Origin: Patescibacteria group bacterium
GTDB taxonomy: Bacteria > Patescibacteriota > Patescibacteriia > UBA9934 > CAMTUG01
Assembly: GCA_038065815.1 (NCBI GenBank)
Contig: JBBTQF010000012.1
Coordinates: 1,663-65,662 of the forward strand
DNA: 64,000 nt
Direction: 5' to 3'
Every line of letters begins with the position of its first letter. Positions within the stretch are counted from its first letter, which is position 1. Below the pieces are notes generated by a model. The model was not told the DNA's origin. It made no database searches and was given only the letters and a program-made list of their open reading frames with translations. Below are positions 1 to 64,000 of this stretch, piece by piece. A program made the position numbers and the translations under genes.

Positions 1-119
1 TTCCTCGACAACTTCCAACGGTGGCTCTGGCCGTCTCACGAATAACAAAATCAGAATAATCGCAATCAGGATCAAAAGACCGGCGGTAAATACTTTCGCG
101 CGATTGGAAATCGTCATAC
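1..119 (-). CDS. Partial CDS with the N-terminus in the window (MTISNRAKVFTAGLLILIAIILILLFVRRPEPPLEVVEE...). It is a small membrane-anchored protein and its start abuts the stop of the VirB4-like gene.
   Basis: ATG at 117-119 on the minus strand is followed by a hydrophobic TM-like stretch. The ORF continues past the window edge and is directly downstream of the VirB4-like ATPase in the same orientation. Confidence 0.3.
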
Positions 120-2042
120 TTAAGATTCCTCTTTTTTAGAAAGTTCGAGATCTTTCTCAAACTCTTTTTTCGCCGCCTCAATCTCAAGGAGTTGTCGCGG
201 ATCCGTCGTGATAATTTGATCTTCCGCGTAGGAAGCAACAACTTTGATTGCCGCATGATTACGCCCTGCAAAAAAAACGCCCTCGCCAACGTCCGAGCTC
301 AACAACAAATACTTTTCTCCATCTGTAAGATTAAACGTCTTTTGTACGAGATCAATTGACGCAGTAGATTGCTTGAGCAAAAGCAAAAGTTGTGAGTTTG
401 TCACAATCGCCTGTCCATACTGCGAAAGCAAAAAGTCATTGACATCCTGCGTAATCGTGGTGATGCCGAGATAGTATTTGCGACAACGCTTCACGAGCGC
501 AAAAATAAATTTTGCCGAATCGTCATGTTGCATGAGCCACCAAGCCTCGTCAATAATGAGAATACGCTTTTTGCGTTCCGAACGGATGATGTTCCAGATG
601 TAGCTGATGATCGCATAAATCGCCATTGGACGCAGTTCGTCCTCCAAATCGCGCACCGAGAACACGACCAGTTGATTCTTTGTTTCCACCGTCGTCGCCG
701 AATTGAGAAACCCTGAAAATGTCCCTTCGGTGTACTTCATCAGGCGTGCCACGAGCTGTTCGGCCCCTTCCATCCCCTCAAGAACATCTTGCAAATCCTG
801 CAACACCGGCGCCTCAATGCCAGTGAGGTCGCGTGTGTCGGCGGTGATATCATTCTTGGCGTACGTTTCCAAAAGCGCGCGATCGAGAATCGAATCCTCT
901 TCCGGTGTAAATCCAAGTTTGGATTTTTCTCCCATTGGAACTCCAATCATGATCCGCAAGAGCCCCTTGACTGTAATGACGGCATTGCGAATCGTGTCCT
1001 CAATGCTTTCGTCCTGAAGAATCTTATGCGGGAGTTCAAACGGATTAACTTTAGATTCCGACGCGAGGGAAATGTTGACATACGCACCGCCAACCGCGTC
1101 CGACAAATGTTTGTACTCCATTTCAGGATCAATAATCAGCACCTCCGTTCCCATCATGAGCGAACGCAGTACCTCGAGTTTTACGGCATAACTTTTTCCA
1201 GCTCCGGAAGTGGCAAAACAACAGGCGTTGGCGTTTGGCAGAGAAAAACGATCAAACAGAATGAGAGAATTGTTATGGCGATTAATGCCGTACAAAATGC
1301 CGTTGTCGCTCGTAAGATCGGCCGAGATAAATGGGAACGAGCTCGCGATCGGCGAGGTGTTCATGTTAAACGTGATCATCAGCTCATCATTACCAAGTGG
1401 GAGCGTGGAATTGAAGCCTTGCTCGGCCTGATAATATCCGCGCTTGGAATGAATCAGCTTACTGCCAAAAATAGACTCGACCTCGCTTGAAATCTGATCG
1501 AGCTCATCTTTTGACTTCGCATACAAAGTCACGTAAAAGGCGAACTGGAAAAAATGCTCAATACCTTGAGTGAGATTGTCGCGCAGTTGCTCGATGTCCT
1601 TAAGCGCGGTCTCCCGAATTGGATCGCGCGCGGCACCCTTTTCTGCATCTCCCATAATCGTCGCCTCAAGTATACCAACTTTCTTTTTGAGCTGTTTCAA
1701 AATAATCTCGGCCTTGACTGGATAGAAAAACATGGCAATGTCGAGTGTCGCGTTCAAATTGAGAACTGGCGCGGACCAGCCGATGCCAATATAGCGCGGA
1801 TAACTCAAAACAAACACCGTCCGTAAAAAGGCATCTCCGAGTTTAATAAAGTCCGGATTCACCGCAAACGAAGCTGGTGCGATTAAATCCTTAATCGTAA
1901 CGACGCCTTTGCGATAGACTCGCTCTTCCTCAAGCGCCACCCGCTCGGTCGCGGCACGCAACTGTTCCTCGCTAGGTGGTTTGACCACCGCCGGCTGTTT
2001 GACTTCCTTGGAAAAATCTAATTTTTGTATCTCAATCGCCAT
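120..2042 (-). CDS. virB4: VirB4/TrbE/CagE-family type IV secretion or conjugation ATPase (ATPase portion).
   Basis: Walker A is FATSGAGKSY and Walker B is RILIIDEAWW; the DEAW box is characteristic of VirB4/TraC-type ATPases. The 640 aa sit directly downstream of a VirB3-like gene. Confidence 0.7.
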   Translation of the reverse strand: MAIEIQKLDFSKEVKQPAVVKPPSEEQLRAATERVALEEERVYRKGVVTIKDLIAPASFAVNPDFIKLGDAFLRTVFVLSYPRYIGIGWSAPVLNLNATLDIAMFFYPVKAEIILKQLKKKVGILEATIMGDAEKGAARDPIRETALKDIEQLRDNLTQGIEHFFQFAFYVTLYAKSKDELDQISSEVESIFGSKLIHSKRGYYQAEQGFNSTLPLGNDELMITFNMNTSPIASSFPFISADLTSDNGILYGINRHNNSLILFDRFSLPNANACCFATSGAGKSYAVKLEVLRSLMMGTEVLIIDPEMEYKHLSDAVGGAYVNISLASESKVNPFELPHKILQDESIEDTIRNAVITVKGLLRIMIGVPMGEKSKLGFTPEEDSILDRALLETYAKNDITADTRDLTGIEAPVLQDLQDVLEGMEGAEQLVARLMKYTEGTFSGFLNSATTVETKNQLVVFSVRDLEDELRPMAIYAIISYIWNIIRSERKKRILIIDEAWWLMQHDDSAKFIFALVKRCRKYYLGITTITQDVNDFLLSQYGQAIVTNSQLLLLLKQSTASIDLVQKTFNLTDGEKYLLLSSDVGEGVFFAGRNHAAIKVVASYAEDQIITTDPRQLLEIEAAKKEFEKDLELSKKEES

Positions 2043-2050
2043 AAGGTAAA

Positions 2051-2764
2051 TTAGGATGATCCGTAATCGGTAATAATGGTCCCCATATCCTCCACCTGAA
2101 GTTTATTCAAATCGCCTGCGCTTTGCACTTCGGCAACCTCTGGGTTATATACACGGTAGTACATCTCGATCAGGCCTTGAGTATCGAGCCGTTCCGTGTT
2201 GAGACTCATGCTCTCCATCTGACCGCGAATATATTCAACACGCTTTGAGAGTTCGCGCTTGCGTTCCTCATATTGCTTGCCTTTGAGCTTCAGCGTTGAA
2301 ATCGGCGTCAAGGCACTTGTGAGGCGATAGATGAAATTGCGCGTTTTGTTCGTCAACGGATCATACGGGATCACCACGAAAAATCGTTTTGACATAATCT
2401 GCCCGAGCTCCACCAACTGCTTTACAAATGCGACATAATCCTGAATCTGTGCGCGCAGGAGTTCATTTTTTTGAATGCGATATTGTTCCTGCAACGCCCC
2501 GATGTAGGCATCAATGTTCATTTTGCGCGATTGAATCACAACTTGCAATGGATGATCGAGGCCGTTCAAAAACTGCATATACGCCTGAACGAGCGCCTGC
2601 TGTTCATCCTCGGACTTAAGCGCGAAATTGATGCTACCGACCATCAAAACTGCGCGTACCGTGCCATCTTTCAAAATCACCATACCCTCGCGGATTTCGG
2701 CAATATCAAGATAGCGCTGTGTCGCTGGCCCTGGTTTTGGTTTGGCAAGTTTTTTCGACTGCAT
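2051..2764 (-). CDS. VirB4 N-terminal (CagE_TrbE_VirB-like) domain protein. It may be the N-terminal part of a split or frameshifted virB4, or a naturally separate subunit.
   Basis: The 237 aa end 8 nt before the ATG of the ATPase ORF and are in a different frame. Together the two ORFs total about 877 aa, typical for VirB4. The composition resembles N-terminal VirB4 regions; this is pattern-based, not searched. Confidence 0.4.
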   Translation of the reverse strand: MQSKKLAKPKPGPATQRYLDIAEIREGMVILKDGTVRAVLMVGSINFALKSEDEQQALVQAYMQFLNGLDHPLQVVIQSRKMNIDAYIGALQEQYRIQKNELLRAQIQDYVAFVKQLVELGQIMSKRFFVVIPYDPLTNKTRNFIYRLTSALTPISTLKLKGKQYEERKRELSKRVEYIRGQMESMSLNTERLDTQGLIEMYYRVYNPEVAEVQSAGDLNKLQVEDMGTIITDYGSS

Positions 2765-2770
2765 AAGTTG

Positions 2771-3202
2771 CTACTCTTCTGGTTGATACACTCCTCCAGT
2801 ATTCACAATCAGCGATAATTCCTGCAACCGACTGCTTGTCACCGGTTCTCTTGTCGCAACAACCGCGACAGGAGCAACAGCATCGCCTTTCAAGTATGGC
2901 TTAAGCTCCGCGTCTGTAAGCTTTTTGTCCCACACCCGAAGTAATGGTTTGCGAAAAGTCTGAATCATATTTAACACGAAAAAGTGAAACGGCTGGCCGT
3001 TGATACGAATGAAGGCAAATGTGACGCCAATCAGAAAAATTGGCACACCGAACAAGAGAAACTTCCAAAAGGTGAGCAATGAGTACAGAAGCGTATCCGT
3101 CAATCCCATCGCCAGCACAATAAGAAATTGTCGCACCGAAAGTGGTCCGAGAATCTTGTCCTCGATATCAATAAATTGCGGAACCGTGAATTGCTGTACC
3201 AT
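2771..3202 (-). CDS. Small two-TM membrane protein, VirB3/PrgI-like, located upstream of VirB4.
   Basis: The 143 aa contain two hydrophobic helices (LIVLAMGLTDTLLYSLL and LLFGVPIFLIGVTFAFI). A 6-nt gap separates it from the VirB4-N ORF, the canonical VirB3-VirB4 arrangement. Confidence 0.45.
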   Translation of the reverse strand: MVQQFTVPQFIDIEDKILGPLSVRQFLIVLAMGLTDTLLYSLLTFWKFLLFGVPIFLIGVTFAFIRINGQPFHFFVLNMIQTFRKPLLRVWDKKLTDAELKPYLKGDAVAPVAVVATREPVTSSRLQELSLIVNTGGVYQPEE

Positions 3203-3225
3203 GAAGAAAATGTCTATCTATTATA

Positions 3226-4668
3226 TCAGAAATGGAGTCCGGCGTTGAGTTGTATAATCGCCTTGACTTCCTCGACTCCAAGCGCTTCCTTACCTTGATC
3301 CTTCCATAAACGCCCGACCTCCGCAACGGGTTTACCTGTTTTAAGCGCCTCCTGCGAGAGCGAAACGTAAAGTTGATTCAATGGCGAAGCTTTCCATGCG
3401 CGTAGGCCAGCGACCTTTTTTTCATAAGTTTCATTGCCAAGTAGATCAATTTTGTCGCGAATCTTCATTATTGCTTCTTGCGGATCGCTCGCGAGTCGTC
3501 GAAAATCCAGTACCGTCATGCGTTCAAGCTCCTCAACAGGCCCTACAAGCTTGGACGTGTACTTAACGTCCGCCATCTGTGGCCTTGTCCCGACGGCTGT
3601 TGTCAGACTCGCGCTTGAGAGACGTGGTACAACTGGCTGAACATCTAATGGAAGCTTTCCTGTAAGCGCCGTGTAGCGCTTCCCAAGTTCTTCCTCTTCT
3701 TTAGCGGGACGCGACGCCACTTCCATCTCGCGTTTACGTTTCTCTTCAAGATAAAGTCGCTTTTGCTCTACCGCATTTTTCTCAAGCTCAACTTTTTGCG
3801 CGGTGTAGAGTTTCTCAACCTGCAGAGCCACTCGTTCGAGTTCATCGCCAGTCAGCCCAAGTCCTCCAGTGAGCACACTCTGCCCCAGCAGAGTCTTCGT
3901 CTGCGTCGCGTTGCGCAAATCCTTAAGACGAGATTGCGTGATGGTCTGAAGGCGTTTTTCCAAATCTGCAGATTTATTCGTCATCTCTATCAAAGATTTC
4001 TCCTTAACCTTTGTCACGTTTGTCTCATTTTTAACCTCTGTCTCTTTCTTCTTTGTCATCTCCTCCATTATCCCAACCGCCCCAGTCTCGATATCAAACG
4101 ACTTGCGACGCTTATCCAAAATCTCGATTAACTGGTGCGCCTGTGCCTCATCAAGCTCAAGCCCTCCAACTTTCACAGCTCGCCCAAGCGCTGAAATAGT
4201 CTGCACAGCACTGCGCCCACCGCCAACATAAGTCGTCAGCAAAAACTCCAAACGATTTTGCAAAGTCGCATCCGACAAATTTAACTTGGCTTCCTTAAGG
4301 GAGTCTTTGACAAACTGATCTGGAGTGAGTTCTTCTTTCTCAACATGCTTAATCTCTTTGGTCTCTGGGTCTCCGCCGAGCCGTTTGAGCTCCTCGCCAA
4401 CGCCGGGTAAATACGCGTCAAGCGGTAGGAGTCTCTGGGTGATGAGCTCACGAGCAAGATCATCCTTGCCAACTTTTGCCGCAAGCTCTGTAAGTTTCAG
4501 CGTACCGAGTAGCACATCTTCCGCAAGTAAAATCAAATCAAACGACTGATCATCATTCAAACCAAATTTTTTCAGCGCCTCAAGCGCTTCCTGCTCCTTA
4601 TCCGAATCAAACAAAAAATCTTGAACAGCTTGAGGAAGTTTTTGGTAATGTGAAAGACGATCCGTCAT
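3226..4668 (-). CDS. Soluble K/E-rich coiled-coil protein of 480 aa with no recognised domain. It is T4SS-associated by position.
   Basis: This long ORF lies in the operon-like minus-strand run between the VirB6-like and VirB3-like genes. It has heptad-like K/E/L-rich stretches and no TM segment. Confidence 0.5.
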   Translation of the reverse strand: MTDRLSHYQKLPQAVQDFLFDSDKEQEALEALKKFGLNDDQSFDLILLAEDVLLGTLKLTELAAKVGKDDLARELITQRLLPLDAYLPGVGEELKRLGGDPETKEIKHVEKEELTPDQFVKDSLKEAKLNLSDATLQNRLEFLLTTYVGGGRSAVQTISALGRAVKVGGLELDEAQAHQLIEILDKRRKSFDIETGAVGIMEEMTKKKETEVKNETNVTKVKEKSLIEMTNKSADLEKRLQTITQSRLKDLRNATQTKTLLGQSVLTGGLGLTGDELERVALQVEKLYTAQKVELEKNAVEQKRLYLEEKRKREMEVASRPAKEEEELGKRYTALTGKLPLDVQPVVPRLSSASLTTAVGTRPQMADVKYTSKLVGPVEELERMTVLDFRRLASDPQEAIMKIRDKIDLLGNETYEKKVAGLRAWKASPLNQLYVSLSQEALKTGKPVAEVGRLWKDQGKEALGVEEVKAIIQLNAGLHF

Positions 4669-4674
4669 AATAAA

Positions 4675-7518
4675 CTAACGACCAAAGCGCTTCTTGGCGT
4701 GTTCCGCGGCGGCGATTTTTCGAATCATGCTTGCGTCATCTTTGAGCGCTTGATAGTTATTCTTAAGAGCAAGAGTCACTTTATCAAGCGTATTGATGAG
4801 ATTAATTTGCTCCGAAGATTGCGATGGTGCGCGACGGATCTTATCTGCGATTCCTGTAATCTTGGTATCGGAGATCGCCTGTGCCACCGCCTTGCCAATC
4901 GCTCCGGCGGCGTCAGCACCGTCTATCTTGAGAATCATTTCCGGATTCTCCGAAATCATACTCTTAAAGCCAGCCTCGGCTGTCTCATCTGTAAAACGCC
5001 CTGCAGTTGAATCAAAATTAATCGCACGCGGAATGGCTGAACCCATCACCAGACGAGTCTTCATTGTTTCAGCAATTTGACGTGCGACTTGCTTTTCCAT
5101 GGCTTGTTTTTGCAAACCATATTCTGTCGATGTTTCTTTTCCGTCTTCATGTTTCGTCGTGGGTTGTTCAAAAGTCCGACCTTCTTCATCCACAAGATTA
5201 TTATCAACAAAAGTTTTAATACTTTTTCTTGCAAGATCATCGCGCTTATCCAATCTCTCATTCACCGCGCTGGTTAGCGCTGGGTTAGTCGTGGCAAGCG
5301 TGGTAAAACCTTTATTTACTGACGGATCAGTAAATTTGCTGAAAAACTCCTTGTTGCCAAGCATTTCAGGCGCAACGATATTTGATTTCAAATCATTAGC
5401 GCTCAACTTGCTAATTGATTCCGTAAGCCGATCAGTTGCTTCTGCAAGTCGCTGTTGTGCCTGCTCATGATCTAAACCAAGTCCAGCCTCTCCTCCTTCA
5501 ACACGAGTTCTAATTTTAGCTTCCTGCTGTTGAGCTGTTACAACAGATTTATGAGCACTCTGCATATCAGTCTGTCTCTTTTTTATATCTGCTTTTTCAT
5601 TCTCATTCCACAGATCAGACGTCTTCTGACCAGCCTTTCCCGCAAGGATATACTCTTCTCCAGTCCTACCTTCACGAGTCTTCTCATTACGCAGTGACTT
5701 GCGCACTCGAGGATCTGAAAGAGCTTTCTCATCTTCACCCCATGCCCGCATCTTACCTGGCGAAGCCAAAATCGTACGGACACGGTTATCAATCTCTGTC
5801 TGCTGGCGTCCTTCATACTGCTTTTCCGTTTCTCCGGGTTTTCTCTCTTTGGCATAGACAGCCGCCAGAGAAGGCGCCGCGTCAACCGCCCGACTAAATT
5901 TATCTTTGGTGGCATCGTCAAAATCGCCAACCATACCGCTATCGCGAATCTTTCCAGTAAGGTCTGTAAGTTCTTCTGGTTTAAGGGCAACACGCTTTTT
6001 CTCATCCATGACAAGTTTCAACTGAGCCGCCTGTATACGATTCTTTTCCCCATACGGCGTAAGTTTATTGATTTTAGTCCCAGCCAACCCCTTCAACTCT
6101 TCAGTCCCAAGTCCGGTCAAGCCCTTCAGAGCTTCCGCGCGGGACTCCTCTTTCTTGGCCTCCACAGCAGAAACCTGACTTAATCCAAGATCACGCACAG
6201 CACGCCCAGCGATGCCTAAACCGGGAACTTTCGCGACACCAGCCCCAACCTTACCCATAAAGCTACCAACCCCTGCTCGTGCTTTCAGAAAAGGAGCCAT
6301 ACCATAAGCTCGCGCTCCAGCTCGTCCAACTGCTAGACCGGCGCCTGCCGGAACGCCGATACCGATACGGGCAATCTGTCTGGAGAGACCTGGGATGCCG
6401 GCGATACCAGAAGTCATAAACTTGCCTGCACTACCACCGATCGAGCTTGCTGTCTGTTGGGAGATTTCGATTCCTGCAAAAATAAGTGCCAACGAGATTA
6501 TCAGACCCGTGAAGTGTGGCAGATCAAAAATTTTTGTAATAATGCCAACAGACTCACTCTCGCCAGCAGTGCCAAGATCAGTTTCAAAACCCTGCGTCTC
6601 TGCAAGCCCACCTGCTCCGGCGGTAGCCAACGCCAGCCACAAGAAAAAAGTCATGATCGGTCCGATGCTCACAGTGCTAGTAAAACGCTTCCACCAGTCC
6701 GAGTAGTATCCTTCTGCCGGCCCAATGACTCCCTTGGCGCCGCCAAGAAAAAATGCCAGAGGCGACAAAATGATGAGTATCCACAACATGACAATACGGA
6801 AAGCAAAAAGCATGGCCATGGTAAGCACGGTACCGAGTACGATAAACGAAATAACAAGACTCAAAAATGCCGCCCCAAGCAAATCCCACACACCATAACC
6901 GTTCTCTTTTTCAATTCCACGCATCGCCGCGTCCTCGCTAAACGTATACATTTTGTCGAGCCCGAACATGGAGATAAAATTTCCTCCAGCAATATCTTTG
7001 ATTGCGTTCACAAACGTAATCATGAACACTTGTCCGAAATCAATAATGAGACCGGCAATAGTGCGTGAAAAGTTGATGACGACGGCCATCAAAAGCAAAC
7101 GCGGAATTTGTTTCTTCCAATCTGCCCGACCAACGCCGAAAATCGTCTGAAAGGCGATGATGAGCAGTATGATGATAAAAAACATGTTCACAACGTCACG
7201 CACGATTGCCCAACCAAGTCCGACGATCTGCGAGGTTGTGAACTTGTCATAGCGCAAAATCGGTATGATGAGCACCTCAATCACTGCCACCACGACTTTG
7301 ACAACTTGTTGAGAAATCCACGCAAGAATTTGAGCCAGCGTAATGCCAACGCTTTCTGCGATGCTTACATCTGTTTTCTCACCGCCATCTTGGGCAAAGA
7401 CTCCTTGTACAAACAGCACGATAGCAAAAACGCAAAACATTCCGACGATCTGATATTTATGATCTCGGAGCCAATGCGTTGCAAAACGCAGACGATGTTG
7501 CAGCGTGTGCATATGCAC
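4675..7518 (-). CDS. Polytopic membrane protein of about 947 aa with a long charged C-terminal extension. It is VirB6/TrbL-like.
   Basis: An N-terminal signal/TM is followed by about eight hydrophobic helices spanning aa 30-400 and then roughly 550 aa of A/K/E/G-rich hydrophilic sequence. It sits between the M23 hydrolase and the coiled-coil gene with a 6-nt spacing to the latter. Confidence 0.4.
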   Translation of the reverse strand: MHMHTLQHRLRFATHWLRDHKYQIVGMFCVFAIVLFVQGVFAQDGGEKTDVSIAESVGITLAQILAWISQQVVKVVVAVIEVLIIPILRYDKFTTSQIVGLGWAIVRDVVNMFFIIILLIIAFQTIFGVGRADWKKQIPRLLLMAVVINFSRTIAGLIIDFGQVFMITFVNAIKDIAGGNFISMFGLDKMYTFSEDAAMRGIEKENGYGVWDLLGAAFLSLVISFIVLGTVLTMAMLFAFRIVMLWILIILSPLAFFLGGAKGVIGPAEGYYSDWWKRFTSTVSIGPIMTFFLWLALATAGAGGLAETQGFETDLGTAGESESVGIITKIFDLPHFTGLIISLALIFAGIEISQQTASSIGGSAGKFMTSGIAGIPGLSRQIARIGIGVPAGAGLAVGRAGARAYGMAPFLKARAGVGSFMGKVGAGVAKVPGLGIAGRAVRDLGLSQVSAVEAKKEESRAEALKGLTGLGTEELKGLAGTKINKLTPYGEKNRIQAAQLKLVMDEKKRVALKPEELTDLTGKIRDSGMVGDFDDATKDKFSRAVDAAPSLAAVYAKERKPGETEKQYEGRQQTEIDNRVRTILASPGKMRAWGEDEKALSDPRVRKSLRNEKTREGRTGEEYILAGKAGQKTSDLWNENEKADIKKRQTDMQSAHKSVVTAQQQEAKIRTRVEGGEAGLGLDHEQAQQRLAEATDRLTESISKLSANDLKSNIVAPEMLGNKEFFSKFTDPSVNKGFTTLATTNPALTSAVNERLDKRDDLARKSIKTFVDNNLVDEEGRTFEQPTTKHEDGKETSTEYGLQKQAMEKQVARQIAETMKTRLVMGSAIPRAINFDSTAGRFTDETAEAGFKSMISENPEMILKIDGADAAGAIGKAVAQAISDTKITGIADKIRRAPSQSSEQINLINTLDKVTLALKNNYQALKDDASMIRKIAAAEHAKKRFGR

Positions 7519-7613
7519 GCAGATTGTAACACGATTTGAGACGTTTGAACGGGCAGAGGTGGGGATAGAAACTTATAAGAGCGGGGCGGTCAGTGTGACC
7601 GCCCCGCGAAACG

Positions 7614-9380
7614 TTAAGGCACCTCGAAATATGCATCGCCACCGATGGAGCACGGATCGGTCGCCCAAACCGACGCGCTCCACGGGTCGGTATCAACCGT
7701 CACGGAAACACCGTCCACCTCAACCGTGCCACGCATGTCGATCGAGAGGCAATCGTTGTTGTATGCGGCCCAGTAGACGTCACCGCTAGAGCTCGTCTGG
7801 TACCACGCGTTGAGTTTGATCTCCTCGCCACTTTCCGCCTCTACCGACACACACATCGCGGTATCGCCGTTGTCGGCATCGTCCGCAACAGGCGAACCCC
7901 AGTAAGTGAAGGTGTTGCCGTCAAGGTAGAGGTTGCCGTCGTACATGGTGACGCCCGGCAAGTAGCAGACCTCCACGGTCGTGTCCTCGTAGGTCACAAC
8001 CTCGTCCGTCTCACTAGTATCGAGCTCTTCTTCCTCGTCGTCGGGCTCGTCCGACTCCTCCTCATCAGCACTGCCGGTATCGAATTCCTCTTCCTCGTTC
8101 TCCGCTTCTCCACCGGTATCCTCTTTCTCGTTCGGGAGTTCCTCGTCGTCATACGTATCGCCGGTATCGAGCTCGTCGGTGTCGTTGCGCTCATCGTCGT
8201 CATCGTTCTCCGCTCCGCCAATGCCAGCGACGCTACCGCCACAAGTCTCGATCATCTCCGCGTCAATGCAACCGTAGTCCGACGAACAACTACCCATCGG
8301 CAGTCCCGTGTCCGCGATCGTCCCGTCGCCAACCGTGACGATGTAGCGCGAACTGAACCCGAGCCGCAGGAAGATATCCCACGTCTCAATCGGCAGGGCC
8401 ATGCCATCGCTCACGACGTACAGGTCGGAACGGCTCGCCTCTTTCACGATGTCGCCATCGCGGAAGTACGCATTGTCCACGCGCCAGCTGACGTCACTTG
8501 TCTCGTCAATCGCCTCGCCGACGTCCATGCAGTCAAGCTCGTCAGGGGAGATGAGCACGACCTCGCTGAAATCGTAGCCGAGGTCCCAGAATACGTCCTC
8601 GCTCTCGATCCAACGGCGCTCACCGTCCTCCACGAGGTAGACGTTGTTGTCGTCCGGGGTCTTCACGAGCGTACCGTTCGGATGCCAGTTCGTGACTGGC
8701 AAAAGCGACCTGTAGGTTTCACCAGCGCCATCAAGCCCGCAGACGAAATCCTCACTTTCGAGCACGAGCTCGGACTCACCAGTACTCACGTTGTCCACGA
8801 AGTAGCCGACCTCGATCGACTCTCCGTATTCGGCCATGAGGCGTCCGTCGCCCTCGTGCAGACCGATATGCACATGGTCACCACTGCACTTGCCAGTACA
8901 ACCCTCGTAACCGAGAATCTGACCCGCCGCGACCTCAAACCCATCGCTCACGAAGATGTCGGACATGTGCGCGAGAACGACGTAGGTGCCGTCACCGAGC
9001 ACGATGTTGACGTGGTAGCCGAAGTTGAGGCTCGCTGACTCCATGTGGACGTAGGCCGTTCCGCCAATCGGCGCGTACACGATGTCGGACTCACCGTTTG
9101 GGGTGTCGAAGTCCAGATCAAGCTCCGTGCTGTCGCCAGCGTGCGAGTAGGTGTCGAAAGGCCCCTGCGTGCAGAGCGTCTTGTAACCGTCATGAAACGG
9201 CAGGTCAATGACGACTCCATCATAGCCACCCTGATCTGTGGACGAGCCGGGGTTTTCGAGCGACTCGATGAACTCTCTGTAGAGTGGATCCATCATCAAA
9301 CATCCGACCATGCCTGATGCGAAGATGAAGGTGATGATGGGAACTGCGTAGAGACGCAATTGGAACTCTTTGTGACTCAC
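7614..9380 (-). CDS. Membrane-anchored M23 (LytM) family peptidoglycan peptidase with a poly-acidic linker and a C-terminal domain. It is the cell-wall hydrolase of the T4SS-like cluster and a VirB1 analogue.
   Basis: The M23 motifs HxxxD (HAGDSTELDLD) and HxH (GDHVHIGLHEG) are present. An N-terminal signal-anchor is present. An acidic run of about 80 aa reads DDDDERNDTDELDTGDTYDDEELPNEKED...EEEEFDTGSADEEESDEPDDEEEELD. Confidence 0.7.
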   Translation of the reverse strand: MSHKEFQLRLYAVPIITFIFASGMVGCLMMDPLYREFIESLENPGSSTDQGGYDGVVIDLPFHDGYKTLCTQGPFDTYSHAGDSTELDLDFDTPNGESDIVYAPIGGTAYVHMESASLNFGYHVNIVLGDGTYVVLAHMSDIFVSDGFEVAAGQILGYEGCTGKCSGDHVHIGLHEGDGRLMAEYGESIEVGYFVDNVSTGESELVLESEDFVCGLDGAGETYRSLLPVTNWHPNGTLVKTPDDNNVYLVEDGERRWIESEDVFWDLGYDFSEVVLISPDELDCMDVGEAIDETSDVSWRVDNAYFRDGDIVKEASRSDLYVVSDGMALPIETWDIFLRLGFSSRYIVTVGDGTIADTGLPMGSCSSDYGCIDAEMIETCGGSVAGIGGAENDDDDERNDTDELDTGDTYDDEELPNEKEDTGGEAENEEEEFDTGSADEEESDEPDDEEEELDTSETDEVVTYEDTTVEVCYLPGVTMYDGNLYLDGNTFTYWGSPVADDADNGDTAMCVSVEAESGEEIKLNAWYQTSSSGDVYWAAYNNDCLSIDMRGTVEVDGVSVTVDTDPWSASVWATDPCSIGGDAYFEVP

Positions 9381-9734
9381 GTTTTTCTCCGTTTGAGAGC
9401 GGAATGCCCTCCCGCGTCGCGCCAGTACTTTCGCAACGTGCGGAGAGCAGCGATCGGCTCCGAAACTCCGTTCGGATGAGGGAAAGAATCTATGAAAACC
9501 AACTCATCAGTGACGTAAGGTTAAGAGGACGATCGACTGGAGGCTCTTTTGAAGTTTCTCTGCCCGTCGACAGGACTTCATTGCATCCAATCTATCGCAA
9601 AAACAGTGTGATGTCAATCGTTTTTTAGCTAAAATTAGCCAAGATGTTGACAACTTTTTCTGACAAACGCAAATAAAAAATCTCTTTTTAGGCTCAATAA
9701 AGCGCAAAGAACTCTGTCAGAACTCATTGACAAT

Positions 9735-9762
9735 GTGATGGGGGTGATGGGGTCAGGTCCCG
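9735..9762 (+). repeat. REP-like palindromic repeat copy (GTGATGGGGTCAGGTCC).
   Basis: It shares the GGGGTCAGG core with 11 other copies in the window. Confidence 0.5.
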
Positions 9763-9875
9763 CCGTCGCTGAAGCTTTGGCGGGCAGGCGGGCTACGTAC
9801 CTGATCCATATTGCGCGGATCCAAGGTTCGCCTAGTCGTTCCTTGGGTAACGAATGTTTGGTGCTTATCGAAACA

Positions 9876-9900
9876 GGTCAAACGCACTAAAGCACTGAAC
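9876..9900 (-). terminator. Hairpin (GAGGGCGCT-ataca-CGAGCGCCCTC) just downstream of the NUDIX remnant. It is a possible terminator.
   Basis: An 8-9-bp GC stem lies 12 nt after the stop of 9912..10184. No clear T-tract follows. Confidence 0.25.
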
Positions 9901-9911
9901 TCCTGAGGGCG

Positions 9912-10265
9912 CTATACACGAGCGCCCTCTTCTACTTTTTGGTAGACAGATGCAAAATATTTTTTTAGATTATTTTGAGTCAATACGTTCATGACTTCGT
10001 CGATCGGGAACCAGCATATTTTGTCCTCATAATGTTCCGTTCGTGTTTGCGCGTCCATTTTTGCTTCAACAAGGTACATGTTGAGTTCAACGGGCTCCTG
10101 CTTGTCATTTTTATAACTAAATAAAGGCAACACCGTTTTTATTTTTCCCTCTATCCCTGTCTCTTCCAAAAGTTCTCGCTTCATAGCTTCTTCTGTCGTT
10201 TCGCTGGATTCGATTTGCCCCTTGGGAAAACTCCAGTCGTTTTGTTGACGGTCAATGCCCGGGGT
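9912..10265 (-). pseudogene. 5'-truncated NUDIX hydrolase remnant.
   Basis: The Nudix box G-x5-E-x7-REUxEExGU reads GQIESSETTEEAMKRELLEETGI. It is intact only when the frame is extended upstream of the annotated ATG. That open frame hits a TAG at 10266-10268, only about 8 codons before the box, whereas normal NUDIX proteins have 30-40 aa there. A REP copy lies 40 nt further upstream. Confidence 0.45.
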
Positions 10266-10308
10266 CTATGATTTGGTACTTTCTGAACAACTTTTGTGCT
10301 CAAAAAAT

Positions 10309-10335
10309 CACACATCACAGGCCTGACCCTGTCAC
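10309..10335 (-). repeat. REP-like repeat copy (CACATCACAGGCCTGACCCTGTC).
   Basis: It is the reverse-orientation copy of the GGGGTCAGGCCTGTGATGTG family. Confidence 0.5.
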
Positions 10336-10364
10336 TACAATTACCATGTCGGCAATGGTGTCTG

Positions 10365-11201
10365 CTACGAGCGACGCACGGAGCGGGCGACGGCCATGAA
10401 GTCAGCAATTTTTTGCGCGTCATATCGACGGGCGGCGACCACGATATTTGGACCAAGACGTTTGCTCAGGTCGACATCGCCCTCTTTGAAAGCGGTACCG
10501 ACAATTGTCGCGTCAAGGTACGGTGCAAACCGAGTGAAGTTCTCCGCGGTCATGCCGCTTCCCGTGAGCACGGCCGCGTCACCCGCCTCACGCACTGCCT
10601 CCGCACATTGTTCCACTGATGGAGGGTCACCGGTCCACTGCCCCGTGACAATAACACCATCCGCGCCAGACGCAGACGCCTCGCGCACAGACTCAACGAA
10701 TGGTCGCGGCGTGAGCATCGTCGCATGCTTCACCTGTACGTCCGCGAGAATTGCCACGCCCTCCGCGCCAAGCGCCGCGCGGGCGGCGAGCACAGCCGCT
10801 GGGTTGGCATAAAACTTCCCGTAGACCGTCTCGACAGAATCAACAAACACTGGCACGCGCACCATCACGCCGCCAAGCTTTTTGCATGCTTCGAACCCGA
10901 ACGCAAAATCGTTCCAGAGCGGCGTAATGCCCCAGGAGACATGCGTTTCTGGCACCAACACCTCAAGTAACTCCATGAAATGGGCACGCGTCTCTGGACG
11001 CATCTTCTCGTGCTTAGGCTTATCAAAATTGTTTTCAAAAAGAATGGCATCCACGCCGCCTTTCTGAAGGGCGCGTAGGTCCTGTTGCGCGCGCCCAAGG
11101 ACAACCGCCTTATCGCCCTCATAGTCTTCCGTCCCCTCAAGGGGGGAAAAGTGAATCATGCTGATCACCGCTGGCCGTACCTTCAAGGAGAATTTCTTCA
11201 T
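10365..11201 (-). CDS. BtpA/SgcQ-family TIM-barrel protein.
   Basis: The 278 aa start with an IHFSPLEG N-terminus and carry a GGVDAILFENNFDKP motif typical of the BtpA family. The gene is GC-rich, about 63 %. Confidence 0.5.
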   Translation of the reverse strand: MKKFSLKVRPAVISMIHFSPLEGTEDYEGDKAVVLGRAQQDLRALQKGGVDAILFENNFDKPKHEKMRPETRAHFMELLEVLVPETHVSWGITPLWNDFAFGFEACKKLGGVMVRVPVFVDSVETVYGKFYANPAAVLAARAALGAEGVAILADVQVKHATMLTPRPFVESVREASASGADGVIVTGQWTGDPPSVEQCAEAVREAGDAAVLTGSGMTAENFTRFAPYLDATIVGTAFKEGDVDLSKRLGPNIVVAARRYDAQKIADFMAVARSVRRS

Positions 11202-11261
11202 ATGATGACAGTATAGTATGGAAAAGGGCGCTCCGCGAGGGAGCGCCCGATTGAGTGCGGG

Positions 11262-12707
11262 CTACTGGGCGTTGAAGCGTCCGGAGGCCTTGCAAGTGAG
11301 CTGGACCTGGCTGGCGAGGAAAGCGGACACACGGCCTTCACGGAGCGCCTCGAGACAAATCCATGCGCAGTGCGCGAGTTTCTCGGAGTCCGGACCACGG
11401 CCAGCACGGAAACGCGCCAAATCATCGTCCATCATGCCGTTCGTGAGGTAGAGCGCGAGACCAGCGTTCATGGCGAGGTACTCCACGAGCTGACGGTCGC
11501 GGTCATCACAGCCAAGATGGACAGCAATACGATTGGCCTCCATGATCATGGCTTCTTCGTTGGGCACGAAGACGCTCATGGGGTCGCGGAACATAAGGCC
11601 AAAGCTCGCGGGCGTGAGCACCACGTTGGCGAGAAACTCGTCGCGCGCAGTGAAAGACATGAGCGAGGCAAAGGGCGAGAGCTCATCGAGCACGGCGAGG
11701 TCGCGGATGTGGCGGCTGTTGATCGCCTCATGCGCGTCGATGTGCTGGCTGAGGCCGCATACCACCGCGACGTTGCCGACGTTGTAGACGCCGTCCGCGT
11801 GCAGACGAGCGTAGGCGCGAGCAATTGTCTCCGGGTGCATCTTCTCGTTGACGCCGATCACCTTGTCCAAACGCGTGGCCGGGGACACGGGTGGCGTCAT
11901 GGGGCCGATGACGTGGTTGACGGTCTCACGGCGCGGCAGCAGGTGCGACAGGTCATGGATCGTCTTCCATGCGTGGGCGTCCGTGAAGTGGAAGCCGCTC
12001 ATCGCGAGCTCCTCCTGGACATCCCTCTTGGGGATGTCCACGATCACGCCCAGATTCTCGATCGCCTCCGTGGAGCCGACAGCCGAGGTGTTGCTGTACG
12101 AGCCGTGCTTGGCCGTGCGGTGGCCGAGGCTCGCGACCGTGAGGGCCGAGAGCGTGGAGCAGTTGATGGTCTTGCGGCGCACCGGGTCGCCGTTGACCAT
12201 CATCCCGCGGTCGCCACCCATGCCGCAGGTCTCGAGGACGCGTGGGCCGTAGTCCGGGAAGTGGATGATGTCCATCTGCGCGGCGGTCACCATACCAGCG
12301 ACCTCGTCCGGCGTAAGCTCGGCCCATGCCTCCTTCATGGCGAGGCCGGAGAGCATCTCGCGGGCGGCCATGCAGTCGCCGTCAGGACCCAGCGAGGCAT
12401 CCTTGAGGCAGTGGAACCGACGCTCGAGGTGGCCGTTGCTAGCGCGAAGAATGTAGCAGGTGGCAGCGAAGGCCTCCTGGAAGGTGAGGTGGCCACCGAG
12501 GGACGCCTTCACGAGCTGGCTGTAGCCGAACTCGCTCAGACAGCCAATGAGGCTGAGCTGCTTCGCGTTGGGCTGGCAGGGGTCATAGAGCGCCTCGCGC
12601 ATGGGGATCTTGGCCAGATAGCGCGCGCGGGCAGCCGCGAACTCAGGGCCGTGCATCCCCTGAACGAGATTGATCTTGCTGAGGGGCCTGCTGGCATGGT
12701 CGTTCAT
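11262..12707 (-). CDS. TrpD-family (glycosyltransferase family 3; anthranilate PRTase / nucleoside phosphorylase fold) protein with an N-terminal extension of about 130 aa.
   Basis: The motif CGMGGDRG...TINCSTLSALTVASLGHRTAKHGSYSNTSAVGSTEAIENLGV matches the TrpD GTGGD/KHGN region. It is 481 aa, about 65 % GC, with an AGGAGA Shine-Dalgarno 5 nt before the ATG. Confidence 0.6.
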   Translation of the reverse strand: MNDHASRPLSKINLVQGMHGPEFAAARARYLAKIPMREALYDPCQPNAKQLSLIGCLSEFGYSQLVKASLGGHLTFQEAFAATCYILRASNGHLERRFHCLKDASLGPDGDCMAAREMLSGLAMKEAWAELTPDEVAGMVTAAQMDIIHFPDYGPRVLETCGMGGDRGMMVNGDPVRRKTINCSTLSALTVASLGHRTAKHGSYSNTSAVGSTEAIENLGVIVDIPKRDVQEELAMSGFHFTDAHAWKTIHDLSHLLPRRETVNHVIGPMTPPVSPATRLDKVIGVNEKMHPETIARAYARLHADGVYNVGNVAVVCGLSQHIDAHEAINSRHIRDLAVLDELSPFASLMSFTARDEFLANVVLTPASFGLMFRDPMSVFVPNEEAMIMEANRIAVHLGCDDRDRQLVEYLAMNAGLALYLTNGMMDDDLARFRAGRGPDSEKLAHCAWICLEALREGRVSAFLASQVQLTCKASGRFNAQ

Positions 12708-13099
12708 GATGTCTCCTGGGGGCGTGAAAAGGAACGGTCGATCTGAGGCTTCCTAAACATAAAAGCCCCATCATCGCAAGCCTATGGGAATATAGGCTCA
12801 AGAGGACGGAGCTTCTCCGTGGTGCCACCTCTGATTATCCTCACGCGCGCCAAAACGCGCTTTGAGAAACTTTACGCACTCCGTGGATATGCGTTAGCCC
12901 TTGGTTACGGGGGCGTCCGGTCGGCCACAATAGCAGCCGACGTCTCACCGGGTCCAATTTCACGATCGCACCAGACAGGGCTCACACTATCTCCTGTTCG
13001 CTTTGCTGGCTCACGCTCGCTACTAACTCCCGGATCAATGACGTTGTCGATGAGAAGGAACTAAATTAACGATAGCAGGTCGAAAAAATCGTGTCAAAT

Positions 13100-13810
13100 C
13101 TATGCCTTGTTCTCGAGGAATTGGCATGTTTGTTCCAAAGCTACGGCAATAGCGGTTTCTAGACTATCACCAAGAATTATTCTTGCCACTGTGTGCGCAA
13201 AAAATGTGTCGCCTGCTCCAATCGTATCCTTCGTAGAGACAACGCGCGGTGGCTGAAACGACATGTGTCTTCCTTCTGTGTAAGCGTCGACCCCATTAGC
13301 CCCCTTTGTCACCAATAAAATACGCGTTTTTTGATCTTCAACACTTTCAGCTGGAATAAATGAAAGCTCCAGCTCGGTTGCTTTTAAGCACCGCACGTTT
13401 TTTATCCAATCTCCTTCAAATTCCTTCCAGAGTCGTTTCTGACCCGGAATATTTGGTGCACGGACAAAACCTTGAACATCCAGGTACAGCTCGTTGCATG
13501 TTTCAAAAACAGCAACTGGATCCCATTCACGGGACAGTGTTGATATAAGGGCTGATCCGCTTTTGCAGACAGGTACATTTTTATTCTGTGCAACTGGAGT
13601 GACACTACCAATCTCGCCTTGTTCGTTCACTTCGATACATACTTCAACAACTGGACCGACATGACAATGCTCCTCTATGCCCTGCATTTTCATAACGGCA
13701 GAAATAAACGTCGCCGGCCCCCCGATACGTTCGGAGGTTTTCCCCTGTTTATGGTCAATAACAACATCGTGAGCTACTGTTGAATACACGTCAATCGATG
13801 GTTGATTCAT
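13100..13810 (-). CDS. PfkB-family carbohydrate/nucleoside kinase (ribokinase-like), short form.
   Basis: PfkB signature-2 is DTIGAGDTFFAHTV and the length is 236 aa. Confidence 0.6.
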   Translation of the reverse strand: MNQPSIDVYSTVAHDVVIDHKQGKTSERIGGPATFISAVMKMQGIEEHCHVGPVVEVCIEVNEQGEIGSVTPVAQNKNVPVCKSGSALISTLSREWDPVAVFETCNELYLDVQGFVRAPNIPGQKRLWKEFEGDWIKNVRCLKATELELSFIPAESVEDQKTRILLVTKGANGVDAYTEGRHMSFQPPRVVSTKDTIGAGDTFFAHTVARIILGDSLETAIAVALEQTCQFLENKA

Positions 13811-13852
13811 AGGAAGAAATGAAGAGGGGAGCCGAGGGGCTCCCTTTTAAGT

Positions 13853-14662
13853 TCAGAGTTCTCCGCGAAGGATGCGCTCCAAGATGTCAACGACGCCCGT
13901 GGTGTAGTAACCGACGGAAACATAATCGGCACGTCCCTTGTAGTCTGCGTCAGCATTGCCAACCGCCGCATGCGTGACGCCCTTGCCGCAGTAATCGACC
14001 AGCGCATTGCCGATCATGACGATCCGGGAGTCGGGCACATGTATGCGCACGCAGTCCGTGCCCAGTCGCTTGGACGCCTCGGCCGCATGAATGGCGAGCA
14101 CCCCGTGCTGAAAGTTGGTCAGGACCCTGAGCTGGCTACGTTCGGACTTGGACTTGATCCAGGACTCCGCGCGTTCGAGAAGTGTGGTGTCCGGGATCAG
14201 TTCGCCTTTTTCTCCCGTATACCAGCAAAATCCGAGACAACTTGACCGCCGGCGAGTGTTGACCCCGATGATGCGGCGGCCAGTTTCTCCGAACCGTGCG
14301 ACGAGTCGATTTTCGACAACGTCGCCGAGCCAGATGTCTGCCGATTCCGCATCGGCGAGTCCAACCAGATCGTAGCGCAGGTGGTAAAGAAACTTCCGAA
14401 GCTCTTCACCAACTGCATACACAGGTTCTGCGCCCGGGCTGATAGAAACGACGGTGCCGAGCTCGGCAACGGTCGGTCCATCCATTCCAAGTCGTAGCTG
14501 AATGTCTGTGAGCGACCGCAGAGGAGAGTCCGAGTGGAGACCGATGCGGACCCCTTGCTTGCGTGCCCTCTGCACCACTTCGTTGATGCGCGAATCCGTG
14601 GTCTGCTCGGTGCAGACGTCCACCAGTGTTTCGTCTTTGTCGATGAGAACGAGCGTATTCAA
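13853..14662 (-). CDS. HAD-superfamily hydrolase, subfamily IIB (Cof-like phosphatase).
   Basis: HAD motif I is LIDKDETL (DxDxT-like). The C-terminal MIGNALVDY...AVGNA matches the HAD-IIB motif IV region. Confidence 0.5.
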   Translation of the reverse strand: MNTLVLIDKDETLVDVCTEQTTDSRINEVVQRARKQGVRIGLHSDSPLRSLTDIQLRLGMDGPTVAELGTVVSISPGAEPVYAVGEELRKFLYHLRYDLVGLADAESADIWLGDVVENRLVARFGETGRRIIGVNTRRRSSCLGFCWYTGEKGELIPDTTLLERAESWIKSKSERSQLRVLTNFQHGVLAIHAAEASKRLGTDCVRIHVPDSRIVMIGNALVDYCGKGVTHAAVGNADADYKGRADYVSVGYYTTGVVDILERILRGEL

Positions 14663-14718
14663 AGTACCTCTGAATGTGCAAAAGAATCTTAGAACACAAG
14701 AACCGTATTTGTCAAAGA

Positions 14719-15507
14719 CTAGTCCTGCTCCAAAACAGTTTTTCGCACGAGCTCAACTAGGCGCTCATGAAGTACACCATTTGAAGCAATGTGTCCGTGA
14801 ATAGGGCGATCGTAGCGTTGCTCATTTCCATAAACATCCGTCACTCGTCCACCCGCCTCTTCAATGATAATTTTTAACGCGGCACTATCGTGTGGCCTAT
14901 CACCAGGAAAAAGCGTAGCAACAAACTCGCCGCTTGCCACAAGCGCAGCCATGTAGGCAATAGAAGCAACGACCATAATCTTTGCCTGCTCGTTGCGCAA
15001 AAACTCTGTCATTACAGAAAAATTAAATGGTGCGGATTTCCAATAAACGATGCCGAACAACGACTGCTTAAATGTATCGCTCTGAGAAACCTGAATCGTT
15101 TTACCATTCAAAGAAGCACCTTTGCCCTTTTCTGCAACATATATACGATCCATAAACGGATCGTAAATGACACCGAGAACACTTTCACCTTTGTGCGTTA
15201 AGGCAAGTGAAAACGTGCACAACGGAATACCATGAGAAAAAGGTACGGTTCCATCTAGTGGATCACAGACCCATACGAACTCACTCTGCTCACTAAACGC
15301 GTCACCTTCTTCAGCAAGAACACTATGATCTGGAAAAGTGTTCTTTACTGCATCAATAACCATCTGGTTTATCAAAAGGTCTGATTCTGTAAGAGGAGTC
15401 GCATCAGACTTCCACTCTTTCTTCATGCCCAACATAAAGTTGCGCCGAATAACTTCACCGGCGGCGTGGGCGAGATCAACAGCAAATTGTTGATAATCAG
15501 ATGACAT
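14719..15507 (-). CDS. Inositol-monophosphatase family (IMPase/SuhB-like) phosphatase.
   Basis: The WVCDPLDGT motif matches the W-x-DP-x-DGT signature, and the metal-binding EE region is present. The length is 262 aa. Confidence 0.65.
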   Translation of the reverse strand: MSSDYQQFAVDLAHAAGEVIRRNFMLGMKKEWKSDATPLTESDLLINQMVIDAVKNTFPDHSVLAEEGDAFSEQSEFVWVCDPLDGTVPFSHGIPLCTFSLALTHKGESVLGVIYDPFMDRIYVAEKGKGASLNGKTIQVSQSDTFKQSLFGIVYWKSAPFNFSVMTEFLRNEQAKIMVVASIAYMAALVASGEFVATLFPGDRPHDSAALKIIIEEAGGRVTDVYGNEQRYDRPIHGHIASNGVLHERLVELVRKTVLEQD

Positions 15508-15544
15508 ATGTATGCAAATGGGCGGATGAGATCCGCCCGAGAAT

Positions 15545-16453
15545 CTAGGTCAAAAGTTTCATGCAACGACGGGCGTAGAACGCAGACCGCGTAGCGAACA
15601 TTCTCCCTTGTTTTGGATAGGGTTCACGACGGAAACGAGCGGAGAGCGCGCACTGGAGAGACCGACCCAGACTGAAGGCTGCCTCAAGATGTGCAGGCGA
15701 GCCTCCAAGTATCTGAGGCAATTGTTCGACCGCGAAGGTATGGAGGAGACGATACCCGCTGTTTGCCCCGGGTAAACGGTAGGCGTCGCGACATACGCCA
15801 GCGAAACAAGCGAGATCGATCGCAGGACATCCGAGGTTATCTCGAATTGGATCGACTTTTTTCACCCCACCATCCGTGAGAAAAAGATCGTCCGGTTTGA
15901 ACTCGAACGTGGAGAAGCAGGAACACATCCCCCCAAACATCTCGAACTCTGCTGCGCGAAAACGAGATACGAGGTTGGGTGGAATAAGATCTGCAAGGTA
16001 CCCTGCCCACTGTTCAACGACGAGGTCGCGCATGGCGCGAATGGCTGGAACAGGCGACTCTGTACTTAGACTCGCGCGATAGATGGGATCCATCGCAAGA
16101 AGTAGACGAGAGAAGCATTCCACAGGACGAGCCGCCGTCCTTGCGACATCTATGAAGTTCACGCCGCAATCCTCCATCAGGAGACACGGAACGCCCCGCA
16201 CTTGATGAAGGTCGAGCGTATTCGGAAGAAGACCACCAGCACCAATGCGGCGAAGGTTGATGTACCCCTCCCAGTTTGCTTCGACTTCTTTCTGAGCGAG
16301 CTCACCGTAGCCAATCTTTACGACCAGCGAACGACCATCCTGACGAACACGGTAGACCGTCTTGCAATTCTCCACGATGACGATCTGGTCACGAAACTCG
16401 AGATGTAGCGCTTCAGCAACAGAACCAAGAAGTACGTGAAGGTCCATGAGCAC
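15545..16453 (-). CDS. Protein-kinase-like / aminoglycoside-phosphotransferase-like fold protein (putative small-molecule kinase).
   Basis: Among the 302 aa, FEFKPDDLFLTDGG...DPIRDNL resembles the APH catalytic-loop/Brenner region. This is a weak assignment. Confidence 0.3.
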   Translation of the reverse strand: MLMDLHVLLGSVAEALHLEFRDQIVIVENCKTVYRVRQDGRSLVVKIGYGELAQKEVEANWEGYINLRRIGAGGLLPNTLDLHQVRGVPCLLMEDCGVNFIDVARTAARPVECFSRLLLAMDPIYRASLSTESPVPAIRAMRDLVVEQWAGYLADLIPPNLVSRFRAAEFEMFGGMCSCFSTFEFKPDDLFLTDGGVKKVDPIRDNLGCPAIDLACFAGVCRDAYRLPGANSGYRLLHTFAVEQLPQILGGSPAHLEAAFSLGRSLQCALSARFRREPYPKQGRMFATRSAFYARRCMKLLT

Positions 16454-16568
16454 TCCGAATGAACTGCATCTATCGTATCATAACTTTTTTTCTCGTCAAT
16501 GCTCGTCGAACCAAAACCATAGACATTTTTCTACACACCCGCTAGAGTACGTACGTTCCCAGAAACAA

Positions 16569-16595
16569 ATGGGGTCAGGTCTGGGATGTGGGATT
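16569..16595 (+). repeat. REP-like repeat copy (GGGGTCAGGTCTGGGATGTGGGA). It is the left half of an inverted REP doublet.
   Basis: It forms a roughly 22-bp inverted repeat with 16625..16652 across a 32-bp spacer. Confidence 0.55.
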
Positions 16596-16624
16596 TATTG
16601 AGTACAAAAGTTATTCAGAAAATA

Positions 16625-16652
16625 CCACATCACAGGCCTGACCCCATCCGCG
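16625..16652 (-). repeat. REP-like repeat copy (CCACATCACAGGCCTGACCCCATCC). It is the right half of the inverted doublet.
   Basis: See 16569..16595. Confidence 0.55.
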
Positions 16653-16725
16653 CCATCCGCGGCGCGGCGCGGTGTACGGTGTAGATCATCTGCGCGTATT
16701 TTGATACCGTACTAGCATAACATCT

Positions 16726-17388
16726 ATGTATCTAATTGTCCTTTACGGCCCGCCGGCTGTTGGAAAATTCACGGTCGCCCAGCGACTGCAAAAGCAGACA
16801 AATTTTGCGGTTCTGCACAATCATGCGATCGCCGATTTGGCGTCTGCCATTTTTCCGTTTGGGTCAAAAGGATACGGGCCGCTAGCGGAACGCCTACGAC
16901 TGGAATGCATCGACGGCGCTATACGCGCCAAGCTCCCCGGTCTGATCATGACCTTTACATTTGGAGTCGAAACCGCTGGCGGCAAACGTGACGCCAGGGT
17001 ATTGAAAACTATTACGAACCGCGTGAAGAATGCCGGAGGCCGCGTTTCGTTTGTCCGACTTACGTGCGATCACGCGGAACTTTTCAAACGAGTGCGGCAC
17101 GCGGATCGAAAACGATTTCAGAAATTGACGAGCTCGTCTCTTTTGAGACGACTATTAAAGACCTATCATCTCGAAGAAGATATCGCGTTCACCGAGAGTC
17201 TTTCGATTGATACGACGCATCTGTCTCCCGCCCAGACGGCACGGCGGATTATGCAGATTGATCTTTCGTGGCAAAGAACAAGACCGGTCGTTCCCCAAGG
17301 GTATGACAAGGCTAAATCTGTAGACGTACGAAACACTATCAAACCAGCCAGCCGTGGAACGTTGTCCGAGGCCGGTCGAATGCAATAA
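16726..17388 (+). CDS. P-loop NTPase / small-molecule kinase-like protein (AAA_33-like) with a degenerate Walker A (GPPAVGKF).
   Basis: The N-terminus reads LIVLYGPPAVGKFTVAQRL. It is 220 aa and bounded by REP copies on both sides. Confidence 0.4.
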   Translation: MYLIVLYGPPAVGKFTVAQRLQKQTNFAVLHNHAIADLASAIFPFGSKGYGPLAERLRLECIDGAIRAKLPGLIMTFTFGVETAGGKRDARVLKTITNRVKNAGGRVSFVRLTCDHAELFKRVRHADRKRFQKLTSSSLLRRLLKTYHLEEDIAFTESLSIDTTHLSPAQTARRIMQIDLSWQRTRPVVPQGYDKAKSVDVRNTIKPASRGTLSEAGRMQ

Positions 17389-17389
17389 T

Positions 17390-17410
17390 AAAGACCTGAC
17401 CCCATTTGTA
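17390..17410 (-). repeat. Partial REP-like copy (AGACCTGACCCCATTTG).
   Basis: It shares the CCTGACCCCAT core. Confidence 0.35.
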
Positions 17411-17421
17411 CAAAACTGCTT

Positions 17422-17691
17422 CTAGGAACGATAGACATCATGATCACCTACCGTCAACAAGACAGCCTGATCTTTGTTTAGGTACATAAATACAATCCGC
17501 GTCGCGTAGTTCACGGAAAAACTGTATCTCCCCTGCAATCTCCCTTCCAACTTGTGCACGCGTAATCGTTCATGAGTAGCCGGATTTTGAAAATCGGTGA
17601 TTGCCCGCTTTACTTCTTCCTGAAGAAGCGGCGTAAATTTTTTATACGCGCGAACAAACCTTGCCGCGTAAGAAACCTCCAACATAGCCAA
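17422..17691 (-). CDS. Type II toxin, RelE/ParE family.
   Basis: The 89 aa contain HKLEGRLQGRYSFSVNYATRIVFMYLNKDQAVLLTVGDHDVY, which matches the RelE/ParE fold signature region. It directly follows the antitoxin ORF, stop abutting start. Confidence 0.6.
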   Translation of the reverse strand: MAMLEVSYAARFVRAYKKFTPLLQEEVKRAITDFQNPATHERLRVHKLEGRLQGRYSFSVNYATRIVFMYLNKDQAVLLTVGDHDVYRS

Positions 17692-17910
17692 CTATAAACT
17701 AGCCGCTAGGGCATCTAGGTCTCCGCGCAAAATCTTCCCTTCTTTTACCTCTTGCTCAGCGGCCAATACCTCAAACACGGCCTGATCTTCTATGTATTGC
17801 ACAATAGCCTTGCGAACGAATCCCGCTTTGGAATCAGCAATACCGCTTTTGACCATTTGATCAATGCTTAATTCAATTGCGGGGGTTAATGGGACAGACA
17901 ATGTAGACAT
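17692..17910 (-). CDS. Type II antitoxin (ribbon-helix-helix / ParD-like). The likely true start is MSTLSVPL at 17910; the listed ORF extends to 17982.
   Basis: It is a small acidic protein immediately upstream of the RelE/ParE toxin, and its stop abuts the toxin start. An operator palindrome lies in its promoter. Confidence 0.5.
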   Translation of the reverse strand: MSTLSVPLTPAIELSIDQMVKSGIADSKAGFVRKAIVQYIEDQAVFEVLAAEQEVKEGKILRGDLDALAASL

Positions 17911-17952
17911 AATCAGATGAATATATTTCAATATTAAATTATCATACATCTT

Positions 17953-17980
17953 TTGACCTGTCAACTTCAGGTGTCGACAC
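17953..17980 (-). promoter_or_regulatory. Promoter and operator of the TA operon. The palindrome TTGACCTGTCAA overlaps a -35 (TTGACA), there is a 17-nt spacer to the -10 TAATTT, and the 10-bp palindrome GTGTCGACAC lies adjacent.
   Basis: Read on the minus strand it is TTGACAggtcaaaagatgtatgaTAATTT about 25 nt before the antitoxin ATG. Confidence 0.4.
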
Positions 17981-18040
17981 AAGATAACTTTCTTAAAATG
18001 ACATTTTGGCTAAAGTTAGCCACTTCTTTAGACAAATCCA

Positions 18041-18068
18041 TTGACAAAAGGCCTTTTTGTGCTATATT
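18041..18068 (+). promoter_or_regulatory. Sigma70-like promoter TTGACA-16nt-TATATT, about 25 nt upstream of the 18092 ORF.
   Basis: Near-consensus hexamers are seen directly. Confidence 0.4.
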
Positions 18069-18091
18069 ATGTCTCCACCTAGAGGTCAATC

Positions 18092-18367
18092 ATGTCTTAC
18101 ATCCGCCAGAACGTGTCCGGTCTCGTCTACTGCGCCCTTCAGCTCTGGATCAACGTCGTCGGCCTCGGCCAACAGACGTTCAACCTCTTCCAGACGGGCG
18201 ATGTCGGATCGATGTCCCTCAGCTTCTTCCTCCCCTGTAGCATCGCCATCCTGACCCTCAGGATCCGGACCACGCGGGAGAAGCCAGACCTCCTGACGTT
18301 CCTCCCGTCCCTGCCGGCCCTTCTGCTCTACCCCATCCTGGTGCGCCTCATCTTCTACTACAACTAG
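18092..18367 (+). CDS. Small hydrophobic membrane protein of 91 aa, unknown function.
   Basis: It lies downstream of a strong promoter in a GC-rich patch. Two or three predicted TM helices are present. Confidence 0.3.
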   Translation: MSYIRQNVSGLVYCALQLWINVVGLGQQTFNLFQTGDVGSMSLSFFLPCSIAILTLRIRTTREKPDLLTFLPSLPALLLYPILVRLIFYYN

Positions 18368-18425
18368 CCCAGCTTCCGCCCGCTCTCGCAACCGCATCTC
18401 GTCTGAGATGCGGTTCGTGCGTTAA

Positions 18426-18971
18426 AAAGAGCTCGCGGCCGGAATCGCGGGTGGCGTGAAGAGCACAACTTGCGGGATTGGCACCAATAGGGCTGTCTAC
18501 GTAAAAGCAGACGGTTCGCTCTACCCCTGCGCAGATACCGCGGTGCCTCAATTCCGCCTCGGTAACCTGCGCACTGACTCCCTTCGCGAAATTTGGGAAC
18601 ATTCACCTGCCCTGCATGAGCTTCGGTCCCTCAACATCGACACCCTGAACCCACAATGCGCCGCCTGCGATGTCCGCTACCTCTGCGCTGGAAATTGCCG
18701 CGGAGAAAACTACCAGACGACCAAAGACCTGCGAAGCCCACACTTCAAGTGTGCCGAGATCCGCGATTCCATCCTGGAGCTGATGTGGATACTCACGGAA
18801 GCGCCCGACCTCTTCAAGTGCAAATCGAATCTCTGCACGAGACGGTTGCGGGCCCCTACGCCACCTCTGCATGACGTGCGACGCACAAATAGACGCCTAC
18901 CTGCCTGGACTACTCGGTCCGGGCAGTTTCTTTACAATCAAAATCAATCTGGGGCTTGTGAGCCTGTATGA
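18426..18971 (+). pseudogene. Remnant of a radical-SAM maturase; only the C-terminal SPASM/twitch auxiliary Fe-S domain survives.
   Basis: CGIGTNRAVYVKADGSLYPCADTAVPQFRLGNLRTDSLREIWEHSP...CAACDVRYLCAGNCRGENY carries the SPASM Cys pattern. The upstream in-frame stop is at 18423 and no CxxxCxxC radical-SAM core is present. The annotated start is GTG. Confidence 0.45.
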
Positions 18972-19598
18972 ATGAAATTGATAATCTCCCACGACCGATT
19001 CAATGCGAAGCCCAGCCTTACGAAGCCACACTTGCCACATGGGGAGGACAGGATATGGCACGACCAGACCATGACGCTTATCCACCAGTTCCAGTCGTTG
19101 CGCATCGAAGATGTAATTGGATTTTGGATTTTTTTGTAAATAACTCATAAGACTAAAAATGTTGTCTGTGTCCAAAAGAAGGCGGCCGCCGATCTTCATG
19201 TTGCGACTGATAGATAAGAGCGCTTTCTCTGGATCGATGCTCGCCAGGTCGGAAAAAAACCAGTAGGCACGGTCGTATTTTTTTTGAGGACGAGGTTAGT
19301 CACATCCGCCCAGAAGAACGTCGGTTGATGTTTGAGCGTCTTGTCGCTCGATTTTTTTGCCAGGGTGAGAAGATACGGGGAAAAATCAACCCCGTCCACG
19401 GAATATCCACGACGCGCCAGCGCCAGCACGTGGCGTCCTTGGCCGCAAGCGATATCTAATATCGATTGGCGTTTGTTCAACCCAAGTGCTTTACTAAAAA
19501 CGCAGTATCTTTTCCCACGTCTGCTTCTTGCAGAAATCGGGCATGTTCGCGCAAGTATGCCCCGTGCATCCCGTAATAATATTTTGTTCCTTTCGTCA
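18897..19598 (-). pseudogene. Class I SAM-dependent methyltransferase interrupted by two frameshifts.
   Basis: Frame A reads MTKGTKYYYGMHGAYLREHARFLQEADVGKDTAFLVKHLG* from the ATG at 19598. Frame B continues ...NKRQSILDIACGQGRHVLALARRGYSVDGVDF (motif I/post-I). Frame C (18897..19199) carries KIGGRLLLDT (motif III). Confidence 0.45.
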
Positions 19599-19648
19599 TA
19601 TCGGATGCGGGCTTTCGGGAGATAGTATAACACGGCTTTAGGCAGAAA

Positions 19649-19670
19649 TCGGGTCAGGCCGGGAATCCAA
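19649..19670 (+). repeat. REP-like copy (GGGTCAGGCCGGGAATCC).
   Basis: It shares the core. Confidence 0.45.
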
Positions 19671-19693
19671 ATTCCTGATTCCAATGCCTGATT

Positions 19694-19714
19694 CCAGACC
19701 TGACCCAATCCCTT
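19694..19714 (-). repeat. REP-like copy (AGACCTGACCCAATCCC).
   Basis: It shares the core. Confidence 0.45.
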
Positions 19715-19728
19715 ACAACGCACAATAA

Positions 19729-19775
19729 ACGGCCTGACCCCATTACTCCGACCCCATTACTCCCATCATCACAAC
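19729..19775 (-). repeat. REP-like copy with a duplicated tail (GGCCTGACCCCATTACTCCGACCCCATTACTCCCATCATCAC).
   Basis: It shares the core plus a CCCCATYAYTC sub-repeat also seen at 23941-23970. Confidence 0.45.
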
Positions 19776-20548
19776 GTGGACAAACACCATTCCTCCAATT
19801 GCGTGCGCGGAGTTGCGAGCAGTGCTTGTAAATCTAGTCCTCGAGTCGCCACAATTGATTCAATGATAGACAGGGCTATGAAATATCCCGCGCGATAGCG
19901 ATAAATATCGTCCGGATCGTTGGCAAAAAATAAGTCTAGCGCGAGTCCGTCAATGTCATTCCAGTGTTCGCGCATGAAGGTACGAAGAGCCGGCTGCTCC
20001 TGTACACAGGCATTCATCCAAACCATGCATTCTGCTTCGGGAATATAATCCGCCCAAAGAGCATCCTCGGCAGAAAAGCTCATCAGCGTTTTTGTCACAT
20101 ACAGAGCAACCCCCTCTGTCATCAGCTGCCTGCCGAGATGATTTTTCTCTTCGTGTGTGTGGAAAAAATATTCAGGGCGTGAGAGATAGTGAAGACCATG
20201 CACAATTTCGTGCGTTAAAAAAACGCCTACCTGCCGCTCGGTGGAGTAGGCCTCAAGCGGAATCCACACCAATGCGCGGTCGTCCTCAATAATGGCATGT
20301 CCGTTACTCGTTCCCTGACCGATCATCAAAACGAGGTCAATTTTATCAAGAGCAAAACCGTTTTCGGAAAAAGCTCTCTGTATATAAGGAAGGCGCGAGG
20401 ATATAAGAACGCGTGACTGTTGTATACGCTCCGTCTCATACGCAGGAATCTCACGCGTCTTTCGTTTGCCCCAATAGGAAAAGTAGTGCTCGAAAAGTTG
20501 AGTTCGGACAGGAGACGGCTGCTGATGCGTAAAATCAATAATGCGCAT
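19769..20548 (-). CDS. Putative zinc metallopeptidase (HExxH).
   Basis: THEIVHGLH within the 259 aa. Confidence 0.4.
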   Translation of the reverse strand: MRIIDFTHQQPSPVRTQLFEHYFSYWGKRKTREIPAYETERIQQSRVLISSRLPYIQRAFSENGFALDKIDLVLMIGQGTSNGHAIIEDDRALVWIPLEAYSTERQVGVFLTHEIVHGLHYLSRPEYFFHTHEEKNHLGRQLMTEGVALYVTKTLMSFSAEDALWADYIPEAECMVWMNACVQEQPALRTFMREHWNDIDGLALDLFFANDPDDIYRYRAGYFIALSIIESIVATRGLDLQALLATPRTQLEEWCLSTL

Positions 20549-20604
20549 AAAGGATGAGCCCGGCCCGCGCGTAACGCGGACCGGGCATGAGGTGGGTCGC
20601 TACT

Positions 20605-21270
20605 TCACGCCACCCGGCGGTTCGCCAGGTCGTCGGTGAGGGACCCGAAGTTGTTGAAGCTGTACCACAGCTCGGTCGAGATGAGCGCCGAGGCAAGGAA
20701 CAGGGCGTGGAAGTTGTGCCAGCCGGTGTAGAGCTTGGCGAACGCGGGGCGGATGTTGCCCACGCGGTTTTCCTCGAGCACCCGATGCACCTGGCCGGGG
20801 AGGGCCACGACGATCTCGATCTGCGTGATGAGGCGCTCGGTGTCGGACCTGAGCATCGCGATGCGCTCGTCGAACGTGTCGAGCATGCGGTAGAAGCCAC
20901 CGGAGCACATGATCTCCTGCGCCTCGTTCCACCTGATCTGGTCGACGCGCTGGCTCGTGACGAGGGAGTCGCCGACCGCCGCCAGGTCCACCGTCTTGAG
21001 CGACGGCAGATCCTCGTAGCCGTTCTCGTCCATCTGGCCGCGCAGGTCGGCGACACAGGCGGACATGCTGTTGAGCTCGTCGATGGAGGCGCGCAGGTTC
21101 TCGATGATGGGCGCCGTGTCACCGGTCTCACCGTCGAGCTCGCACAGGATGACGTCCTCCAGTCTCACGTTGGCCGTCTCCAGCCGCACGGTCGCGAGCG
21201 ACAGGAAGCGCGAGAGACGCGTCGAGTTCTTCAGGTAGCTACTACACGGTTGGTGATTTTTACCACCCAT
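20605..21270 (-). CDS. Hypothetical protein in a GC-rich island with a C-terminal hydrophobic helix.
   Basis: The 221 aa have a sensible amino-acid composition and an AAGGA Shine-Dalgarno 9 nt upstream. The overlapping plus-strand ORF 20587..21348 is Arg/Val/Gly-rich antisense-like. Confidence 0.3.
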   Translation of the reverse strand: MGGKNHQPCSSYLKNSTRLSRFLSLATVRLETANVRLEDVILCELDGETGDTAPIIENLRASIDELNSMSACVADLRGQMDENGYEDLPSLKTVDLAAVGDSLVTSQRVDQIRWNEAQEIMCSGGFYRMLDTFDERIAMLRSDTERLITQIEIVVALPGQVHRVLEENRVGNIRPAFAKLYTGWHNFHALFLASALISTELWYSFNNFGSLTDDLANRRVA

Positions 21271-21502
21271 GGCGGTTTATCCTTTTCCCCGATTGGGGAC
21301 GTTATGCACGAGAATGTACCCTTTCATTTTCACACACGTTTCCAATAGATGTCAACGACAAAGAAATGGGGGTGAGGCACGGATAACGGGTTTCGGGTAA
21401 CTCGAATAACCGCCGTCCTCGAGGTACGGGCGGGGGCTTGATTCTATTGGTCCATCCCATGCCTCGGGGACGGGATTGGGCAGTGCAAGTGATTCCCGAT
21501 TC

Positions 21503-21525
21503 CCGGCCTGACCCCATCTGCACTA
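21503..21525 (-). repeat. REP-like copy (GGCCTGACCCCATCTGCAC).
   Basis: It shares the core. Confidence 0.45.
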
Positions 21526-21530
21526 AAACC

Positions 21531-21556
21531 CAAGACCTGATCCCATTCCCGCACCA
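21531..21556 (-). repeat. REP-like copy (AGACCTGATCCCATTCCCGCAC).
   Basis: It shares the core. Confidence 0.4.
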
Positions 21557-21786
21557 GATTCAACGATCTGGGCGAACTCGTAGAAGCCAACCACACCCAG
21601 ATGCGGTACTATAATCATCGATGGATCCACTCGAGCCTCAAAATGCCGCCAGTAGCCTTCCGAACCAGGCACGAAAATAAAACAACGGCCATGATGGCCG
21701 CCTAACTCAACTCATTCATCGTCGGTTTAAGGAAACAAAAGTGTCTAAAAAATGAGGGCCATACCACTCCGCCTTCGTCGTGTTGA

Positions 21787-23004
21787 TTGTTGCAAAACCT
21801 TGTGAACCAAACTGTCGTTAAAAAGAACATTTTAAACTACTATCTTGCGCACGTGTTTAGTGGTGTATCTTTTATTTTACCAATTACCGTTCTTTACTAC
21901 TCTTCTTTTGGGTTGTCTTTTCTCGCCATTGGTTCGTTGGAATCTATTTTCCTTCTTGTCGGTTTGGTCTTCGAAATACCTACAGGCGTTATTGCGGATC
22001 TTATTGGTCGCAGGCGAATGAGCGGATTGGGTATGCTTTTGATCGCCTTTGGAATGCTCGTTGTTGGTCTTGGTAGCACTTATCTGGCTTTTGTTGTTGG
22101 ACAACTTCTTTTTGGAATTGGAGCAGCAATGCGATCCGGTGCCGACGCGGCACTTATGTATGATTCTTTGGACGCTCATAATCAGGCCGATCGCTACGGT
22201 CGTGTTGAAGGTCGCAGTTTTGCTTTATTTAGTATCTTTGGGGCCATAGCCGCTCCAATAGGGGCTTGGCTTTTTGTTATTAACCGTCGACTACCATTTT
22301 TTTTGGACGCCATTTTTATTACTATTGCCGCTCTATTTTATGGGCTAATGGTGGAGGTGAGGCGGCTGAAGTTAGAACAGCGGCCCAAACCTTTTAAGCA
22401 AATTTTTCTGGAGGGCATCAAAGATATTATTACTAAACCGATTGTCGGATGGTACATTGCGACGACAGTCTTTCTCTCATTGATTGCTGCTGTCTTTGTC
22501 AGTCTCATCAACCAGCCACTATTGGTTGCTAGCGGGCTTTCCGTTCAAGAAATTGGGTACCTCTTTGTTCCTGTCTTGATACTACAGGCCATTGTGTCCG
22601 TTTTCGCTGAGAAGGTAGAGAAGCGATTAAAGGAGCGGCTGTGTCTTTTTATTATCATTCTTCTTCCTGGGATTTCTTTATTGCTGATGGGGACAAAAGT
22701 TGCTTTGCTCATTTTTCTCGGTCTTCTTCTTTTTAGCGGCAACAAGGGTTTCCACTATCCTATTATGAAACAATTTCTTCAACACCGTCTTAATACAGGC
22801 ACTCGAGCCACAACGTTGTCAATACAAAACTTTATTGATAGTCTCGCTGGGATTATTTTCTTGCCGGTGTTTGGATTTTTGCTTGATTCGGCCTCGATTG
22901 TGACAAGTACTCGTTGGATCGGTGTAGGCGCACTAATTGTTGGACTGTTTCTTTTATTATCTCGAAAATGGAGTCAGATCACTGGTATTTTTAGAAGGAT
23001 CTAA
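21787..23004 (+). CDS. MFS-family transporter.
   Basis: The 405 aa contain about 12 TM segments and the MFS motif GVIADLIGRRRMSGLG between TM2 and TM3. Confidence 0.65.
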   Translation: MLQNLVNQTVVKKNILNYYLAHVFSGVSFILPITVLYYSSFGLSFLAIGSLESIFLLVGLVFEIPTGVIADLIGRRRMSGLGMLLIAFGMLVVGLGSTYLAFVVGQLLFGIGAAMRSGADAALMYDSLDAHNQADRYGRVEGRSFALFSIFGAIAAPIGAWLFVINRRLPFFLDAIFITIAALFYGLMVEVRRLKLEQRPKPFKQIFLEGIKDIITKPIVGWYIATTVFLSLIAAVFVSLINQPLLVASGLSVQEIGYLFVPVLILQAIVSVFAEKVEKRLKERLCLFIIILLPGISLLLMGTKVALLIFLGLLLFSGNKGFHYPIMKQFLQHRLNTGTRATTLSIQNFIDSLAGIIFLPVFGFLLDSASIVTSTRWIGVGALIVGLFLLLSRKWSQITGIFRRI

Positions 23005-23032
23005 GCGCCGACGCACTTAGATCCTTATTTCG
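22997..23032 (+). terminator. Rho-independent terminator of the MFS gene (GGATCTAAG-cgccgacgca-CTTAGATCC then TTATTT).
   Basis: The 9-bp stem includes the stop codon and is followed by a T-rich run. Confidence 0.5.
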
Positions 23033-23036
23033 AACC

Positions 23037-23970
23037 GGATGGGGTCAGGCCTGTGATCTGTGATGAGATAGCTTGGCTATGCGACAAACAGTAGTTCCTG
23101 CCAAGCCCAAAAACTTTGCTACTGCTTTCCCGGAATACTCAAAATAATTAAGTGCCAGCGCGATCGCCGCATCACGCTCCTGTTGAGTCGCAACTCCATC
23201 AAACAAAACTTTCAATGTTGGCCTACCGTCCATCCTTTGTGCGGCAACAATCTCATCTGCTGAGACACTCATATCAACTCGATCGCGCACTTCATGAATG
23301 AACTGCTCCGATCCTAAAATTCCACCCTTGCCAACAGCATCAAAAGGCGACGTACGCCCGATGCCGTCTTGAATAAAACTTCGATATGCTTTCTCCCTGC
23401 CTTGTTTACGATTGCTAAAATGTCCCAATGCATCCTTCTTCGCCAACCAATCTGGCGCCACCTCCAGACCAGCCAAGGCTCGATAGCTGCTCCATTGATA
23501 ATCCGACGGGTCATCAACCATTTTTGCCCGCACAGGATTAAGCACCACATAACGAATAACCTCGAGAAGATATTCCTGCTCCTCAACCAAAAAAGCCTTA
23601 AATCGCCCTTGAAATAAGTGGCCGACGTGTTTGTGTTTGGCGTTGTACCATTGCGTGTAAGTCGCGTTAAGATTTTGCATTCCTTTGGACAACGTGGGAT
23701 CGATCGTCTCAATAACAAAATGATAGTGATTGCCCATCAAACAATAACTGTAGCAACGCCAATTAAACTTTTTCAGTACTGACGAAAAAATGAAAAGAAA
23801 CTGTTCGCGATCTTGATCGGAAAGAAAAATTGAACTCCTTGCGTTGCCGCGAGTAGTGATGTGATAAAAAGCACCTGGAAATTCGATGCGTAGAGGGCGC
23901 ATTAATGTATGGTATCACACATCACAGACCTGACCCCATCATTCTCATCCCACCGACCCCATCCCTGTGG
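23037..23970 (-). mobile_element. REP-RAYT-REP unit: a REP-associated tyrosine transposase gene flanked by inverted REP copies.
   Basis: The forward REP is 23041-23067 (GGGGTCAGGCCTGTGATCTGTGATGAG) and the reverse REP is 23916-23970. The Y1 HuH transposase lies between them. Its stop codon TGA is supplied by the REP itself. Confidence 0.65.
23045..23902 (-). CDS. rayT: REP-associated tyrosine transposase (RAYT; IS200/IS605-like Y1 HuH transposase, PF01797-like).
   Basis: The N-terminal FYHITTRGN, the HuH motif GNHYHFVIE, and the catalytic-Tyr region YVVLNPVRAKMV...YQWSSYRA match the widespread MARPLRIEYPGAVYHVTSRGN...DNHYHLL...NPVRAGMV transposase family. Confidence 0.7.
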   Translation of the reverse strand: MRPLRIEFPGAFYHITTRGNARSSIFLSDQDREQFLFIFSSVLKKFNWRCYSYCLMGNHYHFVIETIDPTLSKGMQNLNATYTQWYNAKHKHVGHLFQGRFKAFLVEEQEYLLEVIRYVVLNPVRAKMVDDPSDYQWSSYRALAGLEVAPDWLAKKDALGHFSNRKQGREKAYRSFIQDGIGRTSPFDAVGKGGILGSEQFIHEVRDRVDMSVSADEIVAAQRMDGRPTLKVLFDGVATQQERDAAIALALNYFEYSGKAVAKFLGLAGTTVCRIAKLSHHRSQA

Positions 23971-24068
23971 ATAAACTGCTATTGACGAAGGGGGATTGAT
24001 TTATTTGATGAAATATGGTACGTTCAAATCGAGGCAATCAACCAATGCTGGCCTCCACAGCATCAATC

Positions 24069-24087
24069 TTCCGGAAACCTTCCGGAA
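24069..24087 (+). promoter_or_regulatory. Tandem self-complementary octamers TTCCGGAA-acc-TTCCGGAA immediately upstream of the Shine-Dalgarno (AGAGGTGA) of the lipoprotein gene. It is an operator-like site.
   Basis: Seen directly at 24069-24076 and 24080-24087. Confidence 0.35.
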
Positions 24088-24098
24088 AGAGGTGAGTC

Positions 24099-24740
24099 AT
24101 GAGCAACCTGCTCCTCGCCCTGCTGATCTTCGGATGCCAGGGCCCCATCAACGGCTCGGAGAACCCGGGCGATACCAACCCGTCCGACGCGGACACCGAC
24201 GCCGACGCGGATGCGGACGAGACGGAAGTCACGTTCACGTCCACGGTCACCTACGCGCAGCGCGTCGACGAAGAGATTGTCGTCAGCGTAGTGGAGACCG
24301 ACGGAATCGGCTTCAACGTGCTCGATGGCGACGACACGGACGACGATGTCCTGTGGAACGCACAGACGGTCTACACCGACATGATCGTGCTCGACGAATC
24401 CTGGGCGCGGGTCGACCACACGGACAGCTACGGCGTGCACTGGGTGAGCGATCTGGTGGACGTCAACAGCGCCGCGGTGCAGCTCAAGCCCTGCGTGGAC
24501 CTCACCGGCACGTGGAACTGCTACAACCCCGAACGGCCCGAAGGCGCCGACGACGAAGAGTTCGAGATGAGCTCCTGCACCGCGAACACGACGATGGACG
24601 AAGACGTGAAGACGGACGGATACCACTTCACTTCGGAAGACAACGACGGGTTCATGTCGCAGGACGGCAAGATGCTCGACCTCAACGCATACGGCGACAC
24701 AGGCAACCTGCTCGGCCAGATGATCTGCGACAAGCAGTAG
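24099..24740 (+). CDS. Acidic lipoprotein (lipobox LIFGC) in a GC-rich patch.
   Basis: MSNLLLALLIFGCQG carries the signal and lipobox, a strong Shine-Dalgarno is present, and a DADTDADADADETE acidic run follows. The overlapping Arg-rich ORFs are rejected. Confidence 0.5.
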   Translation: MSNLLLALLIFGCQGPINGSENPGDTNPSDADTDADADADETEVTFTSTVTYAQRVDEEIVVSVVETDGIGFNVLDGDDTDDDVLWNAQTVYTDMIVLDESWARVDHTDSYGVHWVSDLVDVNSAAVQLKPCVDLTGTWNCYNPERPEGADDEEFEMSSCTANTTMDEDVKTDGYHFTSEDNDGFMSQDGKMLDLNAYGDTGNLLGQMICDKQ

Positions 24741-24871
24741 TCAGGCCTACCGAGCGCACCTTCAACGACATCTCAATCGCGCTTCACCCACCGCTCCAAG
24801 GTTCACCTTGGAGCGGTTTCGCGTCTAAAGACATAGGCGGGGCATGGTAACCCCGCCTATCTGCTTTCGAT

Positions 24872-27800
24872 CTACGGCTCCACTCGGATTACCCCTTCGT
24901 AATATACCCACGGATCGTCCTCGGCAAACGAATCAAAATCCATATTACCGTCTGGTCGTTCAAGTTCACATTCATTATCCGCACTACTCGTATCCATATC
25001 TTCCATAGATCCATAGCAACTATCCCCATTACCAGGATTGGTTTCCGTATCCGGACACTCCCCCGTACACCACCCCCAATTATCACGCACGTGAATGCGA
25101 GGGCGGTAGACGCAGGCGGTGCCGTCAGCACATGGGGTTGAGTCTGGCAGACCATCACCGTCTTCATCTAGATTGTCGCAAGTCTCAAGTGTTACTACGA
25201 AACTCTCCGTGCAGGTATAGACATGGGAATAATTGTAGTAAGCGGATGTACAGGCGTCTGCCTCTTCGCCCCAATTCTCCGGACTCTCACCACAAAACTC
25301 TTCATTGTATTCATCCAACCCTCGAGCATTCTTGTAATAGTTGTTACTGCTTGTACTGCCAAACTGATCCGATCCGTCATCTTCATCTTGCCAGTCAATG
25401 ATCATACGGCGAATCGGCATCTGGTTGGCGTTAGCCTCCACGTAGAACTTGATGTCAGCTAGGAACTGCCCACTTGTTCCTGTGAGATTCTCATCATCAT
25501 AGCCATTGATAGAGAAAGAGTCGTTGGAGCCTTCTTGGCAGAGGTCGTCTACACAAGTGGAGCCGATGGAACGGACGATGGGGGCGGATGGGGTCGTCTC
25601 ATCTTGGTAGCTATCGCCAGTTGCTGTTACGTCAGAATAATGATCGGCCGGCGACAAATCTGCAGAACCGCTAGAACTGGTGTTAGAGCTTGATATCTCA
25701 ACTCCATCTCCATAACCCCCCGTTCCATCTCCACCATCCTTATCCCATGAGAAAAGCGTCAAAGTTTTGGCAAAGATTTGGCTTATGCCAGTCAAAAAGT
25801 CATTTAAATTTATTACTGCACTATCATACATATTATATGCACGAGCCTCCGGGTCGCTTGAGTCACCCAGCCCATCTTCGTAATAAGGTGCAAAACCATA
25901 ATATGAAGAAGAGTCGCATGTCCCATCAGCCTCTGTAAGGTAACTTGCTGTGCCAGACTCACTCACCACACAGGACAATATGCGAGCTGGAGCGGGATCA
26001 TTCCAGTCTGTCTCATTCAGCTCATCTGGAGACCATGCCGCGCCGAACGGAGCGCGGGCTGTTTTATTTGTATACTCGAATCTATCGTCCACAGCGCTGA
26101 TCTGATATGTCTCATACAACAAACGATTCGTCCACGCACGATTCCCTTCCGTAGACGCAACATTTACAAGCGTGGTACAGGCTGGATATACCCCTTGATC
26201 AAAATACAAACCCGACCAATATTTTGGACACGTAGTCCATGACCACGTTGGGCAATTGTTAAAATAAGAATCGAAATTTACATCAAAAATTGCATCGGTT
26301 CCCCCGGCTTCCATAGCCGCATAATCAAATCCCATGATCTTGCAATCCGCATAATACTCAAGCAGATTAGCAAATTCATCCGTACCGGACATCATCTTGT
26401 AAACACGATTTCCATCGGAACTTAATGGGCTGAAATACCCAGCTTCATAATCAACATCACTCTTTTTTAACGCATAAACACCCTCACCGCCGTCAATATC
26501 GTCCAAGATTCCCATGTCTTCCAGCGCCTGCGGATCATAACACGGCTCACCAAAATAATCACTCTCTTTATCCGTGTGAAACGGAACATATCCGCGTGTG
26601 GCGGTTTCATTATATAAATCCCTAACGTCATCATCATCTTCTCCACCGAGCTGTTCCGGATCTCCCGGGACACAAATATACGGATGATCGTTATAATCTG
26701 ACGTTGCTCCTCTGTCATTTTGACATTCGGCAAAATAGTTGTCACCATCTTCCGCGCTGTCCGTATCACCGGTATCGGGATCGGCATCGGTATAGATACA
26801 GCGCCCGAGAACGGCGTAATCACCTTTCGGGCAGACCGCGTTACCGTCACCGCGCAAAAGATCTTTCCAAGAGAAAACTCTATCGCCGTCGTCGTTCTCC
26901 TCTAGAGACCAGCAATCATGCGATGATTCATGCTCCGCACATGCAATACCACTCGTGCCACTCGTTTCCTCAATACTAAAATCTGAAACCGGGACATCAA
27001 CATAATAATCACTTTCTCCGCAATAGTACGTATTCGTCAGCGGATACCCCGCCTCCTCATACTTACCATAGATGTCGCTTGCGCCTGAAAGTTGATCAAG
27101 AGGCAACCAAGTTAGGCAGGCATCACTGTTAGAGTCCCCATTGACTTGCGTGCGTGCGTCGCGTTCAAGACAGTACCCTTGCCAACCCACAAGAGCCTGT
27201 TGGCCAGTAATAAATTGGCATGATCCTCCCGCTTCTTCACAGGTGGTATCCATGACATTGTAAATCGTGTTGTCAACCGCGCTGTCTATGCAAACAGCGC
27301 CGTCATACGTTCCGCCACTGCACACGCGACTGGCCGCATTTTCCGCGCCTTCGTCATAATAACGCGTAAGCGAACCATAGCTCACTTTGTCATACGAACA
27401 ATCACACTCCTCGCCTGCGACGCACAATGTTACGCGCTCAAACGTGGACTTTCGCTCGTAGGCTTTTGAGGAGTTTACCGTAGGGTCTTCCGAATCAATA
27501 CCAATCGCAGAATCACTGCTCTTCGTATTCGTATCCGTACGTTCCTTCGGGCCCAGAGCAGAATTCGCCCACGTCTCCACCACGCTATTTCCAAACGGCG
27601 CGTTAGCCTCCGGCCACCCACGGCAGTCGAGCTCTTCTCCTTCTGCCGGCTCAAATGTCTCGGCTTCACCGCTACCATCATCATCCTTTGGATCGAGCAA
27701 GCACTTGTCGTTATAACAGGCACCTGTCTGCGTTGAGGCTGACTGAACGCACGAAGCCGTGCCAATGCCAGAACACTTTAGAGTGTCGCCTTCACACGCT

Positions 27801-30800
27801 GTGCTCGTCAGATTTTGACAGACCCCGTCAATGCATGACGTGGCGCTTGTCTGGCCTGAACAATCTACGTCTGTCACGCACTTAACACTGCTTGATGGCT
27901 CATACGCACAATAACCTGTCGCGCAGAACTCACTACTGTCACACTCATCATCACTGCCACACGCGGAACCCGTGTCGCTACAAAAACCAATAGAGCAGGA
28001 CTCGCCGTCCTCCGTGCCGTCACACGCGCCAGCATAGTACACAAGACGATAATCTTCACCTGCAGATTGACATGAATAAGCGGCTCCAATATCTCCACAC
28101 TCCTCCTCTCCTTCCGTTGTGTCGCAACTCAAATAACTTCCGTCCTCATACGGTTCGTATATCTCATCAGTAGCTCCGTTTACGCACCATTTCGACGGAT
28201 TGATGTTGACTTGCGAAAGAAACTGCGCCGGAATCTGGTTTGGAATTGAGTAGCCGGCGTACTCATAACCGTACCAACCAACATCACGCGATGAATAAAG
28301 GTCAGCGGTCAGAATGTCCGGCGTCTTATCCTGCGACCAGCTTGAGCAGAAACTCGAGTCCGAAAAAGCCGAATACTCGTTACATGCGTCCACGCTGTCA
28401 CAGCTAATTTCGTATGAATTCGTGGACGTGTCCCAAACCGTTCGTGTCGAGTCGCATGCAAGCCATTCGGCGCAAGCGCGATCAAGATTTACCTTCTGCA
28501 CCATGTTCGTGTCATCCTCAAGCGCCGTCGCGTCGGACTCGCATGAACCAGAAACCAAATCACCGCCATCGCTCTCAACATCAGGACAATCCGCATCAAT
28601 CAGACACGAACCGGTGTACGTTGTTCCAGTATTATTATCGTATGGGTGCAGTAGCGCCGTATCATAACCGCAACGTTGCGTACACAAATCCACTTCAGTT
28701 CCGTCCGCCAGCACAACCTCGCCGTCATCTGGACAGGAGAGCGGATCAACCAAATCATAACTATCCGCACCAGCGTCAAACTTTGGCGCGTGCACACTGC
28801 GAATGTAGCTTGCGCTGGCATTATATGTGAGCTCGCCTTGAACGATGTCGTTAAAGAGCACACAGCCACGCTTCTGACTCACCATGCCGTTGCACTGTTT
28901 AGAAGTCGAGAGATTGGAATCATCGAGGAGCTCATCATTGATGAAGAAATACGACTCGCCTTCGTCCTGCCCGTAGAGTTCATCGCCGGTGTCGGCTGGG
29001 TCAATAAACTCGGTACAGAAATCATACTGTGCAGAGCATGTCCCACCCCAGCCATCGTAAGCGCTGTCGCCATTCCGCCAAATACTGCTTGCTGTACCGC
29101 CGGAAAGATAAGTGCCTGTATCAATTTCACACTCATCAGTTTCCTCATCAGTTGAACTTGTGCAATCCGAGTCCGTCTCACAGTCGGCACCTGACACGGT
29201 GCAAGTGCCGGTCCCATAACAGAACTCTGACGTGCCCGTACGGAACCAGCCGGAATAAGACGTGCCGTTCAAGCTCACGCTCGTTTTATACTCACAAGTT
29301 TTGTCGTTTGGATTTTTGAAAAAATACGTTGAGCCGTCAGTCGTATCCCACGCCTCGCAAAACAACGCTTCGGCCTGACAGAGTTGATCATCATACTCAT
29401 CAGGCTGGTTGAGCAGATAAGTTGACTCCCACGACGCCACAACTGTCTGATCCATACTGAACGTCGGCGCACCAGTCTCCACACAACCCATAACCGAACT
29501 CTCACATTCAAACTCGCTATTCGCGACAAAGTATACTTTCTCATCTGCATTCACCACTTGCGTCTCCGGACCAAAAACGATGCTCATATCGGCGTCGTCT
29601 GGCGCAAGCGGATTACCGTCTTCATCACGAGGCTCCCCGCCCTCCCAATCAAATAAACAATCCTTTGAGCCGGCCGTAATCGTACAAACGGTCTCCCCTT
29701 CAATCTCACAAACCACTGACGAGCTCGCCTGATCTGGTACGCCATCGCCGTCATCGTCCGCGTTGTCACAACGCACGTTATAGGAGACACCATAAGCCGA
29801 CTCCGAAGCTTGCGTATCAAAGAACCCCGCGCACCCCACCAACTCTTCCGAGCAGAGTCTGGTGAACGATTTCAAATCAGCAATATCTCCATTGGAGTCC
29901 GTGTATTCCTGACAGCCAAGATAATACAGCGGAGATTCCGCGCCATCTGCGGTCTCGTCGCACGTAGACGGCGTCACCCATGAGTCCCTAATGACTGTAA
30001 TATTCTCCTCGGTCTGGCGCAGAGTGATATTGTCAATGTAGAAATCATCACCGGACGCGTCGCCAGCAAAGGCAAGCACGGCCGTCTCGTCAAAATCCGT
30101 ATCCGTGGTGTCGAGCGGGCCGACTGTGAACTCTTCCCAGTTGGTTGAGAGATCAACACTCTCAAACGCCTGCACTGTCCCACTGCCACCGTCGTAAACA
30201 AACTTTGGTGTAATGCTGGTGCTGTTGTCCGATGCTTTTGCCCAAAAGTTGAGCACATACACCTTATCTTCGGCGAGCGCATCAGCGAGCGTTCCACAAT
30301 CATCCTCGTCCTTTTCAACCGTGCACTCAAACCCAAGTGTGCTGTCCGAGGCTTCACAGCCGTCCTCTGTTACACAAGTTGAACCGTAATCAATGTAAGC
30401 AGTGAACAACGCACCGCCAGCAATGGTCGTCACAATGTGAATCGAACGGCCATCTGTTGCAACAGACTCGTTGCTCACTTCGGCCGTGGCTCCGTCCAAA
30501 TCGTACTCATCAATATCTTCGTCTTCGACGTCATCATCGTAGACAATTGAAGAGTTACGACCGGCACCACCAGTGTATTCACGACAACCGTTTTGCGAAC
30601 TCGGACAGGAATCAGACTCATCCGTATATCCGTAAAAACGGCAATTGCCAGTTGTGGAGTCGAAGTACCCGCGTGCCGATTCACAACTTATTTCGCGCTC
30701 GCTTGAGTCTACGCCAGAAATCTCGGTTTTACGATAAGCTATACAAGAATCAGTAACGCTCACAGTATCGTCAAAACGACGATAAGAGATGTCTCCACCT

Positions 30801-33800
30801 TCATCGTAGAACTCACGGCAGTCTGGCTCATCAAAAATGTCATCATGCTCGTCGCAGGCAGAATCCGTATCCGCCGAGCCGTCGCTGTCCGCGTCCACGT
30901 CAGAGCAATATATGCCATCACTCTTCGTTTCCCAACTCGTACACGGCGCACCATCCAAATCACTCTTGAGCAAATTCCATGACTGCAGTTTGAAGCCTTC
31001 CAAATCCGATCCTTCCCACGTATAGTAAACCGCTTCATTCGTAGTCTGACTGCCTGTCACGCAGGCGCGCAAATAAGTGTAGTACTCCTGACTTTCATCC
31101 GACAGATTAGTAAACTCATCACAACCAACGTACTGCTCACTGCACGAGATGGCAGTATCCGAAATAAAATACACCGGAAATTCGCCGTCAGGTTCGTAAA
31201 GCGTCGGCTCCTGCTTGTAAGTGTCATAGCCCACGCACTCGGACGGACATTCATCAAGATCGCCTGTGATTCCAGGCACCGATGGATTGCCGTTCACTGG
31301 AGTATAAAGCAGACAACCAGCATCTTGCGCCGTACACATCTGCGAATAACTATCGCACTCCTCCGGATCGTCAGCAGAACCTTCACAACCAAGATACGAT
31401 GGCGGGAGTTTATAATAAACAAGCTGTAAATCATCAATAGCACTTCCGTAACCCTCACGGAAGTTGTCAACATCCTCATCTGCTTCAAGTTGTACCGCAT
31501 CCACGAGCAAGTCACCTCCAAAATCAAGGGAGGCTACGCGCACGCCAATCGTAGGATCGTCAAGTGTTGGCGAGGTGAATGTACAGGTGAAGCGTTCATA
31601 CTCATCAGAGTCAGGCGTGACCGACATCTGCAAAGATTCTGGTTTAGCATTCCCATCAAGACTTACAAGCTCGCAATTATCACTGTCATAACTTGTGCCG
31701 ATCAGATTAACTTCTTCAGAACCATCGCTTGAGTCTGTCACCAGATAGACAGTGAGCTCATTACTGTCACTTGAGCTCGGTTGGGCCGCATAAAACGAAA
31801 GCGTATAAAACATCGAGGCTTGGATCGAGATGTTGCGCTGGTAGATAAAGTTGCCAGACCCGGGATTCACGGCCGAGTCGCCAGAAATCGAATAGTCGCC
31901 ACTGATATCGTAGCCCGGCGTGCCGGTTGAAAGCCAGAAATCCGGTTGATCATCGCTGTTATCATCATCCTCAAAACTTGGATTGATGATGAGGTTAAGC
32001 TCGGTGTCATCATCGTCAATGACAAAACGACGGCAACCAGCATCCGAGCTGTCGCAATCTTCTACTTCACTGTTGAAATAGACACGCTCCGCGTATGTAA
32101 ACTCTGCGTCGTCATCTGTCGGAACATCAGTGATCGTCGGCCAATCAAACACGCCATCACTATCCTCTTCTTTGGTCGTTTCATACCACAGACAGCCGGC
32201 GTTATTACTATCGCACACTGACTCATCAACGGTATTAAACAGCAAATCCGAATCATCGCCATCTTCGCTAGTAAAACTTAAACACGTTCCATACTGCTCC
32301 GGACAATCTTGCCCACGGAACTGATATACGTTCTTCTCTTGCGTGCAATAACCATACCCTCCAACACATGCCCCACTCGCGTCTTCCTGAATACAGCTTG
32401 GCGCGTCAACACATTCGTCTTGACGATCTGCTCCGCTAATGGAAACGAGCTGGCCGGCCACTTGAGCCTCACATTGTGTTGAAGGATATTTCAGCACCCA
32501 GTTTGGATCAATGAGATGGCAATAAGGATATTCGGTATCGCGTTCGCCGTCCGCATTGCAGTTATCAAACGCAGAGACAACGTCCTGCAGTGTATCAGGG
32601 TCGCTACTTTGGAGATCTGCGGCTATCTCCCAACCTATCGGAATGATACGCGCCTTACGCAGTTTCACGAGGTTGCTGTAACAGTAGCCGTAAGAGTAAC
32701 AATCGCGGTCCAGATTGCGCGAATCACTGCTCGAAATGAGTGGCCGGTCTCCGTTGATGTAGCCTTCTTCAATCGCTTCCTGCACAGTGAAAGGACTGCC
32801 TGCGTCAGCGCTTCCGACAGCCGTTGCAAAACTGTCGTCCATCGTACAGTTATTCAAGCTGATAGCGTTGGTGGTTGGACACAAAATAAACTCACTCACG
32901 GCGTTATACGTATCAAGGCTGATAGGTGTTGTCGTATAAATCGTTTTGTAAAAATCTTCCGCGCCTTCAACTCCACCGCGTGTACCAACCGAGCCGACAT
33001 CAAATGAATCGGACACGCTGTCCACTGTCACGTCGTATAGTCCAGTAAACACATTATCGAGAAATGTACTCACGAATGTGTTGGCAAAGACACTTAAGGC
33101 CGATAAGCCTAAATTCTGCCAAATTTCAGGATTGTTGACGAGTAGAGCCCAATAATCTTTGGCATTTTCCTTCGGATCAAGATAAAGCTGTTTTTTCCCA
33201 GACTCAAGAGCAATGACTGTCGCAGGGGTTTTAATATTTCCAGAAATAAAATCCGCAACATCCTTATATCCCTGCTTTGCTAAAAGCTCGGCAAGCTTAA
33301 CTTTTTCCTTTTTATTAACATTCTCAAACACTTGACTGTAGATGGTCATTGAGGCAGTCAATTCTGTCTCGCGCGGATTAATCGCATCAGCAAAATATCC
33401 AAGAACGTATTTAGTCGGATCCTCGTCAAACGCATTATATTCATTCACGATCCCCGTATACGCATTTGTCCAGTTGGTCAAGGCCTTCTGAAAATCACAC
33501 CTCGGTTTCGGCTTAAATACTTGACTCAAACCGAGCTGAAGGTTGATTCTACCAAGCGCGGAAGGAGCGCACAGATCAAAATGCAATCCAGCAATATTAG
33601 CCCCCTCGCTCAATGCGGCAATGGCCTCCCCAACGATGTCGTACACAATTGAGTTGCTAAAATCCTCGAGCGAGCGCAACTCTAAAAGCGGTTCCCCTCC
33701 GGCTGCCCCAGTGGCAAGACGCACGGCAAATTCATACGAAACGCGGTTAAGAGAATACTGCAAAAGATTCCAGATGATCATGCCAAAAGCGACCTGAAAC

Positions 33801-33979
33801 GGTTTTTTGTATGCCTCTACCTCTACCTCTTTAATTACCCCCGGTATGTCCTCCACAATAATCGTCGTTATCCCCGGCGCCACCGCAAATACCTTCATTG
33901 GTGTCCCAACAAAAAGAAAAGAAAAGGACACGAGCAGTCCCAAAAAAACAAGTTTAATTCGAATCTTGTGAGGCAACAT
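24872..33979 (-). CDS. Giant (about 3035-3050 aa) secreted Cys-, Asp-, Ser/Thr-, Gly-rich surface protein with an N-terminal signal and a presumed extracellular multi-domain body.
   Basis: It is a single uninterrupted 9.1-kb ORF. The signal/TM is MLPHKIRIKLVFLGLLVSFSFLFVG; the listed ORF starts 15 codons earlier at 34024. The body has pervasive Cys with Asp-rich DxDxDG-like calcium-binding-like motifs, for example DGDGVPD and DEDGDGLPD. GC content is genome-like. Confidence 0.7.
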   Translation of the reverse strand: MLPHKIRIKLVFLGLLVSFSFLFVGTPMKVFAVAPGITTIIVEDIPGVIKEVEVEAYKKPFQVAFGMIIWNLLQYSLNRVSYEFAVRLATGAAGGEPLLELRSLEDFSNSIVYDIVGEAIAALSEGANIAGLHFDLCAPSALGRINLQLGLSQVFKPKPRCDFQKALTNWTNAYTGIVNEYNAFDEDPTKYVLGYFADAINPRETELTASMTIYSQVFENVNKKEKVKLAELLAKQGYKDVADFISGNIKTPATVIALESGKKQLYLDPKENAKDYWALLVNNPEIWQNLGLSALSVFANTFVSTFLDNVFTGLYDVTVDSVSDSFDVGSVGTRGGVEGAEDFYKTIYTTTPISLDTYNAVSEFILCPTTNAISLNNCTMDDSFATAVGSADAGSPFTVQEAIEEGYINGDRPLISSSDSRNLDRDCYSYGYCYSNLVKLRKARIIPIGWEIAADLQSSDPDTLQDVVSAFDNCNADGERDTEYPYCHLIDPNWVLKYPSTQCEAQVAGQLVSISGADRQDECVDAPSCIQEDASGACVGGYGYCTQEKNVYQFRGQDCPEQYGTCLSFTSEDGDDSDLLFNTVDESVCDSNNAGCLWYETTKEEDSDGVFDWPTITDVPTDDDAEFTYAERVYFNSEVEDCDSSDAGCRRFVIDDDDTELNLIINPSFEDDDNSDDQPDFWLSTGTPGYDISGDYSISGDSAVNPGSGNFIYQRNISIQASMFYTLSFYAAQPSSSDSNELTVYLVTDSSDGSEEVNLIGTSYDSDNCELVSLDGNAKPESLQMSVTPDSDEYERFTCTFTSPTLDDPTIGVRVASLDFGGDLLVDAVQLEADEDVDNFREGYGSAIDDLQLVYYKLPPSYLGCEGSADDPEECDSYSQMCTAQDAGCLLYTPVNGNPSVPGITGDLDECPSECVGYDTYKQEPTLYEPDGEFPVYFISDTAISCSEQYVGCDEFTNLSDESQEYYTYLRACVTGSQTTNEAVYYTWEGSDLEGFKLQSWNLLKSDLDGAPCTSWETKSDGIYCSDVDADSDGSADTDSACDEHDDIFDEPDCREFYDEGGDISYRRFDDTVSVTDSCIAYRKTEISGVDSSEREISCESARGYFDSTTGNCRFYGYTDESDSCPSSQNGCREYTGGAGRNSSIVYDDDVEDEDIDEYDLDGATAEVSNESVATDGRSIHIVTTIAGGALFTAYIDYGSTCVTEDGCEASDSTLGFECTVEKDEDDCGTLADALAEDKVYVLNFWAKASDNSTSITPKFVYDGGSGTVQAFESVDLSTNWEEFTVGPLDTTDTDFDETAVLAFAGDASGDDFYIDNITLRQTEENITVIRDSWVTPSTCDETADGAESPLYYLGCQEYTDSNGDIADLKSFTRLCSEELVGCAGFFDTQASESAYGVSYNVRCDNADDDGDGVPDQASSSVVCEIEGETVCTITAGSKDCLFDWEGGEPRDEDGNPLAPDDADMSIVFGPETQVVNADEKVYFVANSEFECESSVMGCVETGAPTFSMDQTVVASWESTYLLNQPDEYDDQLCQAEALFCEAWDTTDGSTYFFKNPNDKTCEYKTSVSLNGTSYSGWFRTGTSEFCYGTGTCTVSGADCETDSDCTSSTDEETDECEIDTGTYLSGGTASSIWRNGDSAYDGWGGTCSAQYDFCTEFIDPADTGDELYGQDEGESYFFINDELLDDSNLSTSKQCNGMVSQKRGCVLFNDIVQGELTYNASASYIRSVHAPKFDAGADSYDLVDPLSCPDDGEVVLADGTEVDLCTQRCGYDTALLHPYDNNTGTTYTGSCLIDADCPDVESDGGDLVSGSCESDATALEDDTNMVQKVNLDRACAEWLACDSTRTVWDTSTNSYEISCDSVDACNEYSAFSDSSFCSSWSQDKTPDILTADLYSSRDVGWYGYEYAGYSIPNQIPAQFLSQVNINPSKWCVNGATDEIYEPYEDGSYLSCDTTEGEEECGDIGAAYSCQSAGEDYRLVYYAGACDGTEDGESCSIGFCSDTGSACGSDDECDSSEFCATGYCAYEPSSSVKCVTDVDCSGQTSATSCIDGVCQNLTSTACEGDTLKCSGIGTASCVQSASTQTGACYNDKCLLDPKDDDGSGEAETFEPAEGEELDCRGWPEANAPFGNSVVETWANSALGPKERTDTNTKSSDSAIGIDSEDPTVNSSKAYERKSTFERVTLCVAGEECDCSYDKVSYGSLTRYYDEGAENAASRVCSGGTYDGAVCIDSAVDNTIYNVMDTTCEEAGGSCQFITGQQALVGWQGYCLERDARTQVNGDSNSDACLTWLPLDQLSGASDIYGKYEEAGYPLTNTYYCGESDYYVDVPVSDFSIEETSGTSGIACAEHESSHDCWSLEENDDGDRVFSWKDLLRGDGNAVCPKGDYAVLGRCIYTDADPDTGDTDSAEDGDNYFAECQNDRGATSDYNDHPYICVPGDPEQLGGEDDDDVRDLYNETATRGYVPFHTDKESDYFGEPCYDPQALEDMGILDDIDGGEGVYALKKSDVDYEAGYFSPLSSDGNRVYKMMSGTDEFANLLEYYADCKIMGFDYAAMEAGGTDAIFDVNFDSYFNNCPTWSWTTCPKYWSGLYFDQGVYPACTTLVNVASTEGNRAWTNRLLYETYQISAVDDRFEYTNKTARAPFGAAWSPDELNETDWNDPAPARILSCVVSESGTASYLTEADGTCDSSSYYGFAPYYEDGLGDSSDPEARAYNMYDSAVINLNDFLTGISQIFAKTLTLFSWDKDGGDGTGGYGDGVEISSSNTSSSGSADLSPADHYSDVTATGDSYQDETTPSAPIVRSIGSTCVDDLCQEGSNDSFSINGYDDENLTGTSGQFLADIKFYVEANANQMPIRRMIIDWQDEDDGSDQFGSTSSNNYYKNARGLDEYNEEFCGESPENWGEEADACTSAYYNYSHVYTCTESFVVTLETCDNLDEDGDGLPDSTPCADGTACVYRPRIHVRDNWGWCTGECPDTETNPGNGDSCYGSMEDMDTSSADNECELERPDGNMDFDSFAEDDPWVYYEGVIRVEP

Positions 33980-34607
33980 ACTCGGCAAGGACTTGGTTAT
34001 ACAATTCAATAAGCTCATCATCACTATAGTTCGCCAACATATCAGACGTCACCCCATTTTGTGAGAGCAATTCGCGCAATGACGCTGGATCCATGTTCTC
34101 AATAAGCGCTTGAACGCTAGCTGGGTCGCTTCCGGACTCGATGAGTTGCTGAAGAAAGGCGGAGTTGTCCTCTGGCGCTTCAATCGAGGAGGCAACTTCT
34201 TCACCGATATCAACGGAGATCTCGTTGGTTCTGGAACATTCACTGTCAATCGGACAGTTTGGATCGTTTCCAGAATTGAGCTCCTGCGCATCGTCATAAC
34301 CGTCAGAGTCAGAGTCAGAGAGATACGGCGAGGTGCCGTAGACTTCCTGCTCATCATAATCGTTGAGTCCATCACTGTCCGTATCGCGCACCTTCATTGC
34401 ATTCTTCTCTGCCTCTTCTTGCTGTACAACAAACGATTCGTCATCTGTCAGCGTCAGCTGGAAAGGCAGTGATAAATTTTTTCCAATGTAGCGCGTGCCT
34501 AGTGTGATGCCTCCGATGCCCGCAATGATAAGCAACAACAAAGCCGCCCTTTCTGGACCAGAAAATGGCGAGCGAGGTTCACTCGGAATAACCGGCTGAT
34601 TTTGCAT
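33954..34607 (-). CDS. Membrane-anchored protein with thrombospondin-type-3-like Asp-rich calcium-binding repeats.
   Basis: There is an N-terminal TM (AALLLLIIAGIGGITLG). DTDSDGLNDYDE and SDSDSDGYDDAQE fit DxDxDGxxDxxD. Its 3' end overlaps the giant gene start by about 26-70 nt. Confidence 0.5.
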   Translation of the reverse strand: MQNQPVIPSEPRSPFSGPERAALLLLIIAGIGGITLGTRYIGKNLSLPFQLTLTDDESFVVQQEEAEKNAMKVRDTDSDGLNDYDEQEVYGTSPYLSDSDSDGYDDAQELNSGNDPNCPIDSECSRTNEISVDIGEEVASSIEAPEDNSAFLQQLIESGSDPASVQALIENMDPASLRELLSQNGVTSDMLANYSDDELIELYNQVLAEYVASQDSN

Positions 34608-34684
34608 AAATCAGTCGCAATTATTATAACAAAAATAGACAGTAGACAGTAGATGGTGAAAAGGATTACGGGGGATAACATCTC

Positions 34685-35542
34685 TCATATGGAGAGTCTG
34701 CTATCTACGAGTCGCTCCCAAAGCTCTATCCATTGATCAACAGAAAGCTCTTGCGCACGAGCTTTGTCGTTCAATCCGATATCACAAAGAGTCATTTTCA
34801 CACGCTCTGTACCATATTTTTTCCCCAAATTGCCTTGCAACTGCTTGCGTCGCGATACAAAGCCGAGCTTTGCAAGCTGTATCACTTGCTCTACATTGTT
34901 CCTATTTGTCACAGATCTCTTATCCATTCTTAATGACCTATCCAACTGCACCACGGTTGAATCCACTTTTGGCATTGGATGAAACGCGCCCGGAAAAACG
35001 TTACATACGCGCTTCACGTCCGCATACAACTGACAAGCCACGGAAAGCACACTCATATCACCAGGTTTGGCGAGGATTCTGTCCGCGACTTCGCGCTGAA
35101 CCATCACGACCATGCGAGTCGGAGAATGTTCGTCCGCGAGAAACTTTTCCAGCACGGCAGAGGCGATGTTGTAGGGAAGATTTGAGACGAGTTTATAATT
35201 TGGTAATTTGATAATTGGGTAATTGAGCAACTTGGCCGTAGAAAATTTCAAAACATCACCAAAAAGGAGATGAGCGCGATTGCCAAATTTTTCTTTGAGA
35301 TCAGGGATTAAATCCCTGTCGGCTTCAATAGCAATGACGCTGGCTCCAGCATCAACAAGAGCTTGGGTGAGGATGCCGTGACCCGGGCCGATCTCGAGAA
35401 TTGTCTCTCGTGGAGTGATTTCAGCCGCCGTGATAATTTTTTTTATCACGCTTTTATCATGCAAAAAATGCTGACCAAAAGATTTTTTTGCAAACATACG
35501 CTCTATATTTTTATTGATCCTCGACGCAACACCTCCACACAA
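34685..35542 (-). CDS. rsmA: 16S rRNA (adenine1518/1519-N6)-dimethyltransferase RsmA/KsgA.
   Basis: FGQHFLHD...ILEIGPGHGILTQAL is a classic KsgA N-terminus and SAM motif. The start is likely the internal MFAKKSFGQHF at about 35497. Confidence 0.8.
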   Translation of the reverse strand: MCGGVASRINKNIERMFAKKSFGQHFLHDKSVIKKIITAAEITPRETILEIGPGHGILTQALVDAGASVIAIEADRDLIPDLKEKFGNRAHLLFGDVLKFSTAKLLNYPIIKLPNYKLVSNLPYNIASAVLEKFLADEHSPTRMVVMVQREVADRILAKPGDMSVLSVACQLYADVKRVCNVFPGAFHPMPKVDSTVVQLDRSLRMDKRSVTNRNNVEQVIQLAKLGFVSRRKQLQGNLGKKYGTERVKMTLCDIGLNDKARAQELSVDQWIELWERLVDSRLSI

Positions 35543-36111
35543 TCACCAATAACCCGAGCAAGGGTTGACGGCTTGCGTTTTGGAAGCGTGCCTGCATTAA
35601 GGATGTAAATTCGGGCCGTCTCCCGATGACGGCCACCGTCATCGGAAGACAACCCGAATCGTGGGAGGTCTAGAATACGAAATGCTGGAGGTTCACCAGA
35701 ACGATTCGCCGAGGTCGCGATGATAGGTCGGCCTAACCCTCGCGCGAGAGCTCTAGCTGTGGGATCGCTCGAGACACGTAAAGCCACAGTACTGTCCTGC
35801 AAGACACTCTTCGCAAGTGGTAATCGCACTAATTTAGTCTCGCCTATTGGAAGCACGAGCGTCAACGGCCCAGGCCAATGCTTTTTTGCAAGCGCGAGCG
35901 CGGTTGGCGAAAACACGGCATAGCGTCTCGCCATCGCCAGCGAGCTCACAATGAGCGGTGTCCCCTTCTTATTTGAGCGCCCTTTCATCTCAAAAACACG
36001 GCGCACCGCTTTGGCATTCGTCGCGTCACAACCAATCCCATAGCTCGTCTCGGTTGGAAAAACAACGACTCCCCCAGATTTCAAAACTCTAACTGCACTT
36101 TTTATTTTCAT
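35503..36111 (-). CDS. tsaC: L-threonylcarbamoyladenylate synthase, YrdC/TsaC (Sua5) family.
   Basis: VVVFPTETSYGIGCDATNAKAVRRVFEMKGRSNKKGTPLIV is the YrdC-domain signature. The length is 202 aa. Confidence 0.7.
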   Translation of the reverse strand: MKIKSAVRVLKSGGVVVFPTETSYGIGCDATNAKAVRRVFEMKGRSNKKGTPLIVSSLAMARRYAVFSPTALALAKKHWPGPLTLVLPIGETKLVRLPLAKSVLQDSTVALRVSSDPTARALARGLGRPIIATSANRSGEPPAFRILDLPRFGLSSDDGGRHRETARIYILNAGTLPKRKPSTLARVIGDCVEVLRRGSIKI

Positions 36112-37042
36112 ACATACGAAGCCACTCCACCGTTCTCTTCAGTCCTTCGTCAAGTGGCACTTTCGCTGCCCAACCAAGAACTTTTCGAGCCAAACGCACA
36201 TCGAGCACCGAGCGCATGATCTCGCCTGGATTGGCCGCCATATGCTTTTCAAGAGCTTCACTCGCGGTCATCTTTTTGAGTTTACGAAATAGCACGTTGA
36301 CGTCCGTCTCTTTGCCGGTACCAATGTTAAAAATCCCGCTCAAGGATTTATCCATCGCCAACACAGCCGCTCGCACGCAATCCTCAACGTAGACAAAATC
36401 GCGCGTCTGTTTTCCAGAGCCAAAAATCTTAGCAGGCTTCCCCGTCAACATAGCCTGGGCAAAAATCGAGACAACCCCTCCTTCCCCACCGCCATCCTGT
36501 CGTGGTCCATAAACGTTCGCGTAACGCAACGCCACAAATGGAATACCATAAACCTCGCGACTAAAATTGAAATAGAGTTCTCCGGCGCGTTTTGCAACGC
36601 CGTATGGCGAGACAGGCTCATCAACAACTTCTTCAGACCACGGGGCTTTGTGTTTGTGTGAATCCGCGTACATTGCCCCGCCAGTTGAGGCGAAGACAAA
36701 TTTTTTCACGCCGGCTTTTTGTCCTGCTTCAATAAGGGCGAGCGTCCCGAGCACATTGACCTCGGCGTCATAAATTGGATTCTTAAGCGATTCGCGCACA
36801 TTTTTGAGCGCGGCATAATGGAAAATAATGTCCGGCTGAATTTTCTTCACGACAGCAGTGAGCTTCGGACTTGTTATTGACATCTGAATAAACTCCGCGT
36901 TCGGATTCACAAACGCTTTTTTGCCGTACGATAAATCATCGAGCACCACTACTTTGATACGACGCCGAATTAGCGCGTCAACAAGGTGTGAGCCGATAAA
37001 TCCCGCGCCACCGGTCACCAATGCTTTTTTATACATTGCCAT
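36089..37042 (-). CDS. NAD-dependent epimerase/dehydratase (UDP-glucose 4-epimerase-like).
   Basis: The Rossmann motif is VTGGAGFIGSHLV and the catalytic YxxxK region is present (YGVAKRAGE). The length is 317 aa. Confidence 0.7.
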   Translation of the reverse strand: MAMYKKALVTGGAGFIGSHLVDALIRRRIKVVVLDDLSYGKKAFVNPNAEFIQMSITSPKLTAVVKKIQPDIIFHYAALKNVRESLKNPIYDAEVNVLGTLALIEAGQKAGVKKFVFASTGGAMYADSHKHKAPWSEEVVDEPVSPYGVAKRAGELYFNFSREVYGIPFVALRYANVYGPRQDGGGEGGVVSIFAQAMLTGKPAKIFGSGKQTRDFVYVEDCVRAAVLAMDKSLSGIFNIGTGKETDVNVLFRKLKKMTASEALEKHMAANPGEIMRSVLDVRLARKVLGWAAKVPLDEGLKRTVEWLRMYENKKCS

Positions 37043-37043
37043 A

Positions 37044-38139
37044 TTATAATTTTTTTACGCTCCAGCGCAGATACGCCTCCACAAATCCATCGAGCTCACC
37101 ATTGAGCACGGCTTGCGCATCTGCTGTCTCGAAATCTGTACGATGATCCTTCACGAGTTTGTAAGGATGCAATACATACGATCGCGCTTGATTTCCCCAC
37201 TCCGCGCTGGTGTACTCTCCGCGCAACGCCTGTTTCTCTTTTCGTTGTTCCTGAAGCGCCAACTGATGCAGTTTGGATTTGAGCACCTTGAGCGCTGTCT
37301 CCTTATTTTGCAACTGCGAACGCTCGTTCTGGCAACTCACCGTGATACCGGTTGGAATGTGCACAACACGCACGGCTGAATACGTCGTCTGCACGCTCTG
37401 CCCTCCATGTCCGCCAGCGAGAAATGTATCAATGCGCAAATCCTTCGGATCAATCTCCATCTCTTTAAGATTTTCAAACTCTGGCAGAACCTCGACAAGC
37501 GCAAAAGTAGTATGACGCATCTTCTCTGCATCGAAAGGCGAAATGCGCACAAGCCGATGCACACCAGCCTCTGATTTTAAATAACCAAAGGCATAACGTC
37601 CAACGACTCGTAGCATCACACTCTTGATCCCCGCCTCCTCCCCGCGTGATTCAGAAAGCACATCAATACGCATCCCTTTTCGCTCCACGTAACGCATGTA
37701 CATACGTAGGAGCATTTCTGTCCAATCGTTTGCCTCTGTTCCGCCACTACCAGCATGAATCGCGATAATCGCGTTACTCGGATCATGCTCACCAGAAAAT
37801 AATGTTTGAAACTCAAGCCTAGAGAATCGTTCTACAAGATCGCGCGTTTTTCCTTCAATCTCTTCTTTGAGACTCGAATCGTCCAATCGTTCTAGCTCCA
37901 TGAGCTCTTCGAGCTCCTTATGAAGCGTCTCCCATGTCTCAATCTCACGACGAAGATCCGCAGTCTGCTGACTCACATCCGCAGCCCTGCGCGTATCTAC
38001 CCAAAAATCCGCCATCGCCATTGTCGCTTCGAGCTCTATGAGCTCGGCCTTTTTCTTTGGAAGGTCAAAGCAACCCCCACGTTTGGTGGAGGCGATGTTG
38101 GAGTGTCGTTAAGGTATTAGAGCTTAATCTCTCGAGCAT
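37044..38139 (-). CDS. prfB: Peptide chain release factor 2 with a programmed +1 ribosomal frameshift.
   Basis: The main ORF (37044..38021) carries the GGQ motif (AGGHGGQSVQTT) and the RF2 SPF motif (RISPFDAEKMRHTTFA). Upstream, the short frame-0 ORF MLERLSSNTLTTLQHRLHQTWGLL ends in CTT TGA C (38065-38070). It is preceded by an internal Shine-Dalgarno GGGGG (38074-38078), 3 nt away. A +1 shift at CTT-T joins it to the main frame. The ATG is at 38137-38139. Confidence 0.8.
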
Positions 38140-38464
38140 ACTTTCCAAAGAACGGCATTTCCCAATACTTGCCTGCAAGGGCGTTCATAATACCGAGGAT
38201 CGCCAGAATAAGTAGCGTAATCCATAAAATCAACATCACCAACCAGCCGAGGATTGGAATGAGGCCGAGAATGAAGCTCGCAAACCACAAAAGTACCGAG
38301 GCGATGGTGAGCACAAGGCCTTGCTTGCCGTGAAATTGGGCGAATTTAGAGTCTTTACGCATCGTTAGTGGTAATAGACAGAGAATAAACAGATAGCCGA
38401 CGGCGGCAATGATGCGGTTGTATCGAATGTCTGGGTCGTGAAATTTTTGTGGTTGCATAAGCAA
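38117..38464 (-). CDS. Small multi-TM membrane protein, DUF4870-like.
   Basis: The 115 aa contain an FHGKQGL motif and three hydrophobic helices. It overlaps the prfB leader ORF by 23 nt. Confidence 0.45.
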   Translation of the reverse strand: MLMQPQKFHDPDIRYNRIIAAVGYLFILCLLPLTMRKDSKFAQFHGKQGLVLTIASVLLWFASFILGLIPILGWLVMLILWITLLILAILGIMNALAGKYWEMPFFGKYAREIKL

Positions 38465-38467
38465 AAG

Positions 38468-38497
38468 GCGGGGGAAACCCCGCCTTTAGGATAGCAT
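38468..38497 (-). terminator. Rho-independent terminator of groEL (AAAGGCGGGG-gaaa-CCCCGCCTTT followed by TTTTGC on the minus strand).
   Basis: A perfect 10-bp GC-rich stem lies directly after the groEL stop and is followed by a T-tract on the coding strand. Confidence 0.6.
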
Positions 38498-40132
<1,635 letters not shown>

Positions 40133-40155
40133 TCATTAAGTCGTAGAGTCCGGAG

Positions 40156-40443
40156 CTACTCGATAATTGCGACGACATCGTCCATGCGAATCACGAGATA
40201 TTCTTGGTCGTCAACTTTGATTTCATCAGGCGCATATTTCTTAAACACGACCTTATCCCCGATCTTCACCTCCATGCTAGAGCGTGAGCCATTATCAAGC
40301 ACCTTGCCCGGACCAACAGCGATCACCTCACCGCGCTCCTGACGTTCCTTATCAACGGTATCAGGCAAAATAATCCCCGATTTTGTCACCTCTTCTTTGG
40401 AAAGACCACGGACAATTACATGATCACCTAGCGGTTTCAACAT
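40156..40443 (-). CDS. groES: Co-chaperonin GroES.
   Basis: The 95 aa begin MLKPLGDHVIVR and carry a GxxxxxGxxxL mobile loop. It lies immediately upstream of groEL. Confidence 0.9.
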   Translation of the reverse strand: MLKPLGDHVIVRGLSKEEVTKSGIILPDTVDKERQERGEVIAVGPGKVLDNGSRSSMEVKIGDKVVFKKYAPDEIKVDDQEYLVIRMDDVVAIIE

Positions 40444-40502
40444 AACTATAAAATAATGAGTTAGGTACCCTATTTAGACATAATTAAGCATAGTTCGTCA
40501 AG

Positions 40503-40665
40503 GGGGTCTGTCGCCAAATGTGCTTTTGATACGAAACTTCAGATGTTCGAGACAGAATTGCTGAATAAACTTTGCGGTTTAACTATAGTTAAGCCAAAAA
40601 GTTTTGAAGCGATTATGGCCGGACAGATGAGGTTGTAGTCAAAATGACATTTGGCGACAGACCCC
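40503..40665. repeat. An 18-bp perfect inverted repeat (GGGGTCTGTCGCCAAATG / CATTTGGCGACAGACCCC) flanks a 127-bp spacer. The spacer contains the perfect 14-bp palindrome TTAACTATAGTTAA (40579-40592). The element sits in the groES upstream region.
   Basis: Seen directly. No CIRCE (TTAGCACTC-N9-GAGTGCTAA) is present. Confidence 0.5.
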
Positions 40666-40685
40666 AAGGGTAGAAAAACGACAAG

Positions 40686-40722
40686 ACACGAGGGAGTGCC
40701 TCGTGTCGTGGTTAGATCGAAA
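40686..40722 (-). terminator. Terminator of the 40730..41113 gene (GACACGAGG-gagtg-CCTCGTGTC followed by GTCGTTTTTCT on the minus strand).
   Basis: A perfect 9-bp stem lies next to the stop and is followed by a T-run. Confidence 0.5.
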
Positions 40723-40729
40723 AGAATGA

Positions 40730-41113
40730 TCATTGATGATGGATGCAGAGGAGGATGTCGGCCACCTCGCAGGATGACGTCATTGCGATTCGGATTTTAT
40801 CCGACCCCGCGTAGACGACGAGCGGAAGGAAGTCCTTGTCGAAGAGACCAGCACACGGCACTACCTTCACGCCCCTCATGTCGTGACTCATACGGGCAAA
40901 AACACGCTCCAGCAGTTTGCACGACTCGCCAGCGCTGTCAGTGTAGATCTCTTCACGGACACGAGTGAATCGTTCCGCGAGTTCCGTGATTACCGAAGAA
41001 GCGTTGTGGCGGATGAAGATACGAAAGACGTCCACTTTGGTTTTCATGGTGCCTCCAAGGACGAGACGGTTATATCGTAAAACACCCGCGTAGTCAAGAG
41101 TGTGTGTGATCAT
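40730..41113 (-). CDS. Hypothetical protein of 127 aa.
   Basis: It is an ORF with its own terminator. No motif is recognised. Confidence 0.35.
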   Translation of the reverse strand: MITHTLDYAGVLRYNRLVLGGTMKTKVDVFRIFIRHNASSVITELAERFTRVREEIYTDSAGESCKLLERVFARMSHDMRGVKVVPCAGLFDKDFLPLVVYAGSDKIRIAMTSSCEVADILLCIHHQ

Positions 41114-42353
41114 CAGAAAGCCGTAGTGTCATTGCCATAGAAAAGGCAAGAAGAGCAAGGCCACTCCAAGAACTCCATAAATAGTGATCGAGCATGGCAA
41201 CAACCAGTAGAATGGTTCCAAAACCGATGGCTGTAATCGCGCGTACCGAGCCACGACGAATTGCTGTGTAATTAATTTTATCTATACTCCATGCCCACGC
41301 AAACAAGACAAGAGCTACAACAAAACCGACTTCGACAAGAATGAGTAGCAGGCTGTTGTGAATTGGCTGATAACTCCACTCTGGTTTGCCGGGATTGAGC
41401 TGTTCAAGCGCGAGCGGATAACCACCGACACCTATGCCAGTGAACGGTTGCTGAAGAAACACATCTGGAAACTGTTGATACTCACTCGTGCGCTCTGCGA
41501 GAGAGCGGGCCTCAAGACGAAGTTCGGGCGAAAAGCGAGAAAAAACAGGATCTGCAAAGACGCCGACGAATATAGCAAGCAACAACAACGTGAGCGAAAG
41601 AAATGGGAGTCCTGCCACAGCACGCACGCGATTTTTCCAGAGTAGCAGTGAGCCAGAGACAAGCAGAGCAAGAAAAAACGCGAGCCACGCGGAGCGAGAA
41701 AAAGAAATAACAAGAGCAAAAGAAAAAATGGAGAGCAGAGAGAGAAAAATTATTTTGTAGTGGCGAGGTCTCCTAGACTGTCGCGAAAGAAGCGCCAAGA
41801 TGCAGAACAGCGCGGTGGCGACGTACCCGCCAAACACGTTCGGATGATCAAACGTGCCATACGCACGCAACCAACGACTGGCTGTGCCTTCGATGACTGA
41901 TGTCCCAAGCATGTTTACGTCATGCTCCGCAAGACCAAACCAGCTCGATGAAAACGCGTCGCCAGTCAACACCTGATAAATCCCGATCCCGATTGGAATT
42001 AAAAGACCGAGACAGAAAGTGTGAAGCACTCTCAACGGCTGTACACGTTGATCAAGCAGGAGTAAAAAAAACAACGCCGCGAATAACAAATGCAACCACA
42101 GAAAAAAGGAAAGCTCGCGGTTTATTGCAAAGACGACGGACACGAGACTCGCAAGAAGTACAAAACCGAGCCAGCGCGCGGGAATTTGATGTTCCTTACG
42201 AATATGGAGCCTCAACCCAAAGAAAAATGTAACTAAAATCAACAACTCAACAGTATAAATACTAGTCACGCCATCATCAAAAATGTAGCGCGTCTGCCAC
42301 GGAAGCAAAAAAAGAATGAGTAAGACTAGACGCTCAAACATATCGCTTTCCAA
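41094..42353 (-). CDS. O-antigen-ligase / Wzy_C-like polytopic membrane protein.
   Basis: The 419 aa have about 10 TM helices with a larger periplasmic loop, an arrangement typical of the WaaL/O-antigen polymerase family. Confidence 0.45.
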   Translation of the reverse strand: MESDMFERLVLLILFLLPWQTRYIFDDGVTSIYTVELLILVTFFFGLRLHIRKEHQIPARWLGFVLLASLVSVVFAINRELSFFLWLHLLFAALFFLLLLDQRVQPLRVLHTFCLGLLIPIGIGIYQVLTGDAFSSSWFGLAEHDVNMLGTSVIEGTASRWLRAYGTFDHPNVFGGYVATALFCILALLSRQSRRPRHYKIIFLSLLSIFSFALVISFSRSAWLAFFLALLVSGSLLLWKNRVRAVAGLPFLSLTLLLLAIFVGVFADPVFSRFSPELRLEARSLAERTSEYQQFPDVFLQQPFTGIGVGGYPLALEQLNPGKPEWSYQPIHNSLLLILVEVGFVVALVLFAWAWSIDKINYTAIRRGSVRAITAIGFGTILLVVAMLDHYLWSSWSGLALLAFSMAMTLRLSDDHTHS

Positions 42354-43270
42354 CGACGCAAAAACTCTTCACGCCGATCGTTAGGATGAAACTTGAGCAT
42401 ATCGTCTGTCACGATGACGCGAGTGTCGAGATTTGCCACAGATTGAAGTTCTGATGGAAGACGGCGACGCTGAAGGATACGCGCGAGAGATTCAAAAATG
42501 TTCCTCCCAACGCGCTTACCAATGGCGTGACAGTTAGTTGGTTTATAAACGCGCCGAGCAGAGGCAAGACGCACGCCGAAACTGTTCGGAAATAATCCGT
42601 TCACCCATCCATTCTCGTGCACAAAATACTCAAAAAGACCATGATCAAACAACGGAACGCAGGAACGAATCCATTGAGCAAGATATAAATCACTTTTATG
42701 CAAACGGAGTGAGGAAAAATCGCGATGTGTCTCGCTTACAAAAAAACTAAAACAGAAAGGATCAATCACCCCAGTCGCGGGACGGCGACCAAACAACGCA
42801 AAAGGTGCGATCGTCAGAAGCCGTGTCAGCCACAAGGTGCCAGCACGCGTTATCACAAATAGATCAATGTCGCTCTCCGATTTAGTATTCGACCACGCCA
42901 ACGTGTTGCAGGCGATGACCGCCCGAATACTTGGAATGCGAGATAGATAGATAAGCGCGCGTTGCAAACAATGATATTTTCTACTCGCAAAAATGAAGCG
43001 CCTATGACGCAAAGCGGTCAGCTCTCTCACATTACTCAAGATAAAAAATCCGCCTTCTCGTTCGACTCGCTGAAAAAGCCAATCGCTCGTTTCAAGAACT
43101 TCTGTGACCTGTTCCAGCCGATACGGAGTCAAAGGTTCAATGAGCCATTTCCAAATCTCAAAGGATGTGACTGGAAACTCAAAAAGCGAAAACCAAGCAA
43201 CGGTTCGGAAAATCGCGCGTTCAAGATCCGTTTGGTTGAGCCTTAACTCGACCATACCCTTTGAACACAA
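42326..43270 (-). CDS. Hypothetical protein of 314 aa, possibly a nucleotidyltransferase-fold protein.
   Basis: SDIDLFVITRAG resembles a pol-beta NTase DxD segment. This is weak. Confidence 0.3.
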   Translation of the reverse strand: MCSKGMVELRLNQTDLERAIFRTVAWFSLFEFPVTSFEIWKWLIEPLTPYRLEQVTEVLETSDWLFQRVEREGGFFILSNVRELTALRHRRFIFASRKYHCLQRALIYLSRIPSIRAVIACNTLAWSNTKSESDIDLFVITRAGTLWLTRLLTIAPFALFGRRPATGVIDPFCFSFFVSETHRDFSSLRLHKSDLYLAQWIRSCVPLFDHGLFEYFVHENGWVNGLFPNSFGVRLASARRVYKPTNCHAIGKRVGRNIFESLARILQRRRLPSELQSVANLDTRVIVTDDMLKFHPNDRREEFLRRWKAICLSV

Positions 43271-43961
43271 TCATCTGTTGACCAATGGAAAACAGATTCG
43301 ACATAAGCCAGTATAATGCCAGACCGCCTGGCAACGAAGCACCAATAAGCACAGTGAGCACAGGCATAAAATATGTCATGGAACGATTCATCGCCACCAT
43401 CATTTCTTCGTCCTTTGAGCCGGTACTGCCCTCAACTGGTTTTGGTGGCTTCTGACGTGGCAACATCTTCGCCTGCACAAACTGCACAGCACCTGCAAGC
43501 ACGGCAAGCAGAATGCTCGGAGTCGTGAGATTAAACGTGTTCAAAAACATGCCGTCTATATGACCCGGATTTTGCACAAAATTGTAGAGCACGTCAAAAT
43601 TTGCTGTTCCTAATCCGTCCATCAACACTTTATACAGCACAATCAGAATCGGCAGTTGAACAATTAACGGCAAACACGACGCCAGCGGATTCACCTTCTC
43701 CTGCTTGTACAACTCCATCATCGCCTTTGCCTGTTCCTGTTTGTCAGTGTATTTCGCCTTGAGTTCCTTAATCTTCGGTTGTAGTTGTTGCATTGCGCGT
43801 TGCGACACAAGTGTCTTGTGCGAAAGTGGCGCAAGCAAAAATTTGAGTATGATCGTCAAAACGATGATCGCAAATCCAATGTCATTGCCCGGAAGCACAT
43901 CATACAACCAGACAAGCAGGTTAAACATTGGCTGATAGAGAATCGTGAAAAAAGGCGACAT
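43221..43961 (-). CDS. yidC: Membrane protein insertase YidC/Oxa1 (short, Gram-positive/CPR-type).
   Basis: The 246 aa have five TM segments and the conserved region LLAPLSHKTLVSQRAMQQLQPKIKELKAKY...ELYKQEKVNPLASCLPLIVQLPI. Confidence 0.75.
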   Translation of the reverse strand: MSPFFTILYQPMFNLLVWLYDVLPGNDIGFAIIVLTIILKFLLAPLSHKTLVSQRAMQQLQPKIKELKAKYTDKQEQAKAMMELYKQEKVNPLASCLPLIVQLPILIVLYKVLMDGLGTANFDVLYNFVQNPGHIDGMFLNTFNLTTPSILLAVLAGAVQFVQAKMLPRQKPPKPVEGSTGSKDEEMMVAMNRSMTYFMPVLTVLIGASLPGGLALYWLMSNLFSIGQQMIVFKGYGRVKAQPNGS

Positions 43962-43967
43962 AGCGAA

Positions 43968-45167
43968 TTACTCTTGCATTTGAGTTACCTCAATATTTTC
44001 TTCCGCGACTTTTTCCTCACCAGCAATATTAATTTTCCACTCTGTGAGTTTTGCCGCGAGGCGCACGTTCTGTCCACCGCGACCAATAGCAAGAGAAAGT
44101 TGATCTGCCACCACTTTCACCGTCGCTGTTTTCTCTTCTGAATTGAGTTCAACTGCAAGCACTTTCGCCGGCGAAAGTGCTGCCATAATGAACGCCTTCG
44201 AATCTTCATTCCACTCAATGATGTCAACTTTTTCTCCGCCAAGCTCGGCGATGATCGTCTGAATGCGCGTGCCACGCTGGCCGATGCAGGCGCCAACCGG
44301 ATCAATGGCGTCATCAGACGTCCATACGGCGACTTTCGAGCGAGAACCGGCTTCGCGGGCAATGCCTTTGACTACCACGCTTCCATCACCAATTTCAGGT
44401 ATCTCCATCTCGAACAGACGGCGAACAAACTCTTCGCTGGCGCGTGTGACAAGCAACTCCGGTCCGCGTGCTCCAAGCTCCACCTCGCGCAAAAGAACTT
44501 TGATGCGATCGCCGGTGTTATAACGCTCGGTCGGCACTTGGTCTTCGGATCTCATCACGCCTGTCGCGCGACCAATATCCACGAGCACGATATGCCCTTC
44601 GCGTCGCTGTACCGTGCCGTTCAAAATCTGCCCCTTCTCATCCTTGAATTCCTTAAAGATAATTTCACGTTCGGCCTCACGCAACTTCTGCGTGACCACC
44701 TGCTTGGCGGTCTGTGCGGCCATGCGACCAAACGCGCCCGGCACGACGAGCTCCATACGAATCACCTTACCAAGCTCTGTCTCATCATCAATCAATCGGG
44801 CCTGCAAAAGCATAATTTCTGTTTTTGGATTGAAACGCTTCTGCTCTTCCTCCGACTTTGGCTGTAATTCAGCAGGCACTTCGGCACCGGGCGACAATGC
44901 CGCGAGCGCCTCTTTGCGAGTTACCTCTTCCTGATGCTGACGCTCAAGTTCTTCATCGGAGATATCTTCGACAACAATCTTCACATCAAAAGCGCGAATC
45001 TTTCCAGACTCGGGATCAAATTCCGTTTCGACGTTCTGATTTTTCTCGCCAAAATCTTTACGATAAGCGGCGGCGAGCGCGGCCTCAATTGTCTTAAGCA
45101 CGTCGTCGTACGCAAGACCTTTTTCGTCGCAAATCTGCCGGATCGCTTGTTCAATGAGACTGGACAT
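43968..45167 (-). CDS. nusA: Transcription termination/antitermination factor NusA.
   Basis: The 399 aa have an N-terminal domain, S1 and tandem KH domains, ending GQRGTRIQTIIAELGGEKVDII...GRGGQNVRLAAKLTEWKIN. Confidence 0.85.
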   Translation of the reverse strand: MSSLIEQAIRQICDEKGLAYDDVLKTIEAALAAAYRKDFGEKNQNVETEFDPESGKIRAFDVKIVVEDISDEELERQHQEEVTRKEALAALSPGAEVPAELQPKSEEEQKRFNPKTEIMLLQARLIDDETELGKVIRMELVVPGAFGRMAAQTAKQVVTQKLREAEREIIFKEFKDEKGQILNGTVQRREGHIVLVDIGRATGVMRSEDQVPTERYNTGDRIKVLLREVELGARGPELLVTRASEEFVRRLFEMEIPEIGDGSVVVKGIAREAGSRSKVAVWTSDDAIDPVGACIGQRGTRIQTIIAELGGEKVDIIEWNEDSKAFIMAALSPAKVLAVELNSEEKTATVKVVADQLSLAIGRGGQNVRLAAKLTEWKINIAGEEKVAEENIEVTQMQE

Positions 45168-45251
45168 AATAACTTCTTAACAAATTGAACCCGTCTAGCC
45201 TGACGAGTTCTGTCTATGGAAGGATACCACAAGCCGTAATGACGCGCAACC

Positions 45252-45611
45252 TCATACGCCTTTAAGGTGGACTAAATTATACTGCTCTCCCGGCAATGTA
45301 GAGATGGCAATGACATCAAAGCGATAAAGTCGCTCGCTCCAATTGCGCTCTTCCAAAAAACATTCGGCGCTAGCCTCCAAGTGTCGGAGTTTCTGTGGCG
45401 TCACGGAATCTTCTGGATAACCACTACCCAGCGATTGTCGCGTCTTTACCTCAACAAAAACTACCTCGCCCTCTGTTCTGTCCAAACACACCAGATCAAT
45501 CTCTCCAAATGGCGAGCGCCACTGCGTATCAAGGATGTCGTACCCGAGTGAAGCAAGAAATCGAGCTGCTTCCTCTTCGCCTTGATTTCCAAACCTTCGC
45601 CGCTCGTCCAT
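45252..45611 (-). CDS. yraN: YraN/UPF0102-family endonuclease-like protein.
   Basis: EEAARFLASLGYDILDTQWRSPFGEIDLVCLD...VVFVEVKTR is the YraN signature. The probable start is MDERRRFG at 45611; the listed ORF extends to 45686. Confidence 0.6.
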   Translation of the reverse strand: MDERRRFGNQGEEEAARFLASLGYDILDTQWRSPFGEIDLVCLDRTEGEVVFVEVKTRQSLGSGYPEDSVTPQKLRHLEASAECFLEERNWSERLYRFDVIAISTLPGEQYNLVHLKGV

Positions 45612-45612
45612 A

Positions 45613-46029
45613 TTATTTCTTTGGCTTTGGCAGATATTTTTCACGAATAGCCCGTTCGGCCATGTTGGCGCGCTCCGCTGGCACAATTTTTTTCACCCAA
45701 CGCACGATAAAACCGAGCCAAACAAGGAAACCAGCCCCCAACAGCAAAAACCACAATCGCATACCAAGAAATGGAATCTGTTGATAGGTGAAAAAAAAGA
45801 AAACTAATCCAGCAATCCCCATTGTAACGCATAACTGTCCGATACGACGGAACAGACCGAGAGTGAAGCGGTCCTCGGTACGACGAGTGGCAACGACGCG
45901 AACGATCACTCCAAACGTAAAGAGGATAGCAAACAACGCGAACAAGAGCCTTGAACTGCCAGCAAGAAGCGGGCTGGGGTCGCGGTCAAACCAGAACGAG
46001 GATGAGATCAATGGGCGAATGTCGAACAT
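45613..46029 (-). CDS. Hypothetical membrane protein of 138 aa with three or four TM segments.
   Basis: It is a hydrophobic ORF whose stop overlaps the yraN start. Confidence 0.4.
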   Translation of the reverse strand: MFDIRPLISSSFWFDRDPSPLLAGSSRLLFALFAILFTFGVIVRVVATRRTEDRFTLGLFRRIGQLCVTMGIAGLVFFFFTYQQIPFLGMRLWFLLLGAGFLVWLGFIVRWVKKIVPAERANMAERAIREKYLPKPKK

Positions 46030-46036
46030 AAAAAAA

Positions 46037-46582
46037 TTATTTGCGAAAAACTAAACCCCAATGATACTGCCCTGCCTTGAACGAATGGTCAAGTTGAAAG
46101 CCGAATCGAGTGAAAAGATCACCCACGAGCTCCTTACCAACACGCTGATCAATTGGAGGACCAATTGGTGTCTTGCTGGTCAACCAATCCACGACGACAA
46201 GCGCCCCATCACTCTTGAGCGTGCGCTTTATCTCCTTAACGAGCAGTTCACGATTTTTTACAAGATAAAAATTGTTGACGAGGAGGATCGTATCCAAACT
46301 AGCGTCAGTAACACGCACACCGCCAATGCGTTCAATGTCGCCCCATAAAGGCTCAATGTTGGTAAAGCCATTCAGGCTGGCGTAACTTCGTATGGAGGTG
46401 ATGACTTGTTTTTGAATATCAACCGCATACACGCGCCCCTTCGGCCCGACAGCCGTAGCGGCAGGAAAAACAAAATGGCCACCGGGGCCACAACCAAAAT
46501 CTGCGACAACAAATCCTTCGCGCAAATGCGCCTCTCGCAAAATGCATCGAGCGTCTAACAACATCGAGGATGAGAACACCAT
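46037..46582 (-). CDS. Class I SAM-dependent methyltransferase.
   Basis: Motif I is VVADFGCGPGGH and the acidic post-I residue is YAVDI. The length is 181 aa. Confidence 0.6.
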   Translation of the reverse strand: MVFSSSMLLDARCILREAHLREGFVVADFGCGPGGHFVFPAATAVGPKGRVYAVDIQKQVITSIRSYASLNGFTNIEPLWGDIERIGGVRVTDASLDTILLVNNFYLVKNRELLVKEIKRTLKSDGALVVVDWLTSKTPIGPPIDQRVGKELVGDLFTRFGFQLDHSFKAGQYHWGLVFRK

Positions 46583-46596
46583 AGAGACCTCTGTAG

Positions 46597-46851
46597 TTAT
46601 TCAAGCGAGGAAAACATAGGGCCAAACACGCTGATTACCATTCCCTGAAGAATATTAGTCGCAATGAATACGCCAAGAAAACATAAAGCGACTCCAATGA
46701 GTTTGTAAAACAGGCGACTACCACCCTCAAAACCTAAATGTTGCTCTGCAAATGTGCTACGGCCAAAAAAACTCAAATAAGCCTCCGTCTTCCACACCAT
46801 GTGAAATCCAACAGCTGTAATAAGAAGACCTAAAATAATGCGACCGACCAT
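46597..46851 (-). CDS. Small membrane protein of 84 aa.
   Basis: It has two hydrophobic helices and is weakly supported. Confidence 0.3.
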   Translation of the reverse strand: MVGRIILGLLITAVGFHMVWKTEAYLSFFGRSTFAEQHLGFEGGSRLFYKLIGVALCFLGVFIATNILQGMVISVFGPMFSSLE

Positions 46852-46877
46852 ACCGCCTCAAGTATACCAAAAATGAT

Positions 46878-46954
46878 TGGTGGGCGCTGTAGGGCTCGAA
46901 CCTACGACCTTCGCGGTGTAAACGCGACGCTCTAACCAACTGAGCTAAGCGCCC
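46878..46954 (-). tRNA. tRNA-Val (anticodon TAC), CCA encoded.
   Basis: The reverse complement reads GGGCGCTTAGCTCAGTTGGTTAGAGCGTCGCGTTTACACCGCGAAGGTCGTAGGTTCGAGCCCTACAGCGCCCACCA. This shows a 7-bp acceptor stem, GTTCGAG T-loop, and anticodon loop TTTACAC. Confidence 0.85.
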
Positions 46955-47015
46955 TGACAGCAGTAGCGTACAGGGGCTTGTCAGAGGCGTCAAAATGATT
47001 TAGCATCATCCACAC

Positions 47016-47099
47016 GCGGACGTGGTGAAATGGTAGACACGCTGGCTCGAGGGGCCAGTGCCGCAAGGCGTGGAGGTTCGAGTCCTCTCGTCCGCACCA
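47016..47099 (+). tRNA. tRNA-Leu (anticodon GAG) with a long variable arm, CCA encoded.
   Basis: The sequence is GCGGACGTGGTGAAATGGTAGACACGCTGGCTCGAGGGGCCAGTGCCGCAAGGCGTGGAGGTTCGAGTCCTCTCGTCCGCACCA. It has a 3-bp D-stem and a 13-nt variable arm typical of Leu, and the anticodon loop reads TCGAGGG. Confidence 0.75.
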
Positions 47100-47134
47100 A
47101 AACATTGATTCCAATTTGGAATCAATGTTTTTTT

Positions 47135-47665
47135 CTAGAACGGTAATCGGTCTTGGTACGCCTCCCACAAGCTCAAAAATGGTAGGGAAAATTTAGCTGG
47201 ATCGCTCTTTATAAGATGCTCAACCTCTTTTCGCGTAAGCTCAACTAGCTCATCTTGCTCCTGCGGATTTTGCATGACAGGCTCTTTATGGGTGCAATAA
47301 AAAACGGCGACTAGTCGCCGTACTTCGTCCTCGTAACACTCCATCTTTTCGCCGAGCATAGCGAGGTCGGCGTAGTCTATGAACAACTCGGTCGCGAGCA
47401 CCCGCCGAGCCGCGACTTCCAACGGCTCACGATGGCGCACGATAGTTGCGGCTGTGGCCCCAAGCCGACCAGCATACAATTTTTTTTGTTTTGCGGCCTG
47501 CGGAATACGACACAACACGAGCTTTTTATCTTTAGAAAAAACGAGTACGTATACACCATGCAAAAAGTCCATGCGCTTGTCAACGTCCTTACGCTTCTTT
47601 GTGCCAACGACCTCCCCTCGCTCGTTGAGGAGCTCCACATAAAACTCTTCATGAGACGACAACAT
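47135..47665 (-). CDS. NUDIX-family hydrolase (degenerate Nudix box).
   Basis: GRLGATAATIVRHREPLEVAARRVLATELFI approximates Gx5Ex7REUxEExGU. The length is 176 aa. Confidence 0.4.
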   Translation of the reverse strand: MLSSHEEFYVELLNERGEVVGTKKRKDVDKRMDFLHGVYVLVFSKDKKLVLCRIPQAAKQKKLYAGRLGATAATIVRHREPLEVAARRVLATELFIDYADLAMLGEKMECYEDEVRRLVAVFYCTHKEPVMQNPQEQDELVELTRKEVEHLIKSDPAKFSLPFLSLWEAYQDRLPF

Positions 47666-47720
47666 ATGAGACTAGTATACCAGAACGAGACAATACACGA
47701 CAGGCCACTAAGTGGCAGGC

Positions 47721-48470
47721 CTAAAATTTTCGCGCTCGCCCGGTGATGACTTTCAGCGTTCCCTCTTCCACGCCGATCTGAAATTGATCCGCTCGCATCT
47801 CCTCTCCATCACACAAAACGCGGATTGGGTGCTTGGATTGCAAAAAGGCAGTATGGATTGGCAGACGCGTCTGACAACTCTGCTTTCGACGAAAAAAAGA
47901 TCTACGTCCGTCAGTACGGATAACAGCGTCAAGCGTGCCGTCTTGTGGGTTGCCGACCTCCTCCTGTTCGATGGCATCAAATGTTGTAAAGTTGTGAATC
48001 TCCATCGTACCGCGATCTGTGAGCGTCACCCGATAACGCCCATCGCAGAAGAGTTCGGCTTCAGGCGTGAGCACACGCAGTCCGGCCACAAAGCGCTTGC
48101 CATTTAAAAGACCAACATCAACTTGCTGAATAACCCGCGCCGAGAGCACATCACAAGAGGCCACTCCGCTTGATACGCCAATCATCCGAGCAAATGCGCT
48201 TTCGCCACCAACTGGAATCATCCCAAGCGGTAAGCCGACCTCAACAACTGCATCAAGCACTTTACGCACGGTGTGATCATTCCCGACCACAACGACCGTC
48301 GAGACGCCACGACGCGCCTCATCACGAATCTGCTCGTCGGCACGCTTAAACAATGCGAGGCGGATGATTTTGCCGGTGATGCCAAGATCGGTCAAACGAT
48401 TTTCTATTGACGCCACCTCGCGCTCGTGTCGCTTCTCCTGAACAAATTCGTCGTAGATATAAAGATACAT
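47721..48470 (-). CDS. Diacylglycerol-kinase catalytic-domain lipid kinase (YegS/BmrU-like).
   Basis: The DAGK_cat arrangement is present (VVVVGNDHTVRKVL) with a C-terminal beta-sandwich, and the length is 249 aa. Confidence 0.55.
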   Translation of the reverse strand: MYLYIYDEFVQEKRHEREVASIENRLTDLGITGKIIRLALFKRADEQIRDEARRGVSTVVVVGNDHTVRKVLDAVVEVGLPLGMIPVGGESAFARMIGVSSGVASCDVLSARVIQQVDVGLLNGKRFVAGLRVLTPEAELFCDGRYRVTLTDRGTMEIHNFTTFDAIEQEEVGNPQDGTLDAVIRTDGRRSFFRRKQSCQTRLPIHTAFLQSKHPIRVLCDGEEMRADQFQIGVEEGTLKVITGRARKF

Positions 48471-48481
48471 TATTTCATCCG

Positions 48482-48853
48482 CTACTCGTTGACCTTCTTT
48501 CCTCCAACTTTCTCCCCCATACTCACTCGCCCATTAATCATGGCGCCCGCTGCAACCGAGAGCACTTGCGCTTCAATGTCTCCCATCACCCGCGACGACT
48601 CGACAAGCTCAAGACGGTCGGCCACACGCATATTCCCGCCAATCTCGCCTGCGACCATCGCGTTTTGCGCGGACACGTCGGCATGAATGCGCGCTGATGG
48701 CCCTACGTGTAAATCTCCGGCCACGACGACCGATCCTGTAACTTCCCCCTCAATAATCACGTTTCCATTGCTGGTGAATTCCCCATCAACTTTCACTCCT
48801 TGTGCGATCACCGTTTCACCGCCTGGTGAGGCACCCGCTTCGCGTTTGAACAT
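48482..48853 (-). CDS. Bactofilin (DUF583) cytoskeletal protein.
   Basis: Repetitive beta-helical G/V/I-rich turns (IIEGEVTGSVVVAGDLHVGPSARIHADVSAQNAMVAGEIGGNMRV) are present and the length is 123 aa. Confidence 0.6.
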   Translation of the reverse strand: MFKREAGASPGGETVIAQGVKVDGEFTSNGNVIIEGEVTGSVVVAGDLHVGPSARIHADVSAQNAMVAGEIGGNMRVADRLELVESSRVMGDIEAQVLSVAAGAMINGRVSMGEKVGGKKVNE

Positions 48854-48907
48854 AAGCTCGTGGATAATAGACGATAGATAGAAGTTATGGATTAGACAAC
48901 AGGTCTA

Positions 48908-50647
48908 TTACATCTCGCGGACCGATTCAATCCCAAGGACAGAAAGAGCTTTGATGAGCGTCCGATGCGTCGCCTCACACAAAGCGAGACGCGCCTCGCG
49001 CACGGCACCTGTCGCCTTGAGGACAGGAACATCTTGATAAAAATCAGCAAAGGACTTGGCCAGATCAAAGGCATATTGGGCAATCGCCGAAATCTGATAC
49101 GTCCGAACGACACGCTGTAAGACGTCTGGATACTCGGCAATTTTGCGCAAAAGTTCAGCTTCTTTGGTTTTTCCGAAAGGTGTTTCGTGAGCCCCAGACT
49201 TATCCACACCTTTTTTAGCACCCCTCTTACGGAGGATACTCTGAATCCGCGCCATGGTATAGAGCACATAAGGGCCGGTAAATCCATCAAATGCTAACGC
49301 CTGTTTCGTCTCAAAAATGACAATTTTATCGAGGTCCTGTTTGAGAATGTAAAACTTTAGTGCCGCAAAGGCAATGTGATGAGCGATCTCGTCTACTTTT
49401 TTGTCACTCCAGTCTGAATGACGGGCGCGCGTCTCTTGACGCGCCGACTGCATGACCTTATCACGCAAATCTTCGTAGCGAATCACGTTCCCTTTGCGCG
49501 ATGACATAACACCATCTGGCAGAGTGACAATCTCGTAGGAGAGGTGTTGCAATGTGCGGTTGAATCCCATGCGCTTAAGCGTCGCAAACAGTTGCTTCAT
49601 AGCCAACGACTGGCGCACATCAACAACGTATAAACTCAAATCCGCGCGATAGTCTTCTTCTTTTTGAAACGCAAGGGCCAAATCTTTTGCGTTATACAAA
49701 AGCGTTCCGTCAGTGCGCTCAAGCAAATTCACACCAAGCTTTTCTTCTTCAAGAGGCACAATCACGGCGCCATCACTGCGCTTTGCAATTCCTCTACGCA
49801 TTAAATCCTCAACAATAGCCTTTGAGCTTTTCACGAGATCACTTTCAAAATACCACTGCTCAATGGTTAGGCCGAGATCCTTAAACACTCCGCGAATCAT
49901 CGTCATGGACCAGCCGCGCGTTTTCTTCCAAAGCATGCGCCAGCCACGGTGACCATTTTCAAGGCTCTGAAAAATCTTCTGAATATCCACCTTCTCTTCT
50001 GGATTGGCATCGAGCCACTGCGTCGCCTCGGTGTACACCTTGGCGAGAAAAATATTTTCCTCCCCCTTTTCCGGCTTCTCGCCCGGATGAAACTTTTGAA
50101 TACCCCACAAACATTTGGCAACGTGCGCGCCAAGATCATTGATGTAGGACGTCGGAATCACACGCGCTCCATGCGCACGCAACAATTCAACAACCACTTG
50201 ACCGACAAGGGCGTTGCGCAAATGGCCGACGTGTACTTCCTTGTGAGTGTTTGGTTGGGCGTACTCGACCATGATTGTTTTAGCAGTAAGCGTTGAGCTC
50301 GTGCCGTATGTCTCTTGCCTTGCCTCATCAATGACACGCTCTGCAAGCGCTGGTGTGCTCAAACGAAAATTAATGTATGGACCGTTGGCATCCACGGATG
50401 CAATCATCCCTTGCGGTTTGATTTTAGGAGCGATCTCGCTGGTAATCTCAACCGGCGAGCGCTTAAAACCTTTGGCCAAGCCAAAACACGGGAAGGCGAT
50501 GTCCCCGTGACTGGCAATCTTTGGCGCTTCAAGCTCATCAAGCGTGGGAGAATATGTTTTCCCAAGCGCGGTTTTGAGCGCGAGCAATACCTCTTGTCGT
50601 GCTTGTTGAAGGGCGTACATAGGACGATTAAGAGATGAGCCTGACAA
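48908..50647 (-). CDS. argS: Arginyl-tRNA synthetase.
   Basis: The HIGH motif is HVGH and ArgRS N-terminal, catalytic and DALR anticodon-binding regions are present. The length is 579 aa. Confidence 0.9.
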   Translation of the reverse strand: MSGSSLNRPMYALQQARQEVLLALKTALGKTYSPTLDELEAPKIASHGDIAFPCFGLAKGFKRSPVEITSEIAPKIKPQGMIASVDANGPYINFRLSTPALAERVIDEARQETYGTSSTLTAKTIMVEYAQPNTHKEVHVGHLRNALVGQVVVELLRAHGARVIPTSYINDLGAHVAKCLWGIQKFHPGEKPEKGEENIFLAKVYTEATQWLDANPEEKVDIQKIFQSLENGHRGWRMLWKKTRGWSMTMIRGVFKDLGLTIEQWYFESDLVKSSKAIVEDLMRRGIAKRSDGAVIVPLEEEKLGVNLLERTDGTLLYNAKDLALAFQKEEDYRADLSLYVVDVRQSLAMKQLFATLKRMGFNRTLQHLSYEIVTLPDGVMSSRKGNVIRYEDLRDKVMQSARQETRARHSDWSDKKVDEIAHHIAFAALKFYILKQDLDKIVIFETKQALAFDGFTGPYVLYTMARIQSILRKRGAKKGVDKSGAHETPFGKTKEAELLRKIAEYPDVLQRVVRTYQISAIAQYAFDLAKSFADFYQDVPVLKATGAVREARLALCEATHRTLIKALSVLGIESVREM

Positions 50648-51815
50648 AATGACGCTTGCCTTTTTGGATAACGGAACCAGAACGAACCTCGCGTTTTACG
50701 TCTTTGACAACCTTGCCATCCACTTTCACACCGCCTTCCTCAAGCACTCGACGCGCCTCGGACTTCGAGGCAACCAGCTTTGCAAGAACAAGCGCACCAA
50801 CAAGTGACACGGGACCTTTCACGCGCACCTCCCGCATCTCCTCTGGCGCTTCGTGTTCTCGAAACATTTTGTTGAACGCCTCAACCGCTTGATCTGCGAC
50901 CTTTGCGGAATGATACATGCGCACAATCTCACGCGCCAAACGAATTTTAATATCGCGAGGATTTGTACCTGATTTCATCGCTCCTTCCATCTTTGAAATC
51001 TCCGCCATTGGCACACGCGTAAAATATGTAAAATATTTTACAATCAACTCGTCCGAGATTGACATAATTTTTCCAAACATCTCACTAGGCGCGTCAGTAA
51101 AATTAATCGTGTTACCCCAGCTTGAACTCATCTTGCGACCGTCGGTTCCATCAATGAGAGGATTCATGATGATATTTTGAGAATTCTGATGAAAATGCGG
51201 TTGCATTTCGCGTCCAGCCAACAAATTAAAACGTTGATCAGTCCCTCCAAGCTCGACGTCAGCCTTCACCGCAACCGAATCATACCCCTGCATGAGAGGA
51301 TAAAGCACCTCTCGCAGAGACACGCGCGTACCGGCATCTAGACGACGTCGAATATTCTCACGAGCAATAAACTCCGCCAACGAAAAAAAGTCTGCTTGTT
51401 CCGCAACATCAACGTAATTTAATTTTTTTAACCATTCAGAATTGAAACGGATTTCCGCTTTTTTAATATCAAGTATCTTTTCCGCTTGCGTCACGTAATG
51501 CTTTAAATTGATTTTTACCGTTTTCGGATCAAGCATCGGACGTTCAGATTCTTTATCTGATGTGTCCCCAATCACTCCTGTAAAATCTCCAACAATGAAG
51601 ACGACCTTGTGACCGAGCTCTTGAAAATCACGTAGCTTTAGCAAAGGCACGGATCGGCCTAAGTGCAAATTCGGACTTGTCGGATCAATGCCGAGCTTGA
51701 CGCGCAAAACAGCTCCCGAAAGCATCCGCTCTCGTAACTGATTTTTAACAATGACTTCATCAACACCGCGTGACAAAACTTCGTCAATGGCTTTTGGATT
51801 CGTGTTCACTTTCAT
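50628..51815 (-). CDS. tyrS: Tyrosyl-tRNA synthetase (with a C-terminal S4 domain).
   Basis: The class I motifs are LHLGR (HIGH-like) and KMSSS. The C-terminal S4-like RVLEEGGVKVDG stretch is present and the length is 395 aa. Confidence 0.85.
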   Translation of the reverse strand: MKVNTNPKAIDEVLSRGVDEVIVKNQLRERMLSGAVLRVKLGIDPTSPNLHLGRSVPLLKLRDFQELGHKVVFIVGDFTGVIGDTSDKESERPMLDPKTVKINLKHYVTQAEKILDIKKAEIRFNSEWLKKLNYVDVAEQADFFSLAEFIARENIRRRLDAGTRVSLREVLYPLMQGYDSVAVKADVELGGTDQRFNLLAGREMQPHFHQNSQNIIMNPLIDGTDGRKMSSSWGNTINFTDAPSEMFGKIMSISDELIVKYFTYFTRVPMAEISKMEGAMKSGTNPRDIKIRLAREIVRMYHSAKVADQAVEAFNKMFREHEAPEEMREVRVKGPVSLVGALVLAKLVASKSEARRVLEEGGVKVDGKVVKDVKREVRSGSVIQKGKRHFVRLIS

Positions 51816-51833
51816 ACATAAGTTATCTTACCG

Positions 51834-54602
51834 CTATTTCTTGAGCACGGCGAGTTGAGACTGTAGGGCGCGAGATCGCTCATGTGCCTCGCTCAAATTC
51901 GTCCGCATTTTTTTAACAACATTCGCTGGAGCTTTTGATGTGAACTCCGCGTTGTCGAGTTTCGCAGAGAGTGTGCTGGCATAGTCTTGAGCTCCTTGAA
52001 GCTCCTTCGTGAGACGCATCCTTTCTTTTTCAAGATCAAGCAGACCGGCGAGTGAGAGAAAGATAGAGGCCTCGCCGAGCACGGCCGAAGCGCTCTGCAC
52101 AGGAGCGGTGCCGTTCGCTGTCACTGTGAGACTCCCCACGCGCGCCAGATGCTTGATGAGCTCGGCTTGTTCATCAATAAATGTCGCACGTTTTCCACTG
52201 ACAATGGTAACACTAACCATCTTCGCAGGCTCCACGTTATACTGCGAACGCAAATTGCGAATAGCCCCGACCACATCTTGCACCAGAGTAAACTCACCAG
52301 CCACGCGTGGATCCATGTTCCCTCCGGATTTAGGCCACTCCGCAATCATCAAGAAATCTTTCGACAGCCCCATCTCTTTCCAAATCACCTCCGTCACAAA
52401 GGGCATGAACGGATGCCAGAGTTTGAGCAAAGTCGACAAGACGTGCAATAAAACGCGATCAGTGTTTTCCGACTTCTGCAACTTGGAGATCTCCAAATAC
52501 CAATCTGCAAACTCGCTCCATGTAAAGTCTCGCAACAGCTCACCGGCGGCCGAGAACTCATAGCGCTCAAGGTGCGCCGTGACCCGATCGGTGACCTCGG
52601 CGAGGCGACCGAGTATCCATCGGTCGGCAAGGGTCACCGCACAGACCCCACCCCAACCCTCCCCTTGGGTAAGGGGAGGGAGATGAGCACTCGAGAGAAC
52701 AAACCGCGCAATGTTCCAAAGTTTATTTGTAAAGTTGCGATAACCGGCAATTTTTTCTTCCGAAAGTTTTGAGTCATTCCCCGGCGTCCCACCAATAACA
52801 AGCGACAGACGCGTCGCATCCGCGCCAAACTTACCAATCATGTCCAATGGATCAATAATGTTGTCGAGCGACTTACTCATCTTGCGCCCCTTTTCATCGC
52901 GAACGAGGCCATGCAAATAGACCTGCTTAAATGGAATCTCCCCAACCGCATACGTTGTCATCAAAATCATGCGCGCCACCCAGAAAAACAAAATATCGTA
53001 GCCTGTCTCGAGAACCGAAGTCGGATGAAATTGCTCAAAATCACTAGGCTTGCCCTCCGAAGCCTTGGCGGAGGAGGGCCACCCAAGCGTCGAGATCGTC
53101 CACAACCCCGAGCTAAACCACGTGTCGAGCGTGTCCGGGTCCTGCTCCCACCCATCTCCCTCTAGCGCTTCTACACTCACAGAAATTTCCTCCCCGCGAT
53201 ACCACACCGGCACGCGATGGCCAAACCAAATCTGACGACTGATGTTCCAATCACGCAAATTATCAATCCAGTGAAAATACGTTTTCTCAAATCGCTCCGG
53301 AATAATCTCAATCTGCTTTGAGCGCACGACGTGTTGCATGATCTCCTTCAGCGAGATCATCTGCCCATCATTGATTCCATCAATCGGCGCGTGCGAGCTC
53401 GCACGAAAGGCAAACGGTTTGTTGACGTCAATAAACCATTGCAACTTTGGCAGTGGCTCAACCGGTGATTCACACCGGTAGCAGACAGAGAGATTATGCG
53501 TGTAATTCTCGTCAACGTGATCCACGAGACCCTTCTTCTGCAACTGCTCGACGATTGCCGTGCGTGCATCATGCGCGTCCTGTCCGGCAAATGAACCTGC
53601 CGCATTGGTGAGCTTCCCATCCTCACCAATAATTTGGACAACCTCGAATCCATATTTCTTCGCAAGATCAAAATCAACAAAACTGTGTGCAGGAGTGATC
53701 GTCATGGCACCAGAACCCATATCCATATCCGCAACTTCATCAGCAACTACTTTTGCTTTCACCAATCCATCAATCCACTCAACCTCCATCTCTTTTCCAA
53801 CAAGCTCTTTGTACCGCGCATCATTCGGATGAACAACTATTACCTTGTCAGCGAATTTAGTTTCAGGACGCGCGGTCCCAATCACAACTGGACCATATTT
53901 GAAATAATAAAACTTCGTCTTCTGCTCAATGTATTCCACTTCGTCGTCCGCGAGTGTGGATTTGCATCTCGGACACCAATTCACCATCCTGTCACCGCGA
54001 TAGATGAGACCGTCGTCATACATCATCTTAAACGCCGTGCGCACGGCAGTAGAACGAGCCGAATCAAGTGTGTACGCCTCACGCGACCAATCAAGTGACG
54101 CTCCCATCTTCTTACACTGTTTAACAATGACATCGTGCGACTCGGTCGCAAACGTTTTCACGCGCTCCAAAAACGCTCCGCGTCCAAGCTCTGCTCGAGG
54201 GTCCTTCATACCACCCGCAATGAGAAGTTTCTCAACTTTTGTCTGCGTGGCAATGGCCGCGTGATCTGTCCCTGGAAGCCAAAGCGTTTTCTTGCCACGC
54301 ATGCGGGCAAAACGAACCATAATATCCTCGATCGCCAGCATCACCGCGTGTCCCATGTGCAGGGTGCCAGTCACGTTGGGTGGTGGCAAAACAATAGAAA
54401 ACATCTCTTTGCGCTCATCTGGCAAGTTGTCCGGATTAAAAAACCCGCTCTGCTCCCATGCGGCGTAGACGGCGTCTTCGTGCGCCTTTGGATCGTAGGC
54501 TTTGGGAATCTCGTGATCGGCCATAATGGGATAAGTGTACGGAAATAAAGGGTATTTGGCAATTAGAGATCTTCGTTTAAAATTTTCGTTGTAGATGTCC
54601 AA
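51834..54602 (-). CDS. valS: Valyl-tRNA synthetase.
   Basis: The HIGH motif is PNVTGTLHMGHA, KMSKS is present, and there is a C-terminal coiled coil. The length is 922 aa. The start is possibly the internal MADHEIPKAYDP at about 54524. Confidence 0.9.
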   Translation of the reverse strand: MDIYNENFKRRSLIAKYPLFPYTYPIMADHEIPKAYDPKAHEDAVYAAWEQSGFFNPDNLPDERKEMFSIVLPPPNVTGTLHMGHAVMLAIEDIMVRFARMRGKKTLWLPGTDHAAIATQTKVEKLLIAGGMKDPRAELGRGAFLERVKTFATESHDVIVKQCKKMGASLDWSREAYTLDSARSTAVRTAFKMMYDDGLIYRGDRMVNWCPRCKSTLADDEVEYIEQKTKFYYFKYGPVVIGTARPETKFADKVIVVHPNDARYKELVGKEMEVEWIDGLVKAKVVADEVADMDMGSGAMTITPAHSFVDFDLAKKYGFEVVQIIGEDGKLTNAAGSFAGQDAHDARTAIVEQLQKKGLVDHVDENYTHNLSVCYRCESPVEPLPKLQWFIDVNKPFAFRASSHAPIDGINDGQMISLKEIMQHVVRSKQIEIIPERFEKTYFHWIDNLRDWNISRQIWFGHRVPVWYRGEEISVSVEALEGDGWEQDPDTLDTWFSSGLWTISTLGWPSSAKASEGKPSDFEQFHPTSVLETGYDILFFWVARMILMTTYAVGEIPFKQVYLHGLVRDEKGRKMSKSLDNIIDPLDMIGKFGADATRLSLVIGGTPGNDSKLSEEKIAGYRNFTNKLWNIARFVLSSAHLPPLTQGEGWGGVCAVTLADRWILGRLAEVTDRVTAHLERYEFSAAGELLRDFTWSEFADWYLEISKLQKSENTDRVLLHVLSTLLKLWHPFMPFVTEVIWKEMGLSKDFLMIAEWPKSGGNMDPRVAGEFTLVQDVVGAIRNLRSQYNVEPAKMVSVTIVSGKRATFIDEQAELIKHLARVGSLTVTANGTAPVQSASAVLGEASIFLSLAGLLDLEKERMRLTKELQGAQDYASTLSAKLDNAEFTSKAPANVVKKMRTNLSEAHERSRALQSQLAVLKK

Positions 54603-54650
54603 AAACGAAACGCCGCTCTGGTGGACCCAGAGCGGACGCTGTAAAAGGAG

Positions 54651-56204
54651 CTATTCACGGTTGCAACGGGCGAATGCCGAATCACAGACGATTACGACCG
54701 GCTTGTCTTTGACCTCGATCTGCCTGATCACTGTGACTGGATCGGGCGTATCCTGAAACGTTGCAGTAACGCGATAGAAACCTGGAGGAATGCTAGTCGG
54801 AAGTGTGAATGACCCGTTGTCTCCGATCAGACGAACCTGCGTGGCGTCGCCCCTCACTGTCGCGCGAGTCTCAAGTTGTTCAACGGCCACGGATGGCTGG
54901 ACAGCCTTGACACGTGGCTCTACTTTCGTCGCTTTCGTTTTCGGGTCGTTCTTGCCAACCACCTTACCCCTATCCTTCTCACTGGAAAGACCGATGACTG
55001 ACGTGACTGGTTCATCAACTGGTGAAGCGGTAGGTTCAGCGACCGACTCGATCCTCGAAGAAGTGATGGCTTCTGGATACGCTTGCCATGCTTGTACAGG
55101 AGGAGACCTAGGATCACGCATCCAGAAGCCATACACTAAGAGAGAGATAACAAGGGTCACGGTGCCAACAATGGCGATCATGCCACCGTGTGGCAAGCGT
55201 TCCCTGCGTGGCTCGACCGCAACACTCACGACGACAGGAGGTGCAACTTCATGTTCAGAACTCACTTGTCCGTCAGCATTAGAAGATGACGAACTGAAGT
55301 CAAACCGTGTTCCAATAACTTCACCCTCGATTTCAGGAACCATGGTGTGAAATGAAACACGCCGTGTCTCACTTTCTTCACTGACCGTTGGCAGTTGGTT
55401 CAAAACGCTTTCGATGGCCTCAATCATCTCCATAGCACTCGCATACCGATTCTGTGGCTGATGCGCCGTCGCCTTGCAAATGATCGGACGCAGTACGTCA
55501 GGGATAGGATCCATGATGTCCGGGTCTTCATGGAGTGTCGAGTAGAAAAATGGCGCGGTTGGCTTGACGATCCCAGCGATCAGTGCATGAAGCATCACAC
55601 CAGTCGCGTACAGATCCGCCCGCAAGTCTGTACGAACAGAGCTCCAGTGTTGCTCCGGTGCCATGTACCAGAACGTACCGATTATGCCCCCTGTCTGTGT
55701 GAAACCGTGACTCTCACCACTCGCGCGAGCGATCCCGAAATCACAAATCTTCGGAACCCCATCAGCGCCGAGCAGGACGTTGTCTGGCTTCACATCACGA
55801 TGCACGATTCCATTGTTGTGTGCACACTCGAGGCCACGTAGGACGTCCATCACGATACTCGCGGCTTCCCTACTCGGAATATACGCCTTTCGACGTTGAA
55901 GATCGCGCAGAGAACCGCCAGACACGAAGTCCATGATGATGTAAATCTGTCCTTCATGCTCGTCTAGGTCATGTACAGCTACGATGTTGCCGTGTTGTGC
56001 ACGCTCCATCGCGACGGCTTCTTTCTTAAGACGTTGACGCAACGCCTCTTTCCCACTCATTTGCCACTTGAGAACCTTCAAGGCGTACTGACGCCCGAGA
56101 CTCGTATGCTCAACAAGATAGACATACGCCATGCCTCCCTCGCCGAGCAATCTAATGATGCGATATCGTCGTGCGAACAGATCGCCAGACTTCAGCTGTA
56201 ACAT
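54651..56204 (-). CDS. Hanks-type Ser/Thr protein kinase with a single TM and an extracellular C-terminal domain.
   Basis: LGEGGMAYVY...ALKVL, HRDVKPDNVLL and DFGIA are present. A TM helix (MIAIVGTVTLVISLLVYGFW) follows. The probable start is MLQLKSG at 56204, overlapping the upstream stop as TAATG; the listed ORF extends to 56441. Confidence 0.8.
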   Translation of the reverse strand: MLQLKSGDLFARRYRIIRLLGEGGMAYVYLVEHTSLGRQYALKVLKWQMSGKEALRQRLKKEAVAMERAQHGNIVAVHDLDEHEGQIYIIMDFVSGGSLRDLQRRKAYIPSREAASIVMDVLRGLECAHNNGIVHRDVKPDNVLLGADGVPKICDFGIARASGESHGFTQTGGIIGTFWYMAPEQHWSSVRTDLRADLYATGVMLHALIAGIVKPTAPFFYSTLHEDPDIMDPIPDVLRPIICKATAHQPQNRYASAMEMIEAIESVLNQLPTVSEESETRRVSFHTMVPEIEGEVIGTRFDFSSSSSNADGQVSSEHEVAPPVVVSVAVEPRRERLPHGGMIAIVGTVTLVISLLVYGFWMRDPRSPPVQAWQAYPEAITSSRIESVAEPTASPVDEPVTSVIGLSSEKDRGKVVGKNDPKTKATKVEPRVKAVQPSVAVEQLETRATVRGDATQVRLIGDNGSFTLPTSIPPGFYRVTATFQDTPDPVTVIRQIEVKDKPVVIVCDSAFARCNRE

Positions 56205-57115
56205 TAGCGTCCACCTTTGTGGTTGGGAATTACCACGGTGAATGTGATGATGCCGAGCGTAGCCGTGAGCGCAGAACTTGCGACCCACGCCACACCGAGC
56301 GTGTTCGTCGTATCCCGCAGTGCAGAAAGCTCGTCGTCGGAAATAGGATTTTCGGTATTCTCGAAACGTTCTTTCTCGATCATACCCACAGTGTACAACC
56401 CGCCAGAGATCAACAGGCTCGTACCGGTCGCGATGAGCCACGGCGTCGGAGAGCCCTGGAAGATCCCCCTGGGCACAGGGACGACTAGCTCCATGTTGTA
56501 CGCCGTCAGATCGAACTTCGGCAGTAGATCAAGCGGACGCACGAATGAAGACTCGACAACGACACCGTGCGCATTCATGATCTGAATGATCGCGCTCGCG
56601 CTCGACAGCCGTGTGTCAGTGCGTACGCCGTCAACCGTTGCCCAACCGCCGATCGGTGCGAGCACGACCTGAAGTTCGCCTGACAGCTCTACGACTTTCG
56701 CCTTTTCGTACAGCCGTGCGACAGGATGATCTGCCGGCACGATCCCTTCCGGGAACTCGTAGTGAGGTTCGAGCTTGTTGCTCACATGGAATTCGCTCTG
56801 CACGAGATCACGATCCCTTGCGACGAAAGCGACAAGTGCGAGCAAGCGGTGGAACCGAGCCGCATCGCTCATGGCGATCTGCTCATTGAGGCAGTTGATC
56901 TGACCGATCGCCGTGTCACGAGATGACGCGATCCCATCACGATCCATCTGAACGAAGGCGGTCTCGCCCGCCGTGATAGTGGCGAGCAGATCAGTAACCG
57001 CAACGGCCTGTGGACAGGTCTCCTCGGCAGGCGGAGCCGTTGGCTCATCAGCCTGCGCAGGTTGCGGAAGACCCAGCAAAAAAAGGACTGAAAGAATACG
57101 TGGCATGTGGTACAA
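56204..57115 (-). CDS. Secreted or membrane-anchored protein of 303 aa (signal peptide, extracellular domain, C-terminal TM), translationally coupled to the kinase.
   Basis: The signal peptide is MPRILSVLFLLGLPQPAQA, the C-terminal TM is TLGIITFTVVI, and the stop/start overlap with the kinase gene reads TAATG. Confidence 0.45.
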   Translation of the reverse strand: MYHMPRILSVLFLLGLPQPAQADEPTAPPAEETCPQAVAVTDLLATITAGETAFVQMDRDGIASSRDTAIGQINCLNEQIAMSDAARFHRLLALVAFVARDRDLVQSEFHVSNKLEPHYEFPEGIVPADHPVARLYEKAKVVELSGELQVVLAPIGGWATVDGVRTDTRLSSASAIIQIMNAHGVVVESSFVRPLDLLPKFDLTAYNMELVVPVPRGIFQGSPTPWLIATGTSLLISGGLYTVGMIEKERFENTENPISDDELSALRDTTNTLGVAWVASSALTATLGIITFTVVIPNHKGGR

Positions 57116-57219
57116 GCCTCCATCGCAATCTCACCATTTTTTTCCGTCAGAGTCAATCGGTTCAGCCGACCCAATTGACAAAACCCTCAAAAAAAGGGAA
57201 AAAGGAGGTGAGGTGACCA

Positions 57220-59406
57220 ATGACCGCTACTTCCCTCTTGCTCCTTACACTTTCGGGTTGTGAGTTTCTGCCTTTCATTAGCGATGCGGGCTTCACAGAT
57301 CGCTTTGACCTGGACCGAGATGGTGCCCCGCGACCTGACGACTGCGACGACCAAGACGCGGCTGTGAGCCCGAGCGCGGATGAAATCTGCGACGGCACAG
57401 ACAACGATTGCGACGGAGACGTTGATGAAAACGACTCCGTTGACGCTACGTCATGGTACGCGGACAGCGACAGCGACGGCTACGGGTTCGGGGTCGCCAT
57501 CGTACAATGCGACGACATCGCTGGCTACGCGACAACCGATGGCGACTGCGACGATCAAGACGCGGACATCAATCCAGACGCGTCCGAAGTCTGCGACGAG
57601 ACCGACAATGACTGCGACGATGAGGCAGACAACGATCCGATTGATGGGACGCTCTGGTACCCCGATGCTGACGATGACTCATTCGGAGATGCGTCGGGAG
57701 TTGTGAATGTCTGTACGCAACCTGACGGCTACGTGAGTGACGCGACAGACTGTGACGATCAGAATCCGGCCGTGAACCCAAACGCGATCGAACTCTGTGA
57801 AGACGAGGTTGACAACAACTGCAATGGTGAGACGGATGAAGACGCATCCTACACCACGCAGTACGCCGATGCTGACGACGACGAGTACGGCGATGTGAAC
57901 AATCAAGTCGTTGCCTGTAACATCATCGATGGCTATGTGAGCGATGCGACGGATTGCGATGACAACGACGCGAATGTGAACCCAGGCGTGACCGAAGTCT
58001 GCAACAACGGTGTTGATGACAACTGCGATGGAGGCGCAGGTGACTGCGTGTTCGAAGGCGAAATCGTCGCTTCAGACGCGATCGCTATTCTCGCTGGAGA
58101 GTCGTCAGAAGATAGGGCTGGCGTAAGCGTGGCGGGTGTTGGCGATATAGACGGTGATGGATATGACGACGTGCTGGTCGGTGCGAACATGAACGATCGT
58201 GCTGCACAACAAGCCGGAATCGTCTACCTCGTCCGCGGACCGATCACTATGGAGAGTAACCTTTCCGACGCATACGCAACCTTCATCGGAGTTTCAACAA
58301 ATGACTACTCTGGCACTAGCGTTGCAAGCGCTGGTGATCTAAACAACGACGGATATACGGACTTCATCATCGGCGCACCATCCAGCTCCCTCAATGGGAG
58401 TCAATCAGGCGCTGTTTACATAGTCAATGGGCCAGTGAGTGGAACTCAAAGTCTAAGCGATGCCGATCGTATACTTACTGGTCATGCGGAGTCCGATTTT
58501 ACTGGCTATAGCATTGCCGGTATTGGAGACCTGAACAGCGACGGCTACGATGATGTACTCATCGGTGCCTATATGGGCGATACTACCGCAACGGACGCAG
58601 GCGTGATCTACGTTGACTTTGGGCCTGGTGCGACCGTGACGGAAGATCTAACAACATCTGGCGGACTCATCCTCAACGGCGAGCAAGCAAGCGACTTGGC
58701 CGGCATCAGTGTCGCAAGCGCCGGGGATATCAACACCGACGGCGTACCCGACATCCTAGTCGGGGCAAGTAGTAACGATTACGCAGGATCTGGAGCCGGA
58801 GCGGCCTATCTGCTCTACGGTCCGCGATCAGGTGGAATAACCATCTCGCTCGCTGATGCAGATATGAAACTCACAGGAGAAGATGCTGGTGATTCATTCG
58901 GCCGCGCGACGAGCGGTGCTGGAGACATAAACAATGATGGCTACGACGACTTCCTTGTTGGTGCTCCAAATGAAAGTAGTGCTGGTGATAGTTTTGGTGC
59001 CGCGTACCTAATAGTGAACGCCACATACGGTACAGAAAATATCGCAACAAACGGACAAAAATTCATCGGTGAAAATGGTGGAGATTTAGCAGGAACGAGT
59101 CTCTCTGGCGCAGGTGACATCGACCTGGACGGCAATGATGATCTGCTCATCGGTGCTTATGGAAGTGATGGGTACGGTCTAGACGTAGGCACGGTCTACT
59201 GCATCTTTGGACCTGTTACTGCCGTCAGTAATCAACTTTCAAGCAGTAGAACAATCATGTACGGAGAAGCCGTGAGTGACTATTTCGGCGTTGGGATAGC
59301 TCCTGCAGGCGACACGAACGCGGACGGCTTCACTGACATCATCATTGGCGCTCACTATAACGATAACACCGGCTCCGCCTACATCTTCAGCTGGCTCGAA
59401 CTCTAG
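57220..59406 (+). CDS. Surface lipoprotein with about six Cys/Asp-rich metal-binding-like repeats followed by an FG-GAP (integrin-alpha-like) beta-propeller.
   Basis: The lipobox is LLLTLSGC. The repeats follow CDDQDAxxxPxAxExCDGxDNDCDGxxDE, and the FG-GAP-like units follow GDxNxDGYDDxLxGA. Confidence 0.65.
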   Translation: MTATSLLLLTLSGCEFLPFISDAGFTDRFDLDRDGAPRPDDCDDQDAAVSPSADEICDGTDNDCDGDVDENDSVDATSWYADSDSDGYGFGVAIVQCDDIAGYATTDGDCDDQDADINPDASEVCDETDNDCDDEADNDPIDGTLWYPDADDDSFGDASGVVNVCTQPDGYVSDATDCDDQNPAVNPNAIELCEDEVDNNCNGETDEDASYTTQYADADDDEYGDVNNQVVACNIIDGYVSDATDCDDNDANVNPGVTEVCNNGVDDNCDGGAGDCVFEGEIVASDAIAILAGESSEDRAGVSVAGVGDIDGDGYDDVLVGANMNDRAAQQAGIVYLVRGPITMESNLSDAYATFIGVSTNDYSGTSVASAGDLNNDGYTDFIIGAPSSSLNGSQSGAVYIVNGPVSGTQSLSDADRILTGHAESDFTGYSIAGIGDLNSDGYDDVLIGAYMGDTTATDAGVIYVDFGPGATVTEDLTTSGGLILNGEQASDLAGISVASAGDINTDGVPDILVGASSNDYAGSGAGAAYLLYGPRSGGITISLADADMKLTGEDAGDSFGRATSGAGDINNDGYDDFLVGAPNESSAGDSFGAAYLIVNATYGTENIATNGQKFIGENGGDLAGTSLSGAGDIDLDGNDDLLIGAYGSDGYGLDVGTVYCIFGPVTAVSNQLSSSRTIMYGEAVSDYFGVGIAPAGDTNADGFTDIIIGAHYNDNTGSAYIFSWLEL

Positions 59407-59422
59407 CAAGACAAAACAACTG

Positions 59423-59445
59423 GCCCTCGTCGTACGGACGGGGGC
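59423..59445 (+). terminator. Hairpin GCCCTCGTC-gtacg-GACGGGGGC downstream of the FG-GAP gene. It is a terminator candidate that abuts the next start codon.
   Basis: It has a 9-bp stem with one G-T pair and is followed by TTGATGATTTTAATC. Confidence 0.35.
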
Positions 59446-59448
59446 TTG

Positions 59449-60609
59449 ATGATTTTAATCGCAACGTGTACACTCCCATATTCCATTATGTCGCTTACAG
59501 AAACCGCGCAAATCCAACAGATCATCACGCGAAGCCAACATCCGTTGGTCGTTGTTGCAAAACACGGAGGGATTGACGCGTTTGCCTCTGCGATTGGCAT
59601 GAAATTTGCGCTCGCAAAGATGAACAAGCCTGTAACTGTTGTGAGTTCCGCACCAGTCCCAAAGGCACTCGGTCGCATTGTGATCGGCGATCATGTACGA
59701 TCCGATCTCCCAAACATGCGAACGCTCGTCGTTGAACTAGACACGAGAGCGGTGCAAGCGACAGAAATCAAAAGGGAGGATGCGGACGGCCGCATCCGTT
59801 TTTTATTCACGCCAAATGTTGGAACGTGGAGCGAACAGGATATCAATGTCTCAACATCACCGTATCCGTATGACCTTGTAATATGCATTGGAGCAAGTGA
59901 TCTTGCGGGATGCGGAGAGATTCATACTGCCCATGCAGATTTTTTGTACCGCACACCTATCATTAATATTGATCACTCAACAACAAACGAACATTTTGGT
60001 CAGATGAACATCGTTGATTTGACAGCGACCTCTTGCGCGGAAGTTTGTCATAATTTGGTGAATGAGCTGTACTCGGAAATTATGGACGAGGAAATTGCAA
60101 CTCTTTTTTTAACAGGGATGATTGCAAAGACGAAGAGTTTTAAGGCGCGCAATGTCACACCAAAAACCTTAAACACTGTGAGCGCGCTGATCGAGAAAGG
60201 AGCGCGACGAGAAGAGATAATTACAAACCTTTATCGCGTACGTTCTGTCTCGACATTACGTCTCTGGGGCCGTGCGCTTGCTAGATTGAAGCATAATGTA
60301 GAATGCAATTTAGTCTGGACGCTTTTGTCTCAACAAGATTTTTTGCACGCTGGAGCTCAAGATGATGACCTGCTTGAGGTCGTTGATGAACTCATCTTTT
60401 CATCACCAGATGCAGAGATGGCCTTACTGCTATATGAAGATCATGATCGCAATATCAGATGCATTCTGCGCGTAAATCCTCCACATCACGCCACTCAACT
60501 TTTGAAATCTTTTTCTCCTTCAGGCACACACGAAGAGGCTCATGTCCGTCTGCAGAACATGAGCCTCGTGGAAGCTGAACGAATAATCCTTGACGCGTTT
60601 ACTCAGTGA
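59449..60609 (+). CDS. DHH/DHHA1-family phosphoesterase (NrnA-like nanoRNase / pAp phosphatase).
   Basis: It has the DHH-family layout with a C-terminal DHHA1-like region. The listed ORF starts at TTG 59446, and ATG 59449 is preferred. Confidence 0.6.
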   Translation: MILIATCTLPYSIMSLTETAQIQQIITRSQHPLVVVAKHGGIDAFASAIGMKFALAKMNKPVTVVSSAPVPKALGRIVIGDHVRSDLPNMRTLVVELDTRAVQATEIKREDADGRIRFLFTPNVGTWSEQDINVSTSPYPYDLVICIGASDLAGCGEIHTAHADFLYRTPIINIDHSTTNEHFGQMNIVDLTATSCAEVCHNLVNELYSEIMDEEIATLFLTGMIAKTKSFKARNVTPKTLNTVSALIEKGARREEIITNLYRVRSVSTLRLWGRALARLKHNVECNLVWTLLSQQDFLHAGAQDDDLLEVVDELIFSSPDAEMALLLYEDHDRNIRCILRVNPPHHATQLLKSFSPSGTHEEAHVRLQNMSLVEAERIILDAFTQ

Positions 60610-63088
60610 CCTCTTCATCAACCGTAACTTCCCCATCCTCCACTTCCGTTGCGGACTCCTCTCCTTCCTCAACTGGAGGCGGAATCGTTGTGGTGGATTG
60701 TCCTGACTTTAGGCGAGAGAGTCGCTCGATAACGAACTCATTTTCTGGGTTCAGATCAGCGACTTTTTGAATCTGTTCAATGGCGGCTGTGGAGTTTCCA
60801 CTGATCTCATACATGGAAGCAAGGTACCAACGAGCATTGGAGTAGTTTGAATTTAACCCGACCAAACGCTCCAGTTCCGCCTGCGCCAAGCTGTATTTCT
60901 GTTGACGGATGTACAACTGGGAAAGCTGAAAACCGATGCCAATGTCGAGTGGGGCGTAATCGCGTAGAGCGACCATGCGAGCAACTGCGTCATCAAGACG
61001 GCCTTGTCGCTCAAATACTGCCGCAAGATAATAGTGAGCTGGCGCGTAATTTTGTTTATAAATGATTGCTTTGTTAAACGCCTCTTCTGCAAGTGTAAGA
61101 TATTTCTTCTCCGACTCAACGGCTTGAGTCGCAAGCTCGGCATTTTCAGAACTCTTCAAGTCACTCGCGCGATCAGCTGTAACAAGATAGATACGTCCAA
61201 GGTCTGTATAGTGCTTTGGATTCGTTGGCTCCAATTCTCCTGCGCGGATAAAGGAAGCCGCGGCCAGATCTTCAGCTCCATTCACAAGTGGCATGAGTTC
61301 TCGATAGACCATCCCTCGCACAGACCAGTTATCAACGTTATATGGCTCGAGTGCGGTTGTTCGTGCCGCCGCATTGATGCTTGCGTTAACAAGAGCTTGA
61401 ATGAGCTGTGTCTGTTCCGGTGTTGCAGGAACGCCTGTCGCATTGATCTCCTGATAGACGTCTCGCACGCGCAGAAGAAGCGCGGAGCTCAAGTTTCGAT
61501 AGTAGACATCGCTCAACTGATTAAATGATGTCGCGGTCGCCAGTTTATTTACCACCTCCTCTGCAGAGGCTCCACTCCTATCCATGCGAACAGCTTGAGC
61601 AAATGCGACTTCTGAAGCATAGCGCTGACCTGTCACAAAGAGTCCACCAACAACGGCAACGGCCACAAGGATAAATCCAAATGATGTTGCAAGGCCAAGT
61701 TTTGGAGAACGTCCGAAATCTGTCTCCTTTACACGAACCATCACCTGACTTGCGATCAAACCAGAGAAGAGCCAGAACAAGAAGCTCAATGTCATGTTTG
61801 ATGTGTACAAAAATTGCAAAAGTAGAATGGTAGCCCACGCACAAAAGACGACATACGTCACACGCCACTCTTCATGATCTCGCTCACGCAACAAGCGACT
61901 CAAGGCCATAAGGGCGACCCAAGCGACAAAGGCAAGCCATCCAACTAACCCAAGAACGCCCATGGTCGTGAGAATTGTCAACGCATGCGACTTGGCACGG
62001 TCAAAATTCGTATTCCAGAAATCTGTCTGGCTCACGGCAGTGTCCTTAAACTCTGCGTAATCAAATGCGTACGTACCCGGACCAGAACCGACCAAGATCG
62101 AACCGATATTGCGCCCAAGAGTTTCTTTTGCAATAGAAAGACTCGCTCCAAACGACGGAGATACGACCGCTGGAAAATCCCAACGCAATGGCGATGGAAC
62201 GAACAGAAACAGAACACTCACAACCAACAAGAACAATGGGAGCGAGAAACGCGTTGTCCCCGGGAAATCTTTTTGTTGGATGAAAGCGAAAGCTGAAAGA
62301 AGAAGGATACCGAAGATCGTCACAATCCACATCACCCAATAATCTATCGCCACAAGCGCAAGGATCGTCAGAATAACCTGAACGATCATAAGGATGCGCA
62401 TCGTCTTGCCCCTACCACCATCTGGCATGATCGCGTCCTTCCCCGGACGGGTAACCAACCAGAGACCGAGACCAAGAATCATGACAACGACCATGTATGC
62501 AACAAAGCTGTTCATCGTGCCAACAAGGTTGAATCCACTAAACTTCGCGAATGAAAACGGTAGGATTCCGATCCCAATGAAACTCAAGATTGTGATGATG
62601 CCAGAGAGAACGGATGAAAGGACGGTTGCGAAAAAGAGATTACGTTGGGTAGATGTCTCGCTCATCGTATTCATGACAACGAAGAACAATACGAGGAACG
62701 TGGTAAGCGTCAAGAAGCTGGTATATTCCTGTGATGCTTGTCCAACCCATGATTGATAGCCAGACAGCGAAAGAATCGAAGAGGCCAGAACTATCAAAAA
62801 CCAGACACCTGGTACGACGTTTAACCAACCAGTACGAAACGACAACCTCTTCTCAATCACCATTGCGCCAAGCCATGCGACCAAACCTACTAACGTGAGC
62901 AGTACAAGCACTGTCTGTTTATTTATCTCTAGGTAGTTGGACGTGAATGGCAAAAAGAAGACCGGCAACAGAAATGTAAGCAAATACAGCGACCAACGAG
63001 TGATCACTTGATACATTCCGACATTCGTAAACGGCACTTTTCTCCTCCGTTGGGCCACACCGAGCCCGGAACTTGTAAGTGGTTCCAT
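60599..63088 (-). CDS. Large membrane protein: an O-antigen-ligase-like polytopic domain plus C-terminal TPR repeats.
   Basis: Among the 829 aa, more than 12 TM helices occupy the N-terminal 480 aa. TPR-like repeats follow (YYLAAVFERQGRLDDAVARMVALRDYAP...). Confidence 0.55.
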   Translation of the reverse strand: MEPLTSSGLGVAQRRRKVPFTNVGMYQVITRWSLYLLTFLLPVFFLPFTSNYLEINKQTVLVLLTLVGLVAWLGAMVIEKRLSFRTGWLNVVPGVWFLIVLASSILSLSGYQSWVGQASQEYTSFLTLTTFLVLFFVVMNTMSETSTQRNLFFATVLSSVLSGIITILSFIGIGILPFSFAKFSGFNLVGTMNSFVAYMVVVMILGLGLWLVTRPGKDAIMPDGGRGKTMRILMIVQVILTILALVAIDYWVMWIVTIFGILLLSAFAFIQQKDFPGTTRFSLPLFLLVVSVLFLFVPSPLRWDFPAVVSPSFGASLSIAKETLGRNIGSILVGSGPGTYAFDYAEFKDTAVSQTDFWNTNFDRAKSHALTILTTMGVLGLVGWLAFVAWVALMALSRLLRERDHEEWRVTYVVFCAWATILLLQFLYTSNMTLSFLFWLFSGLIASQVMVRVKETDFGRSPKLGLATSFGFILVAVAVVGGLFVTGQRYASEVAFAQAVRMDRSGASAEEVVNKLATATSFNQLSDVYYRNLSSALLLRVRDVYQEINATGVPATPEQTQLIQALVNASINAAARTTALEPYNVDNWSVRGMVYRELMPLVNGAEDLAAASFIRAGELEPTNPKHYTDLGRIYLVTADRASDLKSSENAELATQAVESEKKYLTLAEEAFNKAIIYKQNYAPAHYYLAAVFERQGRLDDAVARMVALRDYAPLDIGIGFQLSQLYIRQQKYSLAQAELERLVGLNSNYSNARWYLASMYEISGNSTAAIEQIQKVADLNPENEFVIERLSRLKSGQSTTTIPPPVEEGEESATEVEDGEVTVDEEVTE

Positions 63089-63172
63089 AACAGTACGGTT
63101 GATTAAGATGGGTTAAAGTTAGAGGCAGTTTAGCAAATATTTGCCAAATGGACTGTGGATAAGATGTTGACG

Positions 63173-63688
63173 CTACTCCCCAGATTTATACTGTGCAATC
63201 GCCTGTACAACCTTGGAATCAGGCTTCATCTCCTCAATAAACAGTATGTGATCCTTGTTGATGTCCATATAGTCCTGCGGACCATGGGCCTCGTTACCAA
63301 GTTTCACGAGCGACGTACCGGCTCCGGCCGATGTATCCTGCGGATTTTGTCGTGTGTCCAGATAAAAGACGTCAGTTAAGCGATAAAAATCGCCGTCTCG
63401 ATCATCGAGTAGGCCAAAATAGACCTGGCTATTATCAAGGAAAACTGCGTAATAGGTTCCCTCTACAACTGGAATTGACTCACCCGTCGTCCCTTGCAGA
63501 TCTCCAAGTAGATCATCGGGGCTCTCAAAGAGATACGTTTTCCCAAAATAAATGGCGGCGGCTATAAGAGCGAGAACAAAGAGAATAAGGAAAAATTTGC
63601 CAACTCGACTCTTTTTTGGTGGTATCGGCATTGGCTCATCAGGCCGACCAAACGGCATCGGACGACGAATCTTTGATTCGATGGACAT
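63173..63688 (-). CDS. Hypothetical N-terminally membrane-anchored protein of 171 aa.
   Basis: The TM is FFLILFVLALIAAAIYF and no motif is recognised. Confidence 0.4.
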   Translation of the reverse strand: MSIESKIRRPMPFGRPDEPMPIPPKKSRVGKFFLILFVLALIAAAIYFGKTYLFESPDDLLGDLQGTTGESIPVVEGTYYAVFLDNSQVYFGLLDDRDGDFYRLTDVFYLDTRQNPQDTSAGAGTSLVKLGNEAHGPQDYMDINKDHILFIEEMKPDSKVVQAIAQYKSGE

Positions 63689-63758
63689 ACTTTAAACATT
63701 TGAAATTAAGAGCAGAGAACACTTTATGATGTTCATTTTACACCAGCTCACCAAAAAC

Positions 63759-63795
63759 CAAAACCCCGCCATCGGGCGGGGTTTTGGTTCCCTAT
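63759..63795. terminator. Bidirectional rho-independent terminator (AAAACCCCGCC-atcg-GGCGGGGTTTT).
   Basis: A perfect 11-bp stem is flanked by T-runs on both strands, directly after the stop (63805-63807) of the partial minus-strand gene. Confidence 0.6.
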
Positions 63796-63804
63796 TCTGT
63801 GGGA

Positions 63805-64000
63805 TTACTCGCTAACTGGCGCGCTATCGGCTGGAGCCTCAACGGCCGGCTCCTCGGCTACTGGCTCTTCGGCTACTGGTTCCTCGGCTGGAGCCTCAAC
63901 TACTGGCTCTTCGGCTACTGGTTCCTCGGCTGGAGCCTCAACTGCTGGCTCTTCGGCTACTGGTTCCTCGGCTGGAGCTTCAACGGCCGGCTCCTCGACT
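63805..64000 (-). CDS. Partial CDS (C-terminal end in window) encoding a Glu/Pro/Val/Ala-rich tandem repeat (...EEPVAEEPVAVEAPAEEPVA...EAPADSAPVSE*).
   Basis: A 15/12-nt DNA tandem repeat (GGCTACTGGTTCCTC / GGCTGGAGCCTCAAC units) translates on the minus strand into (EEPVA)n. The stop is TAA at 63805-63807 and the gene continues beyond the window. Confidence 0.4.
   Translation of the reverse strand, partial: VEEPAVEAPAEEPVAEEPAVEAPAEEPVAEEPVVEAPAEEPVAEEPVAEEPAVEAPADSAPVSE

Follow-up and report, generated by a model that had tools for sequence, protein, structure and literature searches.

What does a T4SS-like gene cluster do on a Patescibacteria chromosome when neither a relaxase nor a coupling protein accompanies it? 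The question is raised by positions 1-9380 of a 64,000-nt window (the whole stretch of DNA analysed) from a CPR bacterium of the Uhrbacteria/ABY1 group, found in groundwater. According to the ORF list, this region holds an operon of seven co-oriented, tightly packed minus-strand genes, given here by coordinate together with a promoter-like site:

1..117, minus strand: cut gene, first 39 codons (MTISNRAKVFTAGLLILIAIILILLF...), with its ATG at 117, 2 nt past the VirB4 stop
120..2042, minus strand: VirB4-family ATPase, 640 aa (NCBIfam conju_CD1110; Pfam P-loop_TraG, AAA_10, DUF87)
2051..2764, minus strand: TrsD-like protein, 237 aa, the VirB4 N-terminal domain as a separate gene
2771..3202, minus strand: PrgI/VirB3-like small membrane protein, 143 aa, two transmembrane segments (Pfam PrgI)
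3226..4668, minus strand: soluble, predicted all-helical protein, 480 aa, encoded between the VirB6-like and VirB3-like genes
4675..7518, minus strand: extended VirB6-like polytopic channel subunit, 947 aa, assigned by predicted fold
7614..9380, minus strand: M23 peptidoglycan metallopeptidase, 588 aa (Pfam Peptidase_M23)
9589..9617, minus strand: promoter-like site, candidate operon promoter, ~210 nt 5' of the M23 start codon

In operon order, the genes for the M23 hydrolase, the 947-aa, 480-aa, PrgI/VirB3-like and TrsD-like proteins and VirB4 are followed by the gene cut at the window edge. An initial, sequence-only reading had described seven co-oriented genes lying 6-95 nt apart, which is borne out by the measured gaps of 95, 6, 23, 6, 8 and 2 nt in this order. 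The promoter-like site (TTGACA-17-TAGATT, 10/12 matches) is the top minus-strand site within positions 1-10400 and represents a consensus match only. Since the operon is transcribed towards position 1, the missing piece is its downstream end, a probable VirB8-like gene followed by comF, and not its upstream end. An exact-sequence lookup returned the contigs L081 and L082 for the 947-aa protein and zero contigs for VirB4. L082 represents the same organism in another assembly, where the cut gene is complete: it encodes a membrane-anchored protein of 190 aa, with comF coming next. The sequence-only reading had advised inspecting the DNA beyond position 1 as the upstream flank; the direction was mistaken. 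Over the 1.7 kb past the window edge, L082 shows the VirB8-like candidate and comF, and no relaxase family match.

We are highly confident that the locus is a chromosomal Patescibacteria T4SS whose origins lie in the MPF-FATA-type conjugation machinery of monoderms. It is an ordinary case of an already described system, not a system of a new kind. Three reports from 2023-2025 describe such chromosomal clusters in nearly all ultrasmall CPR/Patescibacteria (PMC10633639, PMC12102498, PMC12857230). The gene order is common to the best 80 loci, all from Patescibacteria MAGs. The earlier proposal of a minimal Gram-positive/CPR-type T4SS holds, given that the organism belongs to the CPR and that VirB4, PrgI and M23 pass curated thresholds.

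As proposed from the letters alone, 120..2042 encodes a DEAW-box VirB4: the protein matches conju_CD1110 (1.7e-104; 350.7 bits, above the cutoff of 325) over model positions 167-730 of 752, as well as P-loop_TraG (2.8e-26), AAA_10 and DUF87. Both nucleotide-binding motifs are intact, with Walker A (ATSGAGKS) at residue 277 and Walker B/DEAW (IIDEAW) at residue 496. VirB4 here has no N-terminal domain of its own, which makes it the counterpart of TrsE-like proteins. The adjoining 237-aa gene, which the sequence-only reading had left unidentified, supplies that part. Its product matches the NCBIfam Mbov_0397 VirB4 model (positions 106-252; 3.6e-11), CD1110 (positions 11-104) and TrsD (1.4e-5), all below the curated cutoffs, and carries the precomputed annotation PF26593 (TraC-like). 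Jointly, the two pieces cover the full-length VirB4 models, and by these profile matches VirB4 is split here into TrsD-like and TrsE-like genes. A frameshift artefact was rejected as the cause of the split, because the two ORFs are separate and adjoining in 80/80 loci with variable spacing, and the split also occurs in Pontibacillus.

VirB4 shares 69-81% identity across 80 CPR species and at most 35% with any plasmid VirB4, the best non-CPR matches in the plasmid comparison coming from Firmicutes and Actinobacteria; these identities serve as a proxy, not a tree, for placing the protein in a Patescibacteria clade within MPF-FATA. In the same loci, the median identity of VirB4 (72%) exceeds that of RadA (53%) and RecG (47%), pointing to strong purifying selection.

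The expected two-transmembrane VirB3/PrgI-like protein matches Pfam PrgI above its cutoff (5.4e-8; 33.7 bits against 27), has hydrophobic segments at residues 17-35 and 38-69, and is syntenic in 79/80 loci. The 947-aa protein, which the public gene call starts two codons later (945 aa), had been read as a polytopic VirB6-like protein with a charged tail. Seven hydrophobic segments lie inside residues 21-348, and a membrane domain (residues ~20-350) is followed by a K/E/D/R-rich, all-helical C-terminal extension of ~550 aa. It has zero matches in Pfam and NCBIfam, and its membrane domain has none in a tblastn search of plasmids; PF19590, absent from current Pfam, appears in precomputed annotations of five homologues. 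Structure prediction, which had been proposed for both this and the 480-aa protein, recovered a VirB6 fold, and by its modelled fold the protein is an extended VirB6, a class defined in PMC12857230.

The 190-aa protein encoded by the cut gene has one N-terminal transmembrane helix and a family domain of ~120 aa, and its gene is present in 77/78 related loci. In a family of 68 members, two match Pfam VirB8 (best E 6e-5) and three match SnoaL_4, so that these profile matches identify the bitopic protein as a probable VirB8-like subunit. Searched against PDB sequences, the profiles of the 190-aa, 947-aa and 480-aa families all returned only coiled-coil or transmembrane noise.

The M23 assignment likewise survived, with a Peptidase_M23 match above the cutoff (1.1e-12; 48.4 bits against 28.7). 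The protein, an exported cell-wall hydrolase, combines a lipoprotein-like N-terminus (MVGC, residues 24-27), an HVH motif at residue 169, an acidic linker (44% D+E over residues 381-480) and a C-terminal domain. Its gene is upstream and syntenic in 50/80 loci, and the protein is probably a functional stand-in for VirB1.

The 480-aa protein is soluble and lineage-specific, and its gene sits between those for the VirB6-like and VirB3-like proteins. It has no transmembrane segment and no signal peptide, and its AF2 model (pLDDT 81) is all-alpha with a long helix at residues 274-336. An R..RL...GGLGL motif occurs twice, the Pro/charge-rich linker is variable, and a domain of ~110 aa at the C-terminus is conserved; the C-terminal portion keeps its syntenic place in 79/80 loci. 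The family comprises 1,917 clusters at 50% identity (E<=1e-30), and a third homologue search from its alignment added no further sequences. The protein itself has zero Pfam or NCBIfam matches, none of 52 family members scanned matches Pfam, and a Foldseek comparison of the model with the PDB gave no meaningful fold match. Kinship with the 947-aa family was considered and rejected, as hhalign shows none.

We compared the locus with known systems. According to work on Southlakia epibionticum (SEML1_0006-0019; PMC10633639) and a phylum-wide survey (PMC12102498), Patescibacteria T4SSs share VirB4 with an adjacent TrsD-like protein, PrgI/VirB3-like and VirB6-like proteins, a peptidase-type wall hydrolase and a chromosomal site with neither relaxase nor T4CP alongside. 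The same survey reports the same components, again with the relaxase missing, within an identical comF/recG/radA context in ABY1, and VirB8 homologues almost exclusively in that class. Unlike in Saccharimonadia, as portrayed there, no VirB2-like pilin array was seen beside the present cluster; furthermore, it has an extended-type VirB6 whose hydrophilic tail spans ~550 aa, and its 480-aa soluble protein is not named in the available parts of either paper.

Conjugative MPF-FATA systems of monoderms, namely the pGO1/pSK41 TrsD-TrsE subclass and pCF10 (PrgH-PrgI-PrgJ-PrgK-PrgL), have in common with the locus the VirB6-like, PrgI/VirB3-like, VirB4, wall hydrolase and (here probable) VirB8-like set and the lack of an outer-membrane core complex; in pGO1, the TrsD-like N-terminal protein is separate as well. 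In contrast, no relaxase or T4CP was found in the window, and the present locus appears to lack an oriT and an adhesin; its hydrolase is of the M23 instead of the SLT/CHAP type, and it is a core chromosomal operon, vertically inherited. The best plasmid match, the Pontibacillus sp. ALD_SL1 megaplasmid (NZ_CP062975.1, 352.7-361.4 kb), is typed as non-mobilizable and has a similar order of a polytopic 779-aa protein, a 116-aa protein, TrsD-like protein, split VirB4 and M23 endopeptidase, with 30% (6e-29) and 35% (1e-131) identity for TrsD-like protein and VirB4, respectively. It differs in its Firmicute host, the absence of a 480-aa homologue, the M23 gene located downstream rather than upstream, and the presence of an Mbov_0395 pilin-like gene. 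The solved channel subunits R388 TrwI/VirB6 and Legionella DotA share only 8-12% sequence identity with the 947-aa protein and belong to diderm systems; TrwI has no counterpart of the long C-terminal helical extension and pairs with VirB5, which is undetectable in the present locus.

How would such a machine work? From established T4SS knowledge, the M23 hydrolase would open the wall locally, VirB6, VirB3 and VirB8 would build the membrane translocon, and a VirB4 hexamer docked via VirB3 would power assembly and transport. The earlier observation that VirD4 and relaxase are missing from the window stands, since a scan of 41 window ORFs, each 150 aa or longer, gave no match to a T4CP (VirD4/TcpA) or relaxase family. 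In light of the literature, the absence of both beside the cluster argues that this is not a conjugation apparatus. According to PMC12102498, T4CP homologues mostly lie distant from virB4, so a T4CP may be encoded elsewhere in the source genome, of which 64 kb were examined. According to PMC10633639, the homologous T4SS of Southlakia is essential for epibiotic growth (Saccharibacteria Tn-seq). Extrapolating from this one study, the likelier role of the machine is to carry macromolecules between epibiont and host cell, in line with the host-interaction use that the sequence-only reading had mentioned for some ultrasmall bacteria.

The wider relevance of CPR T4SSs lies in their near-universal presence in a phylum that holds a large share of bacterial diversity, and in their being essential for epibiotic growth in the sole species tested. 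To this, the present locus adds modestly: predicted-fold confirmation of the ABY1 947-aa protein as an extended VirB6, a large operon-embedded family of soluble proteins of the 480-aa type, conservation of VirB4 beyond that of RadA or RecG across these genomes, and an invariant operon tail formed by the transmembrane-anchored protein 3' of VirB4 and comF.

This tail also gives rise to a different reading, which we judge unlikely: the ABY1 T4SS could be a DNA uptake device, in principle like Helicobacter ComB or archaeal Ced, passing incoming DNA to ComF, RecG and RadA encoded at the operon tail. The idea is also raised in PMC12102498. In its favor, comF is co-oriented in 73/73 relatives at a median of 18 nt downstream, recG and radA lie within 10 kb in 24/32 and 20/32 loci, the ComF of the source organism has CxxC zinc-finger and PRT motifs, a relaxase is missing, and VirB4 weakly matches CedB (2.6e-11). 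However, the CedB score is far under those of the conjugative VirB4 models, and the linkage to comF, recG and radA is reported for the class ABY1 only and thus perhaps reflects inherited gene order rather than function. At the cytoplasmic membrane, moreover, ComF usually has ComEC and ComFA as its partners. In Southlakia, competence needs ComEC and type IV pili, and the loss of comEC is non-lethal, whereas the T4SS is essential. We hold as more doubtful still a specific form of this idea, in which the T4SS imports DNA or another nucleotide polymer, is co-transcribed with comF and works with RecG and RadA, while the 480-aa cytoplasmic protein is a new subunit replacing the coupling protein as substrate handler.

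A machine that chiefly builds a VirB2-type pilus for host attachment, instead of transporting cargo, seems very improbable. VirB2-like pilin arrays occur near virB4 in many Patescibacteria and are essential in Southlakia, according to PMC12102498 and PMC10633639, and the Pontibacillus relative carries its pilin-like gene. Against this, no pilin-like small ORF or array was found in or next to the present cluster, and the rest of the 64 kb shows no obvious one. Genes of this kind are small and divergent.

Finally, the notion that the cluster belongs to an ordinary conjugative element (ICE or plasmid remnant), with relaxase and coupling protein just outside the window, is largely refuted: the top curated VirB4 family (CD1110) is conjugative and homologues abound on conjugative plasmids, which account for 1,887 of the 2,640 records matched, but the DNA past position 1 encodes ComF and the probable VirB8-like protein, the next 10 kb in relatives hold recG, radA and other housekeeping genes, the same chromosomal synteny recurs in 80 species, the plasmid VirB4s are distant, and no integrase was found flanking the cluster. 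The chromosomal T4SS is flanked by housekeeping genes and has a native composition, with a GC3 of 0.45-0.56 in its core genes, similar to GroEL and the tRNA synthetases, in agreement with the earlier view of housekeeping surroundings and no obvious ICE. The sole transposase-like gene (IS200-like, 23045-23902) lies 13.7 kb from the cluster. On composition and synteny, a recent horizontal acquisition of the core genes was rejected; for the M23 gene alone, which has an atypical GC3 of 0.75, it may have occurred.

Window positions 1-9380 contain the seven genes of the T4SS operon, each encoded on the minus strand and read in the direction 9380 to 1:

7614-9380, minus strand: M23 peptidase, 588 aa, first in the operon
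4675-7518, minus strand: polytopic protein, 947 aa (945 aa in the public gene call), second
3226-4668, minus strand: all-helical protein, 480 aa, third
2771-3202, minus strand: PrgI-like protein, 143 aa, fourth
2051-2764, minus strand: TrsD-like protein, 237 aa, fifth
120-2042, minus strand: VirB4, 640 aa, sixth
ATG at 117, minus strand: seventh gene, cut at the window edge (first 39 codons only)

The sequence-only reading had described seven co-oriented genes 6-95 nt apart. Their number and orientation hold, but the smallest gap is 2 nt (95, 6, 23, 6, 8, and 2 nt in operon order). A promoter-like TTGACA-17-TAGATT, a consensus match only, is located at 9617-9589 (minus strand), ~210 nt ahead of the M23 start codon.

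In a profile check, the proposed DEAW-box VirB4 ATPase (120..2042) scored 350.7 bits against the NCBIfam model of CD1110-family VirB4-like conjugal ATPases (curated cutoff 325) and also matched Pfam P-loop_TraG, AAA_10, and DUF87. Its Walker A motif, ATSGAGKS at residue 277, is intact, as is the DEAW Walker B at residue 496. Its alignment spans positions 167-730 of the 752-position CD1110 model, leaving the N-terminal part absent. The 237-aa protein supplies this part: it aligns to CD1110 at 11-104 and to the Mbov_0397 VirB4 model at 106-252 (3.6e-11), and it matches TrsD (1.4e-5). The two genes occupy different reading frames. We consider the split genuine and rule out a sequencing artefact, since the ORFs are separate and variably spaced in 80/80 of the best related loci and likewise separate in a Firmicute relative.

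Two further calls of the sequence-only reading, a two-TM VirB3/PrgI-like protein and an M23 cell-wall hydrolase, were borne out by Pfam (PrgI, 33.7 vs a cutoff of 27 bits, with two hydrophobic segments; M23, 48.4 vs 28.7 bits). The M23 protein carries a lipobox-like MVGC (24-27), an HVH motif (169), and a linker of 44% D+E. Profile and homology searches did not recognise the 947-aa protein. Its seven hydrophobic segments all fall between residues 21 and 348, and ~550 charged residues come after them. A Foldseek search with its structural model returned chains of TrwI, the VirB6 of R388, at probabilities of 0.91-0.99; the long helical tail draws in helical-repeat proteins, which weakens the E-values (0.2-0.6). 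We accept a VirB6 fold, in line with the VirB6-like label that the sequence-only reading had given to this polytopic protein with a charged tail. In architecture the protein corresponds to the 'extended VirB6' class of PMC12857230, where these T4SSs are reviewed.

The 480-aa protein has no TM segment and showed no relationship to the VirB6 tail. Its model (pLDDT 81) consists of alpha-helices, one of them long (274-336), and two disordered linkers; nothing comparable was found in the PDB. It belongs to a large family (1,917 50%-identity clusters at E<=1e-30 in an exhaustive HMMER search) without any Pfam or NCBIfam match among the 52 members tested, namely this protein and 51 diverse relatives. 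In the family alignment the R..RL...GGLGL motif is repeated, the Pro-rich spacer varies, and ~110 residues at the C-terminus form a well-conserved domain. The protein's position inside the operon is kept in 79 of the 80 best loci, which argues for a subunit or dedicated accessory factor.

The sequence beyond position 1 was obtained from L082, a second assembly of the same organism, from Hainich groundwater (its 947-aa protein shows 100% identity across the 945-aa public call). In place of the VirD4, relaxase, or pilin for which the sequence-only reading had suggested looking there, VirB4 is followed by a 190-aa protein with a single N-terminal TM helix and a 210-aa ComF-type phosphoribosyltransferase with CxxC motifs. 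Pfam matches within the 190-aa family (VirB8 in 2/68 members, 6e-5; SnoaL_4 in 3/68) are suggestive of a putative NTF2-like VirB8 fold.

VirB4 relatives were scanned in one genome per species, and more than 519 species matched. The best 80 were all Patescibacteria MAGs (69-81% identity), including Uhrbacteria, Falkowbacteria, and Magasanikbacteria, which we take to belong to GTDB class ABY1. Many of the closest were deposited as 'uncultured Gammaproteobacteria bacterium' despite a Patescibacteria-type VirB4 and gene order; these titles appear to be placeholders or mislabelled taxonomy. The conserved order in the best 80 loci is M23, VirB6-like, 480-aa, PrgI, TrsD-like, VirB4, with the 190-aa gene next in 77/78 loci and comF downstream in 73/73 (median 18 nt); recG and radA lie within 10 kb in 24/32 and 20/32 loci. 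A conserved ~174-aa TM protein also occurs within 6 kb downstream of VirB4 (32/37 loci). In these genomes the median identity of VirB4 to the window protein (72%) was above the values for RadA (53%) and RecG (47%).

Among 72,556 plasmids, VirB4 identity peaked at 35%, in Firmicutes and Actinobacteria. The top plasmid locus and closest non-CPR relative found, on a Pontibacillus sp. ALD_SL1 megaplasmid typed as non-mobilizable (NZ_CP062975.1, 352.7-361.4 kb; 35%), shares the polytopic protein, small protein, TrsD-like protein, split VirB4 (ATPase of 621 aa), and M23 endopeptidase in the same order, but lacks a 480-aa homologue. It includes an Mbov_0395 pilin-like gene and adjoins flagellar and chemotaxis genes.

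A T4SS of this kind is already known. PMC10633639 describes an essential T4SS in Southlakia epibionticum that is similar to Gram-positive conjugative systems but has neither relaxase nor coupling protein. For 3,035 Patescibacteria genomes, PMC12102498 reports a VirB4 clade that is monophyletic and lies within MPF-FATA, widespread TrsD, PrgI/VirB3, and VirB6, VirB8 almost restricted to ABY1, M23 domains in some hydrolases, rare relaxases, T4CPs far from virB4, and, in ABY1, comF, recG, and radA near the T4SS. The window cluster appears to agree with the published description on every point.

Both the observation and the interpretation of the sequence-only reading proved sound, and we regard a native, strongly conserved, non-conjugative T4SS serving an epibiotic lifestyle as the best and a very probable explanation. 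A role in DNA import, coupled to ComF, RecG, and RadA, is the reasonable minority alternative, albeit an unlikely one. A remnant of an ICE is very unlikely. None of the 41 window ORFs of at least 150 aa matched a coupling-protein or relaxase family, in agreement with the sequence-only reading, no pilin-like array was visible in the window, and the core T4SS genes share the GC3 of GroEL and the synthetases (0.45-0.56).

Outside the operon the window holds ordinary chromosomal genes, in keeping with the earlier description of the flanks as housekeeping and accessory DNA: BtpA, an AMP-phosphorylase-like GT3 enzyme, PfkB, inositol monophosphatase, KsgA, a release factor, GroEL, YidC, NusA, three tRNA synthetases, a Ser/Thr kinase, and two tRNAs. 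Codon composition is mosaic across 7614-15507, where genes of high GC3 (M23 0.75, BtpA 0.65, GT3/AMP-phosphorylase-like 0.84 with GC 0.64, HAD hydrolase 0.67; window norm ~0.45-0.57) are interleaved with low ones (PfkB 0.39, inositol monophosphatase 0.40). With GC3 far above the norm, the M23 gene at the operon head looks compositionally foreign, although 50/80 of the best relatives have an M23 gene in the syntenic position.

A 90-aa ORF (9905-10184) covers NUDIX profile positions 49-123 of 134, the C-terminal half only, and is possibly a truncated gene; its stop is overlapped by a strong 9-bp GC-rich hairpin (9905-9929), which sets the ORF apart from the T4SS promoter region. A 285-aa ORF (23045-23902, minus strand), about twice as long as such transposases usually are, carries an IS200-like Y1 transposase domain over roughly its first 120 residues; no other gene in the window is mobile-element-like. 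A single CBM_4_9 carbohydrate-binding domain is the sole Pfam match of a giant 3,050-aa ORF (24872-34024, minus strand), which probably encodes a large surface protein of a kind common in CPR genomes; the 217-aa ORF that comes next (33954-34607) shows a faint bacterial TSP3 repeat. A 728-aa protein (57220-59406, plus strand) with six FG-GAP repeats and four MopE-type putative metal-binding motifs is probably a surface or adhesion protein.

Follow-up and report, generated by a model that had tools for sequence, protein, structure and literature searches.

In the window, the whole 64-kb stretch of DNA that was analysed, we identify an element that is, with a probability of about 0.8 for the explanation as a whole, a TIRtron, in which a gene for a TIRYT (TIR-associated tyrosine transposase) lies between terminal inverted repeats. 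As part of the same explanation, the gene product is assigned to TnpA_Y1 subclass 2.1, a candidate placement made by shared features and not by published HMMs or a tree, and the ten extra repeat copies nearby are probably non-coding derivatives of TIRtron ends, in the form of three inverted doublets and five solo ends. The host is a groundwater member of the Patescibacteria (CPR), the lineage at which the original prediction had guessed. The element type is little studied yet already described, and it is not a classical REP/RAYT system.

The whole unit is ~905 bp long (~23036-23943), and its gene is present in one copy in the 64 kb. As had been predicted, inverted copies of the repeat surround the gene; their arms (23038-23064 and 23914-23940) are 27 nt long and 93% complementary. 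Each terminal repeat consists of an outer 13-nt core, ATGGGGTCAGGYC, followed by two tandem heptamers (TGTGATS TGTGAT). The 3' repeat does supply the transposase stop, a TGA within CCTGACCCC (23045-23047), and contains the last seven codons of the gene (SHHRSQA) as well; 12 nt separate the inner end of the 5' repeat from the ATG.

The 285-aa product matches Pfam Y1_Tnp at 8.4e-13, a comparison that the original prediction had named as its own test. The N-terminal Y1 HUH domain contains H59-Y-H61, the catalytic Y118 in RYVVLNPVRA and then W137-S-S, and the family invariants are all present, H59, H61, R117-Y118 and N122-P123 among them; the HYH and NPVRA hallmarks described earlier are in place, but the catalytic tyrosine is not the one in YQWSSY. 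By numbering from the printed alignment, Y118 aligns with Y115 of E. coli TnpA_REP (4ER8), reportedly the catalytic residue of that protein in the 2012 work of Messing et al. A profile match to 4ER8 was obtained (E 2.9e-4), and when an AF2 model (pLDDT 85) was analyzed by Foldseek, 4ER8 was the best match (E 1.2e-7, TMt 0.72), followed by the TnpA proteins of IS608 and ISDra2. The C-terminal extension comprises 145 aa, with a helical, HTH-like domain predicted at ~aa 225-285; it matched HTH folds with a probability of 0.9-0.99 but E>0.1, and no significant Pfam HTH match was found in the window protein itself. Among 28 homologues, HTH_23 was matched in 10, HTH_38 in 5 and HTH_28 in 3. Judged by its sequence, the product is an intact Y1 HUH protein of a RAYT-related clade, and public protein sets already contain many members of its family from Patescibacteria and Uhrbacteria. 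The more specific RAYT assignment made earlier stands as far as the nearest structure is concerned, but not with respect to the C-terminal HTH or to the NCBIfam RAYT equivalog NF047646, for which the score of 73.9 bits is below the curated cut-off of 80.

The repeat itself is real. At ≤2 mismatches, 14 matches to ATGGGGTCAGGYC were found in the window versus 1.82 expected (largest shuffle, 5), and 12 of the 14 are exactly the positions given in the original prediction, all in 9.7-24 kb; the remaining two (22968 and 34045) are at chance level. The 20-nt motif originally proposed is sound in its outer 13 nt, but the full GGGGTCAGGCCTGTGATGTG has just 5 copies at ≤3 mismatches, the remaining copies sharing the outer 13 nt alone and differing in their inner tails. 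The 8-mer GGGTCAGG occurs 12 times in the window, always between 9750 and 23929; its occurrence at 18250, within an ORF, is probably due to chance. Site 21534 reads GGGATCAGG and lies outside these 12 occurrences. Inward-facing pairs, in which a plus copy is followed by a minus copy, are spaced at 573, 66, 49 or 888 nt, and the distances from minus to plus copies are 1.5-6.2 kb. The remaining 50 kb of the window contain no repeat copies; the dense REP usage proposed earlier was seen only as a local 14-kb cluster.

Table 1 Coordinates of the gene-bearing unit, its repeats and related features in the window.
Feature	Position	Strand	Basis or remark
TIRYT gene, 285 aa	23045..23902	-	Pfam Y1_Tnp, structure matches, family-invariant residues
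Terminal inverted repeat, 3' gene end: cggATGGGGTCAGGCCTGTGATCTGTGAT	23036..23064	+	inverted-repeat match
Terminal inverted repeat, 5' gene end: gatgATGGGGTCAGGTCTGTGATGTGTGAT (on minus strand)	23914..23943	-	inverted-repeat match
TIRYT-family terminal inverted repeats, ends denoted GGGGTCAGG			
ATGGGGTCAGGYC copies	9747, 16569, 19648, 23039	+	≤2 mismatches
ATGGGGTCAGGYC copies	10320, 16635, 17393, 19697, 19731, 21505, 21534, 23927	-	≤2 mismatches
MITE/REPIN-like class-A inverted doublet, between divergent genes	16569..16647		36-nt arms, 7-nt gap, non-coding
Class-B inverted doublet	19648..19709		core + GGAATC-type tail
Doublet, degenerate left arm (GGGGTCTATGATTTGG...) and class-A right arm	10261..10332		adjoins Nudix remnant
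Solo repeat end	9747..9759	+	58 nt past end of collinearity with contig L008
Solo repeat end	17393..17405	-	5 nt after stop of AAA_18 gene (16726-17388)
Solo repeat end	19731..19743	-	outward; partial terminal octamer (GACCCCAT)
Solo repeat end, class-B tail	21505..21517	-	motif search
Degenerate solo end (ATGGGATCAGGTC)	21534..21546	-	directly before short ORF fragment
Imperfect palindrome ATTGGGTCGGCTGAACCGAT (minus-strand reading), tentative	57156..57175		in 105-nt spacer

The copies outside the unit are of two classes: those of class A have the same tails as the element of the window itself, and those of class B carry the core followed by a GGAATC-type tail that resembles the tails of paralogous elements in a related genome. 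The tails of the doublet at 19648-19709 resemble the repeats flanking two genes of a CPR relative (P0002 and P0005) and not the window gene's own repeats. A doublet similar to that at 16569-16647 is present in another Patescibacteria MAG; in a further Patescibacteria genome, sampled from the same well, the class-A copies number only 5, on 3 contigs. The solo end at 9747 could alternatively be the outer partner of the copy at 10320-10332. The earlier statement that all copies are intergenic holds loosely. The doublet at 10261-10332 adjoins a Nudix remnant (~9912-10265, minus strand) that is 5'-truncated and covers only positions 28-122 of the 134 in the Pfam profile. Further copies have as neighbours a methyltransferase with a frameshift and an IS-like remnant that is weak, and the region contains pseudogenes.

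Folding was confined to the inverted doublets. Single repeat units formed no hairpin (dG 0 to -0.2 kcal/mol, a level that shuffles reach as well), whereas DNA folds of the doublets at 16565-16651 and 19644-19713 reached -27 kcal/mol (z = -9.1) and -11.9 kcal/mol (z = -2.2), respectively; in the doublet at 10261-10332, hairpin folding is lost. The self-complementary cores attributed to the motif, TCAGGCCTGA and CACAGGCCTGTG, are absent throughout the 64-kb window, in which only the 8-nt CAGGCCTG is found (3 copies), and no GTAG or CGTC tag was found at the repeats. These observations bear on a classical REP/RAYT (REPIN) system, in which short extragenic hairpin palindromes dispersed genome-wide owe their mobility to a RAYT that acts in trans and is domesticated, single-copy and vertically inherited. 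We consider this reading quite improbable, even though the Y1 domain is nearest to E. coli TnpA_REP, NF047646 is scored near its threshold, the gene is single-copy in the window with inverted copies on both sides, the doublet at 16569-16647 folds in a REPIN-like manner, and JGI names some homologues 'REP element-mobilizing transposase RayT'. In addition to the missing hairpins, cores and tags, the sub-threshold score and the restriction of the copies to 14 kb, an extension with an HTH is typical of subclass 2.1, where REPs near the gene are not found. Moreover, the gene is found at different loci in different relatives, one of which has two paralogues that are 72% identical, unlike the vertically inherited group 2 and 3 RAYTs (PMC5581495). 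What survives of the REP/RAYT label first applied to this locus is a Y1 gene of a RAYT-related clade with cognate repeats; the repeats are not REPs.

The association of gene and repeat extends well beyond the window. P0002 and P0005 share 63% and 60% identity with the window protein; ATGGGGTCAGGTC lies ~40 nt upstream of the ATG in both, and CCTGACCCCAT lies over the stop in P0005 and 24 nt inside the 3' terminus of P0002, a longer gene. Flanking repeats are likewise arranged around a 62%-identical gene in another Patescibacteria MAG, and in two CPR relatives the gene is bracketed by (G)GGGTCAGG ends. Among metagenome homologues of 42-50% identity, 60 of the 70 that were testable have flanking inverted repeats starting with (G)GGGTCAGGTCTT. 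Across ~60 loci in unrelated contexts, the information content is zero up to the G-run, where it climbs steeply; the core's TGA serves as the stop codon in 19 loci, and in ~19 others the stop, though 14-15 nt further upstream, is within the repeat as well, and the 5' repeat keeps a fixed distance from the gene start. A Legionella plasmid, predicted to be mobilisable, carries a family member of 41% identity with the same layout and (G)GGGTCAGG ends, and a near-identical 23-nt repeat is found in Patescibacteria, Thermoanaerobaculia, Acidobacteriota and Gammaproteobacteria. The repeat tails of the relative's two paralogues are self-matching and mutually different, and at most homologous loci the ±5 kb around the gene contain no repeats beyond the two that flank it. 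As read from these sequences, the gene is cognate to the repeats.

This linkage is relevant to a reading in which the repeats are MITE ends moved by an unrelated DDE transposase, with the weak IS-like remnant at ~21550-21705 as a relic of that enzyme and the Y1 gene as a mere passenger. The repeats act as classical terminal inverted repeats, the doublets are MITE-like, and the ORF fragment directly beside copy 21534 resembles an integrase-core C-terminus. That match, however, is weak (rve_2, E = 0.11), and a passenger gene would not account for linkage in 60 of 70 independent loci, for a stop codon built into the repeat or for the fixed 5' distance; the lack of a target-site duplication at the units also counts against it, and we regard it as highly improbable. 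IS3-type ends, furthermore, begin with TG, not GGGG.

Comparison with related genomes places the unit at three different sites in two of them. A relative's contig collinear with the window at 47.7-63.7 kb contains a complete unit (P0005) where the window has a 105-nt spacer; nucleotide homology to a close relative stops at window position 23032, 3-6 nt outside the 23036 repeat; and collinearity with a relative's contig (window 8142-9689) ends just before the solo end at 9747, all in presence/absence comparisons for which divergence blurs the exact junctions and gene loss is indistinguishable from insertion. Breaks in synteny, for which the original prediction had proposed to look, lie only a few nt away from repeat ends in related genomes. 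The syntenic spacer contains the imperfect palindrome at 57156-57175, noticed post hoc, which matches the joined ends ATGGGGTCAGGCCTGACCCCAT with 5 errors, a match that arose by chance in 5 of 20 whole-window shuffles (~0.25 per window); the palindrome may represent either a remnant or a site preferred as target. Across the ~60 unrelated contexts, the sharp end of conservation at the repeat ends is the signature of a relocating discrete unit. No presence/absence polymorphism was found among six assemblies of the window's population (99.8-100% identity), and therefore there is no sign of recent activity. The unit would move by transposition, and its transposase may still be active.

The protein might instead be a domesticated, immobile DNA-binding or DNA-processing protein, with the 13-nt cores as binding or regulatory sites, for example for HTH autoregulation or a replication-linked role, and with the extra copies produced by local duplication and decay. 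Consistent with this are the one copy per 64 kb, the identical placement in all six assemblies, the two flanking repeats at most homologous loci, the DnaA-domain-IV-like HTH and the 5' repeat, at which binding could control expression; host functions are also possible for non-IS TnpA_Y1 proteins according to Quentin et al. (PMC6006769). We nevertheless judge it unlikely, given that the window lacks the unit at a site where a relative, in a syntenic context, carries it, that the unit occupies three sites in two genomes with sharp boundaries, that its repeat recurs in distant phyla and on a plasmid predicted to be mobilisable, and that gene-less doublets exist, one of them beside a truncated gene.

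For the TIRtron, a mechanism may be proposed by analogy. By way of a 5'-phosphotyrosine link, the N-terminal HUH/Tyr domain would cleave single strands of DNA and join them again, with use of H59/H61 and a metal ion and with Y118 as nucleophile, as IS608 TnpA and E. coli TnpA_REP do. Because a unit ends in inverted repeats, not in two hairpins on the same strand, its two ends would base-pair on single-stranded DNA; a doublet would become a hairpin and the gene-bearing unit a panhandle, with the paired stem as the putative substrate. The C-terminal HTH may add sequence-specific binding to the conserved core or the heptamers. The unit would move or be lost whole, from repeat end to repeat end and without target-site duplication, and copies would build up locally. 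New here are the 13-14-nt core retained across ~60 uncultured homologues, its sharp boundary, the lack of target duplication, and the presence/absence of a TIRtron at a syntenic site.

Among known systems, the TnpA proteins of IS200/IS605 elements (IS608, ISDra2) share the Y1 HUH catalytic fold (Foldseek E ~1e-4 to 1e-5), the lack of target-site duplication and, presumably, the single-stranded DNA chemistry; these elements, which are usually multicopy, bear subterminal hairpins on a single strand at their ends instead of inverted repeats, and encode a TnpA of ~130-155 aa that lacks an HTH. RAYT/TnpA_REP with REPs and REPINs (E. coli YafM, PDB 4ER8; Nunvar 2010; Bertels & Rainey 2011) provides the closest solved structure and has in common the fold, the HUH and Y-x-x-x-N-P motifs, inverted repeat copies flanking the gene, and gene-less inverted doublets that give long REPIN-like hairpins. 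The window differs in its single unit, which lacks a hairpin and a GTAG tag, in a protein that is ~120 aa longer, contains an HTH and is below the NCBIfam RAYT cut-off, in a repeat family that is small and local in the examined sequence, and in a gene position that varies between relatives. In subclass 2.1, and especially 2.1.2, the proteins are long and have a Bac_DnaA_C, HTH_23 or HTH_28 domain at the C-terminus, and REP hairpins are not found beside their genes (Quentin, Siguier, Chandler & Fichant 2018, BMC Genomics 19:475). The window protein is similar in being among the longest Y1 proteins, in its HUH and Tyr core with a Ser motif just past it (WSS here), in a C-terminal HTH related to these domains, in the absence of adjoining REP hairpins, and in a patchy taxonomic distribution that suggests horizontal transfer. 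Genes for non-IS TnpA_Y1 proteins predominate in larger genomes and are very likely to occur in those >5 Mb (PMC6006769), whereas the host here is from a group known for small genomes. The same authors consider TIRYT/TIRtron to be probably subclass 2.1. As far as the portions of its original description used here extend (Di Nocera, De Gregorio & Rocco 2013, BMC Genomics 14:522; PMC3733652), the TIRtron has a RAYT-like Y1 gene between long terminal inverted repeats that are not REPs, follow a GGGGWSAS consensus (GGGGTCAG in the window) and may overlap the 3' end of the gene; its copies are single, dimeric or grouped, its families are only moderately abundant, and divergent TIRYT genes can share one genome. 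The inner repeat tail of the window (TGTGATS x2) differs from the commonest tail, TTGAAATAT, and the host, a Patescibacteria (CPR) MAG, belongs to a group not named in those portions; in the other respects listed, the window element resembles the TIRtron.

When we searched the 64-kb window with the 13-nt core ATGGGGTCAGGYC, allowing up to 2 mismatches, 14 matches were found against 1.82 expected from shuffled sequence (largest shuffle, 5), which rules out chance or low complexity as the source of the repeat. The original prediction had listed a recurring motif, and 12 of the 14 matches coincide with its positions. All 12 copies lie within 14 kb (a count for the window only), and the occurrences of GGGTCAGG in the 64-kb window all fall between 9750 and 23929. 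By a crude estimate of non-ORF space (3391 nt inside 9.7–24 kb and 3086 nt outside), the probability of such confinement by chance is ~4e-4 when the 12 copies are counted singly or ~0.01 for seven independent sites; chance confinement is unlikely. The full 20-mer that had been proposed as the motif is present in five copies only, the remaining copies having the outer 13 nt alone in common. Inward of this core, the tails fall into class A (TGTGATS-TGTGAT), class B ((G/T)GGAATC-type), and a third, T-rich class. The sequence GGGGTCAG, a match to GGGGWSAS, is found in both arms of the gene-bearing unit and in 8 of the 12 copies; those at 10320, 19648, 19697, and 21534 depart by one base within the G-run.

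Single units do not fold (ΔG 0 to −0.2 kcal/mol), and no GTAG or CGTC was found beside the core. The self-complementary cores TCAGGCCTGA and CACAGGCCTGTG, which the motif had been said to contain, occur nowhere in the window. Hairpins form from doublets only, in which two gene-less repeats lie inverted and close together: the segment 16565–16651 gives −27 kcal/mol (z = −9.1) and 19644–19713 gives −11.9 kcal/mol (z = −2.2); the doublet at 10257–10336 is decayed. We also rejected the possibility that the repeats belong to a known RNA family: on them, the Rfam search (E up to 1) returned only a spurious miRNA-precursor match, which lies on a doublet and has 32 bits where the gathering score is 90. 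The repeat family is real and non-random and has a cognate Y1 gene.

This gene is bracketed by inverted repeats of 27 nt that are 93% complementary. The inner end of the 5′ repeat lies 12 nt from the ATG, and the 3′ repeat, as had been read from the sequence, supplies the stop codon: the final seven codons lie within it, as does the TGA, which is a stop in the transposase gene. Directly after the neighboring MFS gene, just outside the end of the unit, is a hairpin (GGATCTAAG-N10-CTTAGATCC, then TTATTT) that is probably the MFS gene terminator and is conserved in a close relative (L165/L166).

The 285-aa product matches Pfam Y1_Tnp at 8.4e-13, in keeping with the transposase assignment made originally. 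In an alignment of the window protein with 27 homologues, H59 and H61 (HUH), R117-Y118, N122-P123, and W137-S138-S139 are invariant; the last is a serine motif after the core, and a conserved serine motif right after the catalytic core is a feature of TnpA_Y1 subclass 2.1 (PMC6006769). A PDB search with the window protein as a single sequence gave no match; the profile of the 28-sequence alignment matched 4ER8, the structure of E. coli TnpA_REP, with an E-value of 2.9e-4 and with Y118 opposite Y115. The nucleophile is therefore placed in RYVVLNPVRA and not in YQWSSY, where it had been assumed to lie. The AlphaFold model of the protein (pLDDT 85) likewise has 4ER8 as its best Foldseek match (E 1.2e-7, TMt 0.72), followed by the TnpA of IS608 and ISDra2. 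Residues ~225–285 form a small helical bundle in the AF2 model, and the best fold matches of this C-terminal part are all HTH, namely sigma region 4, DnaA domain IV, and DeoR (probability 0.9–0.99, but E 0.15–1). The C-terminus aligns with those of the homologues, and among the 28 sequences Pfam matches HTH_23 in 10, HTH_38 in 5, and HTH_28 in 3; no significant Pfam HTH match was found in the window protein itself.

An identical protein is encoded on contig CAYHTD010000001.1 (69.9 kb) of GCA_964359465.1, a 'Patescibacteria group bacterium' MAG, and on Hainich groundwater assemblies; the guess at a CPR lineage was correct, the source assembly being a Patescibacteria group bacterium MAG. Two paralogues in a related CPR genome, P0002 (63% identity) and P0005 (60%), both on JGI contig Ga0209515_10000540, have ATGGGGTCAGGTC ~40 nt upstream of the ATG; the stop codon of P0005 is covered by CCTGACCCCAT, and P0002 has a longer ORF, with the motif 24 nt inside its 3′ end. 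Repeats likewise flank a 62%-identical gene of another Patescibacteria MAG sampled in the same well. The same arrangement recurs in Legionella adelaidensis, where a plasmid carries a 41%-identical gene whose only annotation is 'transposase'. Among 80 homologous metagenomic loci (42–56% identity), 70 had enough flanking sequence to be tested, and in 60 of these (G)GGGTCAGGTCTT begins the best inverted repeat that the upstream flank forms with the downstream one. Information content at the G-run goes from zero to its maximum and then decays ~14 nt inward (60 left and 61 right ends). The two ends of one element tend to match for 3–4 nt further outward, and no target-site duplication was found. 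The core's own TGA serves as stop codon in 19 loci, and in about 19 more the stop lies 14–15 nt upstream, still inside the repeat. The link between gene and repeat is general, and Patescibacteria members of the family are already common in public data.

Plasmids held one full-length homologue, that of Legionella, and 2.9 million viral contigs yielded one match, so phages are no usual vehicle. Most relatives have just two flanking repeats within ±5 kb, and a few loci have dense clusters of the core (L136, L126, L109, and L125), with 12 copies in 9.5 kb in L136. In L125, four cores also stand in tandem immediately upstream of the gene, spaced 17 nt apart.

Within the window, the distances from a + copy to the next − copy are 573, 66, 49, and 888 nt, and those from − to + are 1.5–6.2 kb; the strand alternation and the short + to − distances therefore define inward-facing pairs with ATGGGG outermost. 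Three of these pairs are gene-less doublets and five copies are solo repeat ends; the unit is accompanied by local MITE-like and solo derivatives. The solo copies may instead be halves of larger composite units, such as one formed by 16569+ and 17405− around the AAA_18 gene. Class-B tails are closer to the ends of the relative's paralogues than to the ends of the window's own gene, and the class-B copies may descend from an element now gone from the window. The neighborhood of the copies is partly decayed: a Nudix remnant without the first ~27 profile positions starts at the exact outer edge of a doublet, and a methyltransferase gives a full-length match only once two frameshifts are repaired. 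The segment 17400–21760 contains gene fragments plus small ORFs without Pfam matches.

Coordinates of the repeat copies, the gene-bearing unit, and other features of the window
Feature	Coordinates	Strand	Remark
Copies of the core (≤2 mismatches)	9747, 16569, 19648, 23039	+	
Copies of the core (≤2 mismatches)	10320, 16635, 17393, 19697, 19731, 21505, 21534, 23927	−	
Gene-less doublets	10261–10332, 16569–16647, 19648–19709		
Terminal inverted repeats	23038–23064, 23914–23940		
Y1 transposase ORF	23045–23902	−	
MFS gene hairpin	22998–23031		
Methyltransferase	~18900–19602	−	
SPASM-domain fragment	18456–18971	+	Within 17400–21760
Possible integrase-core C-terminal fragment	~21550–21705	+	Weak (rve_2, E = 0.11)
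Segment open on both strands	18086–18397		312 nt; called on opposite strands by the annotators of this genome and of relative L008
Spacer palindrome	57156–57175		Imperfect
Separate MITE-like element	40503–40665		163 bp
T-box leader match	12799–13047	−	
Glycos_transf_3 (TrpD-like) gene	11262–12707		
Long ORFs on both strands	11262–12746	+/−	
Giant ORF	24872–34024	−	3050 aa
Repeat-containing protein	57220–59406		728 aa
Periodic coding repeat	63812–63994		Window end

Locus L010 of the related CPR genome is collinear with the window over 47.7–63.7 kb and carries a complete unit (P0005) between an FG-GAP gene and the next gene; at this position the window has only a divergent spacer of 105 nt. An imperfect palindrome in the spacer matches the joined ends ATGGGGTCAGGCCTGACCCCAT with five errors, and it is nested in a larger palindrome (GTCAAT...ATTGAC). 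Joined-ends-like matches were obtained in 5 of 20 whole-window shuffles, one in each (~0.25 per window). Because the palindrome was noticed post hoc, it is handled as an unexplained lead, for which a remnant, a footprint, and a preferred target are all conceivable. In a close relative, the contig with the MFS gene (P0122; protein 85% identical) matches window 21786–23032 at the nucleotide level; this match covers the MFS terminator hairpin and ends 3–6 nt outside the repeat, beyond which lies an unrelated 425-aa gene. As a candidate empty site for the window's unit this contig was rejected: it has a breakpoint at the repeat end and no clean empty site. Collinearity with L008, also of the related CPR genome, ends at 9689, and the solo copy at 9747 follows 58 nt later. 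Of the testable breakpoints that bear on the suggestion of repeats at synteny breaks, two are ≤60 nt from a repeat end, and the third (21786) is ~240 nt from the copy at 21534–21546. The window and L008 each have a 213-aa gene upstream of the unit; no homology was found between the two.

The relative's two paralogues are 72% identical, and each has self-matching ends with tails unlike those of the other, as would be expected of units copied whole. Sequence comparison gives hints that the unit relocates, leaving MITE-like derivatives where synteny is broken in a CPR genome. No population polymorphism was found among six Hainich assemblies, so that current activity stays an inferred property; the same uniformity would be consistent with a domesticated, non-mobile role of the gene, which we regard as a live but rather improbable alternative.

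When GTDB was scanned with the class-A 19-mer, 72 loci were found, compared with ~35 expected by chance by our own estimate; the source assembly is not among these 72 loci, and a homologue is encoded only in one of them (L082). The scan did return the other Patescibacteria MAG of that well, in which 5 class-A copies lie on 3 contigs. It also showed a near-identical 23-nt class-A repeat in several Thermoanaerobaculia MAGs and in one MAG each of Acidobacteriota and Gammaproteobacteria, a distribution suggesting horizontal spread or else very strong constraint. This 23-nt repeat, GGGTCAGGTCTGTGATSTGTGAT, has two arrangements: in Thermoanaerobaculia SMAG_U9447 (L014, L016, L025, L057, and L081) a short hairpin, TTTTCTAC...GTAGAAA, comes after it, and in SMAG_U4688 (L030, L031, L036, and L041) it is in doublets. 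It occurs on many contigs of these Acidobacteriota MAGs, with no homologue of the gene within the 8-kb loci.

Several other features were observed in the window. The separate MITE-like element occurs once and has perfect-core 27-nt inverted repeats (GGGGTCTGTCGCCAAATGTGCTTTTGA; 93% complementary) with AAG on both sides, perhaps a 3-bp target duplication; it starts with GGGGTC and does not fit GGGGWSAS. The T-box leader match (73.9 bits, E 1e-14, below the Rfam gathering score of 93) lies upstream of the TrpD-like gene, in whose region there are long ORFs on both strands, the minus-strand one of 481 aa with the Glycos_transf_3 match and the plus-strand one of 458 aa, probably a by-product of higher local G+C. 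The giant ORF adjoining the element has a faint CBM_4_9 match only and is split into 2223-aa and 772-aa genes in Hainich assembly L003. The 728-aa protein contains 192-nt FG-GAP-type repeats and 204-nt Cys/Asp-rich repeats, and the repeat at the window end has a 15/27-nt period (GGCTACTGGYTCYTC...).

By homology, the N-terminal domain of the transposase would use a phosphotyrosine intermediate to cut and join single-stranded DNA. Since the inverted repeats at the ends have no hairpins of their own, the natural single-stranded substrate would be the stem of paired ends. Pairing of the ends of one unit would give a hairpin in the doublets and a panhandle in the 0.9-kb unit, and the putative HTH may bind sequence-specifically to the invariant core or the heptamers. 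In a more speculative reading, to which we give a probability of about 0.2, TIRYT units (a TIRYT being the transposase of such a unit) may be autonomous, still-mobile ISs that cross phyla, CPR included; they would transpose by a Y1 mechanism not previously described, in which the ends pair on single-stranded DNA to form the substrate, a fused DnaA-like HTH reads the 13-nt core, and excision or insertion proceeds via palindromic joined ends, the spacer palindrome being a trace at an 'empty' site; gene-less doublets would be shed as MITEs that mark rearrangement points in small genomes.

TIRYT/subclass 2.1 is the second-largest TnpA_Y1 subclass, found in 14.9% of strains in a 2018 survey (PMC6006769). 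No protein of this group is known to have been studied experimentally. The present locus and ~60 relatives provide a clean definition of the unit: its ends at (G)GGGTCAGG are sharp, the stop codon is inside the repeat, heptamers come after the 13-nt core, and there is no target duplication. Short oligonucleotides and a mini-element of 0.9 kb would thus allow a direct test of what the enzyme does. In annotation, the RAYT/REP label should be given to such genes only after their repeats have been checked. The picture of CPR biology is unchanged.

Among known Y1 systems, IS200/IS605 elements have same-strand subterminal hairpins and a TnpA of ~130–155 aa, whereas here the repeats are inverted and non-folding and the protein has 285 aa. 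REPs are self-folding imperfect palindromes of 20–40 nt with a 5′ GTAG/CGTC, in contrast to the unfolded, untagged units of the window, and the window protein scores 73.9 bits with the REP-associated tyrosine transposase equivalog NF047646 (RAYT/TnpA_REP; Nunvar 2010), below the curated cut-off of 80. With the palindromic cores also absent, the REP/RAYT label of the original prediction is not retained. The term TIRYT was found in only two papers of the literature searched, PMC3733652 and PMC6006769. The former describes TIRYTs as RAYT-like genes between terminal inverted repeats that share GGGGWSAS (majority type) and sometimes overlap the gene end, and their repeat families as 'moderately abundant', in singles, dimers, or groups (PMC3733652). 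Subclass 2.1 comprises long proteins with a C-terminal Bac_DnaA_C, HTH_23, or HTH_28 and no REP hairpins near the gene, and probably corresponds, according to Quentin et al., to the TIRYTs of Di Nocera 2013 (PMC6006769). The window protein is a Y1 (HUH + Tyr), RAYT-like protein with a fold match to 4ER8 and, as in subclass 2.1, a serine motif (W137-S138-S139) just after the core; its gene is flanked by terminal inverted repeats, not REP hairpins, and GGGGTCAG fits GGGGWSAS exactly. The element is a TIRtron/TIRYT, subclass 2.1-like by these shared features, in a CPR host, and belongs to a known, under-studied kind.

Follow-up and report, generated by a model that had tools for sequence, protein, structure and literature searches.

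Compositional mosaic and gene turnover in a flexible chromosomal region of an Uhrbacteria-like member of the Patescibacteria

Conserved blocks and variable slots

The window, the stretch of about 64 kb to which our analysis of this genome refers, covers almost an entire contig and stems from a Hainich groundwater metagenome, and its host is an Uhrbacteria-like member of the Patescibacteria (CPR). Three conserved blocks frame two slots, slot A (9381–19768) and slot B (21271–24098), whose content is different in every relative. The left block (to 9380) begins with a T4SS-like cluster on the reverse strand (120–7518), recognised by its Pfam families. It comprises a VirB4/TraG-type ATPase (120–2042), a TraC-like gene (2051–2764), a PrgI-like gene (2771–3202) and genes for 480 aa (3226–4668) and 947 aa (4675–7518). 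The third position GC content (GC3) of the cluster is 0.45–0.56. For the 947-aa protein 655 homologues were found, and the named ones belong to Patescibacteria. The block ends with an M23 peptidase gene (7614–9380, reverse strand, PF01551), which encodes an acidic C-terminal half and has a promoter-like site at 9617–9589. The central block (19769–21270) is a pair of reverse-strand genes: a 259-aa gene with an HExxH motif (19769–20548) and its partner, a 221-aa gene (20605–21270). The latter represents an uncharacterised family of Patescibacteria; its product has MGGxNHQPC as N-terminus, and a promoter-like site lies at 21355–21326. The 221-aa protein is predicted to be a helical bundle (AF2 model, pLDDT 89); a comparison of this model with the PDB gave no match. 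The right block begins with a forward-strand gene for a 213-aa acidic lipoprotein (24099–24740, lipobox LIFGC), followed on the reverse strand by the gene of a giant 3050-aa protein (24872–34024, GC3 0.492).

Within the slots we found 12 REP copies, a RAYT gene, three genes that are truncated, a putative toxin-antitoxin pair and a metabolic block. The latter lies in slot A on the reverse strand. Its TrpD-like gene (11262–12707, 481 aa, PF00591) has a phosphoribosyltransferase fold and reaches 95.9 bits with TIGR01245, below the cut-off of 199. A terminator-like hairpin (11248–11226) separates it from a BtpA/SgcQ-family gene (10365–11201; PF03437, 146.9 bits), which is its conserved partner in 44 loci. 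The TrpD-like gene is preceded by a T-box leader (12799–13047) with a probable UGG (Trp) specifier and a promoter-like site at 13097–13069. This leader scores 73.9 bits with RF00230 (gathering score 93), and leaders with 57.8–91.8 bits were found in the relatives L003, L004, L005, L008 and L009; in the first three of these the leader and the TrpD-BtpA module stand in differing contexts. Then come a short PfkB-family kinase gene (13100–13810; 236 aa; PF00294, match confined to the C-terminal part), a HAD-IIB-like hydrolase gene (13853–14662, PF08282), a gene for an inositol-monophosphatase/HisN-like phosphatase, here IMPase (14719–15507; PF00459; TIGR02067 with 153 bits, under the cut-off), and a 302-aa gene without assigned family (15545–16453, GC3 0.538), a homologue of which adjoins the HAD and TrpD-like genes in L004. 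Further to the right follow a forward-strand AAA_18 P-loop kinase-like gene (16726–17388, GC3 0.525) and, on the reverse strand, the putative type II toxin-antitoxin pair (17422–17982) of a RelE-like gene (17422–17691; weak match to TIGR02385, 17.6 bits) and an RHH-like gene (17692–17982). A forward-strand unit (18041–18367) combines a near-consensus promoter, TTGACA-16-TATATT, with a gene for a 91-aa membrane protein (18092–18367). Slot B carries a forward-strand MFS transporter gene (21787–23004), which is absent at the equivalent place in L074.

REP elements, RAYT and gene remnants

The preliminary description had reported REP copies and gene remnants, and both could be confirmed. Against an expectation of 0.7, the motif CAGRYCTGACCCMAT occurs 13 times in the window, and 12 of these lie within 9747–23939. 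They are positioned at block borders, as had been proposed, but within the block from BtpA to the 302-aa gene the shifts in composition are not marked by REPs. Single copies were found at the left edge of slot A (9747–9761, reverse strand), between the NUDIX remnant and BtpA (10318–10332, forward strand) and 3' of the AAA_18 gene (17391–17405). Two inverted copies form a REPIN at 16569–16647, which folds into a long hairpin (dG –27 kcal/mol, z = –7.5); an Rfam match to mir-3817 at this position is a false positive caused by the hairpin. A REPIN-like cluster of three copies (19648–19743, folding z = –4.0) marks the right edge of slot A and two forward-strand copies (21503–21546) the left edge of slot B. 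A REPIN occupies the place equivalent to the latter in L073, and an independent Logan contig, L159, breaks at the REPs on both sides, 19648–19743 and 21503–21546. The RAYT gene, for a REP-associated tyrosine transposase (23045–23902, reverse strand, PF01797, GC3 0.437), forms a unit (23038–23940) with inverted REPs on either side (23038–23064 and 23914–23940). It shows HYH and RYVxxNP motifs and scores 73.9 bits with NF047646 (cut-off 80).

All three remnants are located in slot A. The NUDIX remnant (9912–10265, reverse strand) lacks its 5' part: the ORF as called (9912–10184) covers only profile positions 49–123 of PF00293, and the Nudix box extends upstream in the same frame, without a start codon, up to a stop near 10266–10268. 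A forward-strand ORF (18456–18971; PF13186, TIGR04085) consists of a SPASM domain only; it covers the C-terminal parts of radical SAM/SPASM maturase models and has no radical SAM domain. Of a reverse-strand methyltransferase gene (19196–19723) only the region of the SAM-binding motif is left, with REP sequence over its 5' part.

Base composition of the window

GC-rich patches had been described, and GC3, once computed, is indeed far from uniform. Twenty-eight genes of the window outside the region served as background (0.511 ± 0.047, range 0.44–0.65). Four genes reach 0.84–0.92, with z from +5.5 to +7: the TrpD-like gene (GC 0.64, GC3 0.842, z +6.3), the 221-aa gene (GC 0.64, GC3 0.919, z +7.0), the 213-aa lipoprotein gene (GC 0.63, GC3 0.897, z +6.6) and the 91-aa gene (GC3 0.902, z +5.5). 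Within each gene GC3 is uniform and the shifts fall exactly at the gene borders; GC of the intergenic DNA ranges from 0.36 to 0.68. Two of the patches need amending. That at 10365–12707 also includes BtpA, which is only moderately enriched (0.645, z +2.4), and that at 18092–18971 joins the 91-aa gene to the SPASM remnant (0.616). PfkB and MFS had been counted as neighbours of near-background composition; instead they lie below the background, as does IMPase (0.39–0.40, z about –2; PfkB 0.392, IMPase 0.403, MFS 0.399). Long antisense or alternative-frame ORFs exist as well, e.g. at 11370–12746 and 20587–21348; their arginine content is 10–12%, and that of the alternative frame 23996–24850 is 25%. 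Two further GC-rich genes had been overlooked, the M23 gene (7614–9380; 0.747, z +4.6), outside the range of the preliminary description, and the HAD gene (13853–14662; 0.674, z +2.9).

L002, an independent assembly, agrees with the window in gene order and shares 99.2% identity across 13.5 kb, which rules out an assembly artefact as source of the mosaic. The 110 differences between both sequences directly reveal a replaced allele: 84 fall into the HAD gene, which is 10% divergent in this second strain, and the other approximately 11 kb contain none, apart from those in the 947-aa gene, in the T-box leader and at the start of IMPase.

Inherited and exchanged components

The interpretation as an insertion hotspot is supported, in the form of an insertion and rearrangement hotspot, by synteny with L074, L157 and L073, in which flanks are kept and slot contents are unrelated, as well as by the REPs at block borders, the RAYT with its inverted REPs, the toxin-antitoxin pair, the truncated genes and the gene-sized allele replacement. 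L074 retains the order giant protein, lipoprotein, 221-aa, 259-aa, M23, an 883-aa gene and the next gene, with orthologues of the T4SS-like cluster in synteny; its slots measure 0.3 and 3.7 kb versus 2.8 and 10.4 kb in the window, and its giant protein shares 32–35% identity (GC3 0.51). The cluster is syntenic in L157 too, where M23, a 945-aa and a 461-aa gene are kept and the genes upstream are unrelated. In L073 the unit of promoter and 91-aa gene is found on the opposite side of the 221/259-aa pair; the promoter is 91% conserved, but the coding sequence differs strongly and likewise has a high GC3 (0.93). The window represents a type of flexible genomic region that is already known. For Patescibacteria from aquifers genomic islands have been described, with transfers mostly between Patescibacteria (PMC12455944).

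The further claim of several independent acquisitions lacks support for the genes richest in GC. M23 and the 221-aa gene occupy equal syntenic places in diverged relatives and are GC3-rich there: M23 has 0.765 in L157 (60% identity) and 0.734 in L074 (36–44% identity), with adjoining genes at 0.45 in the window, 0.45 in L157 and 0.53 in L074. The 221-aa gene has 0.84 in L073 and 0.76 in L074 against 0.47 and 0.39 for the adjoining 259-aa gene (0.496 in the window), and exceeds the median of its locus, taken like all backgrounds of relatives from ±10 kb around the gene, in 28 of 35 loci from several clades. TrpD-like exceeds the adjacent BtpA in 28 of 29 loci (e.g. 0.84, 0.74, 0.84 and 0.71 versus 0.65, 0.43, 0.52 and 0.36, the last being 0.34 if the whole called ORF is counted, with concordant protein distances), following TrpD-like GC3 = 0.14 + 1.00 × BtpA GC3 across loci (r = 0.82). 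The named homologues of TrpD-like are again Patescibacteria, as are all those found for the 221-aa protein. In these pairs of window and relative, four-fold sites are at or near chance identity, though tests for saturation have little power where genes are rich in GC. Since the excess of M23, the 221-aa gene and TrpD-like is shared by relatives with saturated synonymous sites, it appears to be inherited and actively maintained and no relic of a recent import. Residual synonymous identity is slightly higher in GC-rich genes than in the genes beside them (for M23 0.49, with 0.36 expected, p < 0.001; for TrpD-like versus L004 0.49 against 0.42, p = 0.006), and the former may therefore have been shared between lineages more recently. 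For the 213-aa and 91-aa genes orthologues are not demonstrable and there are positional counterparts only; in L074 the former has as its counterpart a gene for a 230-aa acidic lipoprotein (GC3 0.81) without significant sequence similarity.

The explanation we favour, with a probability of roughly 0.6 for the whole, is a two-layer mosaic in which the genes richest in GC would be long-standing residents rather than recent imports. One layer would be inherited, its GC3 richness being a property of gene families or syntenic positions; TrpD-like, the 221-aa gene and M23 would belong here, and probably the lipoprotein and 91-aa genes. The other layer would be exchanged, with intermediate and GC-poor cargo of lineage- or strain-specific composition: HAD (0.67–0.73 here versus 0.405 in the nearest L004 homologue), the entire BtpA module, PfkB, IMPase and MFS. 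Gene- or module-sized homologous recombination among Patescibacteria differing in GC content may have supplied it, accompanied by REP-bounded rearrangements; uniformly GC-rich Patescibacteria exist, e.g. L150, L016 and L017. For none of the cargo genes was a donor identified. The module of T-box(Trp), TrpD-like and BtpA is positioned differently in different relatives, here within a slot subject to turnover. Base composition, synteny, the anatomy of REPs and RAYT, the allele replacement between strains and the GC3 offsets across families are direct observations. We infer that a persistent force keeps the genes of the inherited layer GC3-rich, and that the cargo genes owe their composition to recombination and to transfer among members of the phylum.

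A compositional mosaic between conserved flanks

The overall GC content of the window is 0.503. GC3, the GC content at third codon positions, was computed per ORF, with the ORFs chosen by a filter on GC1 and GC2, and was compared to 28 background genes outside 7.6–24.8 kb. This set includes the genes for GroEL, NusA, RF1, three aminoacyl-tRNA synthetases and a giant protein as well as T4SS-like genes, and has a GC3 of 0.511 ± 0.047. Far above this value are the genes for a TrpD-like protein (11262–12707, minus strand; GC3 0.842, z = +6.3), a 91-aa membrane protein (18092–18367; 0.902, z = +5.5), a 221-aa protein (20605–21270, minus strand; 0.919, z = +7.0), an acidic 213-aa lipoprotein (24099–24740, plus strand; 0.897, z = +6.6) and an M23 peptidase (7614–9380; 0.747, z = +4.6). 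Less elevated are the genes for a HAD protein (13853–14662, minus strand; 0.674, z = +2.9) and BtpA (10365–11201, minus strand; 0.645, z = +2.4), and PfkB, IMPase and MFS lie under the background (0.39–0.40, z about −2). An atypical composition, as in genomic islands, is thus present, with z from +4.6 to +7.0 in four to five genes and about −2 in three. The GC-rich genes prefer C and G at four-fold sites (C4 0.5–0.58, G4 0.27–0.42, A4 0.00–0.07), and Lys/(Lys+Arg) is low in several of them. GC3 is flat within genes, the steps fall on gene borders and the spacers are not GC-rich. Therefore, the mosaic of GC-rich patches noticed in the preliminary description is real, and GC3 per ORF is far from uniform. 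Some details need correction: BtpA is only moderately enriched, the patch at 18092–18971 consists of the 91-aa gene and a SPASM-only remnant, M23 and HAD count among the GC-rich genes as well, and PfkB and MFS lie under the background instead of at it.

The mosaic extends over two slots of variable content and their conserved flanks. The left flank consists of a VirB4/TraG-type ATPase, TraC-like and PrgI-like genes, a 480-aa gene, a 947-aa gene and the M23 peptidase. In slot A (9381–19768), a 5'-truncated NUDIX gene is followed by BtpA, the TrpD-like gene, a short PfkB kinase, HAD, an IMPase/HisN-like phosphatase and a 302-aa gene, and then by an AAA_18 kinase-like gene, a putative RelE/RHH-like toxin-antitoxin pair, the 91-aa gene, a SPASM-only remnant and a methyltransferase fragment. 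The toxin gene scores 17.6 bits against the RelE_StbE cut-off of 27.9, the antitoxin has no family match, and the two genes abut at 17691/17692. The SPASM-only ORF and the methyltransferase fragment adjoin each other (18456–19723), and the best NCBIfam matches of the latter include a RiPP methyltransferase; together the two resemble the remains of a small gene cluster for peptide modification. A middle block, with a 259-aa HExxH gene (19769–20548, minus strand) and the 221-aa gene, separates slot A from slot B (21271–24098; MFS and RAYT). The right flank is formed by the lipoprotein and a 3050-aa protein.

Three homologous loci from relatives allow a comparison of gene order. In L074 (GCA_964365275.1, like other records used here from Hainich) the giant protein, an acidic lipoprotein and the orthologues of the 221-aa (62 %) and 259-aa (52 %) proteins are followed by 3.7 kb of small ORFs, M23 (36–44 %), an 883-aa gene and the next gene; hence the flanks are present and the contents of both slots absent. 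L157 carries M23 (60 % identity to the window counterpart), a 945-aa gene (56 %) and a 461-aa gene (61 %), and upstream of M23 it has GCS2, tryptophan dioxygenase, class Ib tRNA synthetase, PPDK-like and LMWPc genes and no homologues of slot A. Its slot adjoining M23 (4650–6790) encodes a Trp/Tyr-type class Ib tRNA synthetase, tryptophan 2,3-dioxygenase and a tRNA, so that two relatives hold different tryptophan-related genes at one chromosomal place. The closest relative is L073, whose 221-aa gene is 83 % identical at the nucleotide level. There, a REPIN upstream of the 221-aa gene is followed by a promoter and gene matching window positions 18041–18367, which means that this unit sits on the opposite side of the 221/259 pair. 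Altogether, the contents of slots A and B are absent at the equivalent places of L074, L157 and L073, while M23, the 221-aa gene and the lipoprotein position are syntenic. The proposal of an insertion hotspot therefore holds: the flanks are kept and the slot content differs.

Two of the GC-rich genes need a comment. The 213-aa lipoprotein and the gene at the same position in L074 cannot be regarded as homologous, as their similarity is not significant (E = 1.6). For the unit with the 91-aa gene (18041–18367, plus strand; positions 1–184 in L073), the near-consensus promoter and ribosome-binding region is 91 % identical between the window and L073; the coding sequences are almost completely different from the second codon on, and GC3 is at least 0.90 in both. 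By eye, both versions resemble PQ-loop proteins. No further copies of this promoter were found upstream of the other GC-rich genes, and it was rejected as a cassette common to them.

For aquifer Patescibacteria, genomic islands have been reported, with transfers mainly within the phylum (PMC12455944). The region resembles such flexible islands in its conserved flanks, relative-specific content, atypical composition, mobile-element gene, putative toxin-antitoxin pair, gene remnants and exchange partners mostly inside the phylum. It differs from them by the lack of an integrase (among the ORFs scanned), of long flanking direct repeats and of a tRNA attachment site, the only tRNA genes of the window being located at 46.9–47.1 kb. 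It differs also in that the most atypical genes belong to the conserved flanks and deviate in the relatives as well; composition-based island calling would thus mislabel them. The feature is a real compositional mosaic in a flexible, REP/RAYT-populated region of a Patescibacteria genome, and as such belongs to a known kind in a little-studied phylum. A literature search found no report on GC3 mosaics in Patescibacteria.

REP elements, exchanged alleles and a T-box module

The REP motif (CAGRCCTGACCCCAT) has 13 matches in the 64 kb examined, compared to 0.7 expected, and 12 of these fall within a 14-kb span (9747–23939). The putative RAYT gene (23045–23902) matches PF01797 (E = 8e-13), reaches 73.9 bits with NF047646 (cut-off 80) and encodes an HYH motif and an RYVxxNP tyrosine motif; it is bracketed by inverted REPs whose arms (23038–23064 and 23914–23940) are 93 % complementary. 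Folding yields a REPIN at 16569–16647 (dG −27 kcal/mol, z = −7.5) and z = −4.0 for a REP cluster at 19648–19743. An Rfam match to mir-3817 (16566–16650) corresponds to the REPIN hairpin and was rejected as a microRNA. As in described REPIN-RAYT systems (PMC3116915, PMC3337134), there is a single putative Y1 (HUH) RAYT-type transposase flanked by inverted REPs, paired REPs form long hairpins and every copy is intergenic. The described systems are mainly proteobacterial, whereas the host here is a Patescibacterium, and the 12 clear copies in the 64 kb examined are clustered in 14 kb around the RAYT gene instead of being dispersed. A megablast search of 10–25 kb against E. coli genomes gave no match, so that an enterobacterial source was rejected, and a literature search found no report of REP/RAYT in Patescibacteria. 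The REPs part the region into blocks: M23, the NUDIX remnant, BtpA to the 302-aa gene, AAA_18, the toxin-antitoxin pair to the methyltransferase fragment, 259–221, MFS, RAYT and the lipoprotein. Inside the block from BtpA to the 302-aa gene, no REPs were found between the alternating compositions. A Logan contig identical to 19636–21504 has both its ends at REPs.

Two other repeats of the window may be mentioned here. Upstream of groES (40156–40443), a 27-nt inverted repeat (40503–40665; 93 % complementary, arms 109 nt apart) encloses a 24-nt palindrome; no Rfam family matches it, and by eye it is unlike CIRCE. At the right end, a tandem array with a 15/27-nt period and units like TCGGCTACTGGYTCY (63812–63994) lies probably inside an ORF running off the window.

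Recombination can be observed directly in one of the cargo genes. The independent contig L002, from a second strain of the same aquifer, is 99.2 % identical to window positions 1262–14815. Out of 110 differences, 84 fall into HAD, between 13935 and 14657, with 55 at third codon positions and 29 amino-acid changes; the others are in the T-box leader (12), the 947-aa gene (8) and the start of the IMPase gene (6), and the remaining ~11 kb show none. The HAD allele of this strain is 10 % divergent and has a GC3 of 0.726 compared to 0.674 in the window. The end of the L002 contig falls inside the divergent tract (window 13935–14760). HAD thus differs between the two strains by a replaced allele of gene size. 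Relatives differ in the GC3 of HAD, of the 302-aa gene and of BtpA: HAD has 0.67–0.73 here and 0.405 in another locus (L004), and the 302-aa gene 0.54 compared to 0.68 in its homologue. These three genes, and likewise PfkB, IMPase and MFS with their GC3 under the background, could still owe their composition to transfer.

The TrpD-like protein was found identical on contig CAYHTD010000001.1 (69.9 kb) of MAG GCA_964359465.1, most of which the window spans (window x = contig 66840 − x), and in an independent ENA contig from Hainich groundwater. With 95.9 bits it does not reach the equivalog cut-off of TIGR01245 (199) and is assigned only to the Glycos_transf_3 fold family (PF00591, 77.5 bits vs. 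27). BtpA clearly exceeds the gathering score of PF03437 (146.9 bits vs. 30) and is slightly short of TIGR00259 (145.2 vs. 153.4). Ahead of the two genes, a T-box leader (RF00230; 12799–13047, minus strand) contains the T-box sequence AGAGGUGGCACCACGG. Corresponding leaders were found in five relatives, at L003 2883–3119, L004 8438–8669, L005 9659–9901, L008 9686–9882 and L009 2292–2527. All six matches are under the Rfam gathering score of 93 at E-values from 1e-10 to 1e-19; the window leader has 73.9 bits (E = 1e-14), and those of L003, L004 and L005 are marginally short with 90.8–91.8 bits. The specifier loop, GAAAU-UGG-A, is located directly 5' of a CCCGG stem and is kept in four of the five relatives (UGG-G in L008). 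The specifier codon, assigned by eye from the alignment, is probably UGG, which points to tRNA-Trp. In the 60-nt spacer between the TrpD-like gene and BtpA, a strong terminator-like hairpin (11226–11248, minus strand; 9 bp with 8 G-C pairs, followed by TTTTCC) suggests that the two genes may not be equally expressed. As in T-box-controlled tryptophan genes of Firmicutes and related bacteria, a T-box with a UGG-like specifier precedes a gene of the TrpD family. Different from these, the gene is merely TrpD-like, its partner is BtpA instead of other trp genes, and the host is a Patescibacterium. A literature search found no report of T-boxes in Patescibacteria.

The module has different neighbourhoods in L003, L004 and L005. 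After removal of the family offset described below, its GC3 is still 0.13–0.19 above the window background, and it is missing at this place in L074 and L157; both facts make it plausible that the module moved into slot A from a Patescibacterium of somewhat higher GC content. Uniformly GC-rich relatives do exist, namely L150 (GC3 0.8–0.9; its GroEL shares 72 % identity with the window protein), L016 and L017. Many contigs with a Patescibacteria-type TrpD-like–BtpA pair (L009, L010, L015, L016, L030 and others) bear titles such as 'uncultured Gammaproteobacteria', 'Pseudomonadales' or 'Alphaproteobacteria'; they are records of co-assembled MAGs and their titles look unreliable.

GC3 excess in orthologues and gene families

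The most GC-rich genes show their excess also in relatives, and next to the same ordinary neighbours. GC3 of M23 is 0.75, 0.77 and 0.73 in the window, L157 and L074, compared to 0.45, 0.45 and 0.53 in the adjacent orthologues of the 947-aa gene. For the 221-aa gene the values are 0.92, 0.84 and 0.76 (window, L073, L074) compared to 0.50, 0.47 and 0.39 for the adjacent 259-aa gene, and at the lipoprotein position 0.90 and 0.81 (window, L074). The TrpD-like gene has 0.84, 0.74, 0.84 and 0.71 (window, L003, L004, L005) and the adjacent BtpA 0.65, 0.43, 0.52 and 0.36. The M23 and 221-aa orthologues occupy the same syntenic places, and the protein identities of the TrpD-like/BtpA pair are concordant (76/74, 61/68 and 58/57 %). 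Searches with the TrpD-like, 221-aa and 947-aa proteins did not lead to a distant donor of matching composition: the homologues with a named source were from Patescibacteria (for the TrpD-like protein Uhrbacteria, Paceibacterota, Azambacteria and others), and the closest ones sit in likewise mosaic contigs of middle GC content.

In two cases the excess extends to the family. Over 29 non-redundant loci with at least 34 % identity, GC3 of the TrpD-like gene follows that of the adjacent BtpA with a slope of 1.00 and an offset of 0.14 (r = 0.82), the difference being positive in 28 of the 29; more distant homologues than these have no offset. The 221-aa family comprises uncharacterised proteins about 223 aa long, in which the N-terminus MGGxNHQPC is invariant and a FLASSLISTE motif is conserved. 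Its members exceed the median GC3 of their locus in 28 of 35 metagenome loci (median +0.085, maximum +0.46, p = 3e-4) and the adjacent 259-aa homologue, which is the partner gene in close relatives, in six out of six. The GC3-rich members are scattered over a neighbour-joining tree, and the idea of one transferred clade was rejected. A phage origin of the family was rejected as well, as only one viral contig among 2.9 million contained a relative. The AF2 model is a four-helix bundle (pLDDT 89), for which Foldseek found only generic helical bundles in the PDB (best E = 0.14). Two members show the reverse of the usual pattern: L080 10001–10669 has a GC3 of 0.29 in surroundings of 0.64 (−0.35) and L122 10001–10651 one of 0.54 in surroundings of 0.71 (−0.17).

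In pairs with L003, L004 and L074, four-fold sites at identical residues agree about as often as they would after shuffling within codon families, and this applies to GC-rich and GC-normal genes alike. By the standard amelioration argument, a relic of one ancestral import should then have converged to the host value. Acquired genes reportedly converge to the composition of the host, according to the model of Lawrence and Ochman. The genes studied here share with this model the GC3 off the host value and some shift in amino-acid use, but the departure persists in orthologues across synonymously saturated lineages. Residual synonymous identity is slightly higher in the GC-rich genes than in their neighbours for the same genome pairs, which fits either constraint or biased conversion on these sites, or a more recent exchange of these genes between lineages.

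Possible origins of the excess and its meaning

Our tentative reading of the conserved, gene-specific GC3 excess, to which we assign a probability of roughly 0.35, is that in Uhrbacteria-like Patescibacteria certain gene families hold a heritable GC3 set-point far above that of the genome, through a process targeted to genes. These families would be the TrpD-like genes, the MGGxNHQPC 221-aa family, M23 beside the T4SS-like cluster and neighbouring surface proteins. The excess, +0.14 to +0.4, would outlast a complete turnover of synonymous sites and lead to sharp steps between adjacent genes. Its cause might be, for instance, selection acting at the mRNA level, or GC-biased gene conversion in genes which naturally competent cells repeatedly replace by recombination.

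Several independent acquisitions, as originally suggested, are not borne out for the most GC-rich genes, since syntenic orthologues are GC3-rich too, homologues belong to Patescibacteria and the excess is family-wide. In its full form that view takes each patch as a separate and fairly recent import from a high-GC donor into a REP-marked hotspot of a genome of ~50 % GC, not yet adjusted. The extreme GC3 with its sharp steps at gene borders would agree with it, as would the variable slot content, the mobile repeats, RAYT, toxin-antitoxin pair and remnants, the low Lys/(Lys+Arg) of several GC-rich genes and the elevated TrpD-BtpA module absent at this place in L074 and L157. However, M23, the 221-aa gene and the lipoprotein position belong to the conserved flanks and not to the slots, and are GC3-rich in L074, L157 and L073; for M23 and the 221-aa gene this holds at the same syntenic positions in synonymously saturated relatives. 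The excess of the TrpD-like gene over BtpA is a family trait, the homologues found are all from Patescibacteria, the identity ladders (77, 72, 62 % for the 221-aa and 76, 72, 60 % for the TrpD-like protein) resemble that of the organismal relatives, and composition changes between BtpA and the 302-aa gene without REPs at the borders. We consider this view unlikely. The opposite possibility, a wholly endogenous mosaic with a set-point for each gene and no need for transfer, maintained either by GC-biased gene conversion of often-recombining genes or by selection acting on mRNA or expression, appears improbable as well. Such conversion, or selection for GC, has been hypothesised for bacteria (PMC4450053), and the region shares with that case a gene-specific GC3 excess not explained by expression and evidence of recombination. 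The family-wide offsets, the conserved steps between adjacent genes and the slightly lower synonymous divergence of the GC-rich genes, expected under constraint, speak for it. Against it stand the GC3 of HAD, the 302-aa homologue and BtpA, which is not conserved, the HAD allele replaced between strains, the differing slot contents and those 221-aa members which are GC-poorer than their surroundings. Moreover, the reported effects of such conversion in bacteria amount, to our knowledge, to a few percent and not to 30–40 points, far less than the +0.14 to +0.4 found here.

The remaining explanations are weaker still. The left third of the window (1 to ~24.8 kb) could be an integrative conjugative element, with the T4SS-like genes for transfer and the mosaic genes as cargo from multiple hosts; the VirB4/TraG-type ATPase, the TraC-like and PrgI-like genes and the M23 hydrolase adjoin the variable region, in which a toxin-antitoxin pair and a transposase are present. 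But integrase, relaxase, attachment repeats and a tRNA gene at the border were not found. Synteny of the T4SS-like cluster, of M23 and of the giant protein extends to diverged relatives, and 655 homologues of the 947-aa protein were found across Patescibacteria. This pattern suggests a core system of the chromosome, and we regard such an element as quite improbable. That the GC-rich genes are highly expressed, their GC-ending codons reflecting translational selection, would suit the near-consensus promoters which several of them possess. GroEL, NusA and the aminoacyl-tRNA synthetases, however, have a GC3 of 0.44–0.57 and flat four-fold codon use (GroEL 0.56), compared to the skewed use in the GC-rich genes, which makes translational selection an unlikely cause of the inherited excess. 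In the only two loci where such genes were found, GroEL of L150 and EF-Tu of L053 are within the spread of their neighbours, and a TrpD-like protein, a HAD hydrolase and a small membrane protein have functions atypical of abundant proteins; for the mosaic as a whole we see very little chance for this explanation. Finally, as the source is a metagenome assembly, populations of different GC content could have been joined in a chimera. The agreement with L002 argues against this: an independent one-sample ENA assembly has the same order over 13.5 kb with 99.2 % identity and spans five composition changes, the Logan contig matches the 221/259 step at 100 % identity, and relatives from other assemblies show these steps too. 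A chimera is thus extremely improbable.

The REP/RAYT family and the T-box(Trp)–TrpD-like–BtpA module carry two well-studied systems into Patescibacteria. Horizontal transfer in metagenome-assembled genomes is commonly called from composition. In this region, recent import is least likely for the very genes that deviate most in composition, and real turnover is found among mildly atypical genes. If heritable set-points exist, GC3 steps would be false 'foreign DNA' signals for composition-based island finders, and should family-specific offsets be common in Patescibacteria, island predictions for the phylum would need synteny controls. Steps of 30–40 points in GC3 that persist over saturated divergence would offer a clean natural setting in which to test selection or biased conversion as forces on bacterial GC content.
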